Part shown: positions 1-64,000 of the stretch, piece by piece
How the letters are laid out: every line of letters begins with the position of its first letter
Numbering within the stretch: the stretch's first letter is position 1
From: Malacoraja senta
Lineage: Eukaryota
Assembly (NCBI GenBank): GCA_038087875.1
Contig: CM075989.1
Location: 13,022,001 to 13,086,000 of the forward strand
Direction: 5' to 3'
Length of the DNA stretch: 64,000 bases
Position numbers and translations under genes: made by a program
The notes under the pieces: generated by a model
What the model saw: the letters and a program-made list of their open reading frames with translations, nothing else
Told to the model about the DNA's origin: nothing
Databases searched by the model: none

Positions 1-2925
1 AGAATCTATACACATCTAAAACGTCAATAGACAATAATAAAATCTCAGAATTTTTAGATAATTGTAATCTACCACAATTAGAACGCAGGGAACAAGAGGA
101 ACTGGGAGCACAAATTACTTCTAAGGAGATAGAAGACACAATAAAAACACTAAAAAATGGAAAAACACCAGGGCCAGACGGATTCAGTAATGAATTTTAT
201 AAATCTTTTTATGATATAGTTACTCCACGATTACAAAAAATGTATACATATGCTTATAAAGAGCAAAACCTACCTGAAACACTAGCGGAATCAACGATCA
301 TATTAATACTTAAAAAAGATAAAAATATAGAAGAACCAGGATCATATAGAGCTATTGCTTTGTTAAATACGGATCAGAAAATAATAGCAAAAACATTAGC
401 CAATAGATTAAGCAAGTATGTTAGTAGACTAATACATGAGGATCAAACAGGATTTATACCTAAGAGACACTCATTTAATAATTTGAGACGTTTGCTTAAC
501 ATAATGCATTCACATAAATCTTATGACCAAGAGTTAGCTATCATCTCACTGGACGCAGAAAAAGCGTTTGATCAAGTAGAATGGGACTATATGATCAAAG
601 TATTGCAAAAATTCCAATTGGGAGAAAACTTTATTGCATGGATAAAACTACTATATAACAAACCTACGGCTAGAATACTAACTAATAATATATTATCTTC
701 AAAATTCGAATTATCTAGGGGCAACAGACAAGGATGTTCACTATCACCGCTGTTATTTGCTTTGGTAATTGAACCCCTTGCTGAAAAAATAAGAACACAC
801 TCGAATATTCACGGTTATAACACAAAATATTCAAATAACAAACTATCCCTATATGCTGATGATGTACTACTGTACATCACAAAACCACAAATTAGTATAC
901 CAAATATATTAAACTTAATTGAGGACTTTGGATCCTTTTCAGGATATAGAATAAATTGGAACAAAAGTGAAATTATGTCGATTAAACCAAAAGACTCAAC
1001 ACATCTCAGGAAATTCCCTTTTAAAATAGCTATGGAAAAATTCAAATATTTAGGAATTGAGATTACTAGAAATTACCATGATATGTTTAAAGCTAATTAT
1101 AATCCCCTACTTAAGAAATTAAATAATCTGATTAAATTTTGGAAAACACTTCCGATGTCCTTAATAGGTAGGATAAATGCTATAAAAATGATTTTCTTAC
1201 CACAAATCCTTTACCTATTTCAATCAATACCTATATATCTCCCAAAAAAGTTTTTCAAAAAACTGGACTCGGACATTACAAATTTTATATGGGATTACAA
1301 ATCCCACAGAATACAAAGAACACACCTTAATAAACGAAAAGAGTTGGGGGGTCTAGCGCTCCCTAACTTTATGTATTATAACTGGGCAGTAAATATTAAA
1401 AATATGATTCACCTGCTGGACAATTCTGCCCAGCAGGTGGACTGGATTATAATGGAAAAAGGGGATTGCTCCCCGAATAATATAGGAGCGATTATTCTCT
1501 CTCCAATAAATTTGAATAATAAAAATTATAATAAAAATCCAATTATATATAGCACTATTAGAACATGGAAGCAAATAAAACAGAATCTAAAATTAAGAAA
1601 CCTATCTCTCTTAATACCAATAGTCAATAACCCATCGTTTAAACCTTCAATCATAGATAAAGCATTTATACAATGGGAAAGAATGGGAATCAAAACGCTC
1701 GAAGATCTGTATGAATTAGAAAAATTACTATCATTCCAACAACTACAACTGAAATATAATTTGAAAAATAATCAATATTTTAAATATCTACAAATCTGTG
1801 ACTATTTGAAAACACACACAAAAGATTATTATAATATGCCTTCCGACTTACTAGATGAAGCAATGAAGACAAAGGCGGAATCAGTTAATTTAATATCATA
1901 CTTATATAATATCATCTTAAATATAGAAATACCCACAACAGATGGAATTAGAAGAGATTGGGAACAAGATCTAGGTATAAAAATTTCAAAAGAGAGTTGG
2001 GATAATCATTTATTACAGGTGCATAAATGCTCGATCAACGTACGACATACGCTTATCCAATTTAAAACATTACATAGATTATATTATTCAAAAACCAAAC
2101 TAAATAAAATCTTTCCTAACGTCTCACCAATCTGTGATAAATGTATATGTCAAGAAGCTACCATAGCACATTCTTTTGTTTTTTGTACAAAAATCCAAAA
2201 ATTCTGGTTTGAAATATTTGATATTTTTTCAAAATTAATCAAAATAAAACTGGTACCAAAACCAGAATGGATTATTTTTGGAATATCGGAAGGTATTCCT
2301 GAATTAAACGTGTATCAGAAGAATTTACTCAATTATGGGCTAATAATGGGAAAAAAGCTTATACTTAAATTCTGGAAAAATGCGCCCACACCAACAATAA
2401 AAATGTGGACATCAAATATGTTGGAAACATTACATCTGGAAGAGATGAGATTCCTCCTAGTAGGCAAAGTAGACCAATTTCAAAAGACGTGGTCTACGTT
2501 TTTGGACCTATTACAAGCATGAGGTGCAATAGTAATTTAGAAAAACAAATAAATAAATAAAAGGTATCTGGACCTGGTAATGGGAGGTAAAACAAAAACA
2601 GACTTGGTTGGTAGTTCCTTCTCTATGAAGTATGTTATAAGAGTCATAATAGAGCGATTGTTCCTTCTTTCTTTCTCTTTCTTTTCTAGGGTCTATTTTC
2701 TAACTTTACTTCCTTCTCTAACTTCTTTTCTAAGGGGCTTTCTTTTCCCAACACTCTTTTGCACTTCACAACCTTTGCGCACTTTCTTCACTTTTCTTAC
2801 TTCTTTCTTTTTTTTTCTTAAAGTTTAAAAAAGTGAAGCGGTACAAAAAATGTATTAATATATACGTGTTGTACATTACTGTAATCTACCGTACTTCTAT
2901 TAAAAAAATTATTTAAAAAAAAAAA
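1..2925 (+). mobile_element. L1-clade LINE, 3' portion (ORF2 RT + Cys-rich C-terminus, 3'UTR, poly(A) tail); 5' end outside window; lies upstream of the last AFG2B exon, presumably in its last intron
   Basis: Open frame from base 3 to stop at 2522 (KTPGPDGF, YRAIALLNTDQKI, SLDAEKAFD, RQGCSLSPLLF, LYADD, CDKC...H...C); T-rich 3'UTR; A-tail about 2900-2925. Confidence 0.92.
3..2522 (+). CDS. LINE-1 ORF2 reverse transcriptase (N-terminally cut by window edge, no internal stops)
   Basis: ORF track 240..2522 extends without stop to position 3; YADD catalytic motif. Confidence 0.88.
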   Translation, partial: NLYTSKTSIDNNKISEFLDNCNLPQLERREQEELGAQITSKEIEDTIKTLKNGKTPGPDGFSNEFYKSFYDIVTPRLQKMYTYAYKEQNLPETLAESTIILILKKDKNIEEPGSYRAIALLNTDQKIIAKTLANRLSKYVSRLIHEDQTGFIPKRHSFNNLRRLLNIMHSHKSYDQELAIISLDAEKAFDQVEWDYMIKVLQKFQLGENFIAWIKLLYNKPTARILTNNILSSKFELSRGNRQGCSLSPLLFALVIEPLAEKIRTHSNIHGYNTKYSNNKLSLYADDVLLYITKPQISIPNILNLIEDFGSFSGYRINWNKSEIMSIKPKDSTHLRKFPFKIAMEKFKYLGIEITRNYHDMFKANYNPLLKKLNNLIKFWKTLPMSLIGRINAIKMIFLPQILYLFQSIPIYLPKKFFKKLDSDITNFIWDYKSHRIQRTHLNKRKELGGLALPNFMYYNWAVNIKNMIHLLDNSAQQVDWIIMEKGDCSPNNIGAIILSPINLNNKNYNKNPIIYSTIRTWKQIKQNLKLRNLSLLIPIVNNPSFKPSIIDKAFIQWERMGIKTLEDLYELEKLLSFQQLQLKYNLKNNQYFKYLQICDYLKTHTKDYYNMPSDLLDEAMKTKAESVNLISYLYNIILNIEIPTTDGIRRDWEQDLGIKISKESWDNHLLQVHKCSINVRHTLIQFKTLHRLYYSKTKLNKIFPNVSPICDKCICQEATIAHSFVFCTKIQKFWFEIFDIFSKLIKIKLVPKPEWIIFGISEGIPELNVYQKNLLNYGLIMGKKLILKFWKNAPTPTIKMWTSNMLETLHLEEMRFLLVGKVDQFQKTWSTFLDLLQA

Positions 2926-3904
2926 CAACACATCCTCTAGCCATTGCAATACTTTGCAAATCTACTGAAGTCCTCTGTATATCTAAATTGCTGCAGATAA
3001 TGAAAATCTGAAACTAACCTGAACATACCTGGTATGCATCTCTGCGGATTGCTTCTCTCTGTGGCTGCTGAGTTCTGTAACTGCATAAATCTGCCACTCC
3101 CAATATTGGTTCTGCAGCACGGTGTGTCATTCCTTAATCTCCAGCCAGTAATTGTGGTCTCAAGGTTGGCTATAGGAGCTGACAGTTTGCCAGGCAGCTA
3201 TCCGCCTCAGCAGACCAGTGCCAGTCCTCTGGCAGCATGACTTTATTTAGTCATGGTATGTGGGCATTGCTGGGAAGGTTGGATCTGCTGACTATCCAGA
3301 AGGCAACCACTGCAGAGTACTGTTTGTGGGGTCAATGTGATGTTTTGTCATCACTGAGGGAATGCGGCCCATTTCATTGCTGTGGGTACTGCATTGCCCA
3401 CGGGTTTCCTTCCCTGACCACACAAGCCCATCGAATCATTGCAGCACAGACACCAGCTTTTCATTCCAGAATTTAGTACAGAAGAGGTTGATGAGGATGA
3501 CCATGAAGTGGTTACACCATTGCATGGGTAGCTGGAGTGCAGACCATTGATCCAGTGTGATGCTCTGAATCCCTCCATGGCAACAAGGGATTTAACTTCA
3601 ATTAATTAAGTGAATCTGGAATTAAATTAATCTCAGGATTGATAATAGTGAAACCACCAAATTGTCGTAATCCCAGCTGGTTCATTAATTTCTGTGAGAG
3701 AAAGTCTGCCGTCCTCACCCTTTCCGTCACCCACGAATCCGGATCCAACAACTTTAAACTGCTTCCTCAGTTCAGGCACGGTTAGGGGTGGACACTAAAT
3801 ATGTTTGTACCCATTATATCCTGTGAGAAAAATGACAAATTATAAATTTATTGTCTCTGCTGCATTACGAGATTAGTCCAGCCCTCTAGATTATCGAACA
3901 GACA

Positions 3905-4065
3905 ACAAAGTGCTGGAGGAATTCAGTGGGTCAGGCAGCATCTGTAGAGTGAAGTAGTCAGACGAAGGTTCACATCGGGACTCTTCTGAAGACTCCCGGC
4001 CGAATTGTCTGTCCATTTTCCTTCACAGATGCTGCCTGACCCAGTGAATTCCACCAGCGCTTTCT
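3905..4065. repeat. Degenerate palindromic Penelope-derived (pLTR) mini-element
   Basis: Inverted arms tgctggaggaattcagtgggtcaggcagcatctgt / acagatgctgcctgacccagtgaattccaccagcg. Confidence 0.7.
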
Positions 4066-4099
4066 TTTTTCCCCTCTGGATTACAGTTCTGGCAACTTC

Positions 4100-5090
4100 T
4101 TCCCAGTATGTTTCCTGTAAAGACTCTATCCCCTACTCCCAATTCCTCCGTCTACGCCGCATCTGCGCCCAGGATGAGGTGTTCCATACCAGGGCATCGG
4201 AGATGTCCTCATTCTTTAGGAAATGGGGGTTCCCCTCTTCCATTATAGATGAGGCTCTCACTGGGGTCTCCTCGATATTCCGCAGCTCTGCTCTTACTCC
4301 CCCTCCCCCCATTCGTAACAAGGACAGAGTCCCCCTTGTCCTCACCTTCCACCCCATCAGCTGTCGCATACAGCATATAATCCTCCAACATTTTTGCCAC
4401 CTGCAACGGGATCCCACTATTGGCAACATCTTCCCATCTCCATCCCTTTCTGCTTTCTGCAGAAACCATTCCTTCTGAAACTCCCTGGTCAATTCGTCCC
4501 TTCCCACCCAATCCACCCCCTCCCGAGGTACTTTCCCCTGCAACCGCAGGAGATGCAACACCTGTCCCTTTACCACCCCCCTCGACTCCATCCAAGGACC
4601 CAAACAGTCTTTCCAGGTGAGGCAGAGGTTCACTTGCACCTCCTCCAACCTCATCTACTGTATCCGCTGTTCCAGGTGTCAACTTCTCTACATCGGCGAC
4701 ACCAAGCGCAGGCTCTGCGATCGTTTCACTGAACACCTCCGCTCAGTCCGTCTTAACCTACCTGATCTCCCAGTGGTTCAGCACTTCAACTTCCCCTCCC
4801 ATTCCCAATCTGACCTTTCTGTACTCGGCCTCCTCCATTGTCAGAGTGAAGCCCAGCGCAAATTGAAGGAACAGCACCTCACATTTCGCTTGGGTACTTT
4901 ACACCCCAGCAGTATGACCATTGAATTCTCTAACTTCAGATAGCCCTTGCTTTCTCTCTCCATCCCCTTCCCAGTTCTCCCACTCGTCTCTGCCTACATT
5001 CTATCTTTGTCACGCCCTCTCCCCTGACATCAATCTGAAGAAGGGTCTCGACCCGAAACATCGCCCATTCCTTCTCTCCAGAGATGCTGC
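4100..5090 (+). mobile_element. Penelope-like retroelement, 3' fragment (RT C-terminus, GIY-YIG endonuclease, pLTR with hammerhead-like core)
   Basis: SCKDSIPYSQFLRLRRIC and RVPLVLTFHP motifs; ORF 4617..4943 NLIYCIRCSRCQLLYIGDTKRRL..RF.EH (GIY-YIG); ctgaagaagggtctcgacccgaaacatc at 5035-5062. Confidence 0.85.
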
Positions 5091-5639
5091 TTTATTCTTT
5101 AGTTCCTCGGTCAGATGTAATGACAAGGCAGTACTGCTGGGTACAAATTTCCTTTATCCATAAGTTAGTAATCACGTACTTTCCTGGGTCATTAATCCTT
5201 TGCCAGAATCCGCTGGTTCTGCTGCCCATCTCCGAGAGACATGGACACCAGCTACACTGACCTGGGAACAAACTCGTTTGTTGCACTCTGCACTTGTTTA
5301 TTACTCTGCTGCTGAACTTCTTGGAATTGTTGCAAGAATTTGTTTTTTACTTTCGGTTTCAACTTCCTTGTTCTTCCTTCAATGTTCCCATTGTAATCAG
5401 TCACTCGGGGCTTCCAGTCAACCTTGGGAAAGCCCCACTTCTTGATCTCAAAAACCTTGCCCCTCAGTCCCATTTATTCCACCACCACCTCCTCTGGCCC
5501 ATCCCCTCTCTGACACAACAGCTCCAGGTTGGCATAATTATGTCCCCCAGACTGGCCTGGGCTGTGCGGGCACCTCTGTGTCCTGTAACTTATATCATAG
5601 AGTCTAATGTTTAATTTTCATCTCTTATTCCTCTGACAG

Positions 5640-5795
5640 GCTGCGTTATTGGCTCTACAAGAAAATGGGCTTGATGCTGCCGCAGTGACACAAATGCACT
5701 TCATGAACTCTCTTCAGAGTTTTCAACCTTCACTAACTGACCAGCACTTTGACTTTTACTGCAACCTGTTCTCAGCTAGGAACCCAGGAATGTGA
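5640..5795 (+). CDS. AFG2B: AFG2B/SPATA5L1 (AAA+ ATPase) last coding exon
   Basis: Polypyrimidine tract + cag acceptor at 5637-5639; [32 protein letters not shown]...* resembles recalled human SPATA5L1 C-terminus ([21 protein letters not shown]); synteny upstream of C15orf48. Confidence 0.85.
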   Translation, partial: [51 protein letters not shown]

Positions 5796-6999
5796 CCATT
5801 GATTCCAGAGTATGTAACCTTTGACCTTTTGCCAAATCACTGGTTCAGCCATGGACAAAAGAATCAAAACTGCTTAAAGATTTATTATGTTTTATTTTGT
5901 ATAAATGTAGAAGTCTTTTTATACTTCAATCTGAAAGTGTGACTTTATAAAGTGGAAAATAGAATTGTAAAACAAAATTAAATATCTAAAGAATGCAGTT
6001 ATAATTGTGATGGAATTTGTTGTGACAATTTAAGTGAGAAAGAATGGTGAGTTTTGAATGCAGCGGTCTACATTGAGAGTCTCAGAATCTTGAGCATTTC
6101 CACGGCTGGTAAACCTGTTCTACTGGGCACGTGAGGGTGCAGTCTACAAAAGAAGACCTTGAGGTATTGCATTAGTGTGCTCTGCAAAAAAGAGTTTACC
6201 TTAGTGTGGATGCCACAATGGTACATGAGATGTAATCTGCAGAGCAATGTGCTGGGAAAGTGAGCTTGAAAAAGGTTTGGGATGGATGATAAATGCAAGT
6301 TGCTTGTGACTTTGAGGAAGGTGTAGAGAGAGATGGAGTCACTGATAAGAATGAGGGAAAGAGCAGCTGGACTGTACCATCGGCTACAGGAAAGAGGAGG
6401 CAGGAACATTTAACGGAACAAATTCAACCCAAACTGGACAAAGAAGCAGAAAAAGAGGTGAAGTTTAGTGAATTCAGTTGATGTACTGAGGGAAGGTAAC
6501 CGATGGAGGTCATTGAGGGTGGAGGTGAAAGGTAACACAAAAATATTCTGATATCTAAATGTAGAGAGCTCCGTAGGACCCACTTGTATTGCTCTGCAAA
6601 TCTTCCAAAATACAAGTCCTGAGATGTCTCCATTGCTGTTCCTTAAACGTCCAGGACACTGGTCTTGTACATCATGCTAGCAATGGTTCAAACTGGCACC
6701 AGAATCCTTGCAGGACACTCAACCCGAATCCAACACTCCAACCACTTCCATTGCCCTTCTGGAGTTAGTAAAATAAAAATATTGTAAAATTTGTGAAATC
6801 TCCCTGTCTGTCAGTGTGGGCACGGACAGGTGTATATACTACAGGTAGACAGGATTGGACAAAGCCAGGTTGGATCATCACCATCTGCTATAGACTCATT
6901 CTGACTGTCCTTCATGCCTCTGCCAGTTTAGTCTGGGATGGTGCTGCAAACTCCTGCTGGGGATGGACATTCCGTACTTTTGCTAGTTTCAGTGCTGCT

Positions 7000-7150
7000 T
7001 TAGAAACATGGAAAGTAGATGCAGGAGTAGGCCATTTGGCCCTTTGAGCCAGCACCACCATTCAATGTGATCATGGCTGATCATCCAAAATCAGTACCCT
7101 GTTCCCCCCATATCTCTTGATTCCCTTTGCCCTAAGAGCAAAATCTAAAT
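7000..7150 (-). mobile_element. CR1 LINE 3'-end fragment
   Basis: Reverse complement of the CR1 3'UTR seen at 9563-9720, 39225-39392 and 46150-46320. Confidence 0.7.
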
Positions 7151-7764
7151 CTTGTTGTTCAACATGGAGGAGCCCTCATTAAGCAATTGAGAGGGAATGG
7201 TGAATGGTGGGTGGTAACTAGAAGGTGGATTCCTTTGTTATGTTTCTCATGATGTCATGAGACCGGGGATCCGGAGGCAATGTTGAGGCCCTTGCACCTG
7301 TATCCCACTGATCTGCTGTCTCTGGTGGGTGGGAGATGCCATGGGACATGAGGTCTCCAAAGATGATGATGGAGGGCTCGGGCAAATTACAAGAATTATT
7401 CCGATGGTGCACCTATATCTGAGCAATAAGTGCAATCTAGTTCAAGTTCAAGTTACATTTATTGCCACATGCGTCAATTGGTACAGTGAGATTTGAGTTA
7501 CCATACAGCCATATGGGTAAAAAGAACACAATACACGATAGAATTTAACATGAACCAGTCCCTGAAGGGATGGGATTGACTTTACCATGTTAGACAACCC
7601 AAACCTATTACTGGGATCCTCACAATCATGGCTTGGGTTTCAGCTCACCAAAGCATCCTCCCCTCTCCATACCCCCTACACACACCCTTCCTCTCCCCAC
7701 AACACGTTCCTTCCCACCTCTTTTCCACCCACCGCTTCCCCTCTTTCCATCTCCATTCTGCGTC

Positions 7765-8690
7765 CTCTGCGTTGTAGTGGCGGCGCTGTCGAACAGCAGC
7801 GGCTCGCCTGCAGTCCGTCTGTTTTTACTTTTTTTTGTTGTTTACTTTTGTCCTGTTTTAGTTAAATTTTAGTTTATTGGGTTGTGTATGTGTGGGGTGC
7901 GGGGGTGAAACATGACTTTTGTCTCTTCCTTCGGGGGAATGCGACTTTTTCTTGTCGTATCCCCCTTCTCTGCCTCCGTCTGCGCTGAGGCCAAAATGGC
8001 GGAGCTGCCGGCCTCCAACTGCGAGCTGCCGGCCTCCAACTCCAACTGCGAGCTGCCGGCCTCCAACTCCAACTGCGAGCTGCCGGCCTCCAACTCCAAC
8101 TGCGAGCTGCCGGCCTCCAACTGCGAGCGACCGACCGACCTCGAGGCTCCGGAGGCAGAGCCAGGACTTACCAGCGCGAGGCTGGCCAACTTCCGGCGTT
8201 CCGGCGGTGGCGACCGAGGACACTGGTGGCGACCTGAATCCGGAGGCCCAGTGGACGACATCGTCGGGAGCGCGCAGGTCACAGGTTGGTGACCTGTTTT
8301 TCTGGGGCTCCCGCAACTACAGCTGCGTCCGCTGGACTGGAGGGCGGCAGCTTCGACCACCCCGGGCCGCGGAGTTTGAGCCGGCCCGTCGCGGAGCACG
8401 GATTCGGCCGCGGGACTGGCTTACCGTCGCCCGGGGGGGCCACAGCATCAGAAGCCTGGATCGCCTCAGCGCAGAGGGAGAACAAAGCGGGAAGAGACAG
8501 AGACTTTAAGACTTTTGCCTCCATCACAGTGAGGAGGTGCCTGGTGAACTCACTGTGGTGGATGTTAATTTGTGTTTATTGTGTGTTTTGTCATTTATTA
8601 TTATATGTATGACTGCAGGCAACGAAATTTCGTTCAGACCGAAAGGTCTGAATGACAAATAAAGGAATCTCTAAATCTCTAAATCTCTCA
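7765..8690 (+). mobile_element. GC-rich non-autonomous retroelement with internal minisatellite, 3' stem-loop and (AATCTCTA)n tail
   Basis: Shares ccatcacagtgagga...gtg.atgtt block with 19300-19690 and 27028-27400; hairpin ttcagacc-gaaa-ggtctgaa; aataaa; tandem tail. Confidence 0.6.
8002..8128. repeat. Minisatellite, 21/27-bp units (gagctgccggcctccaac[tccaac]tgc) x5
   Basis: Units of 21,27,27,27,21 bp read directly. Confidence 0.9.
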
Positions 8691-9149
8691 TTCCATGTCT
8701 CCTCCACAATCCCTTCCCTTCCTGCAACTTTGTCCCCTACCACTATGAACACCCTTTCTCTACATCTCACAATGTTCACATACTCCTCCTGGCTAATTCC
8801 TCCCTCTTAACATCTCATCCCTGTACCCCCCAGCTTCTCATACCTCATAACCTTTCCTTCACCCCTTCTCTCCCACACACCTTTTCCATCACCACTTCCC
8901 TTATTTTGAAGCTGGGTCTGTTGTTCCCTAAAGTGGAGTGGCTTAAGAAGGGACATATTAAAAGTGTATGAAATTATGAGAATATAGATATGGCATTCTG
9001 CAAGAACCTATATTTCCCATAGTAGATATAGATAATATTTGTTTAAAATAAAGTAGTGATGTAGAGGGGATCTGAGTGATAAGTTGCTGGGCCAGGGGCC
9101 AAATTCTGGAAAACTAACACAGCTGTGGAAATGATGGGCTGATGACTAT

Positions 9150-9464
9150 GACTTCCTCCACCTGCACTTTAGCCCTCGCGGCCTTGCCCCGCCCCAGTAG
9201 TTCCGCCCTCCGTCCCTGCTGTGGACGTGACCGGAGTCACGTTGCTGCTGAACTCAGGTGGAGTGGGCGGGGCATATGGCGAATGGGCGGGGGCGGACTG
9301 ACAGGTAGGCGGGGCTATCGTGGGAGTGGGCGGGTCGAGGAGGGGAGTGGGCGGGGTCGGACTGACAGGTGGGCGGGGCATGTGGAGAGTGGGCGAGGCC
9401 GGTTGTGGGGGACACCGACGCCAGTCTCTCATTTTCCGGTATCATCGGGACAAGCGCTGCGAAG
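9150..9464 (+). promoter_or_regulatory. CpG-rich promoter/5'UTR of C15orf48 with clustered GC boxes (Sp/KLF-type GGGCGG)
   Basis: Six or more GGCGGG motifs at about 9265-9380 directly upstream of ATG 9465. Confidence 0.65.
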
Positions 9465-9503
9465 ATGTCGACGTTTTTCACGATGCTCCGCCGGAGGAAG
9501 GAG
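9465..9503 (+). CDS. C15orf48: C15orf48 (NMES1/COXFA4L3, NDUFA4-family) coding exon 1: MSTFFTMLRRRKE
   Basis: ATG 9465, donor GAG|gtgaac; resembles human MSFFQLLMKRKE. Confidence 0.82.
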
Positions 9504-9562
9504 GTGAACCAACCCCACCCCACTCCCCCCTGACCGCTCGGCCCGTCCCCTCCATCAGAGAG

Positions 9563-9720
9563 AGTTAGATTTAGCTCTTGGGACCTAACAGAATCAAGGG
9601 CTACGGGGAGATAGCAGGAACGGGTACTGGTTTTGGATGATCAGCCATGATCATATTGAATGGCGGTGATGGTTGGAGGACCGAATGGCCTGCTCCTGCA
9701 CCTATTTTCTATGTTTCTAT
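9563..9720 (+). mobile_element. CR1 3'-end fragment in C15orf48 intron 1
   Basis: gatcagccatgatcatattgaatggcgg...cctgcacctattttctatgtttctat tail. Confidence 0.75.
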
Positions 9721-10111
9721 CTCGCCCAGCCCGTCTCCGATCGGCACGTCTTCCTTTTCCTCCACATGACCGATCGGCCCATCGACAGCACCCCCCCCTC
9801 CATTATGGCCGCTCGGCCCGTCTCCCTTATGCCACCGACCGCTCCATCTCTACCCCCCCGCCTGTTCCCGAACCACCACCCCCTGTTGCCGCTCGGCCTG
9901 TCTCCCCCACCTTCTCCCCGACTGCTCAGCCCTTTTCTTGACCGCAGCCCTCCCTCCACACCCGCTGCCCGGCGCGCTGAGCTTCGCCCGGTCCGCTATT
10001 GTTGACTTTCCCCGGGTGTTGGGTCTTTGCAGCGGCTGAGCAGCCGCTTCTGTTGGAACCGGTGCCGCGTTCGGAGCCCATTCTGACCGATGCCGTCTGT
10101 CTGTCCCGCAG

Positions 10112-10200
10112 CTCATCCCCCTGGTCGCCCTGATGACCACCGCCGCCTCGTTCTGTACCAGCGCCGGCATTTACTTCCTCGCCACCAAGAGCGATGTCAT
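10112..10200 (+). CDS. C15orf48: C15orf48 coding exon 2: LIPLVALMTTAASFCTSAGIYFLATKSDVI (TM helix)
   Basis: cccgcag| acceptor, |gtaagt donor; (E)LIPLV...K.DV family motif. Confidence 0.9.
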
Positions 10201-10700
10201 GTAAGTGTCCGGTCCCGACAGGTGACAGGTGACAGGGGCCGGGGACCTGTTGCCGATGTTGAAGTGCAACAAGCATCACTGTGTATGTGTTCAAGGGTGT
10301 GTCTGTCTGTACGGGTGCGCGTTTGGGGTTTCCGGTCTGTGTGTGTTTGTCTGGACGTGTGTTTGTTGGGGAGGGGGGGTTAGGATCTGGATGTAGTACG
10401 CTGAAAAACTCAAGGTAGAGCATCACTGAGCATTAAAACAGTGTAGGTCTGGGTGTGTACTTAGGGTGTGCATGTGTGTGTGAGGGGGGGGGGGTAAGGG
10501 ACAGTGTGTGTCTGGGTGTGTCTGTCTGTAGATTGTGTGTTTATGGGTGAGTGGGTGTATGTATACAAGTGGGAATGTTTGTGTGCGGAGAGTGGTCCAG
10601 GTGTCAGTACAAATGAGTGAAGCCGCATTTTACACCAGCCGTGCGATCGGATACTTTTTGGATGATAAAACATTTCTGAAGTTAATTTCTCTCTATTTAG

Positions 10701-10761
10701 AATCGATAAGAAGCACAATCCTACCCCATGGGAGAACATAGACCCGACCAAACCCCAGAAG
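10701..10761 (+). CDS. C15orf48: C15orf48 coding exon 3: IDKKHNPTPWENIDPTKPQK
   Basis: tttag| acceptor, AAG|gtaacc donor; NP.PWE..DPT.PQK motif; phase consistent. Confidence 0.92.
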
Positions 10762-11324
10762 GTAACCTCATAGCTCTGACTTTATAACCATTGACGGGAA
10801 AGCGGCTGAGTCACTGATTCCCGGAGCGGGCTGGTCGCGGTGTTGGGCAACATCTTGGTGTGAGAGCATCCTGGTGACCGGGTGGGGCCGCGGCTGGAGA
10901 GCGGAGGGAGGGGGAGGTTATGGAAGAGATGGAGAAGGAAGAGGGGGGAAGGAGTAGGGGTGGTGGGGCAAAGGAGGGATATGGCAGATTAAGGGGATGA
11001 GGAGGGAGGAGCGGGGTTGGAGGATGAGTGGAACGGTCATGGAGAGGGGGAGCGAGGATTAGAGGGAGGAGCGAGGATGGGAGGAGGCTGAAATGACAGA
11101 GAGGGGGAGCGGGGATGGGAGGAGGCGAGAGCGGCGACGAGAGGAGGTAGATTAGAGGGAGTAACTGGAAGGGGTGGCGAGGGCGGGAGGGGGTGGGGGG
11201 GGGGGTGGAGCAAGACTCGAGGAGGTGATGAAGTTTGCTTTTGCTGGCCAGAGAGGCGATGGCCGATGGAAAAGGATGTTGGCGAGAGAAAAGGAAGTTC
11301 ACTAGACAACAGGGGGCGGGGCAT

Positions 11325-11640
11325 GGCTGTGTCGGTGCGTCAGTGATGGCCGCTGTTTCCCAGCGCTGGTGGCGCGGGTTCGATCCCGCCCTCCGATGCT
11401 GCCTGCGTGGAGTTTGCATGTTCCCGTGTCACCGCGTTACCCCCTCCCCTCTCCAGGAACTCGCTTTCCTCCAACGGTGGTGTGGGTCGGTGGGTTAATC
11501 GGCCGCTATGAATTCCCCAAATGTGGGTGAGGGGGAGAAGCTGGTGGCGCTGATGGTTGTGTGCAAGAGACCAGCCCTTGGGGATGGGATTAATGGGAGG
11601 ATGGAATGAGCACTATTGACCGAATGGCTTCCTTGTGTAT
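11325..11640 (+). mobile_element. Degenerate tRNA-derived V-SINE
   Basis: B-box gggttcgatccc followed by tgcgtggagtttgcatgttc, as in the cleaner copy at 60626. Confidence 0.6.
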
Positions 11641-12349
11641 TGCGAGGAAAGGGAGGGTGGGCGGACAAATGCTCTCGGAGGCCTGAAGGGGTTTGGAGGG
11701 AACCTCGCGGGAGATGAGAGCTTCAGACCAAGGTCTGAGGTAGGGGAAGCGCCGAGGAAGTGCCGCTCGAACAGCATTTAGTGTTGGGTTTGGGTTGCTC
11801 CTGTAGACACGGTAGTTATGTGGGGAATTCCTCGAGATACATACCCTGGAAACTGGAGCAGAGTAAAACTGCTGGAAATACTCAGCAGGTCGGGCAGCAT
11901 CTGTGGAGACAAGATAAATGGTCGGCGGTTCGGGTTGGGACCCTGCATCAGAACTGTGTCCACAGGGTTCCAGAGGAGGATAGGGCAATGCTCCAAATGT
12001 GGGTCACGGATCCACATTTGGAGCATTGTGGCGTTCCAAGTCAGTGGTGGCCCAGCCTGCTTCATTCCATTATGGCCGCTGACTGTCTCAGGAAATAAAG
12101 TCAACTGATCGGAAACCTGTCCTCCGGCCCCCGGCCTGATGCCAGTGTAACAGTTGGTTAACCAGAATGACCTGGAACGTGGTGACGGTGAAGTTAGGGA
12201 AAAGGACACATACACAATGGGAGCGGTTTGTTGCGGGGTGGGGGGGGGGGGTTAATAGTCAACTGAATGACAGCAGCGAATTGGTGCTGATCTGGTAAAT
12301 ATCCTATCGTGGTGGGCTGAATGGCCTGTTCCTGTGCTTTTACTGGGCA

Positions 12350-12880
12350 GTGTTCTATGTTCTCGCTGAGAGGTATAACGGCGGGAATAGGCCCCTCAGG
12401 CCAACTCTGATGCCCACTAAGATGCCTCATCTAAACTAGTCCCATTTGGCCCCGTTTGCCCATATCCCTCTAAACCTATCCTATCATGTACCTGTCCAAG
12501 TGTTTTTATATACTGTTATAATACCTGCCTCAACCACCTCTTCTGGCAGCTCATTCCACACACCCACCACCCACTGTGAACAAGTTGCCCGTCAAGTTTC
12601 CCTCTCACCTTAATCCAATATCCTCTGGTTCTTGATTCCCCTACTCTGTGCATTCACCGTATCAATTCCCCTTATAATTTTATACAGCTCTATAAGATCA
12701 ACACTTAGCCTCCTGCACTCCAAGGAATAAAGACCGAGCCGACCAAGATGCCCATTTAAACTTGCCCCACGTATCCCTCTAAACCTTTCCTGTTATGTAC
12801 CTGTCCAGGTGTCTTTTAAATGCTATGATAGTTCCTGCTTCAACTACCTCCACTGGCAGGTCGTTCCATATACCGACCAC
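12350..12880 (-). mobile_element. CR1 3' fragments
   Basis: catatccctctaaacct...acctcttctggcagctcattcca, reverse complement of the CR1 ORF2 end/3'UTR; duplicated segment. Confidence 0.65.
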
Positions 12881-13131
12881 TAGTGTTCAGAGAACGACCT
12901 GAGCCTGTGATAGAAGACTTGAATCACACAGGCGGGACCTCAATCCCCACCCGCTCCTTCAAACATCCGACTTCCACCTCAGTCCAGCGACCGGTCCAAT
13001 GACCACTGGCTCTCACTCTGGATCAGTGCAGTTTCGCTGCCGATGACAGTACAATTGTCTATGTACATCTCTGCCACGACTCCTGTTTCGCGGAACGATT
13101 AAAGCCGTGCCGTTTTTCTCTCCTCTGGCAG

Positions 13132-13200
13132 TTCATGACCGTCAGTCAGAAATGGCAACCCGTGGATGAACTGCAGATGGTGAAAAGTTACACCAAGTGA
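13132..13200 (+). CDS. C15orf48: C15orf48 coding exon 4: FMTVSQKWQPVDELQMVKSYTK*
   Basis: ctctggcag| acceptor; resembles human [22 protein letters not shown]; total CDS 258 nt = 85 aa. Confidence 0.9.
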   Translation, partial: FMTVSQKWQPVDELQMVKSYTK

Positions 13201-13423
13201 GGAGTGTGCGAATCCTGAGCGCGCAAGTGAGCAGACAAATGCTGAGTCATTCTGTCTAATCATCCCTGAACTCTGCAACTGCTCTCGCTACTGATTTCAA
13301 AATTCATCAGGAAATGACAACTTTCCCTCTCTCATTGTAACCCTCAGGCCATCGTGTGGAAGCATCAACTATACTGGACTGCGTCAACTCTGTGCTTAAA
13401 ATATCTAACATTACATTCTATTT

Positions 13424-13454
13424 AATAAATGGTATAATTAAATAAAAAAATAAA
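13424..13454 (+). terminator. Polyadenylation signals of C15orf48 (three AATAAA)
   Basis: AATAAA at 13424, 13441 and 13449. Confidence 0.7.
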
Positions 13455-14619
13455 CTAAGATTTGTATTCTATTGAATAACATTCTATTGAATTATCTGTC
13501 TCCCTTGTCTTGACCCCAGCACTGTGGACGTGAGAGAGACCGGTCCTGGGGAGTTGGGGTGGGATTGATTGGAGAGTTGGCCCGACGTCAATTGGCCGAT
13601 TCGTCTCCTTGTATAGTGTAAGAAAGTGTACAACGTGAGGGCGGGGGTGCTCAATGTTACCGACACATACTCCCCGAGGCTTGGAGGGAACCTCGTGGGC
13701 GACATGCGTTTCAGACTAAGATCTGAGGGAGACACGAGGAACTGCAGATGCTGGAATCCTGTGCAAAACACAAAGTTCTGGAGGAACACATCGGGTCAGG
13801 CAGCATCTGTGGAGGGAATGGACAGGGGACGTTCTTCAGAGTTTCTCCGGCACTTTTGTTATTGCTAAAGAGTTGAGGGGGCCACACATTGTGTGTGTGT
13901 GTGGGGTGGGGGGCGCAGGGAGGGTCGTGGTGTTGCGCTATGGGGACGTTGCAGGGTGGGACAGGCCAGTGCTGTCCACACCCCTCTGTCAGTATTTCTG
14001 CTTATTCCAGGACTAGCAGATGCACAGATCAATCATTCATCTAGATTTCTATAGTAGGTCCAACTTCAGAAGATCTCAACACCTGCCGCGTATCAATACA
14101 TGGTGTCCCCTATATCATACCCCATGTACAACCGTTCCTGCCTGTGTGTACGTACAAGGCTCGATCGTGTTTGTCTTATTTTCTCAAGTTTGCACGAATC
14201 CCACATTTTCACAGCGAATAGACGACCTGCAAGCAGTGAAATGCCAGGGAGCGGTGCTGAGGAAGCGCAGGATTCTCCGCTCTCCCGGGCTCGGAGCGGC
14301 TCCTCCGCTGACCATTCCTGTCCGCTGGGCGAGGCTGCAATTCCCCGTTTACCGACGCTCCAGGAAGTCCCGGCATCTCCCCGGCTATTGCCTGACCTCT
14401 ATGCCAGAATTCCCACTTCACCCCGGCACAGTGGAGCGAGTGCACTCGGTCCCAGCCACTCCTGTCCGAGCCCTCCTCGGGTAATTTAAAATGAAGAGAC
14501 GGAAACATCTGGCAGGCTGGTCCAGCCCGACATCAGCCCTCACACGGAGGGTTCGTGTCCCCAACACGAGGGGCGGCCTTGGGTAGTCTCTTGCCACAGC
14601 CCCCCACCGTCTTGTTGTG

Positions 14620-15400
14620 GCAAGGAACTGCAGATGCTGGTTTAAAAAAAACACACAAAGTGTTGGAGTAACTCAGCCGGTCAGGCAGCTTTGCTTCTGC
14701 AGATGCTGCCCGACCCACTGAGTTCCTCCAGCGCTTGCTTTGTTGTGAGAGACGGTTTCAACGCTGTTCCCGCCATTCCCCAATTCTCCCCCGTTACATC
14801 CAGGACCGCGTTACTGCTGCTTCCTCCACTCGTCGTCAATGCCACCAGTTTTGCTGCCAGTTTCCACCCCGCTCTCATCTTCACACGGCCCATCTCCACT
14901 CATCCATTCCAGGTCTCTCCTCTATCCTGTGATAGGCTGGACACCAGCATCCACCACAAGCCCACAGCCTCCCTCAGATTGGACCTCCTCCACCCTGCCT
15001 CCACTTCATTCTCTCAGTTCCTCTGTCTTGCCCACAAGTGCTCCAATGATGAAAGATGTGCCCCTGAAATGTTTTTCTTCTTGAACCATGGCTTCCCCTC
15101 TACTGTAGTGGACAGAGCCTCTGACCACATCTCATCCATATCCTGCTCTCGCCTCTTCTTCTAGACACCGCAAAACAGATGTGCCCTGGTCCTCACCCAT
15201 ACCCCAGCATCACCCACATTGGATGGTGTATCCTACACATGTGGAGGAAATAGTGAAGAATAGTTATCCAATGTTCAGCATCTGCGAGGGATCGTTCCCT
15301 TCCCACCTCGCCTACTGCTCACATAGAACACATCTTCCCATCCCATCATCCAGTGACCCAAAGAGGCAAGGCCGTGATTCACCTGCAGCACTCCAGTCAT
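14620..15400 (+). mobile_element. pLTR mini-element plus decayed Penelope-like RT fragment
   Basis: ggagtaactcagccggtcaggcagc arm; DRLDTSIHHKPT...SFSQFLCL resembles the 4100-4300 region. Confidence 0.6.
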
Positions 15401-15712
15401 TTTCACGAGAGAAACGGACATCGAGGGATGAATTAGAGACTCGGGGGCAGTCCACTGGCTCGTGAATTGTGGAATCAGAGAGAGGATTTACAAACCAATT
15501 TGGGAATTGAGCAAAGACACATGAATAAATACAGGGCATTTGCACAACTTGAAAATTAAATAGCACGCAAAGGTGAGTAGTTATTATCCCCACAATGTAC
15601 ATACACACCTTTGTACACAGCGGGGAAAAGGGTTGACAAGATGCTCCACCTGTGGATTCGCCCGAGCAGGTAACACAGAGAACAAACTGCGTCTACTCAA
15701 AGACTGCTCCGT

Positions 15713-15718
15713 TTTATT
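15713..15718 (-). terminator. Candidate polyadenylation signal of SLC30A4 (3'UTR about 2 kb)
   Basis: TTTATT on + strand at the end of an AT-rich, repeat-poor stretch downstream of stop 17728. Confidence 0.4.
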
Positions 15719-17727
15719 ATCTTAAAGGACACAAGATGAATACCGAGGCAAAAGATTTAAGAAAATGCCATTTTGAGGGGCTGAAAATTCAACCTTGCAA
15801 AGTATAATGATTTACAATATTGCAAAGCAATGAAACTGAACAGCAATGGAAAAGATTTAAGAGAATTCGGAACCCAAGAAAAATATAACAGTGGTATAAA
15901 GAGCAAAATAAAAACTGGTAACCAACTGTATGTGGAAAAGCAGAGACAAAGGGACAAGTTTTCTTTAATTTGGAGTTGATACACAATTGGAGGTGAAACA
16001 TAATTTACCACTGTAAATCGGTGGTGGATGTTAGTTACAACATTAATATTCAAGCAAAAAAGCATAACATTTGGCACCAAAATTCAAATGCAAGGCAAAT
16101 TCAAATAGGAATGAAAAATAAGACAGCATATTACTTGTAAATAATGAAATGGGGAAATCAATAGCCATGCAATGCAATATGGCACTCAATGCTGGTGCTT
16201 CCTTGTTTCCTCATGACCTTGGGGTCACATGTAACACAAACATCAGGTAGCACTGCCCTACCACAGAGACTACCTGCACTGCTAAACAAAGCGAACATCA
16301 ACAAAGGGCTGATGGGGAAAATTCAAGACCATTTGCAGGTTAATTCCAGGTCTTGTAACAGAGCAGCAGGAAGGTACCACCACAGTGCACAGAAGCACAT
16401 CTGCTTAAAAGACATCAGCTGCTTGCTATAGTTGGTGGCACTTGGCAAAGACTGACTCTTAACTGTGTCAAGAATCTCTTGCCTGTAGAATTGTATATGG
16501 CACTTTAAAAAGGACATTGCAGACAAACCAGTAATAACTATTTTGATAGATTAGTTCAGATCCCATCAACAGGACAGCAGCATATCCTGTACTAAACTGG
16601 AGTGAATTGTGATGAACACGATCAGAAGTCCTGCAATTACAATAGCTTCTTCTATTTTAAAAAATCTCACCAGATTGTGCACATTATTAACTCTTGTTTC
16701 TTAGTTATTCCTCATTATAAACATTTTTAAATTGTCTGATTTCTTCCAGGAGATTGAAGGCTAAACAATTCTTTCCAGTAACAATTAGAGCAAGGCTTCA
16801 AGAGAGGCCGAGGTCACAAAAGGTTAGAAGGAAATTTCTTTCAGAGAGACTTGTTCAAAGTGTTGATCTGCAAATACTGTTTAACTGTTTACTGCACTTG
16901 GGACAACTCGTCTTCCCAATCCAAATCCCAGCAAACTGCACTATCGCACATAATGTCAAGTAATTGTTACTGCTCAACCTGCGATTACAAATGGCACACA
17001 CTTGCACCATCAATACACAGGCTCTGGGTCACAGAATGGAACTGGGGAGCTGTAAAATGAACAGTCTCAAAGTAAATCAATGCCCAGACCAGGCTGCACT
17101 GGCAGCTGGAGCCTCATTTTCTTTCTCCGCTCCCCAAGGAGGACACATGGGTGCACAAGGAAATGGGGAGAGGGATAAAGCCTCCACTAATTACTTTTCA
17201 TGATTATTAGCTGAAACACCTGGTTTCAGTGAATCAAATTCTCAACAAGTTAGAAGAGCGCCTTCAAGCAGCTCCTTGTGGACTGAGAGATTGGTCCAGC
17301 ACAGAGGCCATTCTGCCCAGAATGTCCTTGACAGCTGCTTCAATCAACAACTCCCTGCATCACTCTTGGCTCTCTAGATAAACACCGCTGCTCAGTCCCA
17401 GGCCACCAGTGAACACCCGAAGTTGTCACCCAGACAGAGTAAATACAAACTGAAGAAAAGGTATATAAACAAATCAATTGTGCATATTGGGTACCTGGGA
17501 TTCAAGGGGTACAGGTGATCAGAAGCTGCCTGAAGGGCAAAAGGGTCTTCAAGTTGGCTGCTGAGCTGAGGGTCTCTGCAGCAACAGAGCGAGGCGATGC
17601 GTTGCGAGGTTCAATATTACAGCTGGCGTTCCACAAGTAGAATTCGTTTGTGAAGACAGTTTCAAATACTGATTTTTTTTCGTGTTTTTCATCTGTATGA
17701 AAGGCACAAATTTTAAGGATCAGGCCC

Positions 17728-17882
17728 CTAACCATCCAAGGACCCACACTTGGTGCAAACACTGCCCGATGATTCCTTGTAGACCTGGAGCTGCACTGTG
17801 CACTGGTGCATGCCGTAGGAATGAAGCAAGATGTGCCGAGCCTTGGCCTGAACATCTTCCCATCTGGAGGTACTCTCTGGAA
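17728..17882 (-). CDS. SLC30A4: SLC30A4 (ZnT4) last coding exon: IPESTSRWEDVQAKARHILLHSYGMHQCTVQLQVYKESSGSVCTKCGSLDG*
   Basis: gtattcag| acceptor; matches ZnT4 C-terminus W..VQ.KA..LL...GM..CT.QLQ.Y; stop TAG. Confidence 0.92.
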
Positions 17883-19053
17883 CTGAATACAGACATTAAT
17901 CAAAGCAGGCAGCCAACATGAGGATGCTGAGACTGGTGAAATCAGTGAACACTAGCCAGAGCTGAGTGGTCAGTAGTTCTAACCAGAGCAAGTAGCACAA
18001 ATGTCAGCAGGTCCTCGAGCACTGCCACCCAATCCTCCCACAAGGACAATGCAAAAGCAACACAAATACTAAATCCTATCCTTCCAACATCCATCCATCC
18101 CTCTCTCCTCCCTCCCCTCCCTCCCCCCTTTTCTCTATGAGCAACCACCACTCTCACATCCATCCCTTACACCCCCCCCCCCCCATATTTTACCCGACCC
18201 ATTCAGTATCTGAGCACCTGAAATGGTCACTGCACCACAGGAGGAAGACAAATAGAATTGTGAATACTTTTGGCCTTTACCTACATAAATTAGACTTCAG
18301 TAGCAGAGCCAGGCTTTACACCAGGTTGAGAGTGTACTGAACAGCCAAAATCGCCCCCTTGGGCCACAGTGATAGAGTTTATCATCAGCATAAAGCAGTT
18401 TTGCCAGCTTTAGTCCAATCCTCAGTCATAGAATAGAAACAGCACTGAAATGAACCCTTGTCAGCTTCAATGCCTATCTACACCAATCCCATTTACCTGT
18501 AGGTCCATATGTATTCCTCTGTTCCTTTCCTATCCATGTCCAAACATTATAATTGGACCTGCCTCTCCCACGTCCTCTCACAACTCGTTCCAGAAAACCA
18601 AGACATGACCCAAATCTCCTCTGACCTAAATTTGCACCCTCTGGTTCTAGATTCTCTTGGCTAGGGGAAACAAAACTAGCTGTCTTATTTATGCCCCTCA
18701 TAATTTTGTAACGCTCTATGGCTACCCCTCATGCTCATAGGTTCCAGTGAGAATAAACTCAGCCTATCCAATCTCTCCATTTAACTACAATACTCCATTC
18801 CAGGCAACATCCTGGTGAGCCTCTTCTGCACTCTCACATGTGTTACCACATCCTTGCTGCAGTGTGGTGACCAGAACTGTACACAATGTGTAAGAGACCT
18901 TTCAGCCCCCACTGGCTGAGTTCATTACCCTGTTCCTGACCACAGTCAACAAGAGATGCAGAAAGAAGCCATTGGATCAAGGTTTTGCCACTAAAGCTGC
19001 AAGGTTATTCCCAGGGAGTTGGGTGGGGTGGATTTGATGTGTAAACCACTTAC

Positions 19054-19188
19054 TCAGTCTCAAATGCACAATGGCTGCTGTTTTCCCCACTGTTAGTGAC
19101 CATACATTCAAATCCTGAACAGAATGCACATCGTCGATCTTCAGCAGAGAGTCCCTCATGTGATGCACATCAAGATGTCTTGGCGTGC
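19054..19188 (-). CDS. SLC30A4: SLC30A4 coding exon 6 (135 nt): [45 protein letters not shown]
   Basis: AG/GT boundaries; CDF cytosolic domain motif V.DL..WSLT.GK. Confidence 0.93.
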
Positions 19189-19299
19189 CTGAGGGTACAA
19201 AATGTCCAATGAATGGGGGATGGGGGAGGGGGGGGGGTCAGTGGCAGGAGGACCAGTCAGTCACACAATGTAAACCATCCATAAAGGTTTCGAACCTTT

Positions 19300-19692
19300 A
19301 CCGCTGGGTTTTCCTGGAGTCACGCTGCTGACAACTGGCATTGCTTGAAATGCACTGGTCTGCCAGAGTGGCGACCTCCGCCGATGCAGGAGCTGATCAC
19401 CTCGACGCGAAGGGCCTGCCGTCGGCTACGGGAGTCAAGATCATCCCGTCAACGGAGGGCTCGAGGCCCCCGAACGCAGGAGAGCAAAGGGAAGAGATTT
19501 AACCTTTTTTCACCTTCCATCACAGTGAGGAATGTGGAGGAGTCACTATGATGAATGTTTATGTTAAAATGTGTTTTGTGTGTTCCGTTGCTTTTTATTT
19601 GAATGACTGACTTGGCAAATGAAATTCCTCGTATGTTGCAAAACATACTTGGCTAATAAAGTATTATTGTTATTGTGATTGATAGTGATTGT
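19300..19692 (+). mobile_element. Non-autonomous retroelement related to 7765-8690
   Basis: ccttccatcacagtgaggaatgtg block; 3' hairpin gtatgtt-gcaa-aacatac; aataaa; (ATTGTG)-like tail. Confidence 0.55.
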
Positions 19693-20809
19693 GAAACGCA
19701 GAGTGAATGATGTGAGGAATAGACATAAAATATGCCTCAAACCATCAGTATACAGGCACAAATGGAACAAGCAGCACCAGAGGGGTGGGGGTGTTGTGGT
19801 CTTGTAATCCTTTCTCAGGATGAGGAAAATCCAGAACCAAAACAATTACTGCTCAGGTATCAGCTAATTTATAAAATGCATTGCTCAACTCACACGGATT
19901 ATCAGATAATCAGGAGTGGCACTCGGGGGAGTCCAGAGGTTTACTAGACAAAGGAAACATTAACTTTGTTTCTCTTCTTACAAATGCAGCTTGACCTGCT
20001 GAAAATTTCCAACACTTTGTTTTTCCTATCAGTCGAGTTTGCGTTATAAAGTTGGAGAGGCAATGATTGTATCCACTGGTGTTTAGAAGAGGGCGATGAG
20101 TATGAAAACACAGATTATTGGAAATAGTCAGCAGGTCAGTCAGTCAAACTGTGAGGAAAATAGTTCTCATTTTAGGTTGATCAGCAAAGCAGAAGAGAGA
20201 AAAGTTGGTAATTTTTAATGATTGGGAATCAGTTTTCCTATCTTATATCCTTTATTTCCAGAATTTAATCCCTCTCTTTTCCCCCTCCATCTCTTTAACA
20301 CTCCTCCAGACACTCATTCAGCATTCCTTCACGCACCACCTCCAGCACTTGTGTCCTTCACTCTCTCCTGGTAACGACCCGTTACAGATTTCCCCTTCCC
20401 CCTCTGCTTTTTCTCATTTTCTTTGCAACTTAAAACGTGTCACCTTTCTAACTCCTCCCAATTTGACCTGCAACATTTAACTCTAATTCTCTCTCCACAG
20501 GTGCTGAATGACCTCCTGAGAATTTCCTGTATTTTTGCTTTTCAATTAGTTACAATAGAATGTATGGGAGTTCAGATTTGGAATACTGGTATTTTGCCCA
20601 ATAGGGTACAGAGATGAATGAACTAAATGGGAGATTTCACACTTTAGGACATCAATGTTGATCACGATAAAGAAATGTACTCATAATAATGCGCTCTGTT
20701 GATGTGGCTGCAGTTCAAGCGAGCACAACCTGATTTGATTCTCAACCAAAGGAGCAACTGACACATACCCGATATGGTTTACAAACCATTTATGAAACAT
20801 CAGATATAA

Positions 20810-21000
20810 AATGCTGGAGTAACTCAGCGGGTCAGGAGGCATCCCAGGAGCATATGGATAAGTGACGTTTCAGACTGAAGAAGTGTTCCGACCCAAAATG
20901 TTGCCTATCCATGTTCTCCAGGGATGCTGCTTGACCCGCTGAGTTACTCCGGTATTTTGTGTCTTTCTTTGGTACAAGACAGCATCTGCAGTTTCTTGTT
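20810..21000. repeat. Palindromic pLTR mini-element
   Basis: ggagtaactcagcgggtca ... tgacccgctgagttactcc inverted arms. Confidence 0.75.
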
Positions 21001-21389
21001 ATAACATTTTTGAAATGTAATATTTTATTCTCTTATTTGATAACGATTCAAGAAAATAATGGTGAGGAATGAGGGGGGGGGGAAGCTGCAGATGTTGGAA
21101 AAACTGAAATGAAACAAAAATATGCTTCTGCAAGCCCTCTGCTAGTGCAGTAGGGACACATAGCACACCTCCCAGTGTCAGAGTCCTTCAGAAGGTAGTG
21201 TTCACGGACATTATAAACCCACTGATTACTATCACAAAACACAATTAACTTTTCTGTTGTGTGGGAAATAATGGTGCCTTCCATGAACCCGATACTCCTG
21301 GTGCAGGACCAGACTACTCCCCGATTAGAGCTGCTTTCCAACCACTATCTGTAAGAGAAGAATTAGTACTTTTGTGCTGAAATTTGTAC

Positions 21390-21495
21390 CTTCCAGGAAG
21401 ATCAGAACGGTGTCTCGCATTATTCGGAATGTCGTGCACAAAACGAGAATGGAGAAGATGTAGGTGCAAATTGGGTCAGCAATCTTGTAGGCTGG
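21390..21495 (-). CDS. SLC30A4: SLC30A4 coding exon 5 (106 nt): [35 protein letters not shown]
   Basis: cacag| acceptor, G|gtacaa donor; IADPICT TM6 motif. Confidence 0.95.
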
Positions 21496-21999
21496 CTGTG
21501 GGAGAGTAAGAGTAACCATGAAGTGGAGTCAAAGCCACAACACCATGCTGGGTCAGGGACCCAATCAGTCGTGTGTTTCACACACCCAAAACATCCGTCA
21601 ACATCTGGTCAAAGGACAATTACAATAATCCAGCATACTCGGGAATTTGCTGGTTTTGAACAAGCAGATTTCTTGAATTTATTGAATTATTGAATGATAC
21701 TCCCAATACACTTTTACTTTGCATGTTATAGAGTCGTACTGTAATTTTATCAGTGAACCCAGCACATTTAAAGAAAGCATAAAACGGCTCTGGATGAATT
21801 CAGAAGGCGCAGGTAATCAAGAATTTGATGCAGACTATTTGTTAACAGACTGCCTCCTAGCATCATCTCAACACCCAAAAGTCTTGTAAATCCAATCCCA
21901 TTCTATTCAATTATTGTGTCTCCAAAAATGGAAAATCCGCCAAACTATCTGGATTCAGATAGTTTGTAGGGATCTGAGGGAATCATCCCAAGTTGAGAA

Positions 22000-22260
22000 A
22001 ATGTGTAGGATGGAACTGCAGATGCTTTTTAAACTGAAAAGAGACCAAATAAATGGAGTAACTCAGCTGGTCAGACAGCATCTCTGGAGAAAAGGAAAAG
22101 ATGATGTTTCGGGTTGAGATTCTTCTTCAGACTGAGAGCCAGGGAAAAAACTCTCAGTCTGACTCTCTGTTCGAAGGGTCTCGACCCAAAATGTCACCTA
22201 TTTCTTTTCTTCAGGGATGCTGCCTGATCCGCAGAGTTACTCCAGCATTTTGTGTCTATC
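22000..22260. repeat. Palindromic pLTR mini-element with damaged hammerhead-like cores
   Basis: Inverted arms around cttcttcagactgagag...ctctcagtctga. Confidence 0.75.
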
Positions 22261-22399
22261 ATCCCAAGTTGAGATTGGGTAGAATGAATGTGAACACAGC
22301 AACCACGTACTTGGGAGTTTTTACTCCCTTGGATAGGTCCAACTGCTCTCTTTCTGTGCTATAAAGCCTTTGTATTTACAACAAATGTCAAGTATTCAA

Positions 22400-22950
22400 C
22401 ACGTCAAAGTACAGAGGGAGGGCCAATGAGCATGCTGCCGGAGAAATAAAGGCAAATTACATGTTGGCCATTACTGCAAGAGTATTTAAATACAGGAATA
22501 CAAATATCTTAGTACAATTATATGGGGCTTGATTCAATAGTTACAATAGAAAGATGGGATTTTAGATTAAGAATACTGGTATTTAGTCCAATAGGGGTCA
22601 GTTTTGGTTTCTTAAAAGAAGGATATACCATCCAGAAAGGAAGTGTAGTGAAGTGTCCCTAGACTGGTTCCAGGGAGGTGGGTTTGCCATTTTTGGACTG
22701 ATCAATAGGCTGGAATTGGATTTGCAAAACTAGTAGAATGAAAGGCGATCTCACTGACTATTACAAACTCTTGCCCGGCTCGACAGTCCGGGTGCAGGGA
22801 GGACAATTTCTCCTGAGATAAAAATCTGTAACCAGGGCCACAGCCTCAGAATAAGGGGTAGGCCATGTAGGAGCGAGATGAGGAGAAATATCCATGCAAA
22901 TGGGTGAATTGCTGGAATTCCCTGCCCCCTGGATAGCCCAGGAAGTTCAG
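22400..22950 (+). mobile_element. Decayed CR1 ORF2 3' fragment
   Basis: Resembles CR1 32900-33700 (atgttggcc..tatt, cagcctcagaataaggggtaggccat). Confidence 0.55.
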
Positions 22951-23360
22951 TTCTCAAGTTAATTCAAAACACATCAGTGGTTCACAACCACACCTCCCCA
23001 GGAACAATATTGGAAAGGGGATGAATGCCGACCTGGTCAGCAAATCCGTGACCCTGAAAACAAATATAAAAAATAGATGTCCAAACAGGATATGTGGAGA
23101 GTGCATAAGCACACCATTGTGGTATTGCAGGGAAGGCAAGAGGCCCCACAATCTTCTCCCTCCGATTCTTATTTTCGAGTCATTTTGTTCCACTCCAAAC
23201 TTTGGAAATCATATTTTCGTTCCCCAAAACTTAGCATTGATTTCACAGAGAAGTGACAACACCTTGCACCTGAAGGACTAAACCAGTTTTACCCACTTCA
23301 CTATGGAACCATGCAGTGCACAGGATTATATAATTTGCAACAAAAGAACGTCACACGTAC

Positions 23361-23544
23361 TTCAAAGCGAATGATATAGGCTGCCATCAGGACACCAATA
23401 CTCTGCATCATGTCTCCCAGAGCATGGATGAAAGCAGCTCGCACAGCCAGAGTCCCAGAACCATGAGCGTGTCCAGGCGCTCCTCTGGTTTCTGAAGGGC
23501 AGTGGGAATGGGAATGGGTGGACTGATTCAGCAAAAACCCCATT
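23361..23544 (-). CDS. SLC30A4: SLC30A4 coding exon 4 (184 nt): His-rich loop and TM5 HALGD
   Basis: [14 protein letters not shown]...[29 protein letters not shown]; ttacag| and |gtacgt. Confidence 0.95.
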
Positions 23545-24309
23545 CTGTAAAATTTAAATTACAAACATGAACGTTTTAAACAGTGAAAAATCTGCATACA
23601 CAATCGCTTGGTCAGTGTTTGACCACAAAATTCTGCATCATCCTGCATAGTCAAATTATTACTGAATATAAACCTGGCATGCAGCCTGGCATCATCTCAA
23701 CACCTGGCACAAAACCTCGATCAAGTGAAGCCAAATTAATTTAATCAAATAATTTCATCTCAGTGGATGGAAATTAATTCTCCTAAAGACAGTGAATCTG
23801 GAGTGATTAAGTTAGAGCACGAATTAACACACAGAGAACCGCAGGTGCTGAAATCTTGAGTAAAACACCAAGTGTTGGAAAGGAGATGTTTTGGTTTGGA
23901 ACCTTTCATCAGACTTTTGAAGAAGGATCTCTACCCAAAAGATTGTCAGTGCTGGAAATAAGTTTTGCTTGGGAAGAATTACAACAATAGCACATTCAGA
24001 ACTGTCACTGTTCATAGATGTGCTTACACCCCACACTACACTTACCCCTTGATACTGGGCACTCTCCCTCTCCCCTACACCCCCATACACTGCTGGGCAT
24101 ACCCCCTCCCAAGGCTACTAGACTCACTCTGACCTGGTGCCACCCTTAACCTCTTCCAGCAATGTCTAATTCCATACTGTTCCCACCCAACCACAATTCT
24201 GGGCACTCACAATATCAGCCAATACTAATAATGATTACCCGACATTCCTCCAACCTTTGGATGTTACAACCAATGAATCTGTGAAATTGGACATCCAGCC
24301 CAAATGATG

Positions 24310-24885
24310 GATGTAAAGACATTGTGGACTGCAGAGGCAGACATAAAAAGTAGAATCAATGCTAGGGTGGTGTTTAACATGCTCAAGAAGATCTGGAGCT
24401 CAAAACACATCTCAATCAACACCAGAATACGCATCTTTAACTCAAATGTGAAACAGGTGATGCTGTATGGATCAGAGACATGGAAAACAACAAAACATAC
24501 TACAAACAGGCTGCAAACATTTATTAACACCAACCTTAGGAGAATACTTAACATCTGGTGGAGAGGCAAAGTAAGCAATGTGGACCTGTGGAAAAGAACA
24601 AGCCAGGAGCCCATTGACTTACAAATTCAAAGGAGAAAATGGAGTTGGAGCCTCAGGAAACCTGCCACAAACATCACCCGGCAGGCCCTGAAATGGAACC
24701 CCAGGGAAAAAAGAAAAGAGGTCGCCCCAGGAACAGCTGGAGAAGAGATGTCCAGACAGAAATGTCTGAGAATGGGCTCAACTGGGGAGTTCTCAAAAGA
24801 ACTGCCAACAATCGGGTGAGGTGGAGGACATTTGTCAATGGCCTATGCTCCCTAGAGGAGCAAAGGGCTTAAGAAGATAAGAAGG
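24310..24885 (+). mobile_element. RTE-clade LINE 3' fragment (frameshifted)
   Basis: DIKSRI..AR..F..L.KIW...IS..T.IRIFNSNVK.V.LYGSETW; ALKWNP.GK.KRGRPRNSWRR; TAAGAAG-like tail. Confidence 0.8.
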
Positions 24886-24952
24886 ACTACAGCAGAGCGT
24901 TTGCCATGATATGGATGATAATTCAGCTCTTTAAAGCAAATGCTAGACTTAC

Positions 24953-25106
24953 ACGAGGTTAATGGCAACTCCAACAGCTGCAATGATAATCATCACGTCT
25001 GCATTGATCTCAAAGTCCTGGTGTATGGTCCTCTGAACAGCCTCATAAACAAGCCCTATGGTTACAGCGTAGATCAGCAACACACTGAGCACTGCCGCCA
25101 GCGCCT
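24953..25106 (-). CDS. SLC30A4: SLC30A4 coding exon 3 (154 nt): EALAAVLSVLLIYAVTIGLVYEAVQRTIHQDFEINADVMIIIAAVGVAINLV
   Basis: ttgcag| acceptor, |gtaagt donor; YEAVQRTIH..EIN motif. Confidence 0.95.
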
Positions 25107-25663
25107 CTGCAACACACGGGGAGAAAGTTAGTCACATTAATAATGTACAAAACAAATAATGCAAGCATTGTCAACTCGACGACAGAAGACACTAGTCAGG
25201 ACGAATGGGCTGATCACATCAAGCACAATGATCATTGTCACAACTACATGACAACTGAACCAATGCAAAATATATGAGGAATGTGAATACCACAGCATTT
25301 TGGTACATTGTTCAACTATGCTGCCATCGACAATCTGGAGAGGGGGCAGAATGTACTCAAATGGTTCCAGAGATGAGGAATTTCAGCAATAAGATTGGTT
25401 GGAAAAGCTGGAGTAAACGAGGTTCTGAGCAGGTTTGACAGAGATCTCCCAACAAGAATGCACCCACTGGTACCCAAAGATCTTAAGCAGAGGGTGGCAG
25501 TGCTAATCTCATTCCACACATGCCGCCTCATTATGAAACATCCTCCTACAATCCATATAGAATGCATCATGTGATATCCACACAGCCATTCCTTGTTACC
25601 CCCACAAAACATTCAATTGTCCTGGACTAATTTGTCTTGGATTAATTTGTGCTTCCCTTCTTT

Positions 25664-25795
25664 AGTCTGAAGAAGGGTCCCAACCTGAAACGTCACTTAT
25701 CCATGTTCTCCAGAGATGCTGCCTGAACCACTGAGTTACTCCAGCACTTTATATCCTTTTGTGTAAACCAGTATCTGCTGTTCCTCGTTTCTATC
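25664..25795 (+). repeat. Solo pLTR mini-element with hammerhead core
   Basis: ctgaaga-agggtcccaacct-gaaacgtc at 25667-25694. Confidence 0.75.
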
Positions 25796-27027
25796 TCTCT
25801 GGATACTCATTTATGTTGTCCCTCACAATGTTCACCAGGGACAGACTGAATGGTCTTTAGTTATTCAACAATGCACATCAGTCAAGTTCTGGGACTTTAG
25901 TCACAGGGGATTTGAAAATAATGGAGCCCGATGCCTCTTTTAATAGCCTGGAATACATTTTCCCCCAGTGCTGCTAACTTAATCTACTTTGAAAAATATG
26001 TTCAAGGTCCCTCTTCCTTATTGCCAATCGCCTACATTCTTCCTATATCAATGTCCGTTCCACAAGAACTGGCGCAGGGCATTTATTCAGAACTTAACAC
26101 ACCTTCCACCTCCACACAGGCTCACATTTTTAAATGGACCCATTCTTCCATTTTAAATGTTTTAGAAAAACTGTACTTTACTTATTTTACCTTTTAACAT
26201 ATTTTCATACATTCTTAATTTTCTTTGATTTTGAAATCCCTGCACCCTGCACACCTCGCTGCTACGTCAAGCTCCCAGTCTTTGTCAAACGTTTCCTTCT
26301 TCACCTGCATTCTACTGTCAATGACCCTTAACATCTACAGGGGCCTACATTTGGAAGTTCCTCCATTTCGTCCAGTTCCTCTAAGCGCTAGAAATAATTG
26401 GTCTGAACCCTCACCCTCTCTATCCTGAGCATCTTCAAGTAGGTGTCTCCAGTCCCCTTTTTGTAAATCATATTTTATACTGCAATTTGGAACTTTCTTA
26501 CTCCTCTTTGTTCTTTTCTACAACCTTGTTTCACATAACTGTACCAGGACAGATGTATGAATAGGAGGTTTTAGAGGGCTATGTGCCAAATGCAGGCAAA
26601 TTGGACTAACCCGGTATACCAACTTGGTCATGGAGTTAGTTCGTAGGGCCTGTTCAGTGTTGTATAGGTCTATAAGGGGGTGGCCACTCAGCCCCTTGAA
26701 TCCATGTTGGCTCCTTGTTCCACAATCTCATAATTCACTTGTTATTTCCCCAATGCTCTGCAAATTATCTCCCTCCCGCAAACTTTATTTGCAAATAGAA
26801 CCCATGGTTGACATTACTTTCACCATACTCATAGACATTTTAAAATATTCTCTCTCTAACCCCCTGTATCTGAATTTTTTTAATCTCAAGCCCTTGATGC
26901 TTGAAGCACACAGTTAGAGTGTTAATACAAGGGAAAGCATTTGGCTGAAGGGGGGGGGGTGGTGGGGTGGGGAGGGAGGGAGAGGTAAGCTTAAAACATG
27001 TGTGAACATAAACCGCTTCCCTCCATC

Positions 27028-27400
27028 AGTCAAGTCAAGTTTTATTCGTCACTTGCACATAAAGTGCAAGTGAAATGAATTTGCCAGCAGCGGTACAATA
27101 AAAAAAGAACACACAATATACACTAAAAATTTACACAAACATCCACCACAGCATTCACCACTGTGGTGGAAGGCACAAAAATTGGCCAGTCCTCCCCCAT
27201 TTTCCCCCGTGGTCGGGACCTCAACCCTCCGCAGTCGCCGCTGCGGGCGTCCAGATGTTCAGACAAGGCAAGTCCAGATAAGTCCTCAATCGGTGCCTCC
27301 CCATCGGAGACCGCGGCTTCAAGTTGGTGTAGGCCGCAGGCCGGCGATCGAAGATTTAAAGTCCCCGCCGCAGCCAGACGCACCGCTCCTCTCCAGTCAA
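27028..27400 (-). mobile_element. Non-autonomous retroelement related to 7765-8690
   Basis: (ACTTG)n tail, aataaa, 10-bp hairpin 27049-27073, shared ccttccaccacagtgg block. Confidence 0.55.
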
Positions 27401-30400
27401 ACTGCTTCCAGGACTTCAATATCCAGGACTTCAAGGAGAACATCTGCTCATTCCCTGCCCACCTCGCAGCTGAGACCCGTTATCCTCAGAACAAGTCAAA
27501 TAACCTGATTAAATTATGATCCCCACTTCCAAACCACTACCACACCCACTGCTGCACAATGTGGGTGCTGTCAGGGCAGCTTAACATCTACCCCTTAATC
27601 TTATGTTTCCATAAGATCACTTGTCATTCTTCTGGACTTAAAAGAACACAATGCAGCTTCTTAAGTTGTTGATAACCCCAGAAATCAGTCTGGTGAATCT
27701 CTTTGGGACAGTCTCCATTGATAGCATATCTGTTTTTAAATACAGGGCCAAAATTGTACCTGGTATATCAAAGAGCAGCCTTGCCAACATCCTGTAAAAT
27801 TTTAACTATACTCTGCATTTTTAAACTTAAAATCCTTGGCAATAAAGACCATCATGTTATTTGTCTTCTTAATTACTACTGCACCTGCAAGCTAAAATTA
27901 TGTGTTTCCTGCACAAGGGCACCTGGAGTCAATGCATTTGCAGTCTCTCATTAAATAATCATACTTCCCTACCTTAAACTGCATTTGCTTATTGCCTGTT
28001 CACTCAAACCTTCTTTCTCCTGCTTCAGTATCCAAATATCCTTTTTCCAAGTTACTCTCCCACATATTTACGTCATCAACAACCTCCAAAGGCCAACAAC
28101 GGATCCTCTGCAGAACTTGCACCAATGTCTAAAGATTCCAATGCTCTCCCTGCTGCATTCTCTTCAGCCATGTATTCATTTGCATCCTCCTCCTATTTCT
28201 GTACTCACTCATGCGTGCTGCAAGTAATAAACCAGAAATTACTAACTGTGACGGGCTCTTTTTAAATTTGTTCCATTCATTCCTGCGTTCTGCAGCGTCC
28301 TTGACTCGGGTACTATGAAGAACCTTCAACCCAGGCATCATAGCTGAGCCCCAGAACTGCTCATCCACCAGCATGCACCCCACTCCCTCACCTCACCCCA
28401 TCACGTACTGAATTCCTGTCACCCCAGATCTCTGTAGTTTGGTTTCTACCCCGTTCAGGCAAGTCACCTGCTTTACCTTGGACTTTGATCTGGTTGAACT
28501 CCCAAGGAATTTAACACTTTCTCCAGTGTTCAGAAGCGAAAACCAACTGTAGAGTCAAGGGTATTCAGTAGATGCTTGCATTTCCTGCCTGGTCCTCCTA
28601 GTCAGACCGTTCTTCCTCCATATGCAGACACAAGTTGCAGCAATCACCACCTGGAACATGCTGTCCATGTAATCTTTGGCCTTACAGATGTCACCAAAGT
28701 GTCAGCAAGTCCTGCTCAAGGTCTGAACAGTTAACAATTACTGCAGGTGTAGTTGCCAACAGCTCAAGACTTGGTACCCAGCTACATTGTCAGATTATTC
28801 AACTCATGTTGTTTTCTTCTTAATTCAGACCATTTTCTTTCCGTTATTTTTAATATTAAGCACCACCTCTTTCCCCCATGCAACGAATTCCCAATTTCAC
28901 CAAAATGTCACACCTTCACTGCTGCCAAAATACACTTAGGGAACATACTGTACTTGGCTTCCAGTACATACAAAGACTAAATATTTAATAAGCACTTTTA
29001 AAGAAGCACTGTTTGTAACAAGACCACAGCTTACATCCTCATAGGGAACTTGTTTTCCCCCATCATTGACCAAGTTGGACACCCTGCATGATTACATCTG
29101 CAACCAGTACTTTTGTCATTGATACGTCTGTCCAAGGCAGTATTGATAGAATTAGTATAAGAATTGGACAGTATTGGTAGCTCCAACAATTTCCTTCAAC
29201 ATCATTGAGGATGGCACCATGGATTCAGTGACATCCCAAACTCCACCCTCAAGATTCACTCCTTCCACCACTGTGGCTACAATGTGCAATATCAAAGAAT
29301 GCACTGCGCTTACTTATCTAGGTCCCTGACTGTAGCCCCACAAACTTGCAATCTCTTCCACCAGCAAGAGCAGAGAATCACCACCATCTACAGGTTCCCC
29401 AGCTTGCACACTGGGCTGATTTGGAAATATACTTATAAACCTCATCATCACTCAGTCAATACTGAATCTCCCTTGCCAACAGCAACGGAAAGCCATCAAA
29501 AATGTGGTTCATCAACACCTTCTTCAAAGCAGTAAAGGCAATAGATGCTGGCCTTACCAGCGATAGTCAAATCCCACAAATGAATTAACAATTGTAATTC
29601 TAACAAGACATAAAGGAGATAGGCAGAGTAGGTGCAAGGGAAGAAGTTGCATTTTCAAGGTGAGATTGCAGTAAAAAATAATACATTAAAAGAATACAGC
29701 TTTCTCACTTTTTTCCCACCTAGACAACTCCTTGACACATGCAGTCTTCATCTGTGTTATAATTATGACCCCCATCCCTGTACACACACTCTTACTCTTT
29801 CCTTCTCCACCAGCTCTTCTCTAGAATTTTGTCCAAACTTTCAGCCTCAGTCACAGATGCAATACATTTGGAGCACACAAAGTCACTCCTCACCAGATTA
29901 GGCAGTCAATGCTGTGTGGCATAATACACTCTCCATTGTCTTGTTGTAAATGTTGTGCCTTTAGGTCTAAAGGCAGTGTGTAGGTGAAGTATACAGCAAT
30001 CATTGTTTTATTGCTTTATATTTAGGGACATAATACAAAGTTCAAACAGTGAGTTTCTGTTCAAGCGACCGACTAATAAGGGTTTTCCAATGTAATGATT
30101 TTTAGTTCAGTTTACCAACACACATATTCCATAACACTAAATCAAATCTAGGAGTTAGTGTACGGTTGAACTGAATAAGTAAGCAAAGACCAATACATTA
30201 CAGGAGGAGGCCATTCACATCATCTTGTGTCGTCTCTTTGATGGAGCTACCTGTATAGTAAGATAGTTCTCAATAATATGTGAAGCATATGGATGCAGGC
30301 TAAAACAAAGATAGTTTAATTTGCAGTTAAAATTAAGCTTTGATGAACATGAACCACAATTCCTGGGGTTTACCCACCCCCTCCAGATGTTCTGCAAATG

Positions 30401-30651
30401 TTCCCTGGTATGATTGTCACTGGCACGAGGAGCCACATCTGCAACCACAGAAACACACCCCAACCATTGAATTCCCTATCATTATTGTTCTCACATTTTC
30501 TTCCCGCTCTCCTATGCAGCCAAGCCATTCAGTGTCATGATCCTAACTCTGTCTGCATTCCTTTACAGACCCCTAATAGCGTGCCAAATGGACGTCTGCT
30601 CAACAACAATGACTCATTCATTACTCACGGGCTTCTTCTAGTCTGACCCAA

Positions 30652-30745
30652 TCAGTCTGAAGGGCCCCTCCCTGAAACGTCACCTATCCATGCTCTCCAG
30701 ATGTGCTGCCTGACCTGCTGAGTTACTCCAGCATTCTGTATCTCT
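30652..30745 (+). repeat. Degenerate pLTR mini-element
   Basis: ctgaaacgtcacctatccatg...gctgcctgacctgctgagttactccagca. Confidence 0.7.
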
Positions 30746-30829
30746 CCTTCCAGTCTGATTGATGGTCCCCCATGAACTCTGCCTTGTCAAACCCAAGCTA
30801 CAGTGTGATCACCTCCCCAATCATGTTAT

Positions 30830-33800
30830 TGGGGAGGGACTCAAATAGAGAAAGCTAGTGGAAAATGTGGGAGGCAGGAGGCAGAGAAGGGAAGCACTCG
30901 GACCCAAAATGTAGGGGAGAAAGAAGAAAAAGATAATAAACAGAGAATAAGTGGTGGTGGGTTTCTTAAATGTGTATATTTTAATGCTAGGAGCATTGTA
31001 AGAAAGGTGGATGAGCTTAGAGCCTGGATTGACACCTGGAAGTATGATGTTGTGGCGATCAGTGAAACATGGTTGCAGGAGGGCTGTGATTGGCAAATAA
31101 ATATTCCAGGATTTCGTTGCTTCAGGGGTGATAGAATTGGAGGGGCAAGAGGTGGGGGTGTTGCATTGCTTGTCAAGGAAGATATTACAGCAGTGCTTTG
31201 GCAGGATAGATTAGAGGGCTCGTCTAGGGAGGCTATTTGGGTGGAACTGAGAAATGGGAAAGGTGTAGCAACACTTATAGGCCGTATTATAGACCGCCAA
31301 ATGGGGAGCGAGAATTGGAAGAGCAAATATGTAAGGAGATAGCAGATATTAGTAGTAAGCACAAGGTAGTGATTGTGGGAGATTTCAATTTTCCACACAT
31401 AGACTGGGAAACACATTCTGTAAAAGGGCTGGATGGTTTGGAGTTTGTAAAATGTGTGCAAGATAGTTTTTTGCAGCAATACATAGAGGTACCTACTAGA
31501 GAAGGGGCAGTGCTGGACCTCCTGTTAGGAAATGAGACAGGGCAAGTGGCGGAGGTATGCGTCGGGGAGCACTTCGGGTCCAGTGATCACAATACCATTA
31601 GTTTCAATATAATTATGGAGAGGGTCAGAACTGGACCTAGGGTTGAGATTTTTGTTTGGAGAAAGGCTAACTTTGAGGAGATGCGAAAGGATTTAAAAGG
31701 AGTGAATTGGGACATGTTGTTTTATGGGAAGGGTGTAGAAGAAAAATGGAGGACATTTAAGGGTGAAATTTTAAGAGTACAGAATCTTTATGTCCATGTT
31801 CGGTTGAGAGGAAATAGTAAAAAATGGAAAGAGCCATGGTTTTCAAGGGAAATTGGACACTTGGTTCGGAAAAAGAGAGAGATCTACAATAATTATAGGC
31901 AGCATGGAGTAAATGAGGTGCTTGAGGAGTATAAAGAATGTAAAAAGAATATTAAGAAAGAAATTAGAAAAGCTAAAAGAAGATATGAGGTTGCTTTGGC
32001 AAGTAAGGTGAAAGTAAATCCAAAGGGTTTCTACAGCTATATTAATAGCAAAAGGATAACAAGGAATAAAATCGGTCCATTAGAGAGTCAGAGTGGACAG
32101 CTATCTGCAGAGCCAAAAGAGATGGGGGAGATATTGAACAATTTCTTTTCTTCGGTATTCACGAAGGAGAAGGATATGGAATTATGTGAGGTAAGGGAAA
32201 CGAGCAGAGTAGCAATGGAAACTGTGAGATTCAAAGAAGAGGAGGTGCGGACACTTTTGAAAAATATGAAAACGGATAAGTCTCCAGGTCCTGACAGGAT
32301 ATTCCCTAGGACATTGAGGGAAGTTAGTGTAGAAATAGCAGGGGCTATGACAGAAATATTTCAAATGTCATTAGAAACGGGAATAGTGCCGGAGGATTGG
32401 CGTACTGCGCATGTTGTTCCGTTGTTTAAAAAGGGTTCGAAGAGTAAACCTAGCAATTATAGACCTGTTAGTTTGACGTCAGTGGTGGGCAAATTAATGG
32501 AAAGGATACTTAAAGATAATATATATAAGCATCTGGATAAGCAGGGTCTGATTAGGAACAGTCAACATGGATTTGTGCCTGGAAGGTCATGCTTGACTAA
32601 TCTTCTTGAATTTTTCGAAGAGGTTACTAGGGAAATTGATGAGGGTAAAGCAGTGGATGTTGTCTATATGGACTTCAGTAAGGCCTTTGACAAGGTTCCT
32701 CATGGAAGGTTGGTTAAGAAGATTCAATTGTTGGGTATTAATGGTGGAGTAGCAAGATGGATTCAACAGTGGCTGAATGGGAGATGCCAGAGAGTAATGG
32801 TGGATGGCTGTTTGTCAGGTTGGAGGCCAGTGACTAGTGGGGTGCCTCAGGGGTCTGTGTTGGGTCCACTGTTGTTTGTCATGTACATCAATGATCTGGA
32901 TGAAGGTGTGGAAAATTGGATTAGTAAGTATGCAGATGATACTAAGATAGGTGGTGTTGTGGATAATGAAGTAGATTTTCAAAGTCTACAGAGAGATTTA
33001 GGCCATTTGGAAGAGTGGGCTGAAAGATGGCAGATGGAGTTTAATGCTGACAAATGTGAGGTGCTACATCTCGGCAGGACAAATCAAAATAGGACGTACA
33101 CGGTAAATGGTAGCGAATTGAGGAATGCAGTTGAACAGAGGGATCTAGGAATAACTGTGCATAGTTCCCTGAAGGTGGAATCTCATGTAGATAGGGTGGT
33201 AAAGAAAGCTTTTGGTGTGCTGGCCTTTATAAATCAGAGCATTGAATATAGAAGTTGGGATGTAATGTTAAAATTGTACAAGGCATTGGTGAGGCCAATT
33301 CTGGAGTATGGAGTACAATTTTGGTCGCCTAATTATAGGAAGGATGTCAACAAAATAGAGAGAGTACAGAGGAGATTTACTAGAATGTTGCCTGGGTTTC
33401 AGCAACTAAGTTACAGAGAAAGGTTGAACAAGTTAGGTCTTTATTCTTTGGAGCGCAGAAGGTTAAGAGGGGACTTGATAGAGGTCTTTAAAATTATGAG
33501 CGGGTTAGACAGAGTGGACGTGGATAAGCTTTTCCCATTGAGAGTAGGGAAGATTCAAACAAGGGGACATGACTTGAGAATTAAGGGACAGAAGTTTAGG
33601 GGGAACATTAGGGGGAACTTCTTTACTCAGAGAGTGGTAGCTGTGTGGAATGAGCTTCCAGTGGAAGTGGTGGAGGCAGGTTCGATGTTATCCTTTAAAA
33701 ATAGATTGGATGGGTATATGGACGGGAAAGGAATGGAGGGTTATGGTCCGAGTGCAGGTAGATGGGACTAGGGGGAAGTATTTTATTTTTAATTTAAAAA

Positions 33801-33910
33801 AAAAAAATAATAATAATAATAATAATAATAATAATTAATGTTCGGCACGGACTTGAAGGGCCGAGATGGCCTGTTTCCGTGCTGTTATGGTTATATGGTT
33901 ATATGGTTAT
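30830..33910 (+). mobile_element. CR1 LINE, 5'-truncated, near-complete ORF2 (APE endonuclease + RT), antisense in an SLC30A4 intron
   Basis: YFNARS/ISETWL/GGGVA/GDFN/SDH APE motifs; KSPGPD, NYRPVSLTS, QHGF, DFSKAFDKV, PQGSVLGP, YADD; 3' (GGTTATAT)n tail 33884-33910. Confidence 0.95.
30959..33771 (+). pseudogene. CR1 ORF2 with a single frameshift near 31281
   Basis: ORF 31007..31342 (APE N-terminus) and ORF 31237..33771 switch frame at ...TLIG / YYRPPN. Confidence 0.8.
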
Positions 33911-34159
33911 CAGCCCCATGGATGCACCTCAGTGACTCTTAGCATCGGCCCAGCTCTGAAACACAGCACAAGCTGCTGCAACTAGACTTGACGATTTCTG
34001 GAACACCGGAGTCATCCAGGACCTCCCACATGATGCATAGGGTGCGTCCACTTGGAGAACCTGTCCTGCCAGGCCACACCCTCACCAAAACCTAGAACAA
34101 TAAGAGTGTCAAAAGACTCACCGTACAGCTACTGACATTCAGAAGCCCATGGTGAACAC

Positions 34160-34512
34160 AAAAGATCCTATAGCAAGCAAGATAGCCCACTCGACGAAAA
34201 AGACGTAGTACGGTCATGGGCAGATTCATGAGTAATTTTCGGCCCGTTTCCGTAACCGGCTTCCGTCTGCGGAGACGGTTACGGAAACATCCTCGTAAAA
34301 ATAAAATTTCTTTGGTAAAAATCTTCTCCTCATTTACAGAATTAAAATTTATTAACACAAACTGTTCCCCCGCAACGTCGATTACACTGCGAGTCGGGTC
34401 GGGTTACTGAAATGGATGAAAAAAAGGCCCACGTTCCGCTCCGTTGTGTACTACACGTCAGCTCATTGCATTTAGCAGGAGTGTTCTATCTTGCTCCGGT
34501 ATAGGATCTTTG
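34160..34512. mobile_element. Non-autonomous DNA transposon (MITE), about 33-bp imperfect TIRs, 8-bp TSD GTGAACAC
   Basis: aaaagatcctatagcaagcaagatagcccactc / gagtgttctatcttgctccggtataggatctttg; gtgaacac at 34152-34159 and 34513-34520. Confidence 0.85.
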
Positions 34513-35089
34513 GTGAACACTCCCATACAGACAACTCAGCATTACCAGCCTCACTGAACCCCCCCCCCCCCCCCACCATCGACAAAAAGTGCTGGAATAA
34601 CGCAGCGGGTCAGGCAGCAACCCTGGAGAACATGATGGGTGATGTTTCCGGTCGGGACTTTAGCATCCCTTTATAAGCTCCCAAGTTGTACTGGGGAGTC
34701 AGCTAACTGTACTTGGTTAGTGAGAGGCTCCCTCCACTTCCCCATGCAGCTCCTTCCCTTCCCACCCCCACCCCCAGAGGGCACCTTGCTTACCTCATCA
34801 GCTGAAACTGCAAGCTCCGCATTAAAGCCTCTCTTCATTATACTTTTCCTATAACTTTGGCCCATCATCTCTCCTGATCAATCTCAATTTAGGACTGTCA
34901 GCTTGAAGTACTGAGAGAGCAAAGCCAGGACTGCAGCAAGACAAAGACTTTATACCACAGCACGTCTGAATGGCAAAAAGTTGATATTGGTCCATAACAA
35001 AGGAAATTAACACAATGTAATCATCCAACCAATTGTGCACCAAAAAGGTGAAGTGAGAGCTTACAATAATCAGGCAAATTATCACGTAC

Positions 35090-35236
35090 CAAATCGATGC
35101 CAGCCGAACGTGAACCTGTTACTTGGAGGCCTTGCAGAAAGATAGAGTGCAACCAAGGAAGCAGCAATCCCCAGCACATCGGCCAGCATGTGAACAGCAT
35201 CGGTCATGATTGCCAGGCTGTTAGAAAGCCACCCTC
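35090..35236 (-). CDS. SLC30A4: SLC30A4 coding exon 2 (147 nt): [49 protein letters not shown]
   Basis: aatcag| acceptor, G|gtacgt donor; CDF signature [11 protein letters not shown]. Confidence 0.95.
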
Positions 35237-35529
35237 CTGATTAGTGGGGAAAGAAAGGGGGGGAAAAAAACCCACTTAGACAAAATCACTGAACATAGGA
35301 ACAGGAGATGGTGCTTCAACTTGCTCCATCATTCATTAACATCCAGGTTGATGTCTCAAATCCTTTCATACTTTTGGTTACTGCCATAGCATAACATGTA
35401 CCACATTGACTTAGTCCTCTAAATATAAAGGTCAGAATTTGCAATCTATTAAAGGATCACAACCCAATTCATCGCCTGTCCAATCCCCCCCCCCCCCCAG
35501 ATGTTGTCTGATCTACTGAATCCCCCTCT

Positions 35530-36030
35530 TGCACTTTGTATTTTACTTGGATGTAAATGTTGATTGGTTGGTGAGTACGTTTGTTGTCGACACCAAAATT
35601 GCAGGAGTTGCAGACAGTGAAGAAGGCTGTCAGAAAATACAGCGTGATACACATCAGCTGCAGAAAAGGACAGAGAAATGGCATATGGAGTTTAATCGGA
35701 GCACATGTGAGGTGTTGCACTTTGGGAGGTTGAATGTAAGCGGAAAGTATACAGTTAATGGCAGGACCCTTAACAGCATTGAAGTGTAAAGGGATCTTGG
35801 CGTCAGAGTTCATAACTCACTGAAGATGGCAGCACAAGTACATAGGGTGGTAAAGAATGCGTCTGGTATGCTTGGCTTTATTGCCAGGGCATTGAGTACA
35901 AGAGTCAGGGAATCATGATGCAGTTCCATAAGACTGGTTAGGTCGCATTTGGAGTATTGCATACAGTTCTCGTCGCCCCATTACAGGAAGGATGTGGAGG
36001 CTTTGGAAAGGGTACAGATAAGGTTTACCG
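35530..36030 (+). mobile_element. Decayed CR1 RT fragment
   Basis: DTKIAGVADSEE...WHMEFN...CEVLHFG; EYCIQF.SPHYRKDV. Confidence 0.75.
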
Positions 36031-36511
36031 GATTCTGCCATTACAGGTGCTCCAGAACATTAGTGTGCCCTTCCCTCAACGCTCCAATCTCCCCATACTT
36101 CTCCCTGGTGAAAAGTTCCATTCTACCTTTCCACCATCAGCTTTCCTTTACACACCCTCCCACTCAAGTTCAGATAGCAAAGCTCCCTTTTCCACTAGAG
36201 GTTTTGTCCAAAATTCTGATAACTCTGCCTAATTTAAAACCAAAAACACAACTTCCCCTTAGTGCCACTCGCCTTCCCCATAGTATCCATGGACGCTTAC
36301 TTCCTTGTTAAAGGATTTATACCAAAGCAGGCTGATTTCCAGCAAAGGCTGAATTTTGCACCATTATGCAGCACATTAAAACCCAGAAATGGTAGGATGC
36401 AATCTTCTATCTAATCAATTACCCCACTCATAAATTACAAAGAGGCATAAAACTGTAAAACTATTCAACAAAAGTTCAAATTGTCATCCAAATATCCAAA
36501 ATCAAACTTAC

Positions 36512-36944
36512 CCACAAGTTCTCCAACGGTAAACAAACTGTAGAGTGTAACAGCAATCCACAATTTTCTTTTTACCGTCCTCTGCTTGACTAATTCTGAG
36601 TTCTTTGTACAATGTTTGCATTCCTCATTACACTGTCCAGCTTCTTGAAATTCACCCTGCAAGCCTGGTTTCTGCAGAGCCTCCAACTCCTCATGAGTGT
36701 TGGTGCTCTCGCCATTGGCTTCCGTGCTCCCATTACAAATCACAATCGGCACATTTGCAATCTCCTCAGTCTGATCAAAAGTGACCACTTGCAGTTTACA
36801 GGTACTGTTGAATGTCGACATATCTCCATCGTCCTCTGCATCATCAGCAAAGTCTAGTGCAACAGTGTCATTTGTTAAGTCCGTGCAGGCTCCGTCATCC
36901 TGGTGGGTGAATGACTTCAATTTACTCCATAAGGATTTAGCCAT
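36512..36944 (-). CDS. SLC30A4: SLC30A4 first coding exon (in-frame ATG also at 36950); exon probably starts at 37078
   Basis: MAKSLWSKLKSF...NDTVALDFADD...KQR.VK.KL.IA..LY.LF..GELV|gtaagt resembles the ZnT4 N-terminus; total CDS 1314 nt. Confidence 0.92.
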
Positions 36945-37599
36945 GATCATTCAAGGTAAGCAATGGACACCAAGTGCTGGTCAGAGCTGGATAATTCCTT
37001 CCTCCTGTACAGTTCTAATGCTGCTTCTTTTCTGCCCCAGGAGACCAGCAATGATTAACCCAGCATCGTCAGAACACTCTGCAACAAACAGAAACACATT
37101 AACTGCATTCACCGATCACTGCAACACAAGTGTTAGCCTTCCGATCCAGTGCACTGTGTACAGGGACAACATGTTCAAAGTGCTGACATCTCTCAACGCA
37201 TTCTCATTTCATGGCTCAGCTCTCTCCAATCACAGTCGCCAGTCTCAGAGAAATCAGTCACCCGTTCCCTGATGTTATCGCTGAAATATCACAACACACC
37301 AACAGAGCCCGTTACCAAAAGCAGACCCGAAGCGAAGCAAAGCAAGTAGGAATGTTTGACATTTCCAGATGCAAACCAAGGAAGCCAGTGTGAACTCAGC
37401 ACTCGGCAAGCCGACAGTAATCAATAATCTCAGCGCAGACAATGATGTTGCTCTGCTTTAAAGCAGCGCCTGGGTTCGTCAATGGCCACTTTCACTGCCA
37501 GACCCTCGGCCTTGAAGACCCCAAGCCCATGACACCATCCAGGGCCCAGCCCAGAGCTTCCTTCAAAGGTCTCTGCAGGGGCCACTCCCCCGGACTACC

Positions 37600-38000
37600 A
37601 ACCCCGGGTCTGCATCATATCTCGTCCGTGCGACGTGAAGCGTGAGCAAGCCACGGCGGGAGGAGAGGCGCGACCCAGGCGCCCAGCTCACCCCAGGGCC
37701 CGGCGCTCGGACACAGCTGTCAACGCAACCAGCCTATCACGATGGGCATTAGAATCAGCAACGCCCCCCGGTGACGGAGTGGCTGTTTCCAGCCTATCAG
37801 AGGCCAGGAGCACATGATTGATGGTAACCACAGCCAATCGTGGTTTGACGACGACCTTGACCCTCTCCACGCCTCCAACAGCTCGGCCTCTGACGCCGAG
37901 TGTATTGCGGGGCTGAGCCAGAGGGGGCGCAAGTACCTTCCCCGCGCACGTCCAACGGGCTCTTCCCCCCTCCCCCACCCGCGCCTTTCACCACAGAAGC
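37600..38000 (-). promoter_or_regulatory. CpG-rich promoter / putative non-coding exon 1 of SLC30A4
   Basis: CpG-dense; minus-strand donor GGG|gtgagc near 37691; CCAAT-like motifs 37730-37840. Confidence 0.55.
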
Positions 38001-38259
38001 TGTCCGACCTGACAAGTATTATTTGTTCTTACTGTAGATTTACAATTGATTTTTTGGCTTATTAATCTTAGGTCCTCACGTTGAGTCTGGACAAGTAAAA
38101 CGTCAACAATTATTTTCCTCCCACAGATGCTGCTCGACGACTCGAGTTTCTCCAGTAATTTAAATTGAACAAAATTGAGCTCAGCTCTGAAAAAAATGGC
38201 TCAAGGATGGAAGATAACGTGTTGTGGCAAGTGGTTGTCTTATTTTCACTATAGACAGT

Positions 38260-38428
38260 TGTGTAGGAAGGAACTACAAATGCTGATTTATACTGAGGAT
38301 AGACTTAGTGGGCCAGGCAGCATCTCTGGAGAAAAAGTCTAAAGAAGGGTTCCCACCTGAAACATCACCCATCCTTTTTCTCCAGAGATGCTGCCTAGAT
38401 CTGCTGAGTTACTCCAGCACTTTGTGTG
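38260..38428. repeat. pLTR mini-element (degenerate)
   Basis: gcagcatctctggagaaaa ... ttttctccagagatgctgcc. Confidence 0.7.
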
Positions 38429-39049
38429 TGTAGACAGTGTGCTAAGGTTAATGGTAGAATCACCTGGTCGCCTTGTTCTACAATTAGGTTAGTAATTCTT
38501 CCAAGGGTTAGGATGCCACAAAAATGGATCTCTTGAAGGAGGAGTTCATCATGTGGCTGGTGGTCAGAGATTGCTGCATCTTCTTTGGCAATTGAAGGTT
38601 GTCTATATTTTCCTTGTGGGGTCAACCCAATTACCAGGCTGCAATTGTCAAAGAGCTAAGAGGTCTTGAGAGATGGGTGGGGTTATCTTTAATGTTTTGG
38701 TAGCTGTTGGGAGGGGTGTGTGCAAGTGGAAGAAGATGAGTTCGCTGGTTAAAGGGAATCCTTTGTTCACTGTGAGTGAAATTAATATTGGAATACAATT
38801 TAATTTGCCTACAATATGACAAAGGCGAGTAGAATGGACAGAGGGGTGGAAATAGAATTTAGTATTGAATTGTGAGGTGATACATTTTTGGAGAAGGAAT
38901 GGAAAAAGGCAATAAAAACTTAATGGCACTATTCTGAAGGATGTGCAGCAACAGTGTGACTTGAGATTCATGTTTGAAGATGGCAGGACACGTTGAGTGA
39001 ATGCTTAACAAAGCATATGGGATTTTACACTTCAGCATGAATCACCTGT

Positions 39050-40330
39050 TAGGAATGGTTCCAGAGGACTTGAAAGCCATGAATGTAACCTAACCCCCAC
39101 TGTATAAGAAGGAGTGTGGCAAAAAAAAAGGAAATTTTTGCCAGAAGTCTGACTTCGGCGGTTAGTAAAATTTTAGAGTCCATTATAAGGATAAGGTTTC
39201 CAGGTACTTCGAAGTACAAGAGAGAGTTAGATAGAGCTCTAGGGGCTAGTAGAGTCAAGGGATATGGGAAGAAGACAGGCACGGGTTATTGATAGGGGAC
39301 GATCAGCCATGATCACAATGAATGGCGGTGCTGGCTCGAAGAGCCGAATGGCCTCCTCCTGCACCTATTTTCTATGTTTCTATGTTTCTATATGATATAG
39401 GATGCTGAATGCAGCATGGTTTTGTAAAGGGGAGATTTTGCCTGACAAATCTATTAGAATTCTCCGACGAAGTAACAAGCAGGATAGACAAAAGAGAGTC
39501 AGTGACGATGTTGGATTTTCCAAGGGCCACTGATAAGGTACCGCATGTGAGGCTGCTAAACAAGATAGGAGCCCATGGTATTAAAGGCAAGGTACTTGCA
39601 TGGCCAGAAGATTGGCTGACTAGCGGAAGGCAATGAGTGTGAATAAAGGGGGCCTTTTCTTGTTGGCTGCCGGTGACTAGTAGTGTTCCTCAGGAGTCGG
39701 GTCGGCTACGTTTCATATCAATGATCTGGATGATGGAATTGAAGGCTTTGCGGCCAAGTTTGCAGATGATACGAAAATAGGTGGATGGCCAGGAAGCAGG
39801 GGATCTGCAGAAGGAATTGAATAGGTTGGGAGAGTGGTCAAAGTAGTGGCAAATGGAATAGAGTGTAGCAAAGTGTACGGTCATGCACTCTGGTCAAAGG
39901 AATAAAGACGCAGACTATTTTCCAAATGGGGAGAGGGTTCTGAAATTGGAGGTGCAAAGGGATTGAGAGTGCTGGTGTAGGATTTCCAGAAGGTTAATAC
40001 GTTGGTTGGGTCGGTGAGAGAAGGAAAATGCAATGTCAGCATTCATTTCCAGAGGACCAGAATATAAAAGCAAGGATGTAATGATGAGGCTTTATAAGGT
40101 GCAAGTCAGGCCTTATTTGGAATATTATGAGCAGATTTAGGCCCTATACCTGATTTAGGCCCCATTGCAGAGGGTCCAGAGGATGGTTCACAAGAAAAAC
40201 AAAATGCTGGTGGAACTTACCTCTAGAAAATTGTTCTGAAACTTTATAAAGCTCTTTATAAGTTATACCTGGAATACTATTTCTGGTACAATTGGTCTTA
40301 AGTGGATGTTGAGGAGATTTATGAGAATGG
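39050..40330 (+). mobile_element. Decayed CR1 RT region with a younger CR1 3' end nested at about 39225-39392
   Basis: QHGFVKGRFCLTNLLEF, FADDTK remnants; (tctatgtt)n tail inside. Confidence 0.75.
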
Positions 40331-40379
40331 CTGCAAGAATAAGGGATTTTAGCTATGAATAGGAACCTAAATTTGTGCT

Positions 40380-42378
40380 TCTAGACCACTGGGATCTATT
40401 CTGGGGAAGAGGTAACCTGTACAAAAGGGACAGGTTGCACCTTAATTGGAGGAAGACCAACATTCTGGCAGGTAGGTTTGCTAGTGCTACATGGGTGGGT
40501 TTAAACTAAATGTTGAGGGAGGTGGGAGGGGGAGGGGCAACAACGTGGAAGTGTGTGTGTGCAGTTAATGGGAAAGAGAGTGTAGGAAAAGTCATGTTTA
40601 AACTAATAGGGCAGGAGGATGGGAACCAATACATGGAGACAGAGGGCTGTAAAATGAGGGGAGAAGCAAAAAGTAGAAGGGAGAAAAGAAAAACAAACCT
40701 GAAAGCTTAATATCACCATAATGCGAGGAGCATTCGTAATAAGGTGGATGAATTAAATGCACAGTTAGTTGTTAACGGATATGATATAGTTGGGATTACG
40801 GAGACATGGCTCCAGGGTGACCAAGGCTGGGAGCTCAATATGCAGGGGTATTCAAGATTCAGGAAGGATAGACAGAAAGGAAGAGGAGGTGGGGTGGCAT
40901 TGCTGGTTAAAGAGGAGATTAATGCAATAGTAAGAAGAGACATTAGCTTGGATGCTGTAGAATCTGTATGGGTAGAACCGCGAAATAGCCAAGGGCAGGA
41001 AACGCTTGTTGGAGTTGTGTACAGACCACCAAACAGCAGTAGTGAGGTTAGGGATAGCATCAAACAGGAAACCAGGGATGCGTGTAGCAAAGGTACAGCA
41101 GTTATCATGGGTGACTTTAATCTACATATAGATTGGGCTAAACAAATTGGCTGAGGAGGAGGATTTCCTGGAATGTATATGGGGTGGTTTTCTAAACAAA
41201 TATGTAGAGGAACCGGCCATCCTAGACTGGGTATTGTGTAATGAGGAAGGAGTAGTTAGCAATCTTGTTGTGCAAAGCCCCTTGGGCAACAGTGACCCAT
41301 GGAATTATGGGGAACAAGGAAATGGCAGATGAGTTAAACAGGTACTTTCGTTCTGTCTTCACTAAGGAAGATACAAACGATCTCCCTGATGTACTAGTGG
41401 CCAGAGGATCTAGGGTGACGGAGGAACTGAAGGAAATTCACATTAGGCAAGAAATGGTGTTAGGTAGACTGATGGGACTGAAGGCTGATAAATCCCCAGG
41501 GCCTGATGGTCTGCATCCCAGGGTACTTAAGGAAGTGGCTCTAGAAATCGTGGACGCATTGGTGATCATTTTCCAATATTCTCTATATATTCAGGATCAG
41601 TTCCTGTGGATTGCTAATGTTATCCCACTTTTTAAGAAAGGCGGGAAAGAGAAAACAGGGAATTATAGACCAGTTAGCCTGACATCGGTGGTGGGGTGAT
41701 GCTGGAGTCATAAAAGATGAAATAGCAGCATATTTGGATAGCAGTAGCAGGATCGGTCTGAGTCAGCATGGATTTACGAAGGGGAAATCATGCTGGAATA
41801 ATCTTCTGGAATTTATTGAGGATGTAACTAGGAAAATGGACAAGCGGGAGCCGGTGGATGTAGTGTACCTGGACTTTCAGAAGCATTTGATAAGGTCCCA
41901 CATAGGAGATTAGTGGGCAAAATTAGAGCACATGGTATTGGGGGTAGGGTACTGACATGGATAGAAAATTGGTTGGCAGACAGGAAACAAAGAGTAGGGA
42001 TTAACGGGTCCCTTTCAGAATGGCAGGGAGTGACTAGTGGGGTACTGCAAGGCTCAGTGCTGGGACCGCAGCTATTTACAATATACATTAATGATTTAGA
42101 TGAAGGGATTAAAAGTAATATTAGCAAATTTGCAGATGACACAAAGCTGGGTGGCAGTGTGAACTGTGAGGAGGATGCTATGAGGCTGCAGGGTGACTTG
42201 GATAGGTTGGGTGTGGGCAGATGCATAACAGATGCAGTATAATGTGGATAAATGTGAGATTATCCACTTTGGTGGCAAGAACAAAAAAACAATGATTATC
42301 TGAATGGTGTCAGATTAGGAAAACTGGAGGTGCAACAAGTCCTGGGTGTCCTTGTACACCAGTCACTGCAAGTAAGCG
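40380..42378 (+). mobile_element. Decayed CR1 (ORF1 end, APE, RT) with internal deletions
   Basis: LDHWDLFWG...RDRLHLNW (ORF1 end); ITETWL, GGGVALL, GDFN; KSPGPDG; FADDTK. Confidence 0.85.
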
Positions 42379-42689
42379 TTTGATACATCACCCAACCTAT
42401 CCATGTTCTCCAGAGATGCTGCTTGACCCGCTAAGCTACTCCAGCACTTGGTGCAGTTTTTTGTAACCAGCATTTGCAGTTCCTTATTTATGCATATTAC
42501 ATTCATTTATGTAACTATATAAAACGAAACGGGAAAGATGACGATGGTTCTTCAGATACACTCAGAAATTATAAAATAAATAAGAGAATGGGAGGGCCGT
42601 TTGCATCATTTTCACTGGCAGAATCGGGGAAAGCACCTTGGAATTTATGGAAAGCGAAAAATGAGCAACCTATAGTAAATAAATAAGTG

Positions 42690-43135
42690 GTAGCGGAGAA
42701 AAGGACGCGAGTAGAATTGGACAGATCCGATGTCTGGGGCTCTGGTGGAGAGGGGACGAAGGTCGGGCCTGTGGGACGGAGCGGATTCTCTCGGCGAGCC
42801 TGGTTCCGCTGGAGGCGGAATCAGGGCATGAAGCGCAGCCTCGGTCTTTCCCGGAACACATCTCGACTCCTCCTGCATACTGTTAGCTGTTGCGGTGCAA
42901 GCGGCTTGTGTTTGTATATGTACTTACACGGATTATATGTATTTATACGGTGGATGACGGGCGCGGGTCCGGGCTGGCGCTGGGCGAGGGGTGGACGGTG
43001 TGGGGGTTCGGGCCGGGGAGTGGGCGAGGTGGGCCACGGATCGGCCTGACCCACTATGGTCGGTTACCGCCATGACCTTTTCCCATTACACCAACAGGAG
43101 GCCGCCGGTGTGAGGCCCGGCGCGGCCGGTAAACC
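42690..43135 (+). promoter_or_regulatory. CpG-rich promoter/5'UTR of BLOC1S6
   Basis: CpG-dense segment immediately upstream of accATGg at 43136. Confidence 0.6.
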
Positions 43136-43190
43136 ATGGAGCCTGGGGACTCTGCTCAGGGCGCCTCCGCTTGGCCCAAGGCCGCCGCAG
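43136..43190 (+). CDS. BLOC1S6: BLOC1S6 exon 1 (putative): MEPGDSAQGASAWPKAAAG
   Basis: Strong Kozak accATGg, CAG|gtagga donor, phase 1 matches exon 2; N-terminus poorly conserved, so less certain. Confidence 0.65.
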
Positions 43191-43245
43191 GTAGGAATTG
43201 CTGGGGCTCTGCGGGAGAATTTTGCATCTTGTCGGCCATGGTGAT

Positions 43246-43317
43246 GGCAGGAGGATAACTCGTGTCCACAGTGGGGGAGACGGCAGGAGGATAACTCGTG
43301 TCCACAGTGGGGGAGAC
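43246..43317. repeat. Perfect 36-bp tandem duplication
   Basis: ggcaggaggataactcgtgtccacagtgggggagac x2. Confidence 0.95.
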
Positions 43318-43719
43318 AAGGTGGGGGGTGGGGGGTGGGGTGTTCTGTGACTAGCGGAGTCCCATAGGAACCGGTGCTTGATACCCTTGCTGCATGTAAT
43401 GTCCGTGAGTGATTTAGATGTAGGAGCAACATCAGTAAATTCATCAATGACACAAAGATTAATGTTGACAGTGTGAGGGGTAGTCGGGACTACAGGGTCA
43501 TGTCGACGTGCTGGTCTGAGAAATGGCAGATGGAACTTAATCCTGACAGATGTGAGATAATATATTTTGGGAGTACTAATGAGGCTGAGGTATGCTCCAT
43601 GAATGGTAGGATATTGAGGAACAAAGGGATGTCCAAAAGTAGACTAGGCGAAAGATCCACAAAGGTGATAGCACAAGTAGATAATGTGTTTAAAAATACC
43701 TATGGGACATCGGCCGCCT

Positions 43720-45175
43720 TTCAAGTTCAAGTGAGTTTATTGTCATGTGTCCCTGATAGGACAATGAAATTCTTGCTTTGCTTCAGCACAACAGAACATA
43801 GTAGGCGTTGACTACAAAACAGATCAGTGTGTCCATATACCATTATATAAATATATACACCCATGAATAAATAAACTGTTAAAAAGTGCAAATAACAGAT
43901 AATGGGCTATTAATGTTCAGAGTTTTGTCCGAGCCAAGTTTAATAGCCTGATGGCTGTGGGGAAGTAGCTATTCCTGAACCTGGTCGTTGCAGTCTTCAG
44001 GCTACCTGAAGGTAGCAGGGAGATGAGTGTGTGGCCAGGATGGCGTGGGTCCTTGATGATACTGCCAGCCTTTTTGAGGCAGCGACTGCGATAGATCCCC
44101 TCAATGGAAGGGAGGTCAGAGCCGATGATGGACTGGGCAGTGTTTACTACTTTTTGTAGTCTTTTCCTCTCCAAGGCGCTCAAGTTGCCGAACCAAGCCA
44201 CGATGCAACCGGTCAGCATGCTCTCTACTGTGCACCTGTAGAAGTTAGAGAGAGTCCTCCTTGACAAACTAATTCTCCGTAATTTTCTCAGGAAGTAGAG
44301 GCGCTGATGTGCTTTCTTAATAATTGCATCAGTGTTCTCGGACCAGGAAAGATCTTCAGAGATGTGCACGCCCAGGAATTTGAAGCTCTTGACCCTTTCA
44401 ACCATCGACCCGTTGATATAAACGGGACTGTGGGTCCCCATCCTACTCCTTCCAAAGTCCACAATCAGTTCCTTGGTTTTGCTGGTGTTGAGGGCCAGGT
44501 TATTGTGCTGGCACCATATGGACAGTTGCTCGATCTCTCTTCTATACTCTGACTCATCCCCATCAGTGATACGTCCCACAACAGTGGTGTCGTCAGCGAA
44601 CTTGATGATGGAGTTCGCACTATGACCGGCTACGCAGTCATGAGTATTGAGTGAGCACAGCAGGGGGCTGAGCACGCAGCCTTGAGGTGCTCCCGTGCTG
44701 ATTGTTATCGAGTCTGACACATTTCCACCAATACGAACAGACTGTGGTCTGAGAATGAGGAAGTCGAGGATCCAATTGCAGAGGGATGCGCAGAGACCCA
44801 GTTTTGCGAGTTTGGTAACCAGCTTGGAGGGGATGATTGTATTAAATGGCAAGCTGTAATCAATGACACAGCCTGACATATGAGTTTTTGTTGTCCAAGT
44901 GGTCCAGAGCGGAGTGGAGGGCCAGCGAGATCGCATCCACCGTTGATCTGTTGTGGCGGTAAGCAAACTGCAGTGGGTCCAAGTTTTTGTCGAGGTAGGA
45001 GTTGATTTGCGCCATGATCAACCTCTCAAAGCACTTCATCACCACAGGCATTAGTGCCACAGGTCGATAGCCATTGAGGCACGTCAACTTACTCTTCTTG
45101 GGCACTGGTATAATTGATGCCCTTTTGAAGCAGGTGGGAGCCTCAGACCTCAGAAGTGAGAGGTTGAAAATGTCT
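43720..45175 (-). mobile_element. Rex1/Babar-clade LINE, 5'-truncated, RT with a frameshift near 44870
   Basis: PKK...[60 protein letters not shown]; (ACTTGA)n tail. Confidence 0.85.
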
Positions 45176-45404
45176 GTAAAATTGGGTCATTGAGCACAAC
45201 AGCAGAGAGGTTGTTCTCCAACTTTTATATTAGTCAGATTGAGTACTGCAGGCAGTTCTGGTCATCTTACAATAGGAAGGATGTGATAGTGTTGGAGAGT
45301 GTGCAGAGGAGTTTCACCAGAATGTTGAAACAACAAACTCCAGATGTTGGTTTCCAGGGGGCAACTTTTTCACGCAGAGAGTCGTGAGTACTTGGAATAT
45401 ATGA

Positions 45405-46320
45405 GCCAAAGCTGGCTGGCAGTGTGAACTGTGAGGAGGATGCTATGAGGATGCAGGGTGACTTGGACAGGTTGGGTGAGTGGGCAGATACATGGCAGAT
45501 GCAGTTTAATGTGGATAAATGTGAGGTTATCCACTTTGGTGGCAAAAACAGGAAGGCAGATTATTATCTCTATGGTGTCAAGTTGGGAAAAGGGGAAGTA
45601 CAGTGGGATCTGGGGGTCCTTGTTCATCAATCACTGAAAGTAAGCATGCAGGTACAGCAGGCAGTAACAAAAGCGAATGGCATGTTGGCCTTCATAACAA
45701 GCGGAGTTGAGTATAGGAGCAAAGAGGTCCTCCTGCAGTTGTACAGGGCCACACCTGGTGAGACCACCCCTGGAGTATTGTGTGCAGTTTTGGTCTCTAA
45801 ACTTGAGAAAGGATATTCTTGCTATTGAGGGAGTAGGTTCACGAGGTTAAATCCTGGGATGGCGGGACTGTCATATGTTGATAGATTGGAGCGACTGGGC
45901 TTGTATACTCTGGAATTTAGAAGGATGAGAGAGGATCTTATGGAAACATAAGATTATTAAGGGGTTTGGACACGCTAGAGGCAGGAAACATGTTCCCAAT
46001 GTTGGAGGAGTCCAGAACCAGGGGTCATAGTTTAACAATAAGTGATAAGCCATTTAGAGAGGAGATGAGGAAAAACGTTTTCACACAGAGAGTTGTAAGT
46101 GTGTGGAATTCTGTGCCTCAGAGGGCAGTCGAGGCTGGTTCTCTGGATGCTTTCGAGAGAGCGTTAGATAGAGCTCTTCGGGATAGCAGAGTTAAGGGAT
46201 ATGGAGAGAAGGCAGGAACGGGGTACTGATTGTGGATGATCAGCCATGATCACATTGAATGGCGGTGCTGGCTCGAAGAGCCAAATGGCCTACTCCTGCA
46301 CCTATTGTCTATTATCTAAT
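45405..46320 (+). mobile_element. CR1 3' fragment nested in an older CR1 remnant
   Basis: WQMQFNVDKCEVIHFG; FTQRVV..WNS.P; CR1 3'UTR. Confidence 0.8.
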
Positions 46321-46409
46321 ATACTGCTGGGAAGCAGAGTCATTGACAATATTTAAGTGGATTGGTAACTACGAATCGTTGGGCATAGAAATCCATTGGC
46401 CAGGTACCG

Positions 46410-47070
46410 TAGAGTCACATATCATGGAAATAGGCCCTTTGGCTCAACTTGTCCATGCCGACCAAGATGCCCCATCTAAGCTAGTCCCACCTGTCTGCGT
46501 TTGGCCCATATCTCTACACCTTTCCTATCCGTGTATCTGTCTAAATGTCTCTAAAAATGTTGTTACAGTACCTGTCTTAACTGCCTCCTCTGGCAGTTCA
46601 TTCCATACACACTACCATCTTTGTGAAAAAGGTGCTTCAGATTCCAAATAAATCTTTCCCCTCTCACCTTAAACCTATGTTCCCTGGTTTTTGATTCTGC
46701 TACTCTGGGTAAAAAATTGTTCCATTCATGTTTTTATACACCTCTACAATGTCACCCCTCAGCCTTATGCACTCCAAATACAATTCTATCCTGCCCAACC
46801 TCTTCCTACAACTCAGGCCCTCAGGTCCTGGCAATATTCTTGTAAATCTTCTCTGCACTCTTCCAGCTTAACAGCATTCTACCTATGGTAGAGTGACCAA
46901 ACTTGAACACAATACTTCAAGTATAGTCTTGCCAACATCATGAACAACTGCAACATAACAACACAACTTCCATGTTCAATACCCTGACCAATGGCCAATG
47001 TTCTAAAAGTTGCCTTAGCCATCCTATCTACAGCACCTGTGACGCCACTTTCAAGGAACTAGTACTTGCA
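46410..47070 (-). mobile_element. Decayed CR1 3' fragment
   Basis: Reverse-complement similarity to the CR1 ORF2 end/3'UTR, as at 12350-12880. Confidence 0.6.
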
Positions 47071-47426
47071 GGTCTGAGTTTTTCTTTGAAGAGGTAACTA
47101 TGAAAATTGATGAAGAAAGTAGTAGTTCATGTGGATTTCAGTAAGGCTTTTGGCAAAGCTCCACATGGCAATTGTTGAAATTATAGATTGCGAAGATCTC
47201 GTTTAAGAATACGGCAGGGCATTAATCAGTTGAAAAATTGGGTGGAGCAGTAGCAGATGGAATTTAATCTAGACTGATGTGAGGTAATACGATTCTTATG
47301 ACATTATTATTATGGTTTATTATTCTCACATGTACCAAGGTACAGTGAAAAGCTTTGTTTTGCACACCATCCAATCAGATCAGATATTATACATAAATAT
47401 AATCATGTCAAACTCGAGTACAATAG

Positions 47427-48077
47427 TTTGTTTTTTGTATAAAAATTCAAAAATTTTGGAATGAAATTTTTGAAATTTTCACTAAATTATTTAAAATAAA
47501 ACTGAAACCGAATGCAGAACTGATTATTTTTGGAACAATAGAAGCAAGTTTGGAGCTGACTGCGTTTCAAAGGAGTTTTCTTAGTTATGGCTTAATAACG
47601 GCAAAAAAACTGATACTGAAATTTTGGAAAAATGCTCCTACGCCAACAATAAAAATGTGGACTTCTAATATGTCGGAATTGTTACATCTAGAAGATATGA
47701 GATTCCTCCTAGCAGGTAAACAAGACCAATTTCAAAAGATTTGGTCTCCATATATCGACTTATTACAAACATAGGGTGCAACAAAATGATGATAATAAAT
47801 GGTTTTAGGACCTGGCGAGGGGTGAGTAAAGATAAGAAGTAGGTACATCCCTTTCATATTGTCCTATCTTATTTTCTTTTTTCTCTTTTTTTCTTTTCTT
47901 CTTTAACTACTTGTGGTTTAGGTTCACATGTGTGTTCCTGGACCACTTTTTCATTCACTCACTGACTGTCTTTGCTAGTTCTTTCTATCCTTTTTTTCTA
48001 TTAAAGTTGAAAAACAGAAGTGGTACAAAAACTGTATAAATTTACGGGGAAAAAAAGAGAAAAAGAAAAAGAAAAAA
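47427..48077 (+). mobile_element. 5'-truncated L1 related to the element at 1-2925, with 17-bp TSD, inserted in a Rex-Babar 3' remnant
   Basis: KKLILKFWKNAPTPTIKMWTSNM shared with the L1 at 1-2925; A-rich tail; aaactcgagtacaatag at 47410-47426 and 48078-48094. Confidence 0.9.
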
Positions 48078-48763
48078 AAACTCGAGTACAATAGGTAGAG
48101 CAAAGGGGAAGATGTAGAATACAGAATATAGTTTTCAGCATTGCAGTGCATCAGTTTCAGAGACAAAATCCAATGTCTACAATGGGGTAGAGATGTATTG
48201 GACAGTACTCTGGATTATGGAAGGACTATTCAGAAGCCTGATAACAGAGGGGAAGAAGCTGTTCCAGAGTCCGTGGTGCACACTTTCTGAATTACTTGCT
48301 GTGCAGCATACTTGCCTCTGTGGAACAGGTGCATGGGCACCCAAAGCCCTCCACATCTCAAAGCTGCAGCCTCTTGCTATTTATACCTAGTTTTATTTTC
48401 CCTGCCAAACTGGACAATTTCACATTTTCCCACATTGGCTTTCCGTTTACCGTTTTCCCATGCATTTCCCCTATTTAATCTCTTCATAGGCTCCTTGTCT
48501 TCTCGCAATTTGCTTTCCAACTTCTGTGTCCAGTAAATTTACCAAGCAAGCCATTGGTGCCCTAATCCAGCCCTACGTAACCAGGCAGCAGTGTAAATGC
48601 TGCAGTGCACACACTGTTCTGCGCTTAATAATTAACCAAAGAGAAATAGATTTTAATTTTGAACACGAAAGGGCTTATGCTGACAAATTTGTTTGTTGCT
48701 TGAATTGTAGTGAGGATTGCGAGATGATAATAATTTCCCACTCTGCTCCTTCCTGTGTCTCAG

Positions 48764-48908
48764 GTCTCAGCGAAAGCATTACAGAGTTTGAGAGCTCTGG
48801 CGAGTTATCGTGTGTGAATCAAGAGACAGTGGAAAAGCTGACAGAAGGATTAATATCTCACTACCTCCCCGATCTAAAGCAATTGAAAAATGCCCTGCAG
48901 GAGCTGAC
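48764..48908 (+). CDS. BLOC1S6: BLOC1S6 (pallidin) exon 2
   Basis: ctcag| acceptor; VEKLTEGLISHYLPDLKQLKNALQELT |gtatgt. Confidence 0.93.
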
Positions 48909-51049
48909 GTATGTCTATGAAAGTATTTATGCTAGGGTATTGATTGATTATTGATTGTTTTGCTATTTGCTGAGCAAGTGTACTTTTTATGAGGAATAAG
49001 CCGAGAGACAATCTGGTGGCAAATTGAAATATTCTGCTTTTCTGCAGCTGTTATGTGCCATTAGTTCTCATTCTGTTTGATCAGATCAATATTATAGACG
49101 GGAACAGAAGCAAGGTGGTTAAATCACAGGACCGGTGATCCAGAGGGCTTAAGATTCCAGCCCTGAGCCAGCTCTTACTGTGGTTACTGGGAATTTAAAT
49201 TCATTGAAATAAATAATCCACACCTAAAATGTCTTTATTTGTGGCCACAATCAAACAAATTGACATTTTAAAATAATGTACATTTCACAAGTATTGTTTA
49301 GGGAAGGGAACCTGCCTCTCTGGCCTTGGGCCTGCCCTGACATGTTTCCCATGTGCACTCTGACCTGGCCTGGCAAGTGTTCTGCTGCACTAACCCATTA
49401 TGGCAAAAACAAAAGGAGAATTAAACAAGCAGAACTACCAGATAATGACCAAAGCACATTGAGTACTGCACTGTGGAAGAAATCTCCCTGTACAGCGCAG
49501 CAGTGGTTCAAGACAGTAGCTTGTCACTTTCTTGTACAATTTTGCAGATGAGTAATAAATGCTGACCTTGCCATCAGTATCAACTATAATGAGAACTGAA
49601 TAAAGTTGCATGACTAATTGATTTTTGCCTAAATTGGTATTAAAATTACATTGGATGTTTTTTCCATACAGTTAATTCCAGTGGGAATGTTGTTTGCCAT
49701 TTATACAGGCTCCACAAATGGATAAACGTACCAAGGAAAAATGATGACTTTGCTTTCAGTGTCTTTTTGGCTTTATAGTCCTCCACGTTTCAGAATCGCG
49801 AGCTATCCCGAAAAGATGTAATCCCCATATTAATTGTGTTGAACCTCACTCAGCAAGTCACAAACATACAAGTTAGATGCAGAAGTAGGCCCAGGCCCAA
49901 GAGCCTGCCCCACCATTTAATAAGGTCACAGCTGATCGTACTGTAACTTCACCTCTATGTTTCTGTCCATTTATGGTTCTCTTATTTTTAATCAAATGTT
50001 TATCTAGCGCTACATTAAAAATGTTCAAAGATAGATGGGTGATGTGTATGGGCAAATATCTGGAAGATGGTTTATAAGATGAGGAAATGTGATGTTGTCC
50101 ATGCTGCCCTTCCCTCATCCTTCGAAGGAGAATGTTCCAAAGATCACCCAGCTGAAGAAAAAAATATTGCTGCCTCTGTCTTAAATGGTTGATCCCCTTT
50201 TTAAATTGTGACCCGATTCTAGATTCTTTTACGAAAGGAAACATACATTCCACATCCATCCTGTTGATCCCTCAGGTCTTGTATGTTTCAATCAAGACCA
50301 CTCTTCCAAGCTGCAGCAGATACAAGCCTAGCCAGTTCAACCGTTACTCTTAAGATTAATTGCTGATTGTTGCTATCAATCTAGTAAACTTCTGAACTGC
50401 TTCCAATGCATTTGTACCCGTCGTTAAAAAAGGACGGCAATATATACACAGTACTCCACATACAATCTCACCAATGTCATGTATAAGTTTAGTATACCCC
50501 CTAATTTTTGTGTTCAATTGCCCTCAATAAAAAATAATATTGTTAACCTTCCTGATTAGCATCAATATGTACACTCAACTTTTGTGAATTATATTCAAGG
50601 ACATCCAACTCTCTCTGACTCTTTCAGTCTCGCACCATGCACATATTCCGCTTTCCTTCCTGCCAATATGGACAAATACACATTTTGCTGTTAAACACCT
50701 ATCTGTGTCCTTTTCCATCTCCTTGTGACCACTTCACAACTTACCTTCTTGCCTGCCTTTGGCAAAAGCTGATCTCACCCTGTTAGTTTCTGCACGTATC
50801 TCAGCTACACACAGACAGGAGCTTAAGAAGAAGCAGCATTTGTTTGTGGGAACCATTGAGTCGACCTCCTCTTTTTCTCTTGGTGTTTCAATCATGCTCA
50901 GGTACCACAGATACTCTGCATAAAGAAACCTCTCATCTCAGTCCAAAATAGTCTTACCCTGACCCCAATCTTTAGTGCTCCCCAGCTTGATGATGCAGAA
51001 ACCTCTCCTGAATATCGATAAGAAGGAGCTAGATATTGCCTTGAGGATG

Positions 51050-51800
51050 TGAGGTATAGTATCAGCATCAATGGTGCCGTTGTAGAAATGGTCGAAAGCT
51101 TCAAGTTCCTAGTTGTAAATTTCACCAACAATTTGTCCTGGACCAACCACATTAAAGCTATGACCCAAAAAACGCAGCATCGCCTCTTCTTCCTCAGGAG
51201 ACAAAAGAAATTTGTCATGTCTCCAACAATTTGTACCAACTTCTACTCATGCACTGTGGAAAGCATATTATTGGGTTGCATCATAGCTTGGCTTGGGAAC
51301 AGCTCAGCCCAAAACTACAAGAAATTGCAGAGAGTTGTGATGTAGCCCAGTCCATCACTTAGACCAGCCTCTCCACCATGGACTCCATACACACTTGTAT
51401 TGCTTTGGGGAAAGTAGCCAACGTAATGGAGAGCCATTTTCACCCTGGTTATTCCCTCTGTTCCCTTCTCCCGTCAGGCAGAAGTTTATTAAGTTTGATG
51501 GCACATACCACCAGATTCGGCAACAGCTTCTTCCTTGCAGTTATCAGACTACTGATTGATCTGCTCATGAACTAGGGTTTAGCCCCAATCTTCCAAACTC
51601 ATTGTGGACGTTGGATTTTTTTTCTCCGTAACTAACGCTACAATTCTGCATCATTAAATCTGCACTCTGGTGTTTTTCTCTTTGCACGACCTGTTGTACT
51701 TCTGTACGGCTTGATTGTACTCGTATTATTTGATTTAACGTGATATCATGCAATCAAAGCTTGTCACTGTATCATGGTAAACGTAACAATAATAAACCTG
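51050..51800 (+). mobile_element. Decayed Rex-Babar 3' fragment
   Basis: INGAVVEMVESFKFL...RLFFLR...FYSCTVESIL; LLPSGR; RFGNSFF.AVIRLL. Confidence 0.75.
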
Positions 51801-52828
51801 TACCAATACAAGTAGATCCCTCTCAGAATCTTGTGCAACTCGGAGGTCAGTTCTTAACCTTCTTAACTCCCCTGACCATTGGCCAAGCTTGTCAGTCTTT
51901 CAGAACACAGCCTCTGTATTACAGAAAATAATCCAGGGATTCTCCACGACTCTGATTACAATACATGTACATCTTTCCTTGGGTGCAGAGATGAAAACCA
52001 CCAGGTGCTCACCAAAACCCTATACATTCTTAGAAGTCTTCTAACTTTTGAACTCCACTCCCATGTGGCAGAGATTGTTCATCATTTATCTCTCCCTGTT
52101 GCTGGACCTGAATGTTCAAAGCACCCAGCACTCTAAACCCATGTTTACAGTTTCTCAGCTTTTAAAAAGGATTCTGCTTTCCTGCCCTGCCTACCAAGCT
52201 TTGCATTGCCTGCATTATGTTTAATTTGTCACCTTCCGCATTTCTACATAGACCCAATGCTCTTCTGGCAAATATGTAAATTGGAAGATTGCAAGTATAA
52301 TGAAAGTGTCAGGGGACTTTATATAGTCAGCTCAAAGGCGCACCAATCTCAGCCATCAGAGAGGTTAAAGTGAAGAATAAGAGAATTGCAAAGATGTTAT
52401 GTGACTGAGTAATGATGTGGTGTAAACCTGCAAATACTATAAAAGATTAGAAATAAAGTATGATGTTTGATATTAGCAATTGGAATAAAGGGAAGCAGAC
52501 TCACTGCAGAGAAAATCTAACAGTTCTTTAAACCTAGGACAGACGGCAAGAGGGTCATAGCTGGGGTAATTTTGGGGTAGAGAGTATGTGTCACGGGGGA
52601 GCATGGAGGGGAAGGCAAGTGTGTCTGACCGTATGCAGGTGATTGTGAATGACTTGCTGTGATGCTGAGCCTTGCTGTAGCTGAGTGTCAGTGTTCCAGT
52701 CTGTTTCTCCGAAAATCCTAGGAGGAATATAGCTTCTCGGTGGAAATCGATGCATGTTGTATGAAATGGAGCTGAGAATAGCGATGAACTTGGTCACTTT
52801 TTAAAACTCTTTGTTTTATCTGTTCTAG

Positions 52829-52916
52829 ACAGAATCAGGTGGTACTATTGGACACCCTGGAGCAACAGATTGCTAAATTCCGTGAGTGTCATTTGGTGCT
52901 GGATATTAATGCACTA
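52829..52916 (+). CDS. BLOC1S6: BLOC1S6 exon 3: QNQVVLLDTLEQQIAKFRECHLVLDINAL
   Basis: ttctag| and |gtaagt; near-identical to recalled pallidin sequence. Confidence 0.95.
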
Positions 52917-52944
52917 GTAAGTACAATTTTAATGCTGCTAAATT

Positions 52945-53176
52945 ATAGCTGCTAAATTTGTATAAGATAATTATAAGCAGTTGAATAAGGGGTGGGAATT
53001 AATAAGCTTTGGCTTCTTCCTGCTCCTTTTCAGACACATACGATTTAATTTATTTATAAATATTGTTTATGACACTTTATAAATATTCTTGTTTTGTTTT
53101 TTGTATGCTGTTTCACACTTGCTTTTTATTCTTTTATTCCGCTCGAAATAAATAAATAAATAGATAAATAAATAAA
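52945..53176 (+). mobile_element. Short LINE 3' end with (AAAT)n tail (Crack/L2-like, tentative)
   Basis: AT-rich body, ggggtgggaattaataagc...cttcttcctgctcctttt, ending in gaaataaataaataaa. Confidence 0.4.
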
Positions 53177-53926
53177 TGCAGGCTGATTAAGGGATAAAAA
53201 AGGCAGCACAAGGTTTGAACTGGCTTCAGAATCGCATTCTCTCAGCAAAGGAAAGGCCTTTCATCTCCAAGTGCTGCTGCCAGCTCACTGGTGGGATGAG
53301 GGCTGATTTTTAGGAGGCAGGGTACTGATTTACATGATCGTGGGGAGGGGCAACTTTGATTTTAGTAACAGTGCTGTGATTGTTGCTGAAATCCAGTGAG
53401 CTGATTGGCATATAATCAGATCAAGGAAATGTGACTCTTGTAACATTTGATAATTAAGGACTGGATGCCATCTGAACAGAAACTACAAAAAGGCACTGAT
53501 TTGTCATGATGGGAATGTGGTGAAAGTCCATGAGACTGGTTCCAGGGAAAGCAAGTTTGTCATGTGAGGAAAAGTTGAATAGACTTGGTTTATGTTCTGA
53601 GTTTGAGGAATCTGAGATGATTTCTTTGAAATTTAAACTTCTTTCAGGACTCTATAGGCTAGATGCAAGGGGGGCTATTTCTACAGCAGAAGAGTTCAGG
53701 ATTGGGGTCACAGCTCGGAGTGGCAGAGAGGCAACATTGGACTGAGATAGGAGAAAGTTTTCCACTTGGGAGGTGATGAATCTTTGCAATTCAATACAAC
53801 AGAGGATGTCATTGAGTTTATTCAAAAAGGATAACAATGAATTCCCTTAATATCCAGAAATCTGTGGAGAGAGTGTAGGTAAGTGATATTGAAGTAAAGA
53901 ATAGCCGTGGTATTGATGAATGACAG

Positions 53927-54052
53927 GAAGATTGCAACCTTCACATGGTCCGCCCTGTTTCGACTAATGCAATCAACTCGACGTGCACAAACGGAAGATC
54001 AAATAGAACAAGTTGTCCAACAACTTTAGGCTGTGCACGCCACACGAAAGAA
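53927..54052 (+). mobile_element. 126-bp structured insertion with 12-bp TSD
   Basis: gatgaatgacag at 53915-53926 and 54053-54064. Confidence 0.7.
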
Positions 54053-54545
54053 GATGAATGACAGAGTAGAGAACTTTTTTTAATCTTACTGCTAGTTGTT
54101 ACTTTTGTATTCCTGGTAATGGATAAGGCCGAGCCTGTCTGCACTATCTCATTAGCCAGCTGCAAAATAGGTTACCACCTATATATTTTAATGGTTTTAC
54201 CTTGCATCAGTAGATAGCAGGTCAGTTATTGATAGATATTGAAATGTGGTGAACAGGTGAGATATCTGTTCACAGAAAGATACAGCATGGAAACAGGTTC
54301 TTCAACCCACCGAGTCCATGCCAACCATTGATCACCTGTTCACTGTATGTTATCCCACTAATCATCTACCTACTCTCCAGACATTTATCAGAGTTCCACT
54401 TGGTTGTGGGTGGGCTCCTTTAACTTGTACACATTCTTAACTCAGCCTATGGCTAACAATGTTAGAGGGATATGTTTCTCAGTGATTATGTCATCTGTTC
54501 ACTACTTCGGTACACCTAACAATAAATTAAACTATTTTCCTGCAG

Positions 54546-54632
54546 TTCACAGAGGCCAAATGTTACCACGATAAACTGGTGAACATTCGCAGGGAAATGG
54601 TCACGTTGCATGAAAAGACATCAAGACTAAAG
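54546..54632 (+). CDS. BLOC1S6: BLOC1S6 exon 4: FTEAKCYHDKLVNIRREMVTLHEKTSRLK
   Basis: ctgcag| and AAG|gtatgg. Confidence 0.95.
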
Positions 54633-54686
54633 GTATGGACCACATGACTCTCACTGGGGTATCTGAGCCATCTCTGACAAATCTGT

Positions 54687-54782
54687 GGTAGACAAAAGTG
54701 CTGGAGAAACTCAGCGGGTGCAGCAGCATCTATGGAGCGAAGGAAATAGGCAACGTTTCGGGCCGAAACCCTTCTTCAGACC
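54687..54782 (-). mobile_element. Solo pLTR mini-element (96 bp) with hammerhead core and 15-bp TSD
   Basis: ctctgacaaatctgt at 54672-54686 and 54783-54797. Confidence 0.85.
54752..54779 (-). ncRNA. Putative minimal type-I hammerhead ribozyme core
   Basis: Minus strand CUGAAGA-A-GGGU-UUCG-GCCC-GAAAC-GUU. Confidence 0.6.
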
Positions 54783-56446
54783 CTCTGACAAATCTGTACC
54801 CTATATGCGTCATTCTGAATCCTAAGCCATTTGCATAACTTTGCATCATCTATAGCTTATTGTCCAAAATTATTGCCAGCAATGATTCCCATTCCTGGGC
54901 TGGAATGGGCTGATGCTTTGAGAGCTTCCACTCCAGCTGATTGTTTTTCAACCCAGATGCTGGGCTGAGTATGGAATCTCCACTGGTACTATTGCCACAT
55001 TCCATTACTTGTCCCCAGTCCCATTTCAGTTGGTTGTCATCGTGATGCTTGCAGCAACCGAACACAGTTCGTATTCCTCAGTGCTTTGCTTGCTTGCGGC
55101 AGGAACAATGGGAGCAGAAACATCGAAAACACAACTGCTAAGGCAGAGAAACAGAGCTAATGGTTTAGATTGATGGTCTTCGTTGCACTTCTGTGACCTG
55201 TAGTCACGTCTGAACCATTAATTCTGTTTTTCTTGCTGCCTCACTTGCTGAATGGTTCCAGCAGCTGGAACCATAATACTTTCGAGATCTGCAGGATTTA
55301 ACTTTTCATAGATTGAAATTTTCAGCTCAGGAGGACACTGTTCGGCATGTTGTATGACAAAGTCTGTTCTGAGAGTCCTCCACATAGGCCTTGGGTCAAT
55401 TACTTAGATTTTTTTAGCTCACTGTTGTACACATTCTGCTGGCACTGAGCATCCCAGCAACTCTGAAGGGAGATTTTCTATTGATAGTGTCAGGGTGAAC
55501 TTGGCGCCAGGTCTTGATGGAGAACACTTGTAATGATGAGCGATTGTCCAGTTTTAGACCTGGAGGTTGTGGAGGAAGCTAATCTCTCAGGCAGCACCTG
55601 TCCTTGGCATTCACTGAGTGCTTTGCTGATCCATGGTAACTCCATGCACTGAGTCCTGGTGAATGATTTGAGACATTTTAAACCTTGTGTCGCGGCACCA
55701 GACGAGTGAATAAACAGTTGCTTTATTCAGGTGTTACATGTAAGTTTGGTCCACTAACATAATTGTCATTGCTGCTGTAGCTGAGCGAGGGTGTTGTCTC
55801 GAGCTCAGCTACCTGATGACTGGGGTGATCTCAAGGTGAGATATGCTTATGTAGCAGGACACTCCCCTTAGCCCCTGACATCACATGACAGCCTTCGTAA
55901 CTACTGACGAGGGTTCGACCATAAGTCGTCTGTGTATCAGCTGACACCACACTTGTTTTATTTCCATTGACAGTACAGTTTGTTGCTCACTTTTTTACTC
56001 TCTTGCATGTTGTGGTTGTTGCTGGCAATACTGGCTTTTATTGCCATCCCTACCTGCCTTCAAGAGGTGGTGGTGAGCCACTGCAGCCCGTGCGGTGCTC
56101 AGTGTTGGGAAAGTTTTAAATTATGAGAAGCTAAAAGCAGTGGAGGAGCAGAAAGGTTTGGGAGGTTAAAAACTGGTGGCCAGATGCAAGATCAAATGAA
56201 AAGATCACTGGTTGCTACAATGTTTCTATTCCAAATTCTTGGAAGTAAGTTAACTGACTGAGCACAGTTGGTGAGTTCCAGTTCTTAGTTGGTTCGAATC
56301 TTTCTTCTGCTCCACAAGGTATATTCTGAAATATTATGAACTTTGGCCATTATGTCATTTATCATTGATCAATTTGCTCCATTTTATTAACTTTTGCAAC
56401 TTCTCGGTTCTTATTGGATTTATGAATGGCTTCATTTTGCGTCTGT

Positions 56447-56470
56447 CTCTCTCTCTCTCTCTCTCTCTCT
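56447..56470. repeat. (CT)n microsatellite
   Basis: Direct read. Confidence 0.9.
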
Positions 56471-56629
56471 GTTGCCCAAGCAGAGTGTCTCTGCAGCCTT
56501 TAAATTGTGTTTTGGAGCTTTCTGCTGTGTTTGATTCTGCCTTTTCATGTCGGCTCCATGTCCCCGTCCATGGGGAATCGTCTTGATGGATCAGGTTCAG
56601 CTTTTGCGTGGTTTCTCCTTTGTTTGCAG

Positions 56630-56749
56630 AAACGAGCTTTAAAACTTCAGCAGCAGAGACGGAAGGATGAGCTGGAACATGAGCAGCGGCGGGAGAAGGA
56701 ACTTGAGCGTGAGCGGCAGCTGGTTGCCAAGCCTGCCAAGCTCGTCTAG
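56630..56749 (+). CDS. BLOC1S6: BLOC1S6 exon 5: KRALKLQQQRRKDELEHEQRREKELERERQLVAKPAKLV*
   Basis: ttgcag| acceptor; pallidin C-terminus; total CDS 495 nt. Confidence 0.95.
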   Translation, partial: KRALKLQQQRRKDELEHEQRREKELERERQLVAKPAKLV

Positions 56750-57736
56750 GCAGCCAGTGTCACAGCTGCAAGATTGAACACGGACAATGGAATCTCTGCC
56801 GTTGGAAGACATCACAATCCGTGATGGTTCGGAGCAGAGTGCTATGAATACTAACCTTTGGTTTACCCACTGTGATTAACTCAATACAAACTATTGGAAA
56901 TTGAAACGCACTTTTTTAAGAATGTGGGTCTATAGGAGATTTTCACCGGAGCTGCCAGTTGTGGCATGCTACAATGTTTTAACCAGGGCTCAAAATCCAG
57001 GTTCCACTGTAGGAGTGAGGTCTTGTACTGGTATTGCATGGCTAGCATTGCCCTGAAACAGAACATTGCTCAGGGATTCTTCCAGGTTCATTTGTTGTGA
57101 GGACTGGAATCCTGTGAACACTCCCCTGACTGAGCTCTCTGCAGTAGACCATTGCTTGTCACGGTCAAAATAGGACGTATAGTCGAGGAAAGCCAGAATA
57201 AATTTGTTATATTATGTTTGTTCTCAGTTGTAAGATGACAAACAAGGCTGCTGCATCACCGTCATCATCTTCCAGGATATTGATTGGGCCCTGCAGAATC
57301 CCAAGCTGGATGAAAATATTTAAAGCAGTAATTAAACTTTGCGAGTAAGTGGCTGGGTTTTGTTTGGAGATTTTGCCCCATCATGAAGCACAGTTCCAAA
57401 TTTAAATAATGTGCTTGGCGATTAGTTATAACGCAGGTTTGTGAGCTCAGGTATTAGATGCTTGTCGATATGAGGAAGGTGACCCTTCAGTGTCAGGGAG
57501 AACGGATGCAGCGGTTTCACTTTGGACTTTGTGTTGCCAACTAAAAGATTCACACTGCTTTATGCTCCCTGCTCATTGGCACGTCTGTCTCCTAACTAAT
57601 AAATTGTAATGTTCTCAGCTTGTTTCATGTTTAGGTTTTGGTTACAATTGTTGGCAGCTTTAACCAACTGAACCAGTTGGATAATCCAATGCAATTGATT
57701 GGATTTTAGTACAACAGGGAAGTTACTTCAACTGTT

Positions 57737-57742
57737 AATAAA
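57737..57742 (+). terminator. Candidate polyadenylation signal of BLOC1S6 (alternative at 57598)
   Basis: AATAAA about 1 kb after the stop, at the end of a repeat-poor UTR-like segment. Confidence 0.55.
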
Positions 57743-59364
57743 ATGTTTTAAAGAAGTTGTAAATATTTAATTCTACTGCAGGCTCCTCTCCCTCTGCCAC
57801 TTCTCCTAAGCAGCTGTGGTGTGGTCAGGTTTATTGTCCAATGGAGAAGTCTAGTGAGTACAGGTACAATGAAAATCCTGCTTGCAGCAGCATCACAGGT
57901 ACATAGACTCGGACAAAACACAAAAACATAAATTATACATCAATATTTCTAGTGTTTTCTGATTTTATTGATGGGACCGTCACAGGCTCATCGGATCTGA
58001 TGATTTTGGATTTATTTAGAAATGGCTGTTCTGTTTATCCCATTCCACTGCCTATCTGCAGTTAATCCGCACAACACTGGCATCCTCGCTGGCAGCTCAG
58101 GCCATGCTACTAGTCATTCCCGGGCTGAACTGCCCCTACCTCCCCAGCCCCTCCTGGGGAAACAAGAAGTGTTCAGCCATCCCACCCGCTCCCGTCCCCT
58201 ACCTTTCTCTCTGTTTGAACTCTCCTCGGCCAGACTGCACAGAGACTGCCGAATCCCAGGACATCCCCCTGCAGAGTCTCCCATCCCACTGCAATGTTGA
58301 TGGGGACAAGGACATGGCCAGGGATACAGCAGGGTTTGACTGGGTGAGGTCAGGGCCAAGAGGTCTCCTTCATTGCACCTGCTGAAAATATTGACCATCT
58401 TCATTTGAGAAAGCATTTAAAACTTTGGCACAGCAGGAGTCCATGCAGCCCATTGCCTCCATGTCAGCCAAGCAATTAATAATTACAGAATCCCTGTCCC
58501 CACCCCCAATCCTCAACCTTCAGCCCCGCATCCTTCAAATCTTCACCCAACCAAATGAGCTTATTTCTCCTTGAGGCAGCGAAAGAAGAAAGCCAGAAAA
58601 TTCCCAGCCCAATTTTATATCTTAACCATTTCCTTCAATTCACCTCTAACCCTTCCTGAACTGTGGCTTCCCCTCTACCCTTATGGACAGACTACTTGAC
58701 CAAATCTCATCTACCTCCCACCCCTTCTCTCACCACTCTCCTCTGGTCCAGAGATCCCTATTCCTCACCTTCCACAGCCCCTTCCCCCAACCTCTGCATT
58801 CATTGGATCATCCTTTGCAATTTCTGTCCTCTACAAAAAAGCACCAAACTTGTTCTTTCTACTCTCATGTCAGTATTTTGAAGGGATCGTTCCTTTCACA
58901 ATTCCCTGGTCTGCTCTTCTGTCCCTGCCTATCACTCCCTGAATTATGGCACCTTCCCATGGACTTGCCCTTTCACTTCTTCCTTTCCCATCATCCAAGA
59001 ACCCAAAGAGTTTTTACAGATGAAACTGCAATTCTCTTGCACTTCCGATCTAGAATACCGTATTCAGTGTTCACTACATTGAAGAGATCAAATGCAAGTT
59101 GGGTGATCACTTTGTGTGGAGCACATTCACCCAGTACCCCCAGACAACCACAAGCTTCCCATTGCCTGAAAAAGACTTCATAACAAATTTTTGCTCCTAA
59201 TTTCTATTCTGCTCTTTCTGGAGAGTTCACCGAGTTTAGGCCTGAGATAAACTTATACACCTAAAAAAAAATCTTAACTCAGTCTTTCCCATTCCAAAGG
59301 AAATAACTTTATAGTCTGTCTGCATAATTATAATTCTCCAGCCTGACTCTTCTATCAATTTAAG

Positions 59365-59545
59365 TATTGGAGCAACTCAGCAGGGCAAGCAGCATCTCTG
59401 GAGAGAAGGAATGGGTGACATTTCGGATCGAAACCCTTCTTCAGTCTGAAGAAGTCTCCAGAGATGCTGCCTGTCACGCCGAGTTACTCCAGCATTTTTG
59501 TCCATCTTCAATTTAAAGCAGCATCTGCAGTTCCTTCCTACACAT
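59365..59545. repeat. Palindromic pLTR mini-element
   Basis: Centre cttcttcagtctgaagaag; arms gcagcatctctggaga / tctccagagatgctgc. Confidence 0.8.
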
Positions 59546-59815
59546 TTCTTCTATCAACTCATTTAATCCCATCCACACTTTGTGATGACACATAATACCT
59601 GCTGAATGGAGCTGTGCACTATATTGTAGTTGTGGAATAACTAATGCAGCAGTTTGAGCATTATCTCCTCTCTTACATTCTGTCCTTGTCAATAAAAATC
59701 AGCTTTTATTTCTAAAGCAAATATCCTTTTTGTCGTTTTCATCTTTAAAAAAAAATGCTAGAAAAACTCAGCAAGTCAGGAAGCATCAGTGGGAAAACCC
59801 CCCACTAATGATTCA

Positions 59816-60016
59816 TGTTTAAGAAAGAACTGCAGATGCTGGTAAATCAAAGGTAGACTCAAATTGCTGGAGTAACTCAGCGGGTGAGGCAGCGTCTTTG
59901 GAGAGAAGGAATTGGTGACGTTTCGGGTCGAAACCCTTCTTCAGACCCTAAACGTCGCCAATTCCTTCTATCCATAGATGCTGCTTCAGCCGCTGAGTTA
60001 ATCCAGCATTTTGTGT
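59816..60016. mobile_element. Palindromic pLTR mini-element with 14-bp TSD, nested in an older copy
   Basis: ccactaatgattca at 59802-59815 and 60017-60030. Confidence 0.85.
59917..59944 (-). ncRNA. Putative minimal type-I hammerhead ribozyme core
   Basis: Minus strand GGU-CUGAAGA-A-GGGU-UUCG-ACCC-GAAAC-GUC-ACC. Confidence 0.65.
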
Positions 60017-60625
60017 CCACTAATGATTCAGGTGTGAAACCCTTCAGAACTGGGGAAGAGAGATCACGATGTTTTCAGTTCCAGAGTGAGGGAGGAGCAG
60101 ATAGGATAAAATAAATATTATCAAAAGGGTGAGGCCAGGATTGCCATGGAGATACACCATAGATGGAGTTAACCAAATGACAGGTTGATGAATGCAGTTG
60201 GTGAGAGGAGAAACAATGAACTAAGGAATGTGAGAGCTGTCAACAGCTGTGTATCCCGGCCGGTGTTCCAGCTGGGTGACTCACCAATCCCTGCAGTAAT
60301 TAGTCCCTTTGTTCACAGGCTTACTCCAGCATTCGCAGGAAATCTTTTCAGATTCAATAAAACTGATAATCTGCGGTCTGATTGTTCGGAAATAAGACCT
60401 GAGATAAGACTCTATGGGGAGTATTTTATATGAAAAAAATTATTTGACACAACCACTCAGTCAATGCCACATCTCTCCAGGTTATTTGTCAACAAACCTC
60501 TAATTATTATGTAGATCTCTCGTCATTGTGCATTGCGAAAGCAGTTCATTGTTTTAAGAAACTGCAGCCTGTGGCCCTCTCTTGTCTTGGAAAATGTATG
60601 GAGCCAGCATGACAGTTACATTCAT

Positions 60626-60818
60626 GGTCACGGTGGCACAGCGGTAGAGTTGCTGCCTTACAGCAAAATGCAGTGCCAGAGACCCGGGTTCGATCCCGAC
60701 TGCGTGCTGTCTGTACGGAGTTTGCACGTTCTCCCCGTGATCTGCGTGGATTTTCTCCAAGATCTTTGGTTTCCTCCCACACTCCAAAGACGTACAGGTT
60801 TGTAAGTTAATTGGCTTG
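60626..60818 (+). mobile_element. tRNA-derived V-SINE (HE1-like)
   Basis: A box tggcacagcgg 60634-60644, B box ggttcgatccc 60687-60697, V-domain ggagtttgcacgttctccccgtg...cctcccacactccaaagac. Confidence 0.8.
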
Positions 60819-61389
60819 ATTTAAAAAAAATCTAAAATGTAAAATTGCCCAAGTTGGCGATATGCAGAGTACTGCCCTGCCGACTACAAAATTCAGAAGG
60901 TACATTCTTCCGTACCTGTTAAACAGGTGGGGGTTGTTTATTGGGATATTTTGTTCTTTTACAACAGAACCTTTCAGCTGTACCGATATATTATTGGTTC
61001 TTATTGTCAAATATACTGAAATAATGAAAAGCCAGCCAGGCAAATCATACCATGCCTGAGTGCCACAGGTAGTGCAAGAGAGAAAATATTTGCATGCAGA
61101 ATATAGTGATACGGCTAAAGACAAATGCAATGTTTTTAAAAGGAAGAGCTGCACCGAGATTGATTGGAAGATCAGGAATACAAAGTATAAGAGAGGTCTA
61201 TTTAATAACATCCGGGGAGAAGCTGTTTTTGAATCAGTGTTGTCATTCCACTGAGCGTCTGTTCAAACTGAAGGTAGATGCATTGAGCTCGTCAGGATGG
61301 AATATGCTGTCACCAATGATACGGCTAAATTTCAGTTTGCAGCCCCTTATGCTCAATCAATGGATGTCCTTGTGGTTATTCAGGGACGT

Positions 61390-61845
61390 TCGTTTGGTCT
61401 GGAGGCTGCAGAGAGTGGTGGACTGAGCCCTCCCCACAATCAAAGGCATTTGCACGAAACTGCCTCAAGAAGGTGGCATTTATCATCAAGGATTCCCACC
61501 ATGCGGGCCATACCCTCTTGTTACTACCATTGGACAGGCAAAACAAGCCTGAGTTCCATACCACCAGGTTCAGGAATAGCTACTTCCATACAATCATCAG
61601 GTTCTTGAATCGACCTGTACAACCCAAATGCTACCTCGGCAACAGAATACTATTGCCACTTTTTGCACAACTATGACTTGATTTTGCAATCTTTTTCTCT
61701 TCACTGATTTGTATTATTTCTGCATAATTTGTGTTTTTGTGGGTGTTGTGTGAGTCTGTGTCCGCGATGCTGTTGCAAGCAAGATTTTCATTGTACCTGT
61801 ACTTCAACCTACTTGTGCATATCACACGGTAAACTCAACTTGACT
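61390..61845 (+). mobile_element. Decayed Rex-Babar 3' end
   Basis: IIKDSHHAGH...[16 protein letters not shown]; aactcaacttgact tail. Confidence 0.7.
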
Positions 61846-63787
61846 CTCCCATTCCCCTACTAACCCTGAGTGTGCGGCTCGAGGGCTGGTTTCACCATCC
61901 ACAATCGGGCTGAACAAGGAAAACTGCAACTGACATCAAACTTGATGATGTTCCTTGTTCATGCTCTGTCTCTCTCTGATCACCTCCATTGACCTGTCAA
62001 CCAGGTCATCCACAGCCTAACCCACAGCAACCCTGGCCACATATATTTCATTTGTTTTTTCCATCCCTCCTATCCCCTCCCTGCAATTTGAAATTAGCTT
62101 GTATTCTCTTTTTCCCAGTGTTGACGATGGGTCTTGGACATTAACTGTCTCTCTATCCACAGACGCTGGCTGATCTGCTGACTGGTTCCCGAAATTTCTG
62201 CTTCTATATCCAATCTCCTGTACCTGCAGCTTAGATTTTAAGCCTTGAGTATCTGTTCTGCTAATGTTTCCACAGCAGAACCGCCATATATCCACACTTG
62301 CTGGTGTCCAAGTTACAGGGAGGGGATGGAGAGGACAAAGGAAATATTCTATTTTTATTATAGATTTCTTGACCTGTATTGCTCTCGCCACAAACACACT
62401 TCTCTGGACAGCATTCCTTTCTCACATTTTCTGTCGCATCATCTGCAAACTTGTTCATCACTGTCACAATATGAAATTCAAACCACTTATAGATCCAATA
62501 AAAAGCCAGGATCCCAGTCCTGGGATCCAGAGACACCACTGTGTAACACCCTGAAATTATTAAAACTCCCCTCAATTGATGTCCTTGATCACTCTGTGCT
62601 TCCTTAAATGTTCATGTATGGTTTGCTTCAGAATGTATTCCAACATCTGCCATTCATCAGTGCACTGTCTCCTGGCCTGCTGCTCATTTGGTCTTTTACA
62701 CTTTTTAAAACAATTCCATCACATCCACAGAGCTGTCCGGTGTTTATAGCCAATAAAGGACTAGAGGGTGACAACCTGGTGTCTTCCCCGCCCCCCCCCC
62801 CTTGCAGTTTTTAACTCCCTTTATTCTGTGTTCTTTTTTTAGGCTGTGGGTGTCACTTTGAAGGCCAGCAATTATTGCCCATCCACAATTGTTATGCAGA
62901 AGGTGACTCCATCTTAAATTATTGCAGTCCATCTGGCCAAGGTGTCCCCACAATACTGAAAGTGGAGGGAGTTCAAGAATTAGACTCAGCCAGAATGAAG
63001 GATAGGCAGTATATTTCCCAGTCAGGGTGGTGTGCTACGGGTACTGGTTCCCCTGAAATTCCTGATGGGAGTAGAGTGGATTTGTGAATTGCCCGTCATT
63101 GATGCCTGGGCATGCAATTGCGGTATATTTTGCAGTTGACACATACTGCACCTACAGTGTACCTTTGGGGAGTGGATAAATATTTTGAGTTAAATATTTT
63201 GGGCTGCGTTGTCCAGGATAGTGTAATGGTGTAAGCAAGGTTTGAGGATTTGGATCAATGATGAAGAAAAATAATATAGTTTAAAATAACACATTTATTA
63301 AAACACCAATAAAACAGGTCTCACGGCCACCATGGACTCTGTAGACATGAGCGTCAGCTGATAGTACTCAGTGGTCCTGGCACCGTTACGGATACTGGTT
63401 TCTCACAGCATGCACTTGTATCATCTGTGCATCTTTCCCAATCTCCAAACAATGGTCAGTTACATTTTAAAACTAGCTATGCTCCCCAACAGTGAAATCA
63501 TGGGTTGTTCATTATATTTGGCACTGAGCTGAACTTGCTTGTCTCTGGTAAGAACAAGATTATCTTATCTTATTACTGCATGTTCTTGCAGCTTCACGGT
63601 CCCAAGCCTTGCGATATATTTGTCTTCCCAAGCGAGTCTGCTTGCCTGATATGACGACTGTTAACAGACAACTCAATTTTAGTTGAAAAGTGTTTTAACC
63701 CCTACGTTACATTCCACCCCTTGGAGTTGTCAGTCTACAGTTCTCATCTAACTACATGTCATTGGGAGGCCTGGCAGCCAAGCACAA

Positions 63788-64000
63788 ATCAAGTCAAGTG
63801 AAGAGAGTTTATTGTCATGTGTCCCAGATAGGACAATTAAATTCTTGCTTGCTGCAGTACAACAGAATATGTAAACATAATACAGAACAGGAGATAAAAG
63901 TTCAGTGTGTCTATATACCATAGACCATATATATACACAATAAATAAACAGTTAAAGTGCAATGGCTGTTATCGTTCAGAGTTTGTTTGATGGTGAGTTT
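63788..64000 (-). mobile_element. Rex-Babar 3' end (same subfamily as 43720), continues past the window
   Basis: gagtttattgtcatgtgtccc.gataggacaat.aaattcttgctt shared with 43733-43780. Confidence 0.75.

Follow-up and report, generated by a model that had tools for sequence, protein, structure and literature searches.

Short repeats carrying hammerhead ribozyme motifs lie scattered over 64,000 nucleotides of the skate Malacoraja senta (contig CM075989.1, positions 13,022,001 to 13,086,000; hereafter, the window), which raises the question of whether they form a ribozyme-driven, retrozyme-like family or have another origin. The analysis suggests that they are probably abortive insertion products, in their shortest form, of a very abundant skate Neptune-type Penelope-like retrotransposon.

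The repeat family and its parent element

A profile seeded from nine arms and applied at a threshold of at least 10 bits identified 32 arms, covering 4.2% of the window, and the best match in 10 Markov-shuffled windows scored 8.6 bits. By profile and site inspection, the repeat was present at all 16 sites listed in an earlier sequence-only reading of the 64-kb window, confirming its claim of a dispersed repeat, and arms were added at 19954, 20104, 20489, 23834-23948, 35452, 55234, 59748 and 62152 (Table 1). An arm consists of a minimal hammerhead core followed by approximately 60 bases and an optional tail of approximately 37 bases, and the outer ends of the arms lie at two positions approximately 37 bases apart. 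Several arm subtypes are present. Arm-only loci outnumber ORF relics by approximately 7:1 in the window, and the family may already have a name.

The parent is represented by an ORF fragment whose frame is broken near 4476-4478. Its product showed 59% identity over 282 aa to P0003 (residues 171-451), which matches both RT and GIY-YIG, and 74% to skate proteins; the fragment is without the RT core, and its GIY-YIG Pfam match (E = 0.0012) is below the cut-off. A CX4CxxC linker, corresponding to the CX2-5CxxC definition of PMC8557442, precedes the endonuclease in frame 4479-4943. The Neptune type was assigned through this linker, which is common to Neptune and Nematis, and Nematis would be an alternative. 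The core begins 92 bases past the stop codon at 4941-4943, and the arm thus lies downstream of the GIY-YIG ORF, as expected from the Penelope origin and the identity with the 3' end of this fragment that had been proposed before. Judged by sequence, every arm represents the 3'-terminal part of a Neptune-type Penelope element. The pair at 3894..4071 is probably an insertion separate from the adjoining ORF fragment. Inverted partial copies also occurred at related loci L003, L013, L024, L026 and L029.

Table 1. Penelope-derived features of the window.
Feature	Position	Strand	Details
Head-to-head pair, older-subfamily arms, tailless	3894..4071	.	Cores degenerate; possible 12-bp TSD, 1 mismatch, 3882/4072
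Penelope-like ORF, 5'-truncated, broken	4076..4943	+	RT-region end, CX4CxxC linker, GIY-YIG endonuclease
Upstream pLTR part	4944..5033	+	80% pyrimidine; putative initiator-like or acceptor-like motif just before core
Hammerhead core of ORF-bearing copy	5035..5062	+	Catalytic bases intact; palindrome decayed to ACAU; stem I 1 bp; arm ends near 5092
Solo arm, tailless	11851..11952	-	Core broken
Inverted pair	13727..13865	.	Tailed - arm, core deleted; second arm short
Inverted pair without core region	14620..14740	.	Only - arm tailed; 8-bp TSD
Second Penelope ORF relic, more decayed	14850..15200	+	tblastn 39% to P0003, E 1e-9
Three old diverged partial arms	19954..20561	.	64-71% to model
Inverted pair	20798..21004	.	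Only + arm tailed; core broken (G12 changed); 11-bp TSD, 1 mismatch
Inverted pair	21999..22257	.	Only - arm tailed; stem II broken; 17-bp perfect TSD; both arms reach 6-12 bases into upstream pLTR
Decayed inverted pair, absent from earlier list	23830..23952	.	- arm tailed
Solo tailed arm	25662..25795	+	Intact core 25667-25694 (G10.1-U11.1 wobble); SLC30A4 intron, antisense to gene
Solo arm, tailless	30647..30746	+	Core with 3-base deletion; 12-bp TSD, 1 mismatch
Partial arm	34580-34659	-	Without 5' half of core
Partial arm, separate from preceding	35452-35555	+	Without 5' half of core
Old partial arm	38096..38165	+	Core 3' half only
Inverted pair	38260..38430	.	Only - arm tailed; + arm core G5 changed; 8-bp TSD
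Solo tailed arm	42384..42490	+	Core mostly missing
Solo arm, tailless	54687..54782	-	Intact core 54752-54779 (GUU site, stem I 4 bp); 15-bp perfect TSD; BLOC1S6 intron, antisense to gene
Old short arm fragment	55234..55275	+	Profile
Third Penelope ORF relic	58650..59073	+	Sequence comparison
Inverted pair	59360..59546	.	Tailed + arm with internal deletion; 13-bp TSD, 1 mismatch; intact core 59417-59444 (-), without stem I pair, hairpin-buried
Old short arm fragment	59748..59792	-	Profile
Inverted pair	59816..60016	.	Only - arm tailed; 14-bp TSD; best core 59917-59944 (-), buried by second arm, 20 kcal/mol to open
Old partial tailed arm	62152..62231	+	Profile

The hammerhead core

A descriptor of the minimal type-I hammerhead (CUGANGA ... 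GAAA ... UH, with a short stem II and one bulged base before it) matched five times in the window (5035+, 25667+, 54779-, 59444- and 59944-), compared with 0.13 matches per shuffled window in 30 shuffles. Among 55 related loci, 17 had the motif 87-453 bases past the ORF, against none of 1100 shuffles. In a covariation analysis of 17 sequences, 92% of cells were paired (24-57% in slid controls), with two-sided change in five of seven pairs. The descriptor demanded stem II for most of these 17 rows; stem I, which is not part of it, showed two-sided changes in all three of its pairs. The palindrome ACGU replaces stem III, also in the relatives, and is intact in three of the five full-core arms; its G is the family majority in four public runs (82, 65, 68 and 82% of summed depth). 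Descriptor and covariation thus bear out the earlier description of a minimal type-I hammerhead in which a palindrome substitutes for stem III, and on these sequence comparisons the motif is genuine for the parent Penelope element. The core was probably a functional sequence for that element and a passenger in the window copies, where it is decaying.

Some details of the sequence-only reading required revision. Its best-copy pattern GAAAC-GUH does not apply to 5035-5062, which reads GAAAC-AUC, and the ACGU palindrome is therefore broken in this copy. The loops CUCG, CCCA and UUCG were given correctly. Stem II, said to stay paired, does so in 7 of 11 core-spanning arms (four of the seven through a G-U wobble) and not in the others. 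No two-sided change in stem II was found among the window copies, and an Rfam scan of the window up to E 10 matched no hammerhead model. Rfam miRNA matches on the hairpins were sub-threshold, far below the model thresholds, and reflect the inverted arms.

The full core is kept in five arms of the window. Cores no better conserved than their flanks had been named in advance as evidence against a ribozyme family, and the comparison came out near null: 101/110 (91.8%) core and 483/562 (85.9%) flank non-CpG positions were conserved in 11 arms (Fisher p = 0.12, permutation p = 0.075). All 11 core bases were intact in six of the 11 arms, where approximately 2-3 would be expected given flank divergence, a trend that favours some constraint, although good cores were used to seed the profile and arms must match it well at the 5' end to be found.

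The two arms of a pair diverge at 14-25% of sites (seven scorable pairs), and the hairpins are therefore not being maintained. The idea that palindromic copies offer a ribozyme core on either strand found no support in the nine inverted pairs, none of which has intact cores on both strands. Folding gave hairpin stabilities of -20 to -126 kcal/mol, and the pair hairpins bury both cores that they contain, with 11 and 20 kcal/mol needed to open them. Because the inverted arm is antisense, it cannot act as a dimer partner; instead, it base-pairs with the core and masks it. By nearest-neighbour energies, which include neither tertiary contacts nor protein help, dimer folds were less stable than the dimer minimum by 10-29 kcal/mol, and joining the two - strand cores that lie 500 bases apart in a cis dimer would cost 37 kcal/mol.

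Insertion signature and ends

The nine head-to-head inverted pairs have nine different junctions, and the tail is on exactly one arm in eight of them and on both arms in none. A target-site duplication (TSD) score of at least 9 was obtained at 6 of 23 loci, compared with 8 of 400 random pairs, and 13 of the 23 loci were without a TSD above background. The TSDs are 8-17 bp long, abut the short units with little or no captured flank inside them and are carried by solo arms too. The TSDs, the differing junctions and the one-sided tail agree with published Penelope insertions.

Of 17 arms reaching the 5' edge of the core, 14 stop within 8 bases of it; the stop rate there is approximately 20 times that further 3', and only three arms extend further 5'. 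None of 33 hand-curated 5' ends lay within 2 bases of the cleavage site. A depth step and most loose ends were also observed at the core's 5' edge in the four public runs, which consist of contigs. The loose-end edge spans 5030-5036; its peak exactly at 5034 is in part spurious, as the reference copy carries a private change at 5033. In the three large runs, the summed contig depth of the arm, which is not copy number, was 4-7 times that of the highest ORF bin. Runs from at least three organisms contained the family in abundance. Exact arm-pattern scans of metagenome contigs and of viral contigs gave no matches, and a protein-based scan of viral contigs gave 64 candidates, none of them a relative.

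Comparison with known systems

For the minimal type-I hammerheads of metazoan PLEs, Cervera and De la Pena (2014, PMC4209133) described thousands of scattered single motifs, "probably related to truncated PLEs", and dual motifs lying 100-700 bp from each other on opposite strands; they also reported the motif in fish Xena, Poseidon and Neptune elements. The skate motif shares with them the core, the bulge between 9 and 10.1, G10.1-C11.1, the palindromic 15.2-16.2 and the absence of stem III; it differs in its stem II of 4 bp and stem I of 2-4 bp. In the text covered, that paper neither analyses insertion ends nor names chondrichthyans; its supplement and that of the 2026 preprint (10.64898/2026.07.22.740005) may list motifs from this group. 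As a ribozyme or retrozyme discovery the present family adds little, as dispersed and opposite-strand minimal hammerheads have been known since 2014.

Canonical EN+ PLE insertions show strong 5' truncation, an inverted truncated head-to-head copy and a junction palindrome (PMC3846280; PMC8557442; PMC8969392), together with a 30-40-bp tail on one end and variable TSDs (Arkhipova 2013, Craig 2021, Goubert 2022). The skate element shares the truncation, inverted copy, junction palindrome, one-sided tail, variable TSDs and linker, whereas its units are mostly 90-260 bp long and ORF-less, with 5' ends clustered at the ribozyme 5' edge. In vitro, the RT-endonuclease of the Anolis Poseidon element PAc nicks DNA and initiates reverse transcription within the RNA at two sites, one on either side of the tail, approximately 110 bases into the region beginning at the hammerhead (Frangieh 2024, PMC11167929). 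Nicking and extension occur on both target strands, the main template is uncut RNA, and product length tracks the RNA 5' end (PMC11167929). The two outer-end positions of the skate arms, on either side of the tail, would correspond to these start sites, but PAc belongs to another clade and is without the linker motif.

Tandem units are the defining feature of metazoan retrozymes (PMC7229834; 10.64898/2026.07.22.740005); those described in 2020 have units of approximately 300 bp, canonical ribozymes and circular RNA (PMC7229834). Like non-LTR retrozymes, the skate arms are non-coding, pLTR-derived or -related sequences with a type-I hammerhead and dispersed monomers, but the units in the window occur singly or inverted, and their cores are minimal. 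MRC1 of Chlamydomonas is a non-autonomous PLE that shares the 3' end of an autonomous family (PMC8557442), as the skate arms do. MRC1-like PLEs form pLTRs and head-to-tail multimers and constitute families of their own.

Origin of the stubs

The stubs are most likely abortive cDNAs from uncut RNA; the precise arm ends argue for such a template. Reverse transcription would start at one of two internal sites flanking the tail, read through the uncut hammerhead and usually end a few bases past the core's 5' edge. A cDNA joined to the target would yield a solo arm, whereas fold-back, or annealing to a second cDNA over 2-4 complementary bases, would yield an inverted pair. In pair 38260 the tailed arm is the shorter at its 5' end, and fold-back of a single cDNA fits only with a later deletion. 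No special fold-back hairpin was found in the cDNA, in which edge fold-back reaches only approximately -1 to -2 kcal/mol in DNA. A predicted 8-bp arm-tail stem showed no two-sided change in eight copies.

Simple random 5' truncation would not be expected to give an edge this sharp, which counts against the abortive-insertion reading. The enzyme may quite possibly run off the RNA 5' end at the initiator-like motif. A start site in D. virilis approximately 120 bases before the ribozyme (PMC2377424, PMC4209133) counts against an RNA start at the edge. It is somewhat doubtful that the enzyme stalls at the folded or protein-bound ribozyme, and rather doubtful that the templates were themselves short copies. 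The initiator-like motif is short (approximately 8% chance per 8 bases) and was not seen at the same offset in relatives. A splice-acceptor reading of the pyrimidine tract was set aside, as relatives are without a conserved AG there and the arms without a shared upstream exon.

The earlier proposal of non-autonomous mobilisation in trans may be correct, in that short source copies could underlie the sharp 5' edge. Such copies are central to a SINE-like explanation, in which a non-autonomous Penelope family has its transcripts, made from a pLTR promoter or within host introns, copied by an enzyme acting in trans. The Penelope protein would need only an internal RNA signal, with ribozyme cleavage and circles uninvolved. 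The ratio of arm-only loci to ORF relics (approximately 7:1), the 4-7-fold arm depth (not copy number), the several arm subtypes and the sharp 5' edge could all reflect such copies, and both pLTR trans-mobilisation and non-autonomous PLEs have been published (PMC3846280; PMC8557442). However, the parent's 3' end accounts for all of the arm sequence, the nine junctions all differ, which speaks against two-armed masters, the outer ends of pairs fall at the element's two 3' end positions and not at a random truncation point, and the TSDs enclose little or no captured flank. This explanation is compatible with abortive insertion and, in its own right, unlikely.

Much less probable is a true retrozyme, whose tandem units would self-cleave as dimers, circularise and reinsert, the dispersed copies being monomers and the pairs providing a core on either strand. 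Among the joints listed, head-to-tail joints going back to the core's first base, from 5090 to 5034, occurred in 10, 19, 16 and 2 contigs of the four runs, and others joined 5065-5069 to 5034 with short linkers, but the tandem joints listed amount to less than 0.1% of local depth. According to a 2026 preprint by Li, Clavereau and Pollet, vertebrate retrozymes derive from pLTRs and occur in one of the chondrichthyans that it covers (10.64898/2026.07.22.740005). Nevertheless, the "retrozyme-like" label given earlier is not supported: none of the 23 loci has tandem cores, no arm starts at the cleavage site, no pair has two intact cores, and the modelled energies of the dimer folds and of the cis dimer would be unfavourable. 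Opposite-strand joints (at least one among the joints listed, partly uncounted) were used neither for nor against any explanation.

Equally improbable is that the inverted pairs move as DNA in the manner of MITEs, or that the arms are deletion or recombination leftovers of longer insertions. Long terminal inverted repeats, stable hairpins and the 13 loci without a TSD above background could be so explained, and rotifer solo pLTRs without TSDs have been attributed to recombination or deletion (PMC3846280). The variable TSD length, TSDs abutting the short unit and present on solo arms, unequal ends with a one-sided tail and differing junctions argue against both versions.

Significance

The value of these abortive Penelope insertions lies in a data set on how Penelope forms inverted repeats and tails, and on whether its ribozyme cuts in vivo. 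In annotation, the stub hairpins could be mistaken for MITEs or miRNA precursors, and they ought to be masked as Penelope stubs. As a tentative and somewhat speculative extension, the stubs might be a genome-wide record of a "strong-stop"-like step in Penelope transposition, a reading not found in the literature searched. The mRNA would begin a few bases before the hammerhead; reverse transcription would start 95 or 135 bases in and run off the 5' terminus, which would be uncut and perhaps capped, and the resulting short cDNA would integrate alone or folded back. In the boldest form, the ribozyme palindrome would pair two RNAs for a two-ended insertion, making cutting unnecessary. If this were true, tens of thousands of skate ends would allow two questions to be tested by counting: how inverted pLTRs and tails arise, and what the ribozyme does in vivo. 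A weak hint of a copied cap may be seen in run X3, where four of six listed linkers at the 5065-to-5034 tandem joint end in GAG and the pLTR has CAG.

Short Penelope insertions

The dispersed repeat works like the short end of an ordinary Penelope insertion. Each repeat unit, or arm, corresponds to the 3' end of a Penelope element, and 32 arms of at least 10 bits were identified in the window by self-comparison and a profile search seeded with nine arms; no hit in 10 shuffled windows scored above 8.6 bits. The arms cover 2686 bases, or 4.2% of the window. All 16 repeat sites of the sequence-only reading were recovered, and eight additional sites were found. In the model, the hammerhead core occupies positions 8–35 and is followed by about 60 bases and an optional tail. 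The arms have decayed to 64–90% identity to this model and fall into several subtypes.

Target-site duplications (TSDs) scoring at least 9 were present at 6 of 23 loci (17, 15, 14, 13, 12, and 12 bp) versus 8 of 400 random pairs; with a score of at least 8, the counts were 10 of 23 and 17 of 400. These TSDs enclose the short unit itself, which indicates direct insertions. The 3' ends formed two groups, at positions 92–101 and about 136 (the latter determined from TSDs), which agrees with the pair of internal RT start sites demonstrated in vitro (PMC11167929). The units also show the Penelope-like insertion pattern published in earlier studies (PMC3846280; PMC8557442 and preprint; PMC8969392).

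Nine inverted pairs consist of two head-to-head arms. The tail was carried by exactly one arm in eight pairs (trivially in one, where the second arm is short), by neither in one, and by both in none. All nine junctions differed, and the two arms diverged at 14–25% of sites in the seven scorable pairs. When the 5' ends were unequal (six pairs), the tailed arm was longer in five, as fold-back predicts, with the pair at 38260 as the exception. Overlaps of GAC/GTC at 59816 and CTGA/TCAG at 20798 account for both junctions. Inverted partial copies also occurred in five of 14 related metagenome loci examined (L003, L013, L024, L026, and L029).

The class has been reported to insert near older copies. 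Within 59748–59830, a gap of 10 bases separates the pair at 59816 from a piece of an older arm, and two ORF relics each have an inverted pair within about 110 bases. Two old arms at 19954–20178 lie tail to tail, 78 bases apart, in contrast to the nine head-to-head pairs.

Hammerhead motif and parent element

One arm lies directly 3' of a 5'-truncated Penelope-like ORF (4076–4943), 92 bases from its stop. The ORF shares 59% identity over 282 aa with the related whale-shark protein P0003, and the nearest proteins to its GIY-YIG fragment were those of Leucoraja and Rhinoraja (74%). The GIY-YIG domain is C-terminal and preceded by CX4CxxC; a CX2-5CxxC-type linker marks Neptune and Nematis elements (PMC8557442). 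Judged by motifs and insertion signature, the parent element appears to be of the Neptune type. Host exons are joined to the GIY-YIG frame of this element in the public skate gene models P0001 and P0002, which may be annotation artefacts or exonisation. A related element (L056:2400–5340) is located inside a 20-bp satellite array with a strand switch.

The hammerhead models of Rfam gave no match, and a minimal-hammerhead descriptor gave five matches in the window versus 0.13 per shuffle. Of 62 metagenome loci encoding related proteins, 55 retained at least 250 bases 3' of the ORF, and 17 of these carried the motif on the sense strand 87–453 bases 3' of the ORF (15 at 87–165 bases; 0 of 1100 shuffles); near-duplicates reduce the 17 to about 10 independent loci, and the match at 453 is doubtful. 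When the five window cores were aligned with 12 non-identical relatives, 92% of cells were paired, versus 24–57% in slid controls. Two-sided changes occurred in three of three stem I pairs and two of four stem II pairs, the descriptor having demanded pairing in stem II and not in stem I. At the level of the element, the ribozyme motif is genuine. It agrees with the minimal hammerhead of Cervera and De la Pena, and the skate element is a member of this class; that study also describes thousands of dispersed single motifs, probably derived from truncated elements, and opposite-strand pairs (PMC4209133).

A predicted 8-bp stem pairs arm positions 55–62 with tail positions 110–117 (e.g., 59816–59915, minus strand), with no two-sided changes across eight copies. 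A similar motif occurs at positions 83–89, before the tail-less end, in view of which the tail may be a repeat of an RT start signal.

5' edge of the arms and proposed mechanism

Of 33 5' ends curated by eye, none came within 2 bases of the cleavage site. Stops at positions 72 to 10 accounted for 16 of them. The remaining 17 reached position 9, and 14 of these extended no further than position 2, a roughly 20-fold higher stop rate than further 3'. The profile itself ends at this edge, but most of the 14 directly border their partner arm or a TSD. Upstream sequence of the Penelope long terminal repeat-like region (pLTR) was present in only three arms. The family had been proposed to be retrozyme-like; it failed both a tandem-unit test and a cut-site test for retrozymes (PMC7229834; 10.64898/2026.07.22.740005).

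Contigs from four public sequencing runs of three organisms (113,000, 119,000, 147,000, and 9,900 contigs) were aligned to 4350–5130 at 80% likeness. Summed depth in run X1, which is not copy number, was 0.4–5.2 million over the ORF, 12–25 million over the arm, and 0.1–1.1 million over the upstream pLTR, where the reference copy is diverged. In the four runs, the commonest loose contig ends were at 5030–5036, mostly with unrelated flanks. A contig beginning at the cut site could align over no more than 28 bases. Given these limits, the cut-site argument rests on the window data. Head-to-tail joints back to 5034 amounted, among the joints listed, to less than 0.1% of local depth. Those from 5065–5092 form tiny core duplications with units of about 35–60 bases, several linkers ending in GAG; such natural dimers are possible seeds of retrozymes.

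For a relative, in vitro work showed internal priming at two sites, both strands being nicked and extended; the main template was uncut RNA, whose 5' end determined how long the product was (PMC11167929). In the skate, RT would read through the uncut ribozyme and stop just beyond it. Direct joining of the cDNA would yield a solo arm; folding back, or pairing with a second cDNA, through 2–4 complementary bases would yield an inverted pair. The 5' edge coincides with TCAGTCT, which fits the initiator consensus, although about 8% of 8-base spans would match by chance and the D. virilis start (below) lies well upstream of the ribozyme; that the 5' ends reflect run-off or RNA pairing is a tentative reading. 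No prior description of the skate arm family, or of 5' ends clustered at the ribozyme edge, was found in the literature searched, which leaves out most subscription papers and Repbase/Dfam.

Directly 5' of the core, an 80% pyrimidine tract (4944–5033) ends in CAG, the family majority, and resembles a splice acceptor. It is reminiscent of the D. virilis element, in which transcription starts 46 bases before a 75-base intron whose end is the ribozyme (PMC2377424; PMC4209133). Neither the relatives nor the contig joints supported use of the tract as a splice acceptor.

Core integrity

Among 11 arms spanning the core, all 11 catalytic bases were intact in six, stem II was kept in seven, and both in five. 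The ACGU palindrome was kept in three of these five; the copy at 5035 reads ACAU. At non-CpG positions, the majority base was matched at 101 of 110 core and 483 of 562 flank positions (Fisher p = 0.12; permutation p = 0.075), with 89% in the distal flank and 95% in one flank octamer. In CpG columns the match fell to 72%. Six intact cores versus the 2–3 expected from flank divergence count against pure neutrality, an excess to be read with the profile's preference for arms that match well at the 5' end and with subfamily differences in the flank. That short copies also act as sources seems rather unlikely.

The suggestion that inverted pairs supply a core on either strand did not hold, as none of the nine contained two intact cores. 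In folding energies, which exclude tertiary contacts and protein, opening two intact cores within pairs cost 11 and 20 kcal/mol, homodimer folds lay 10–29 kcal/mol above the dimer minimum, and cis joining of the minus-strand cores 59944 and 59444 cost 37 kcal/mol, though their stems would pair. The copies would mostly not be working ribozymes. The Anolis ribozyme cleaved only with its protein (PMC11167929).

Host genes and other elements

SLC30A4 and BLOC1S6 are arranged head to head. A BLOC1S6 exon shares 93% identity with Amblyraja radiata versus at most 77% with other rays. With the Leucoraja and Rhinoraja protein matches, this marks the window as animal DNA, very probably that of a skate.

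Positions of host coding exons and Penelope ORF relics in the window
Feature	Position	Strand	Method
SLC30A4 coding exons	36944 to 17731	-	tblastn
BLOC1S6 coding exons	43136 to 56746	+	tblastn
Penelope ORF relic	14850-15200		
Penelope ORF relic	58650-59073		

All five intact cores (5035+, 25667+, 54779-, 59444-, and 59944-) are oriented opposite to the nearest host gene, and the mapped introns hold only two of them. Chance could explain this orientation, as could selection that removes sense copies or the antisense bias commonly seen among intronic repeats. LINE relics were located at 31228–33771 (+), 40711–42259, 43917–45017 (-), and 24277–24819 (+). They include an open frame of 847 aa that carries an endonuclease and an RT domain, and similar fragments, as well as one RT with an ALKBH8_N match and one with a DUF6451 match.
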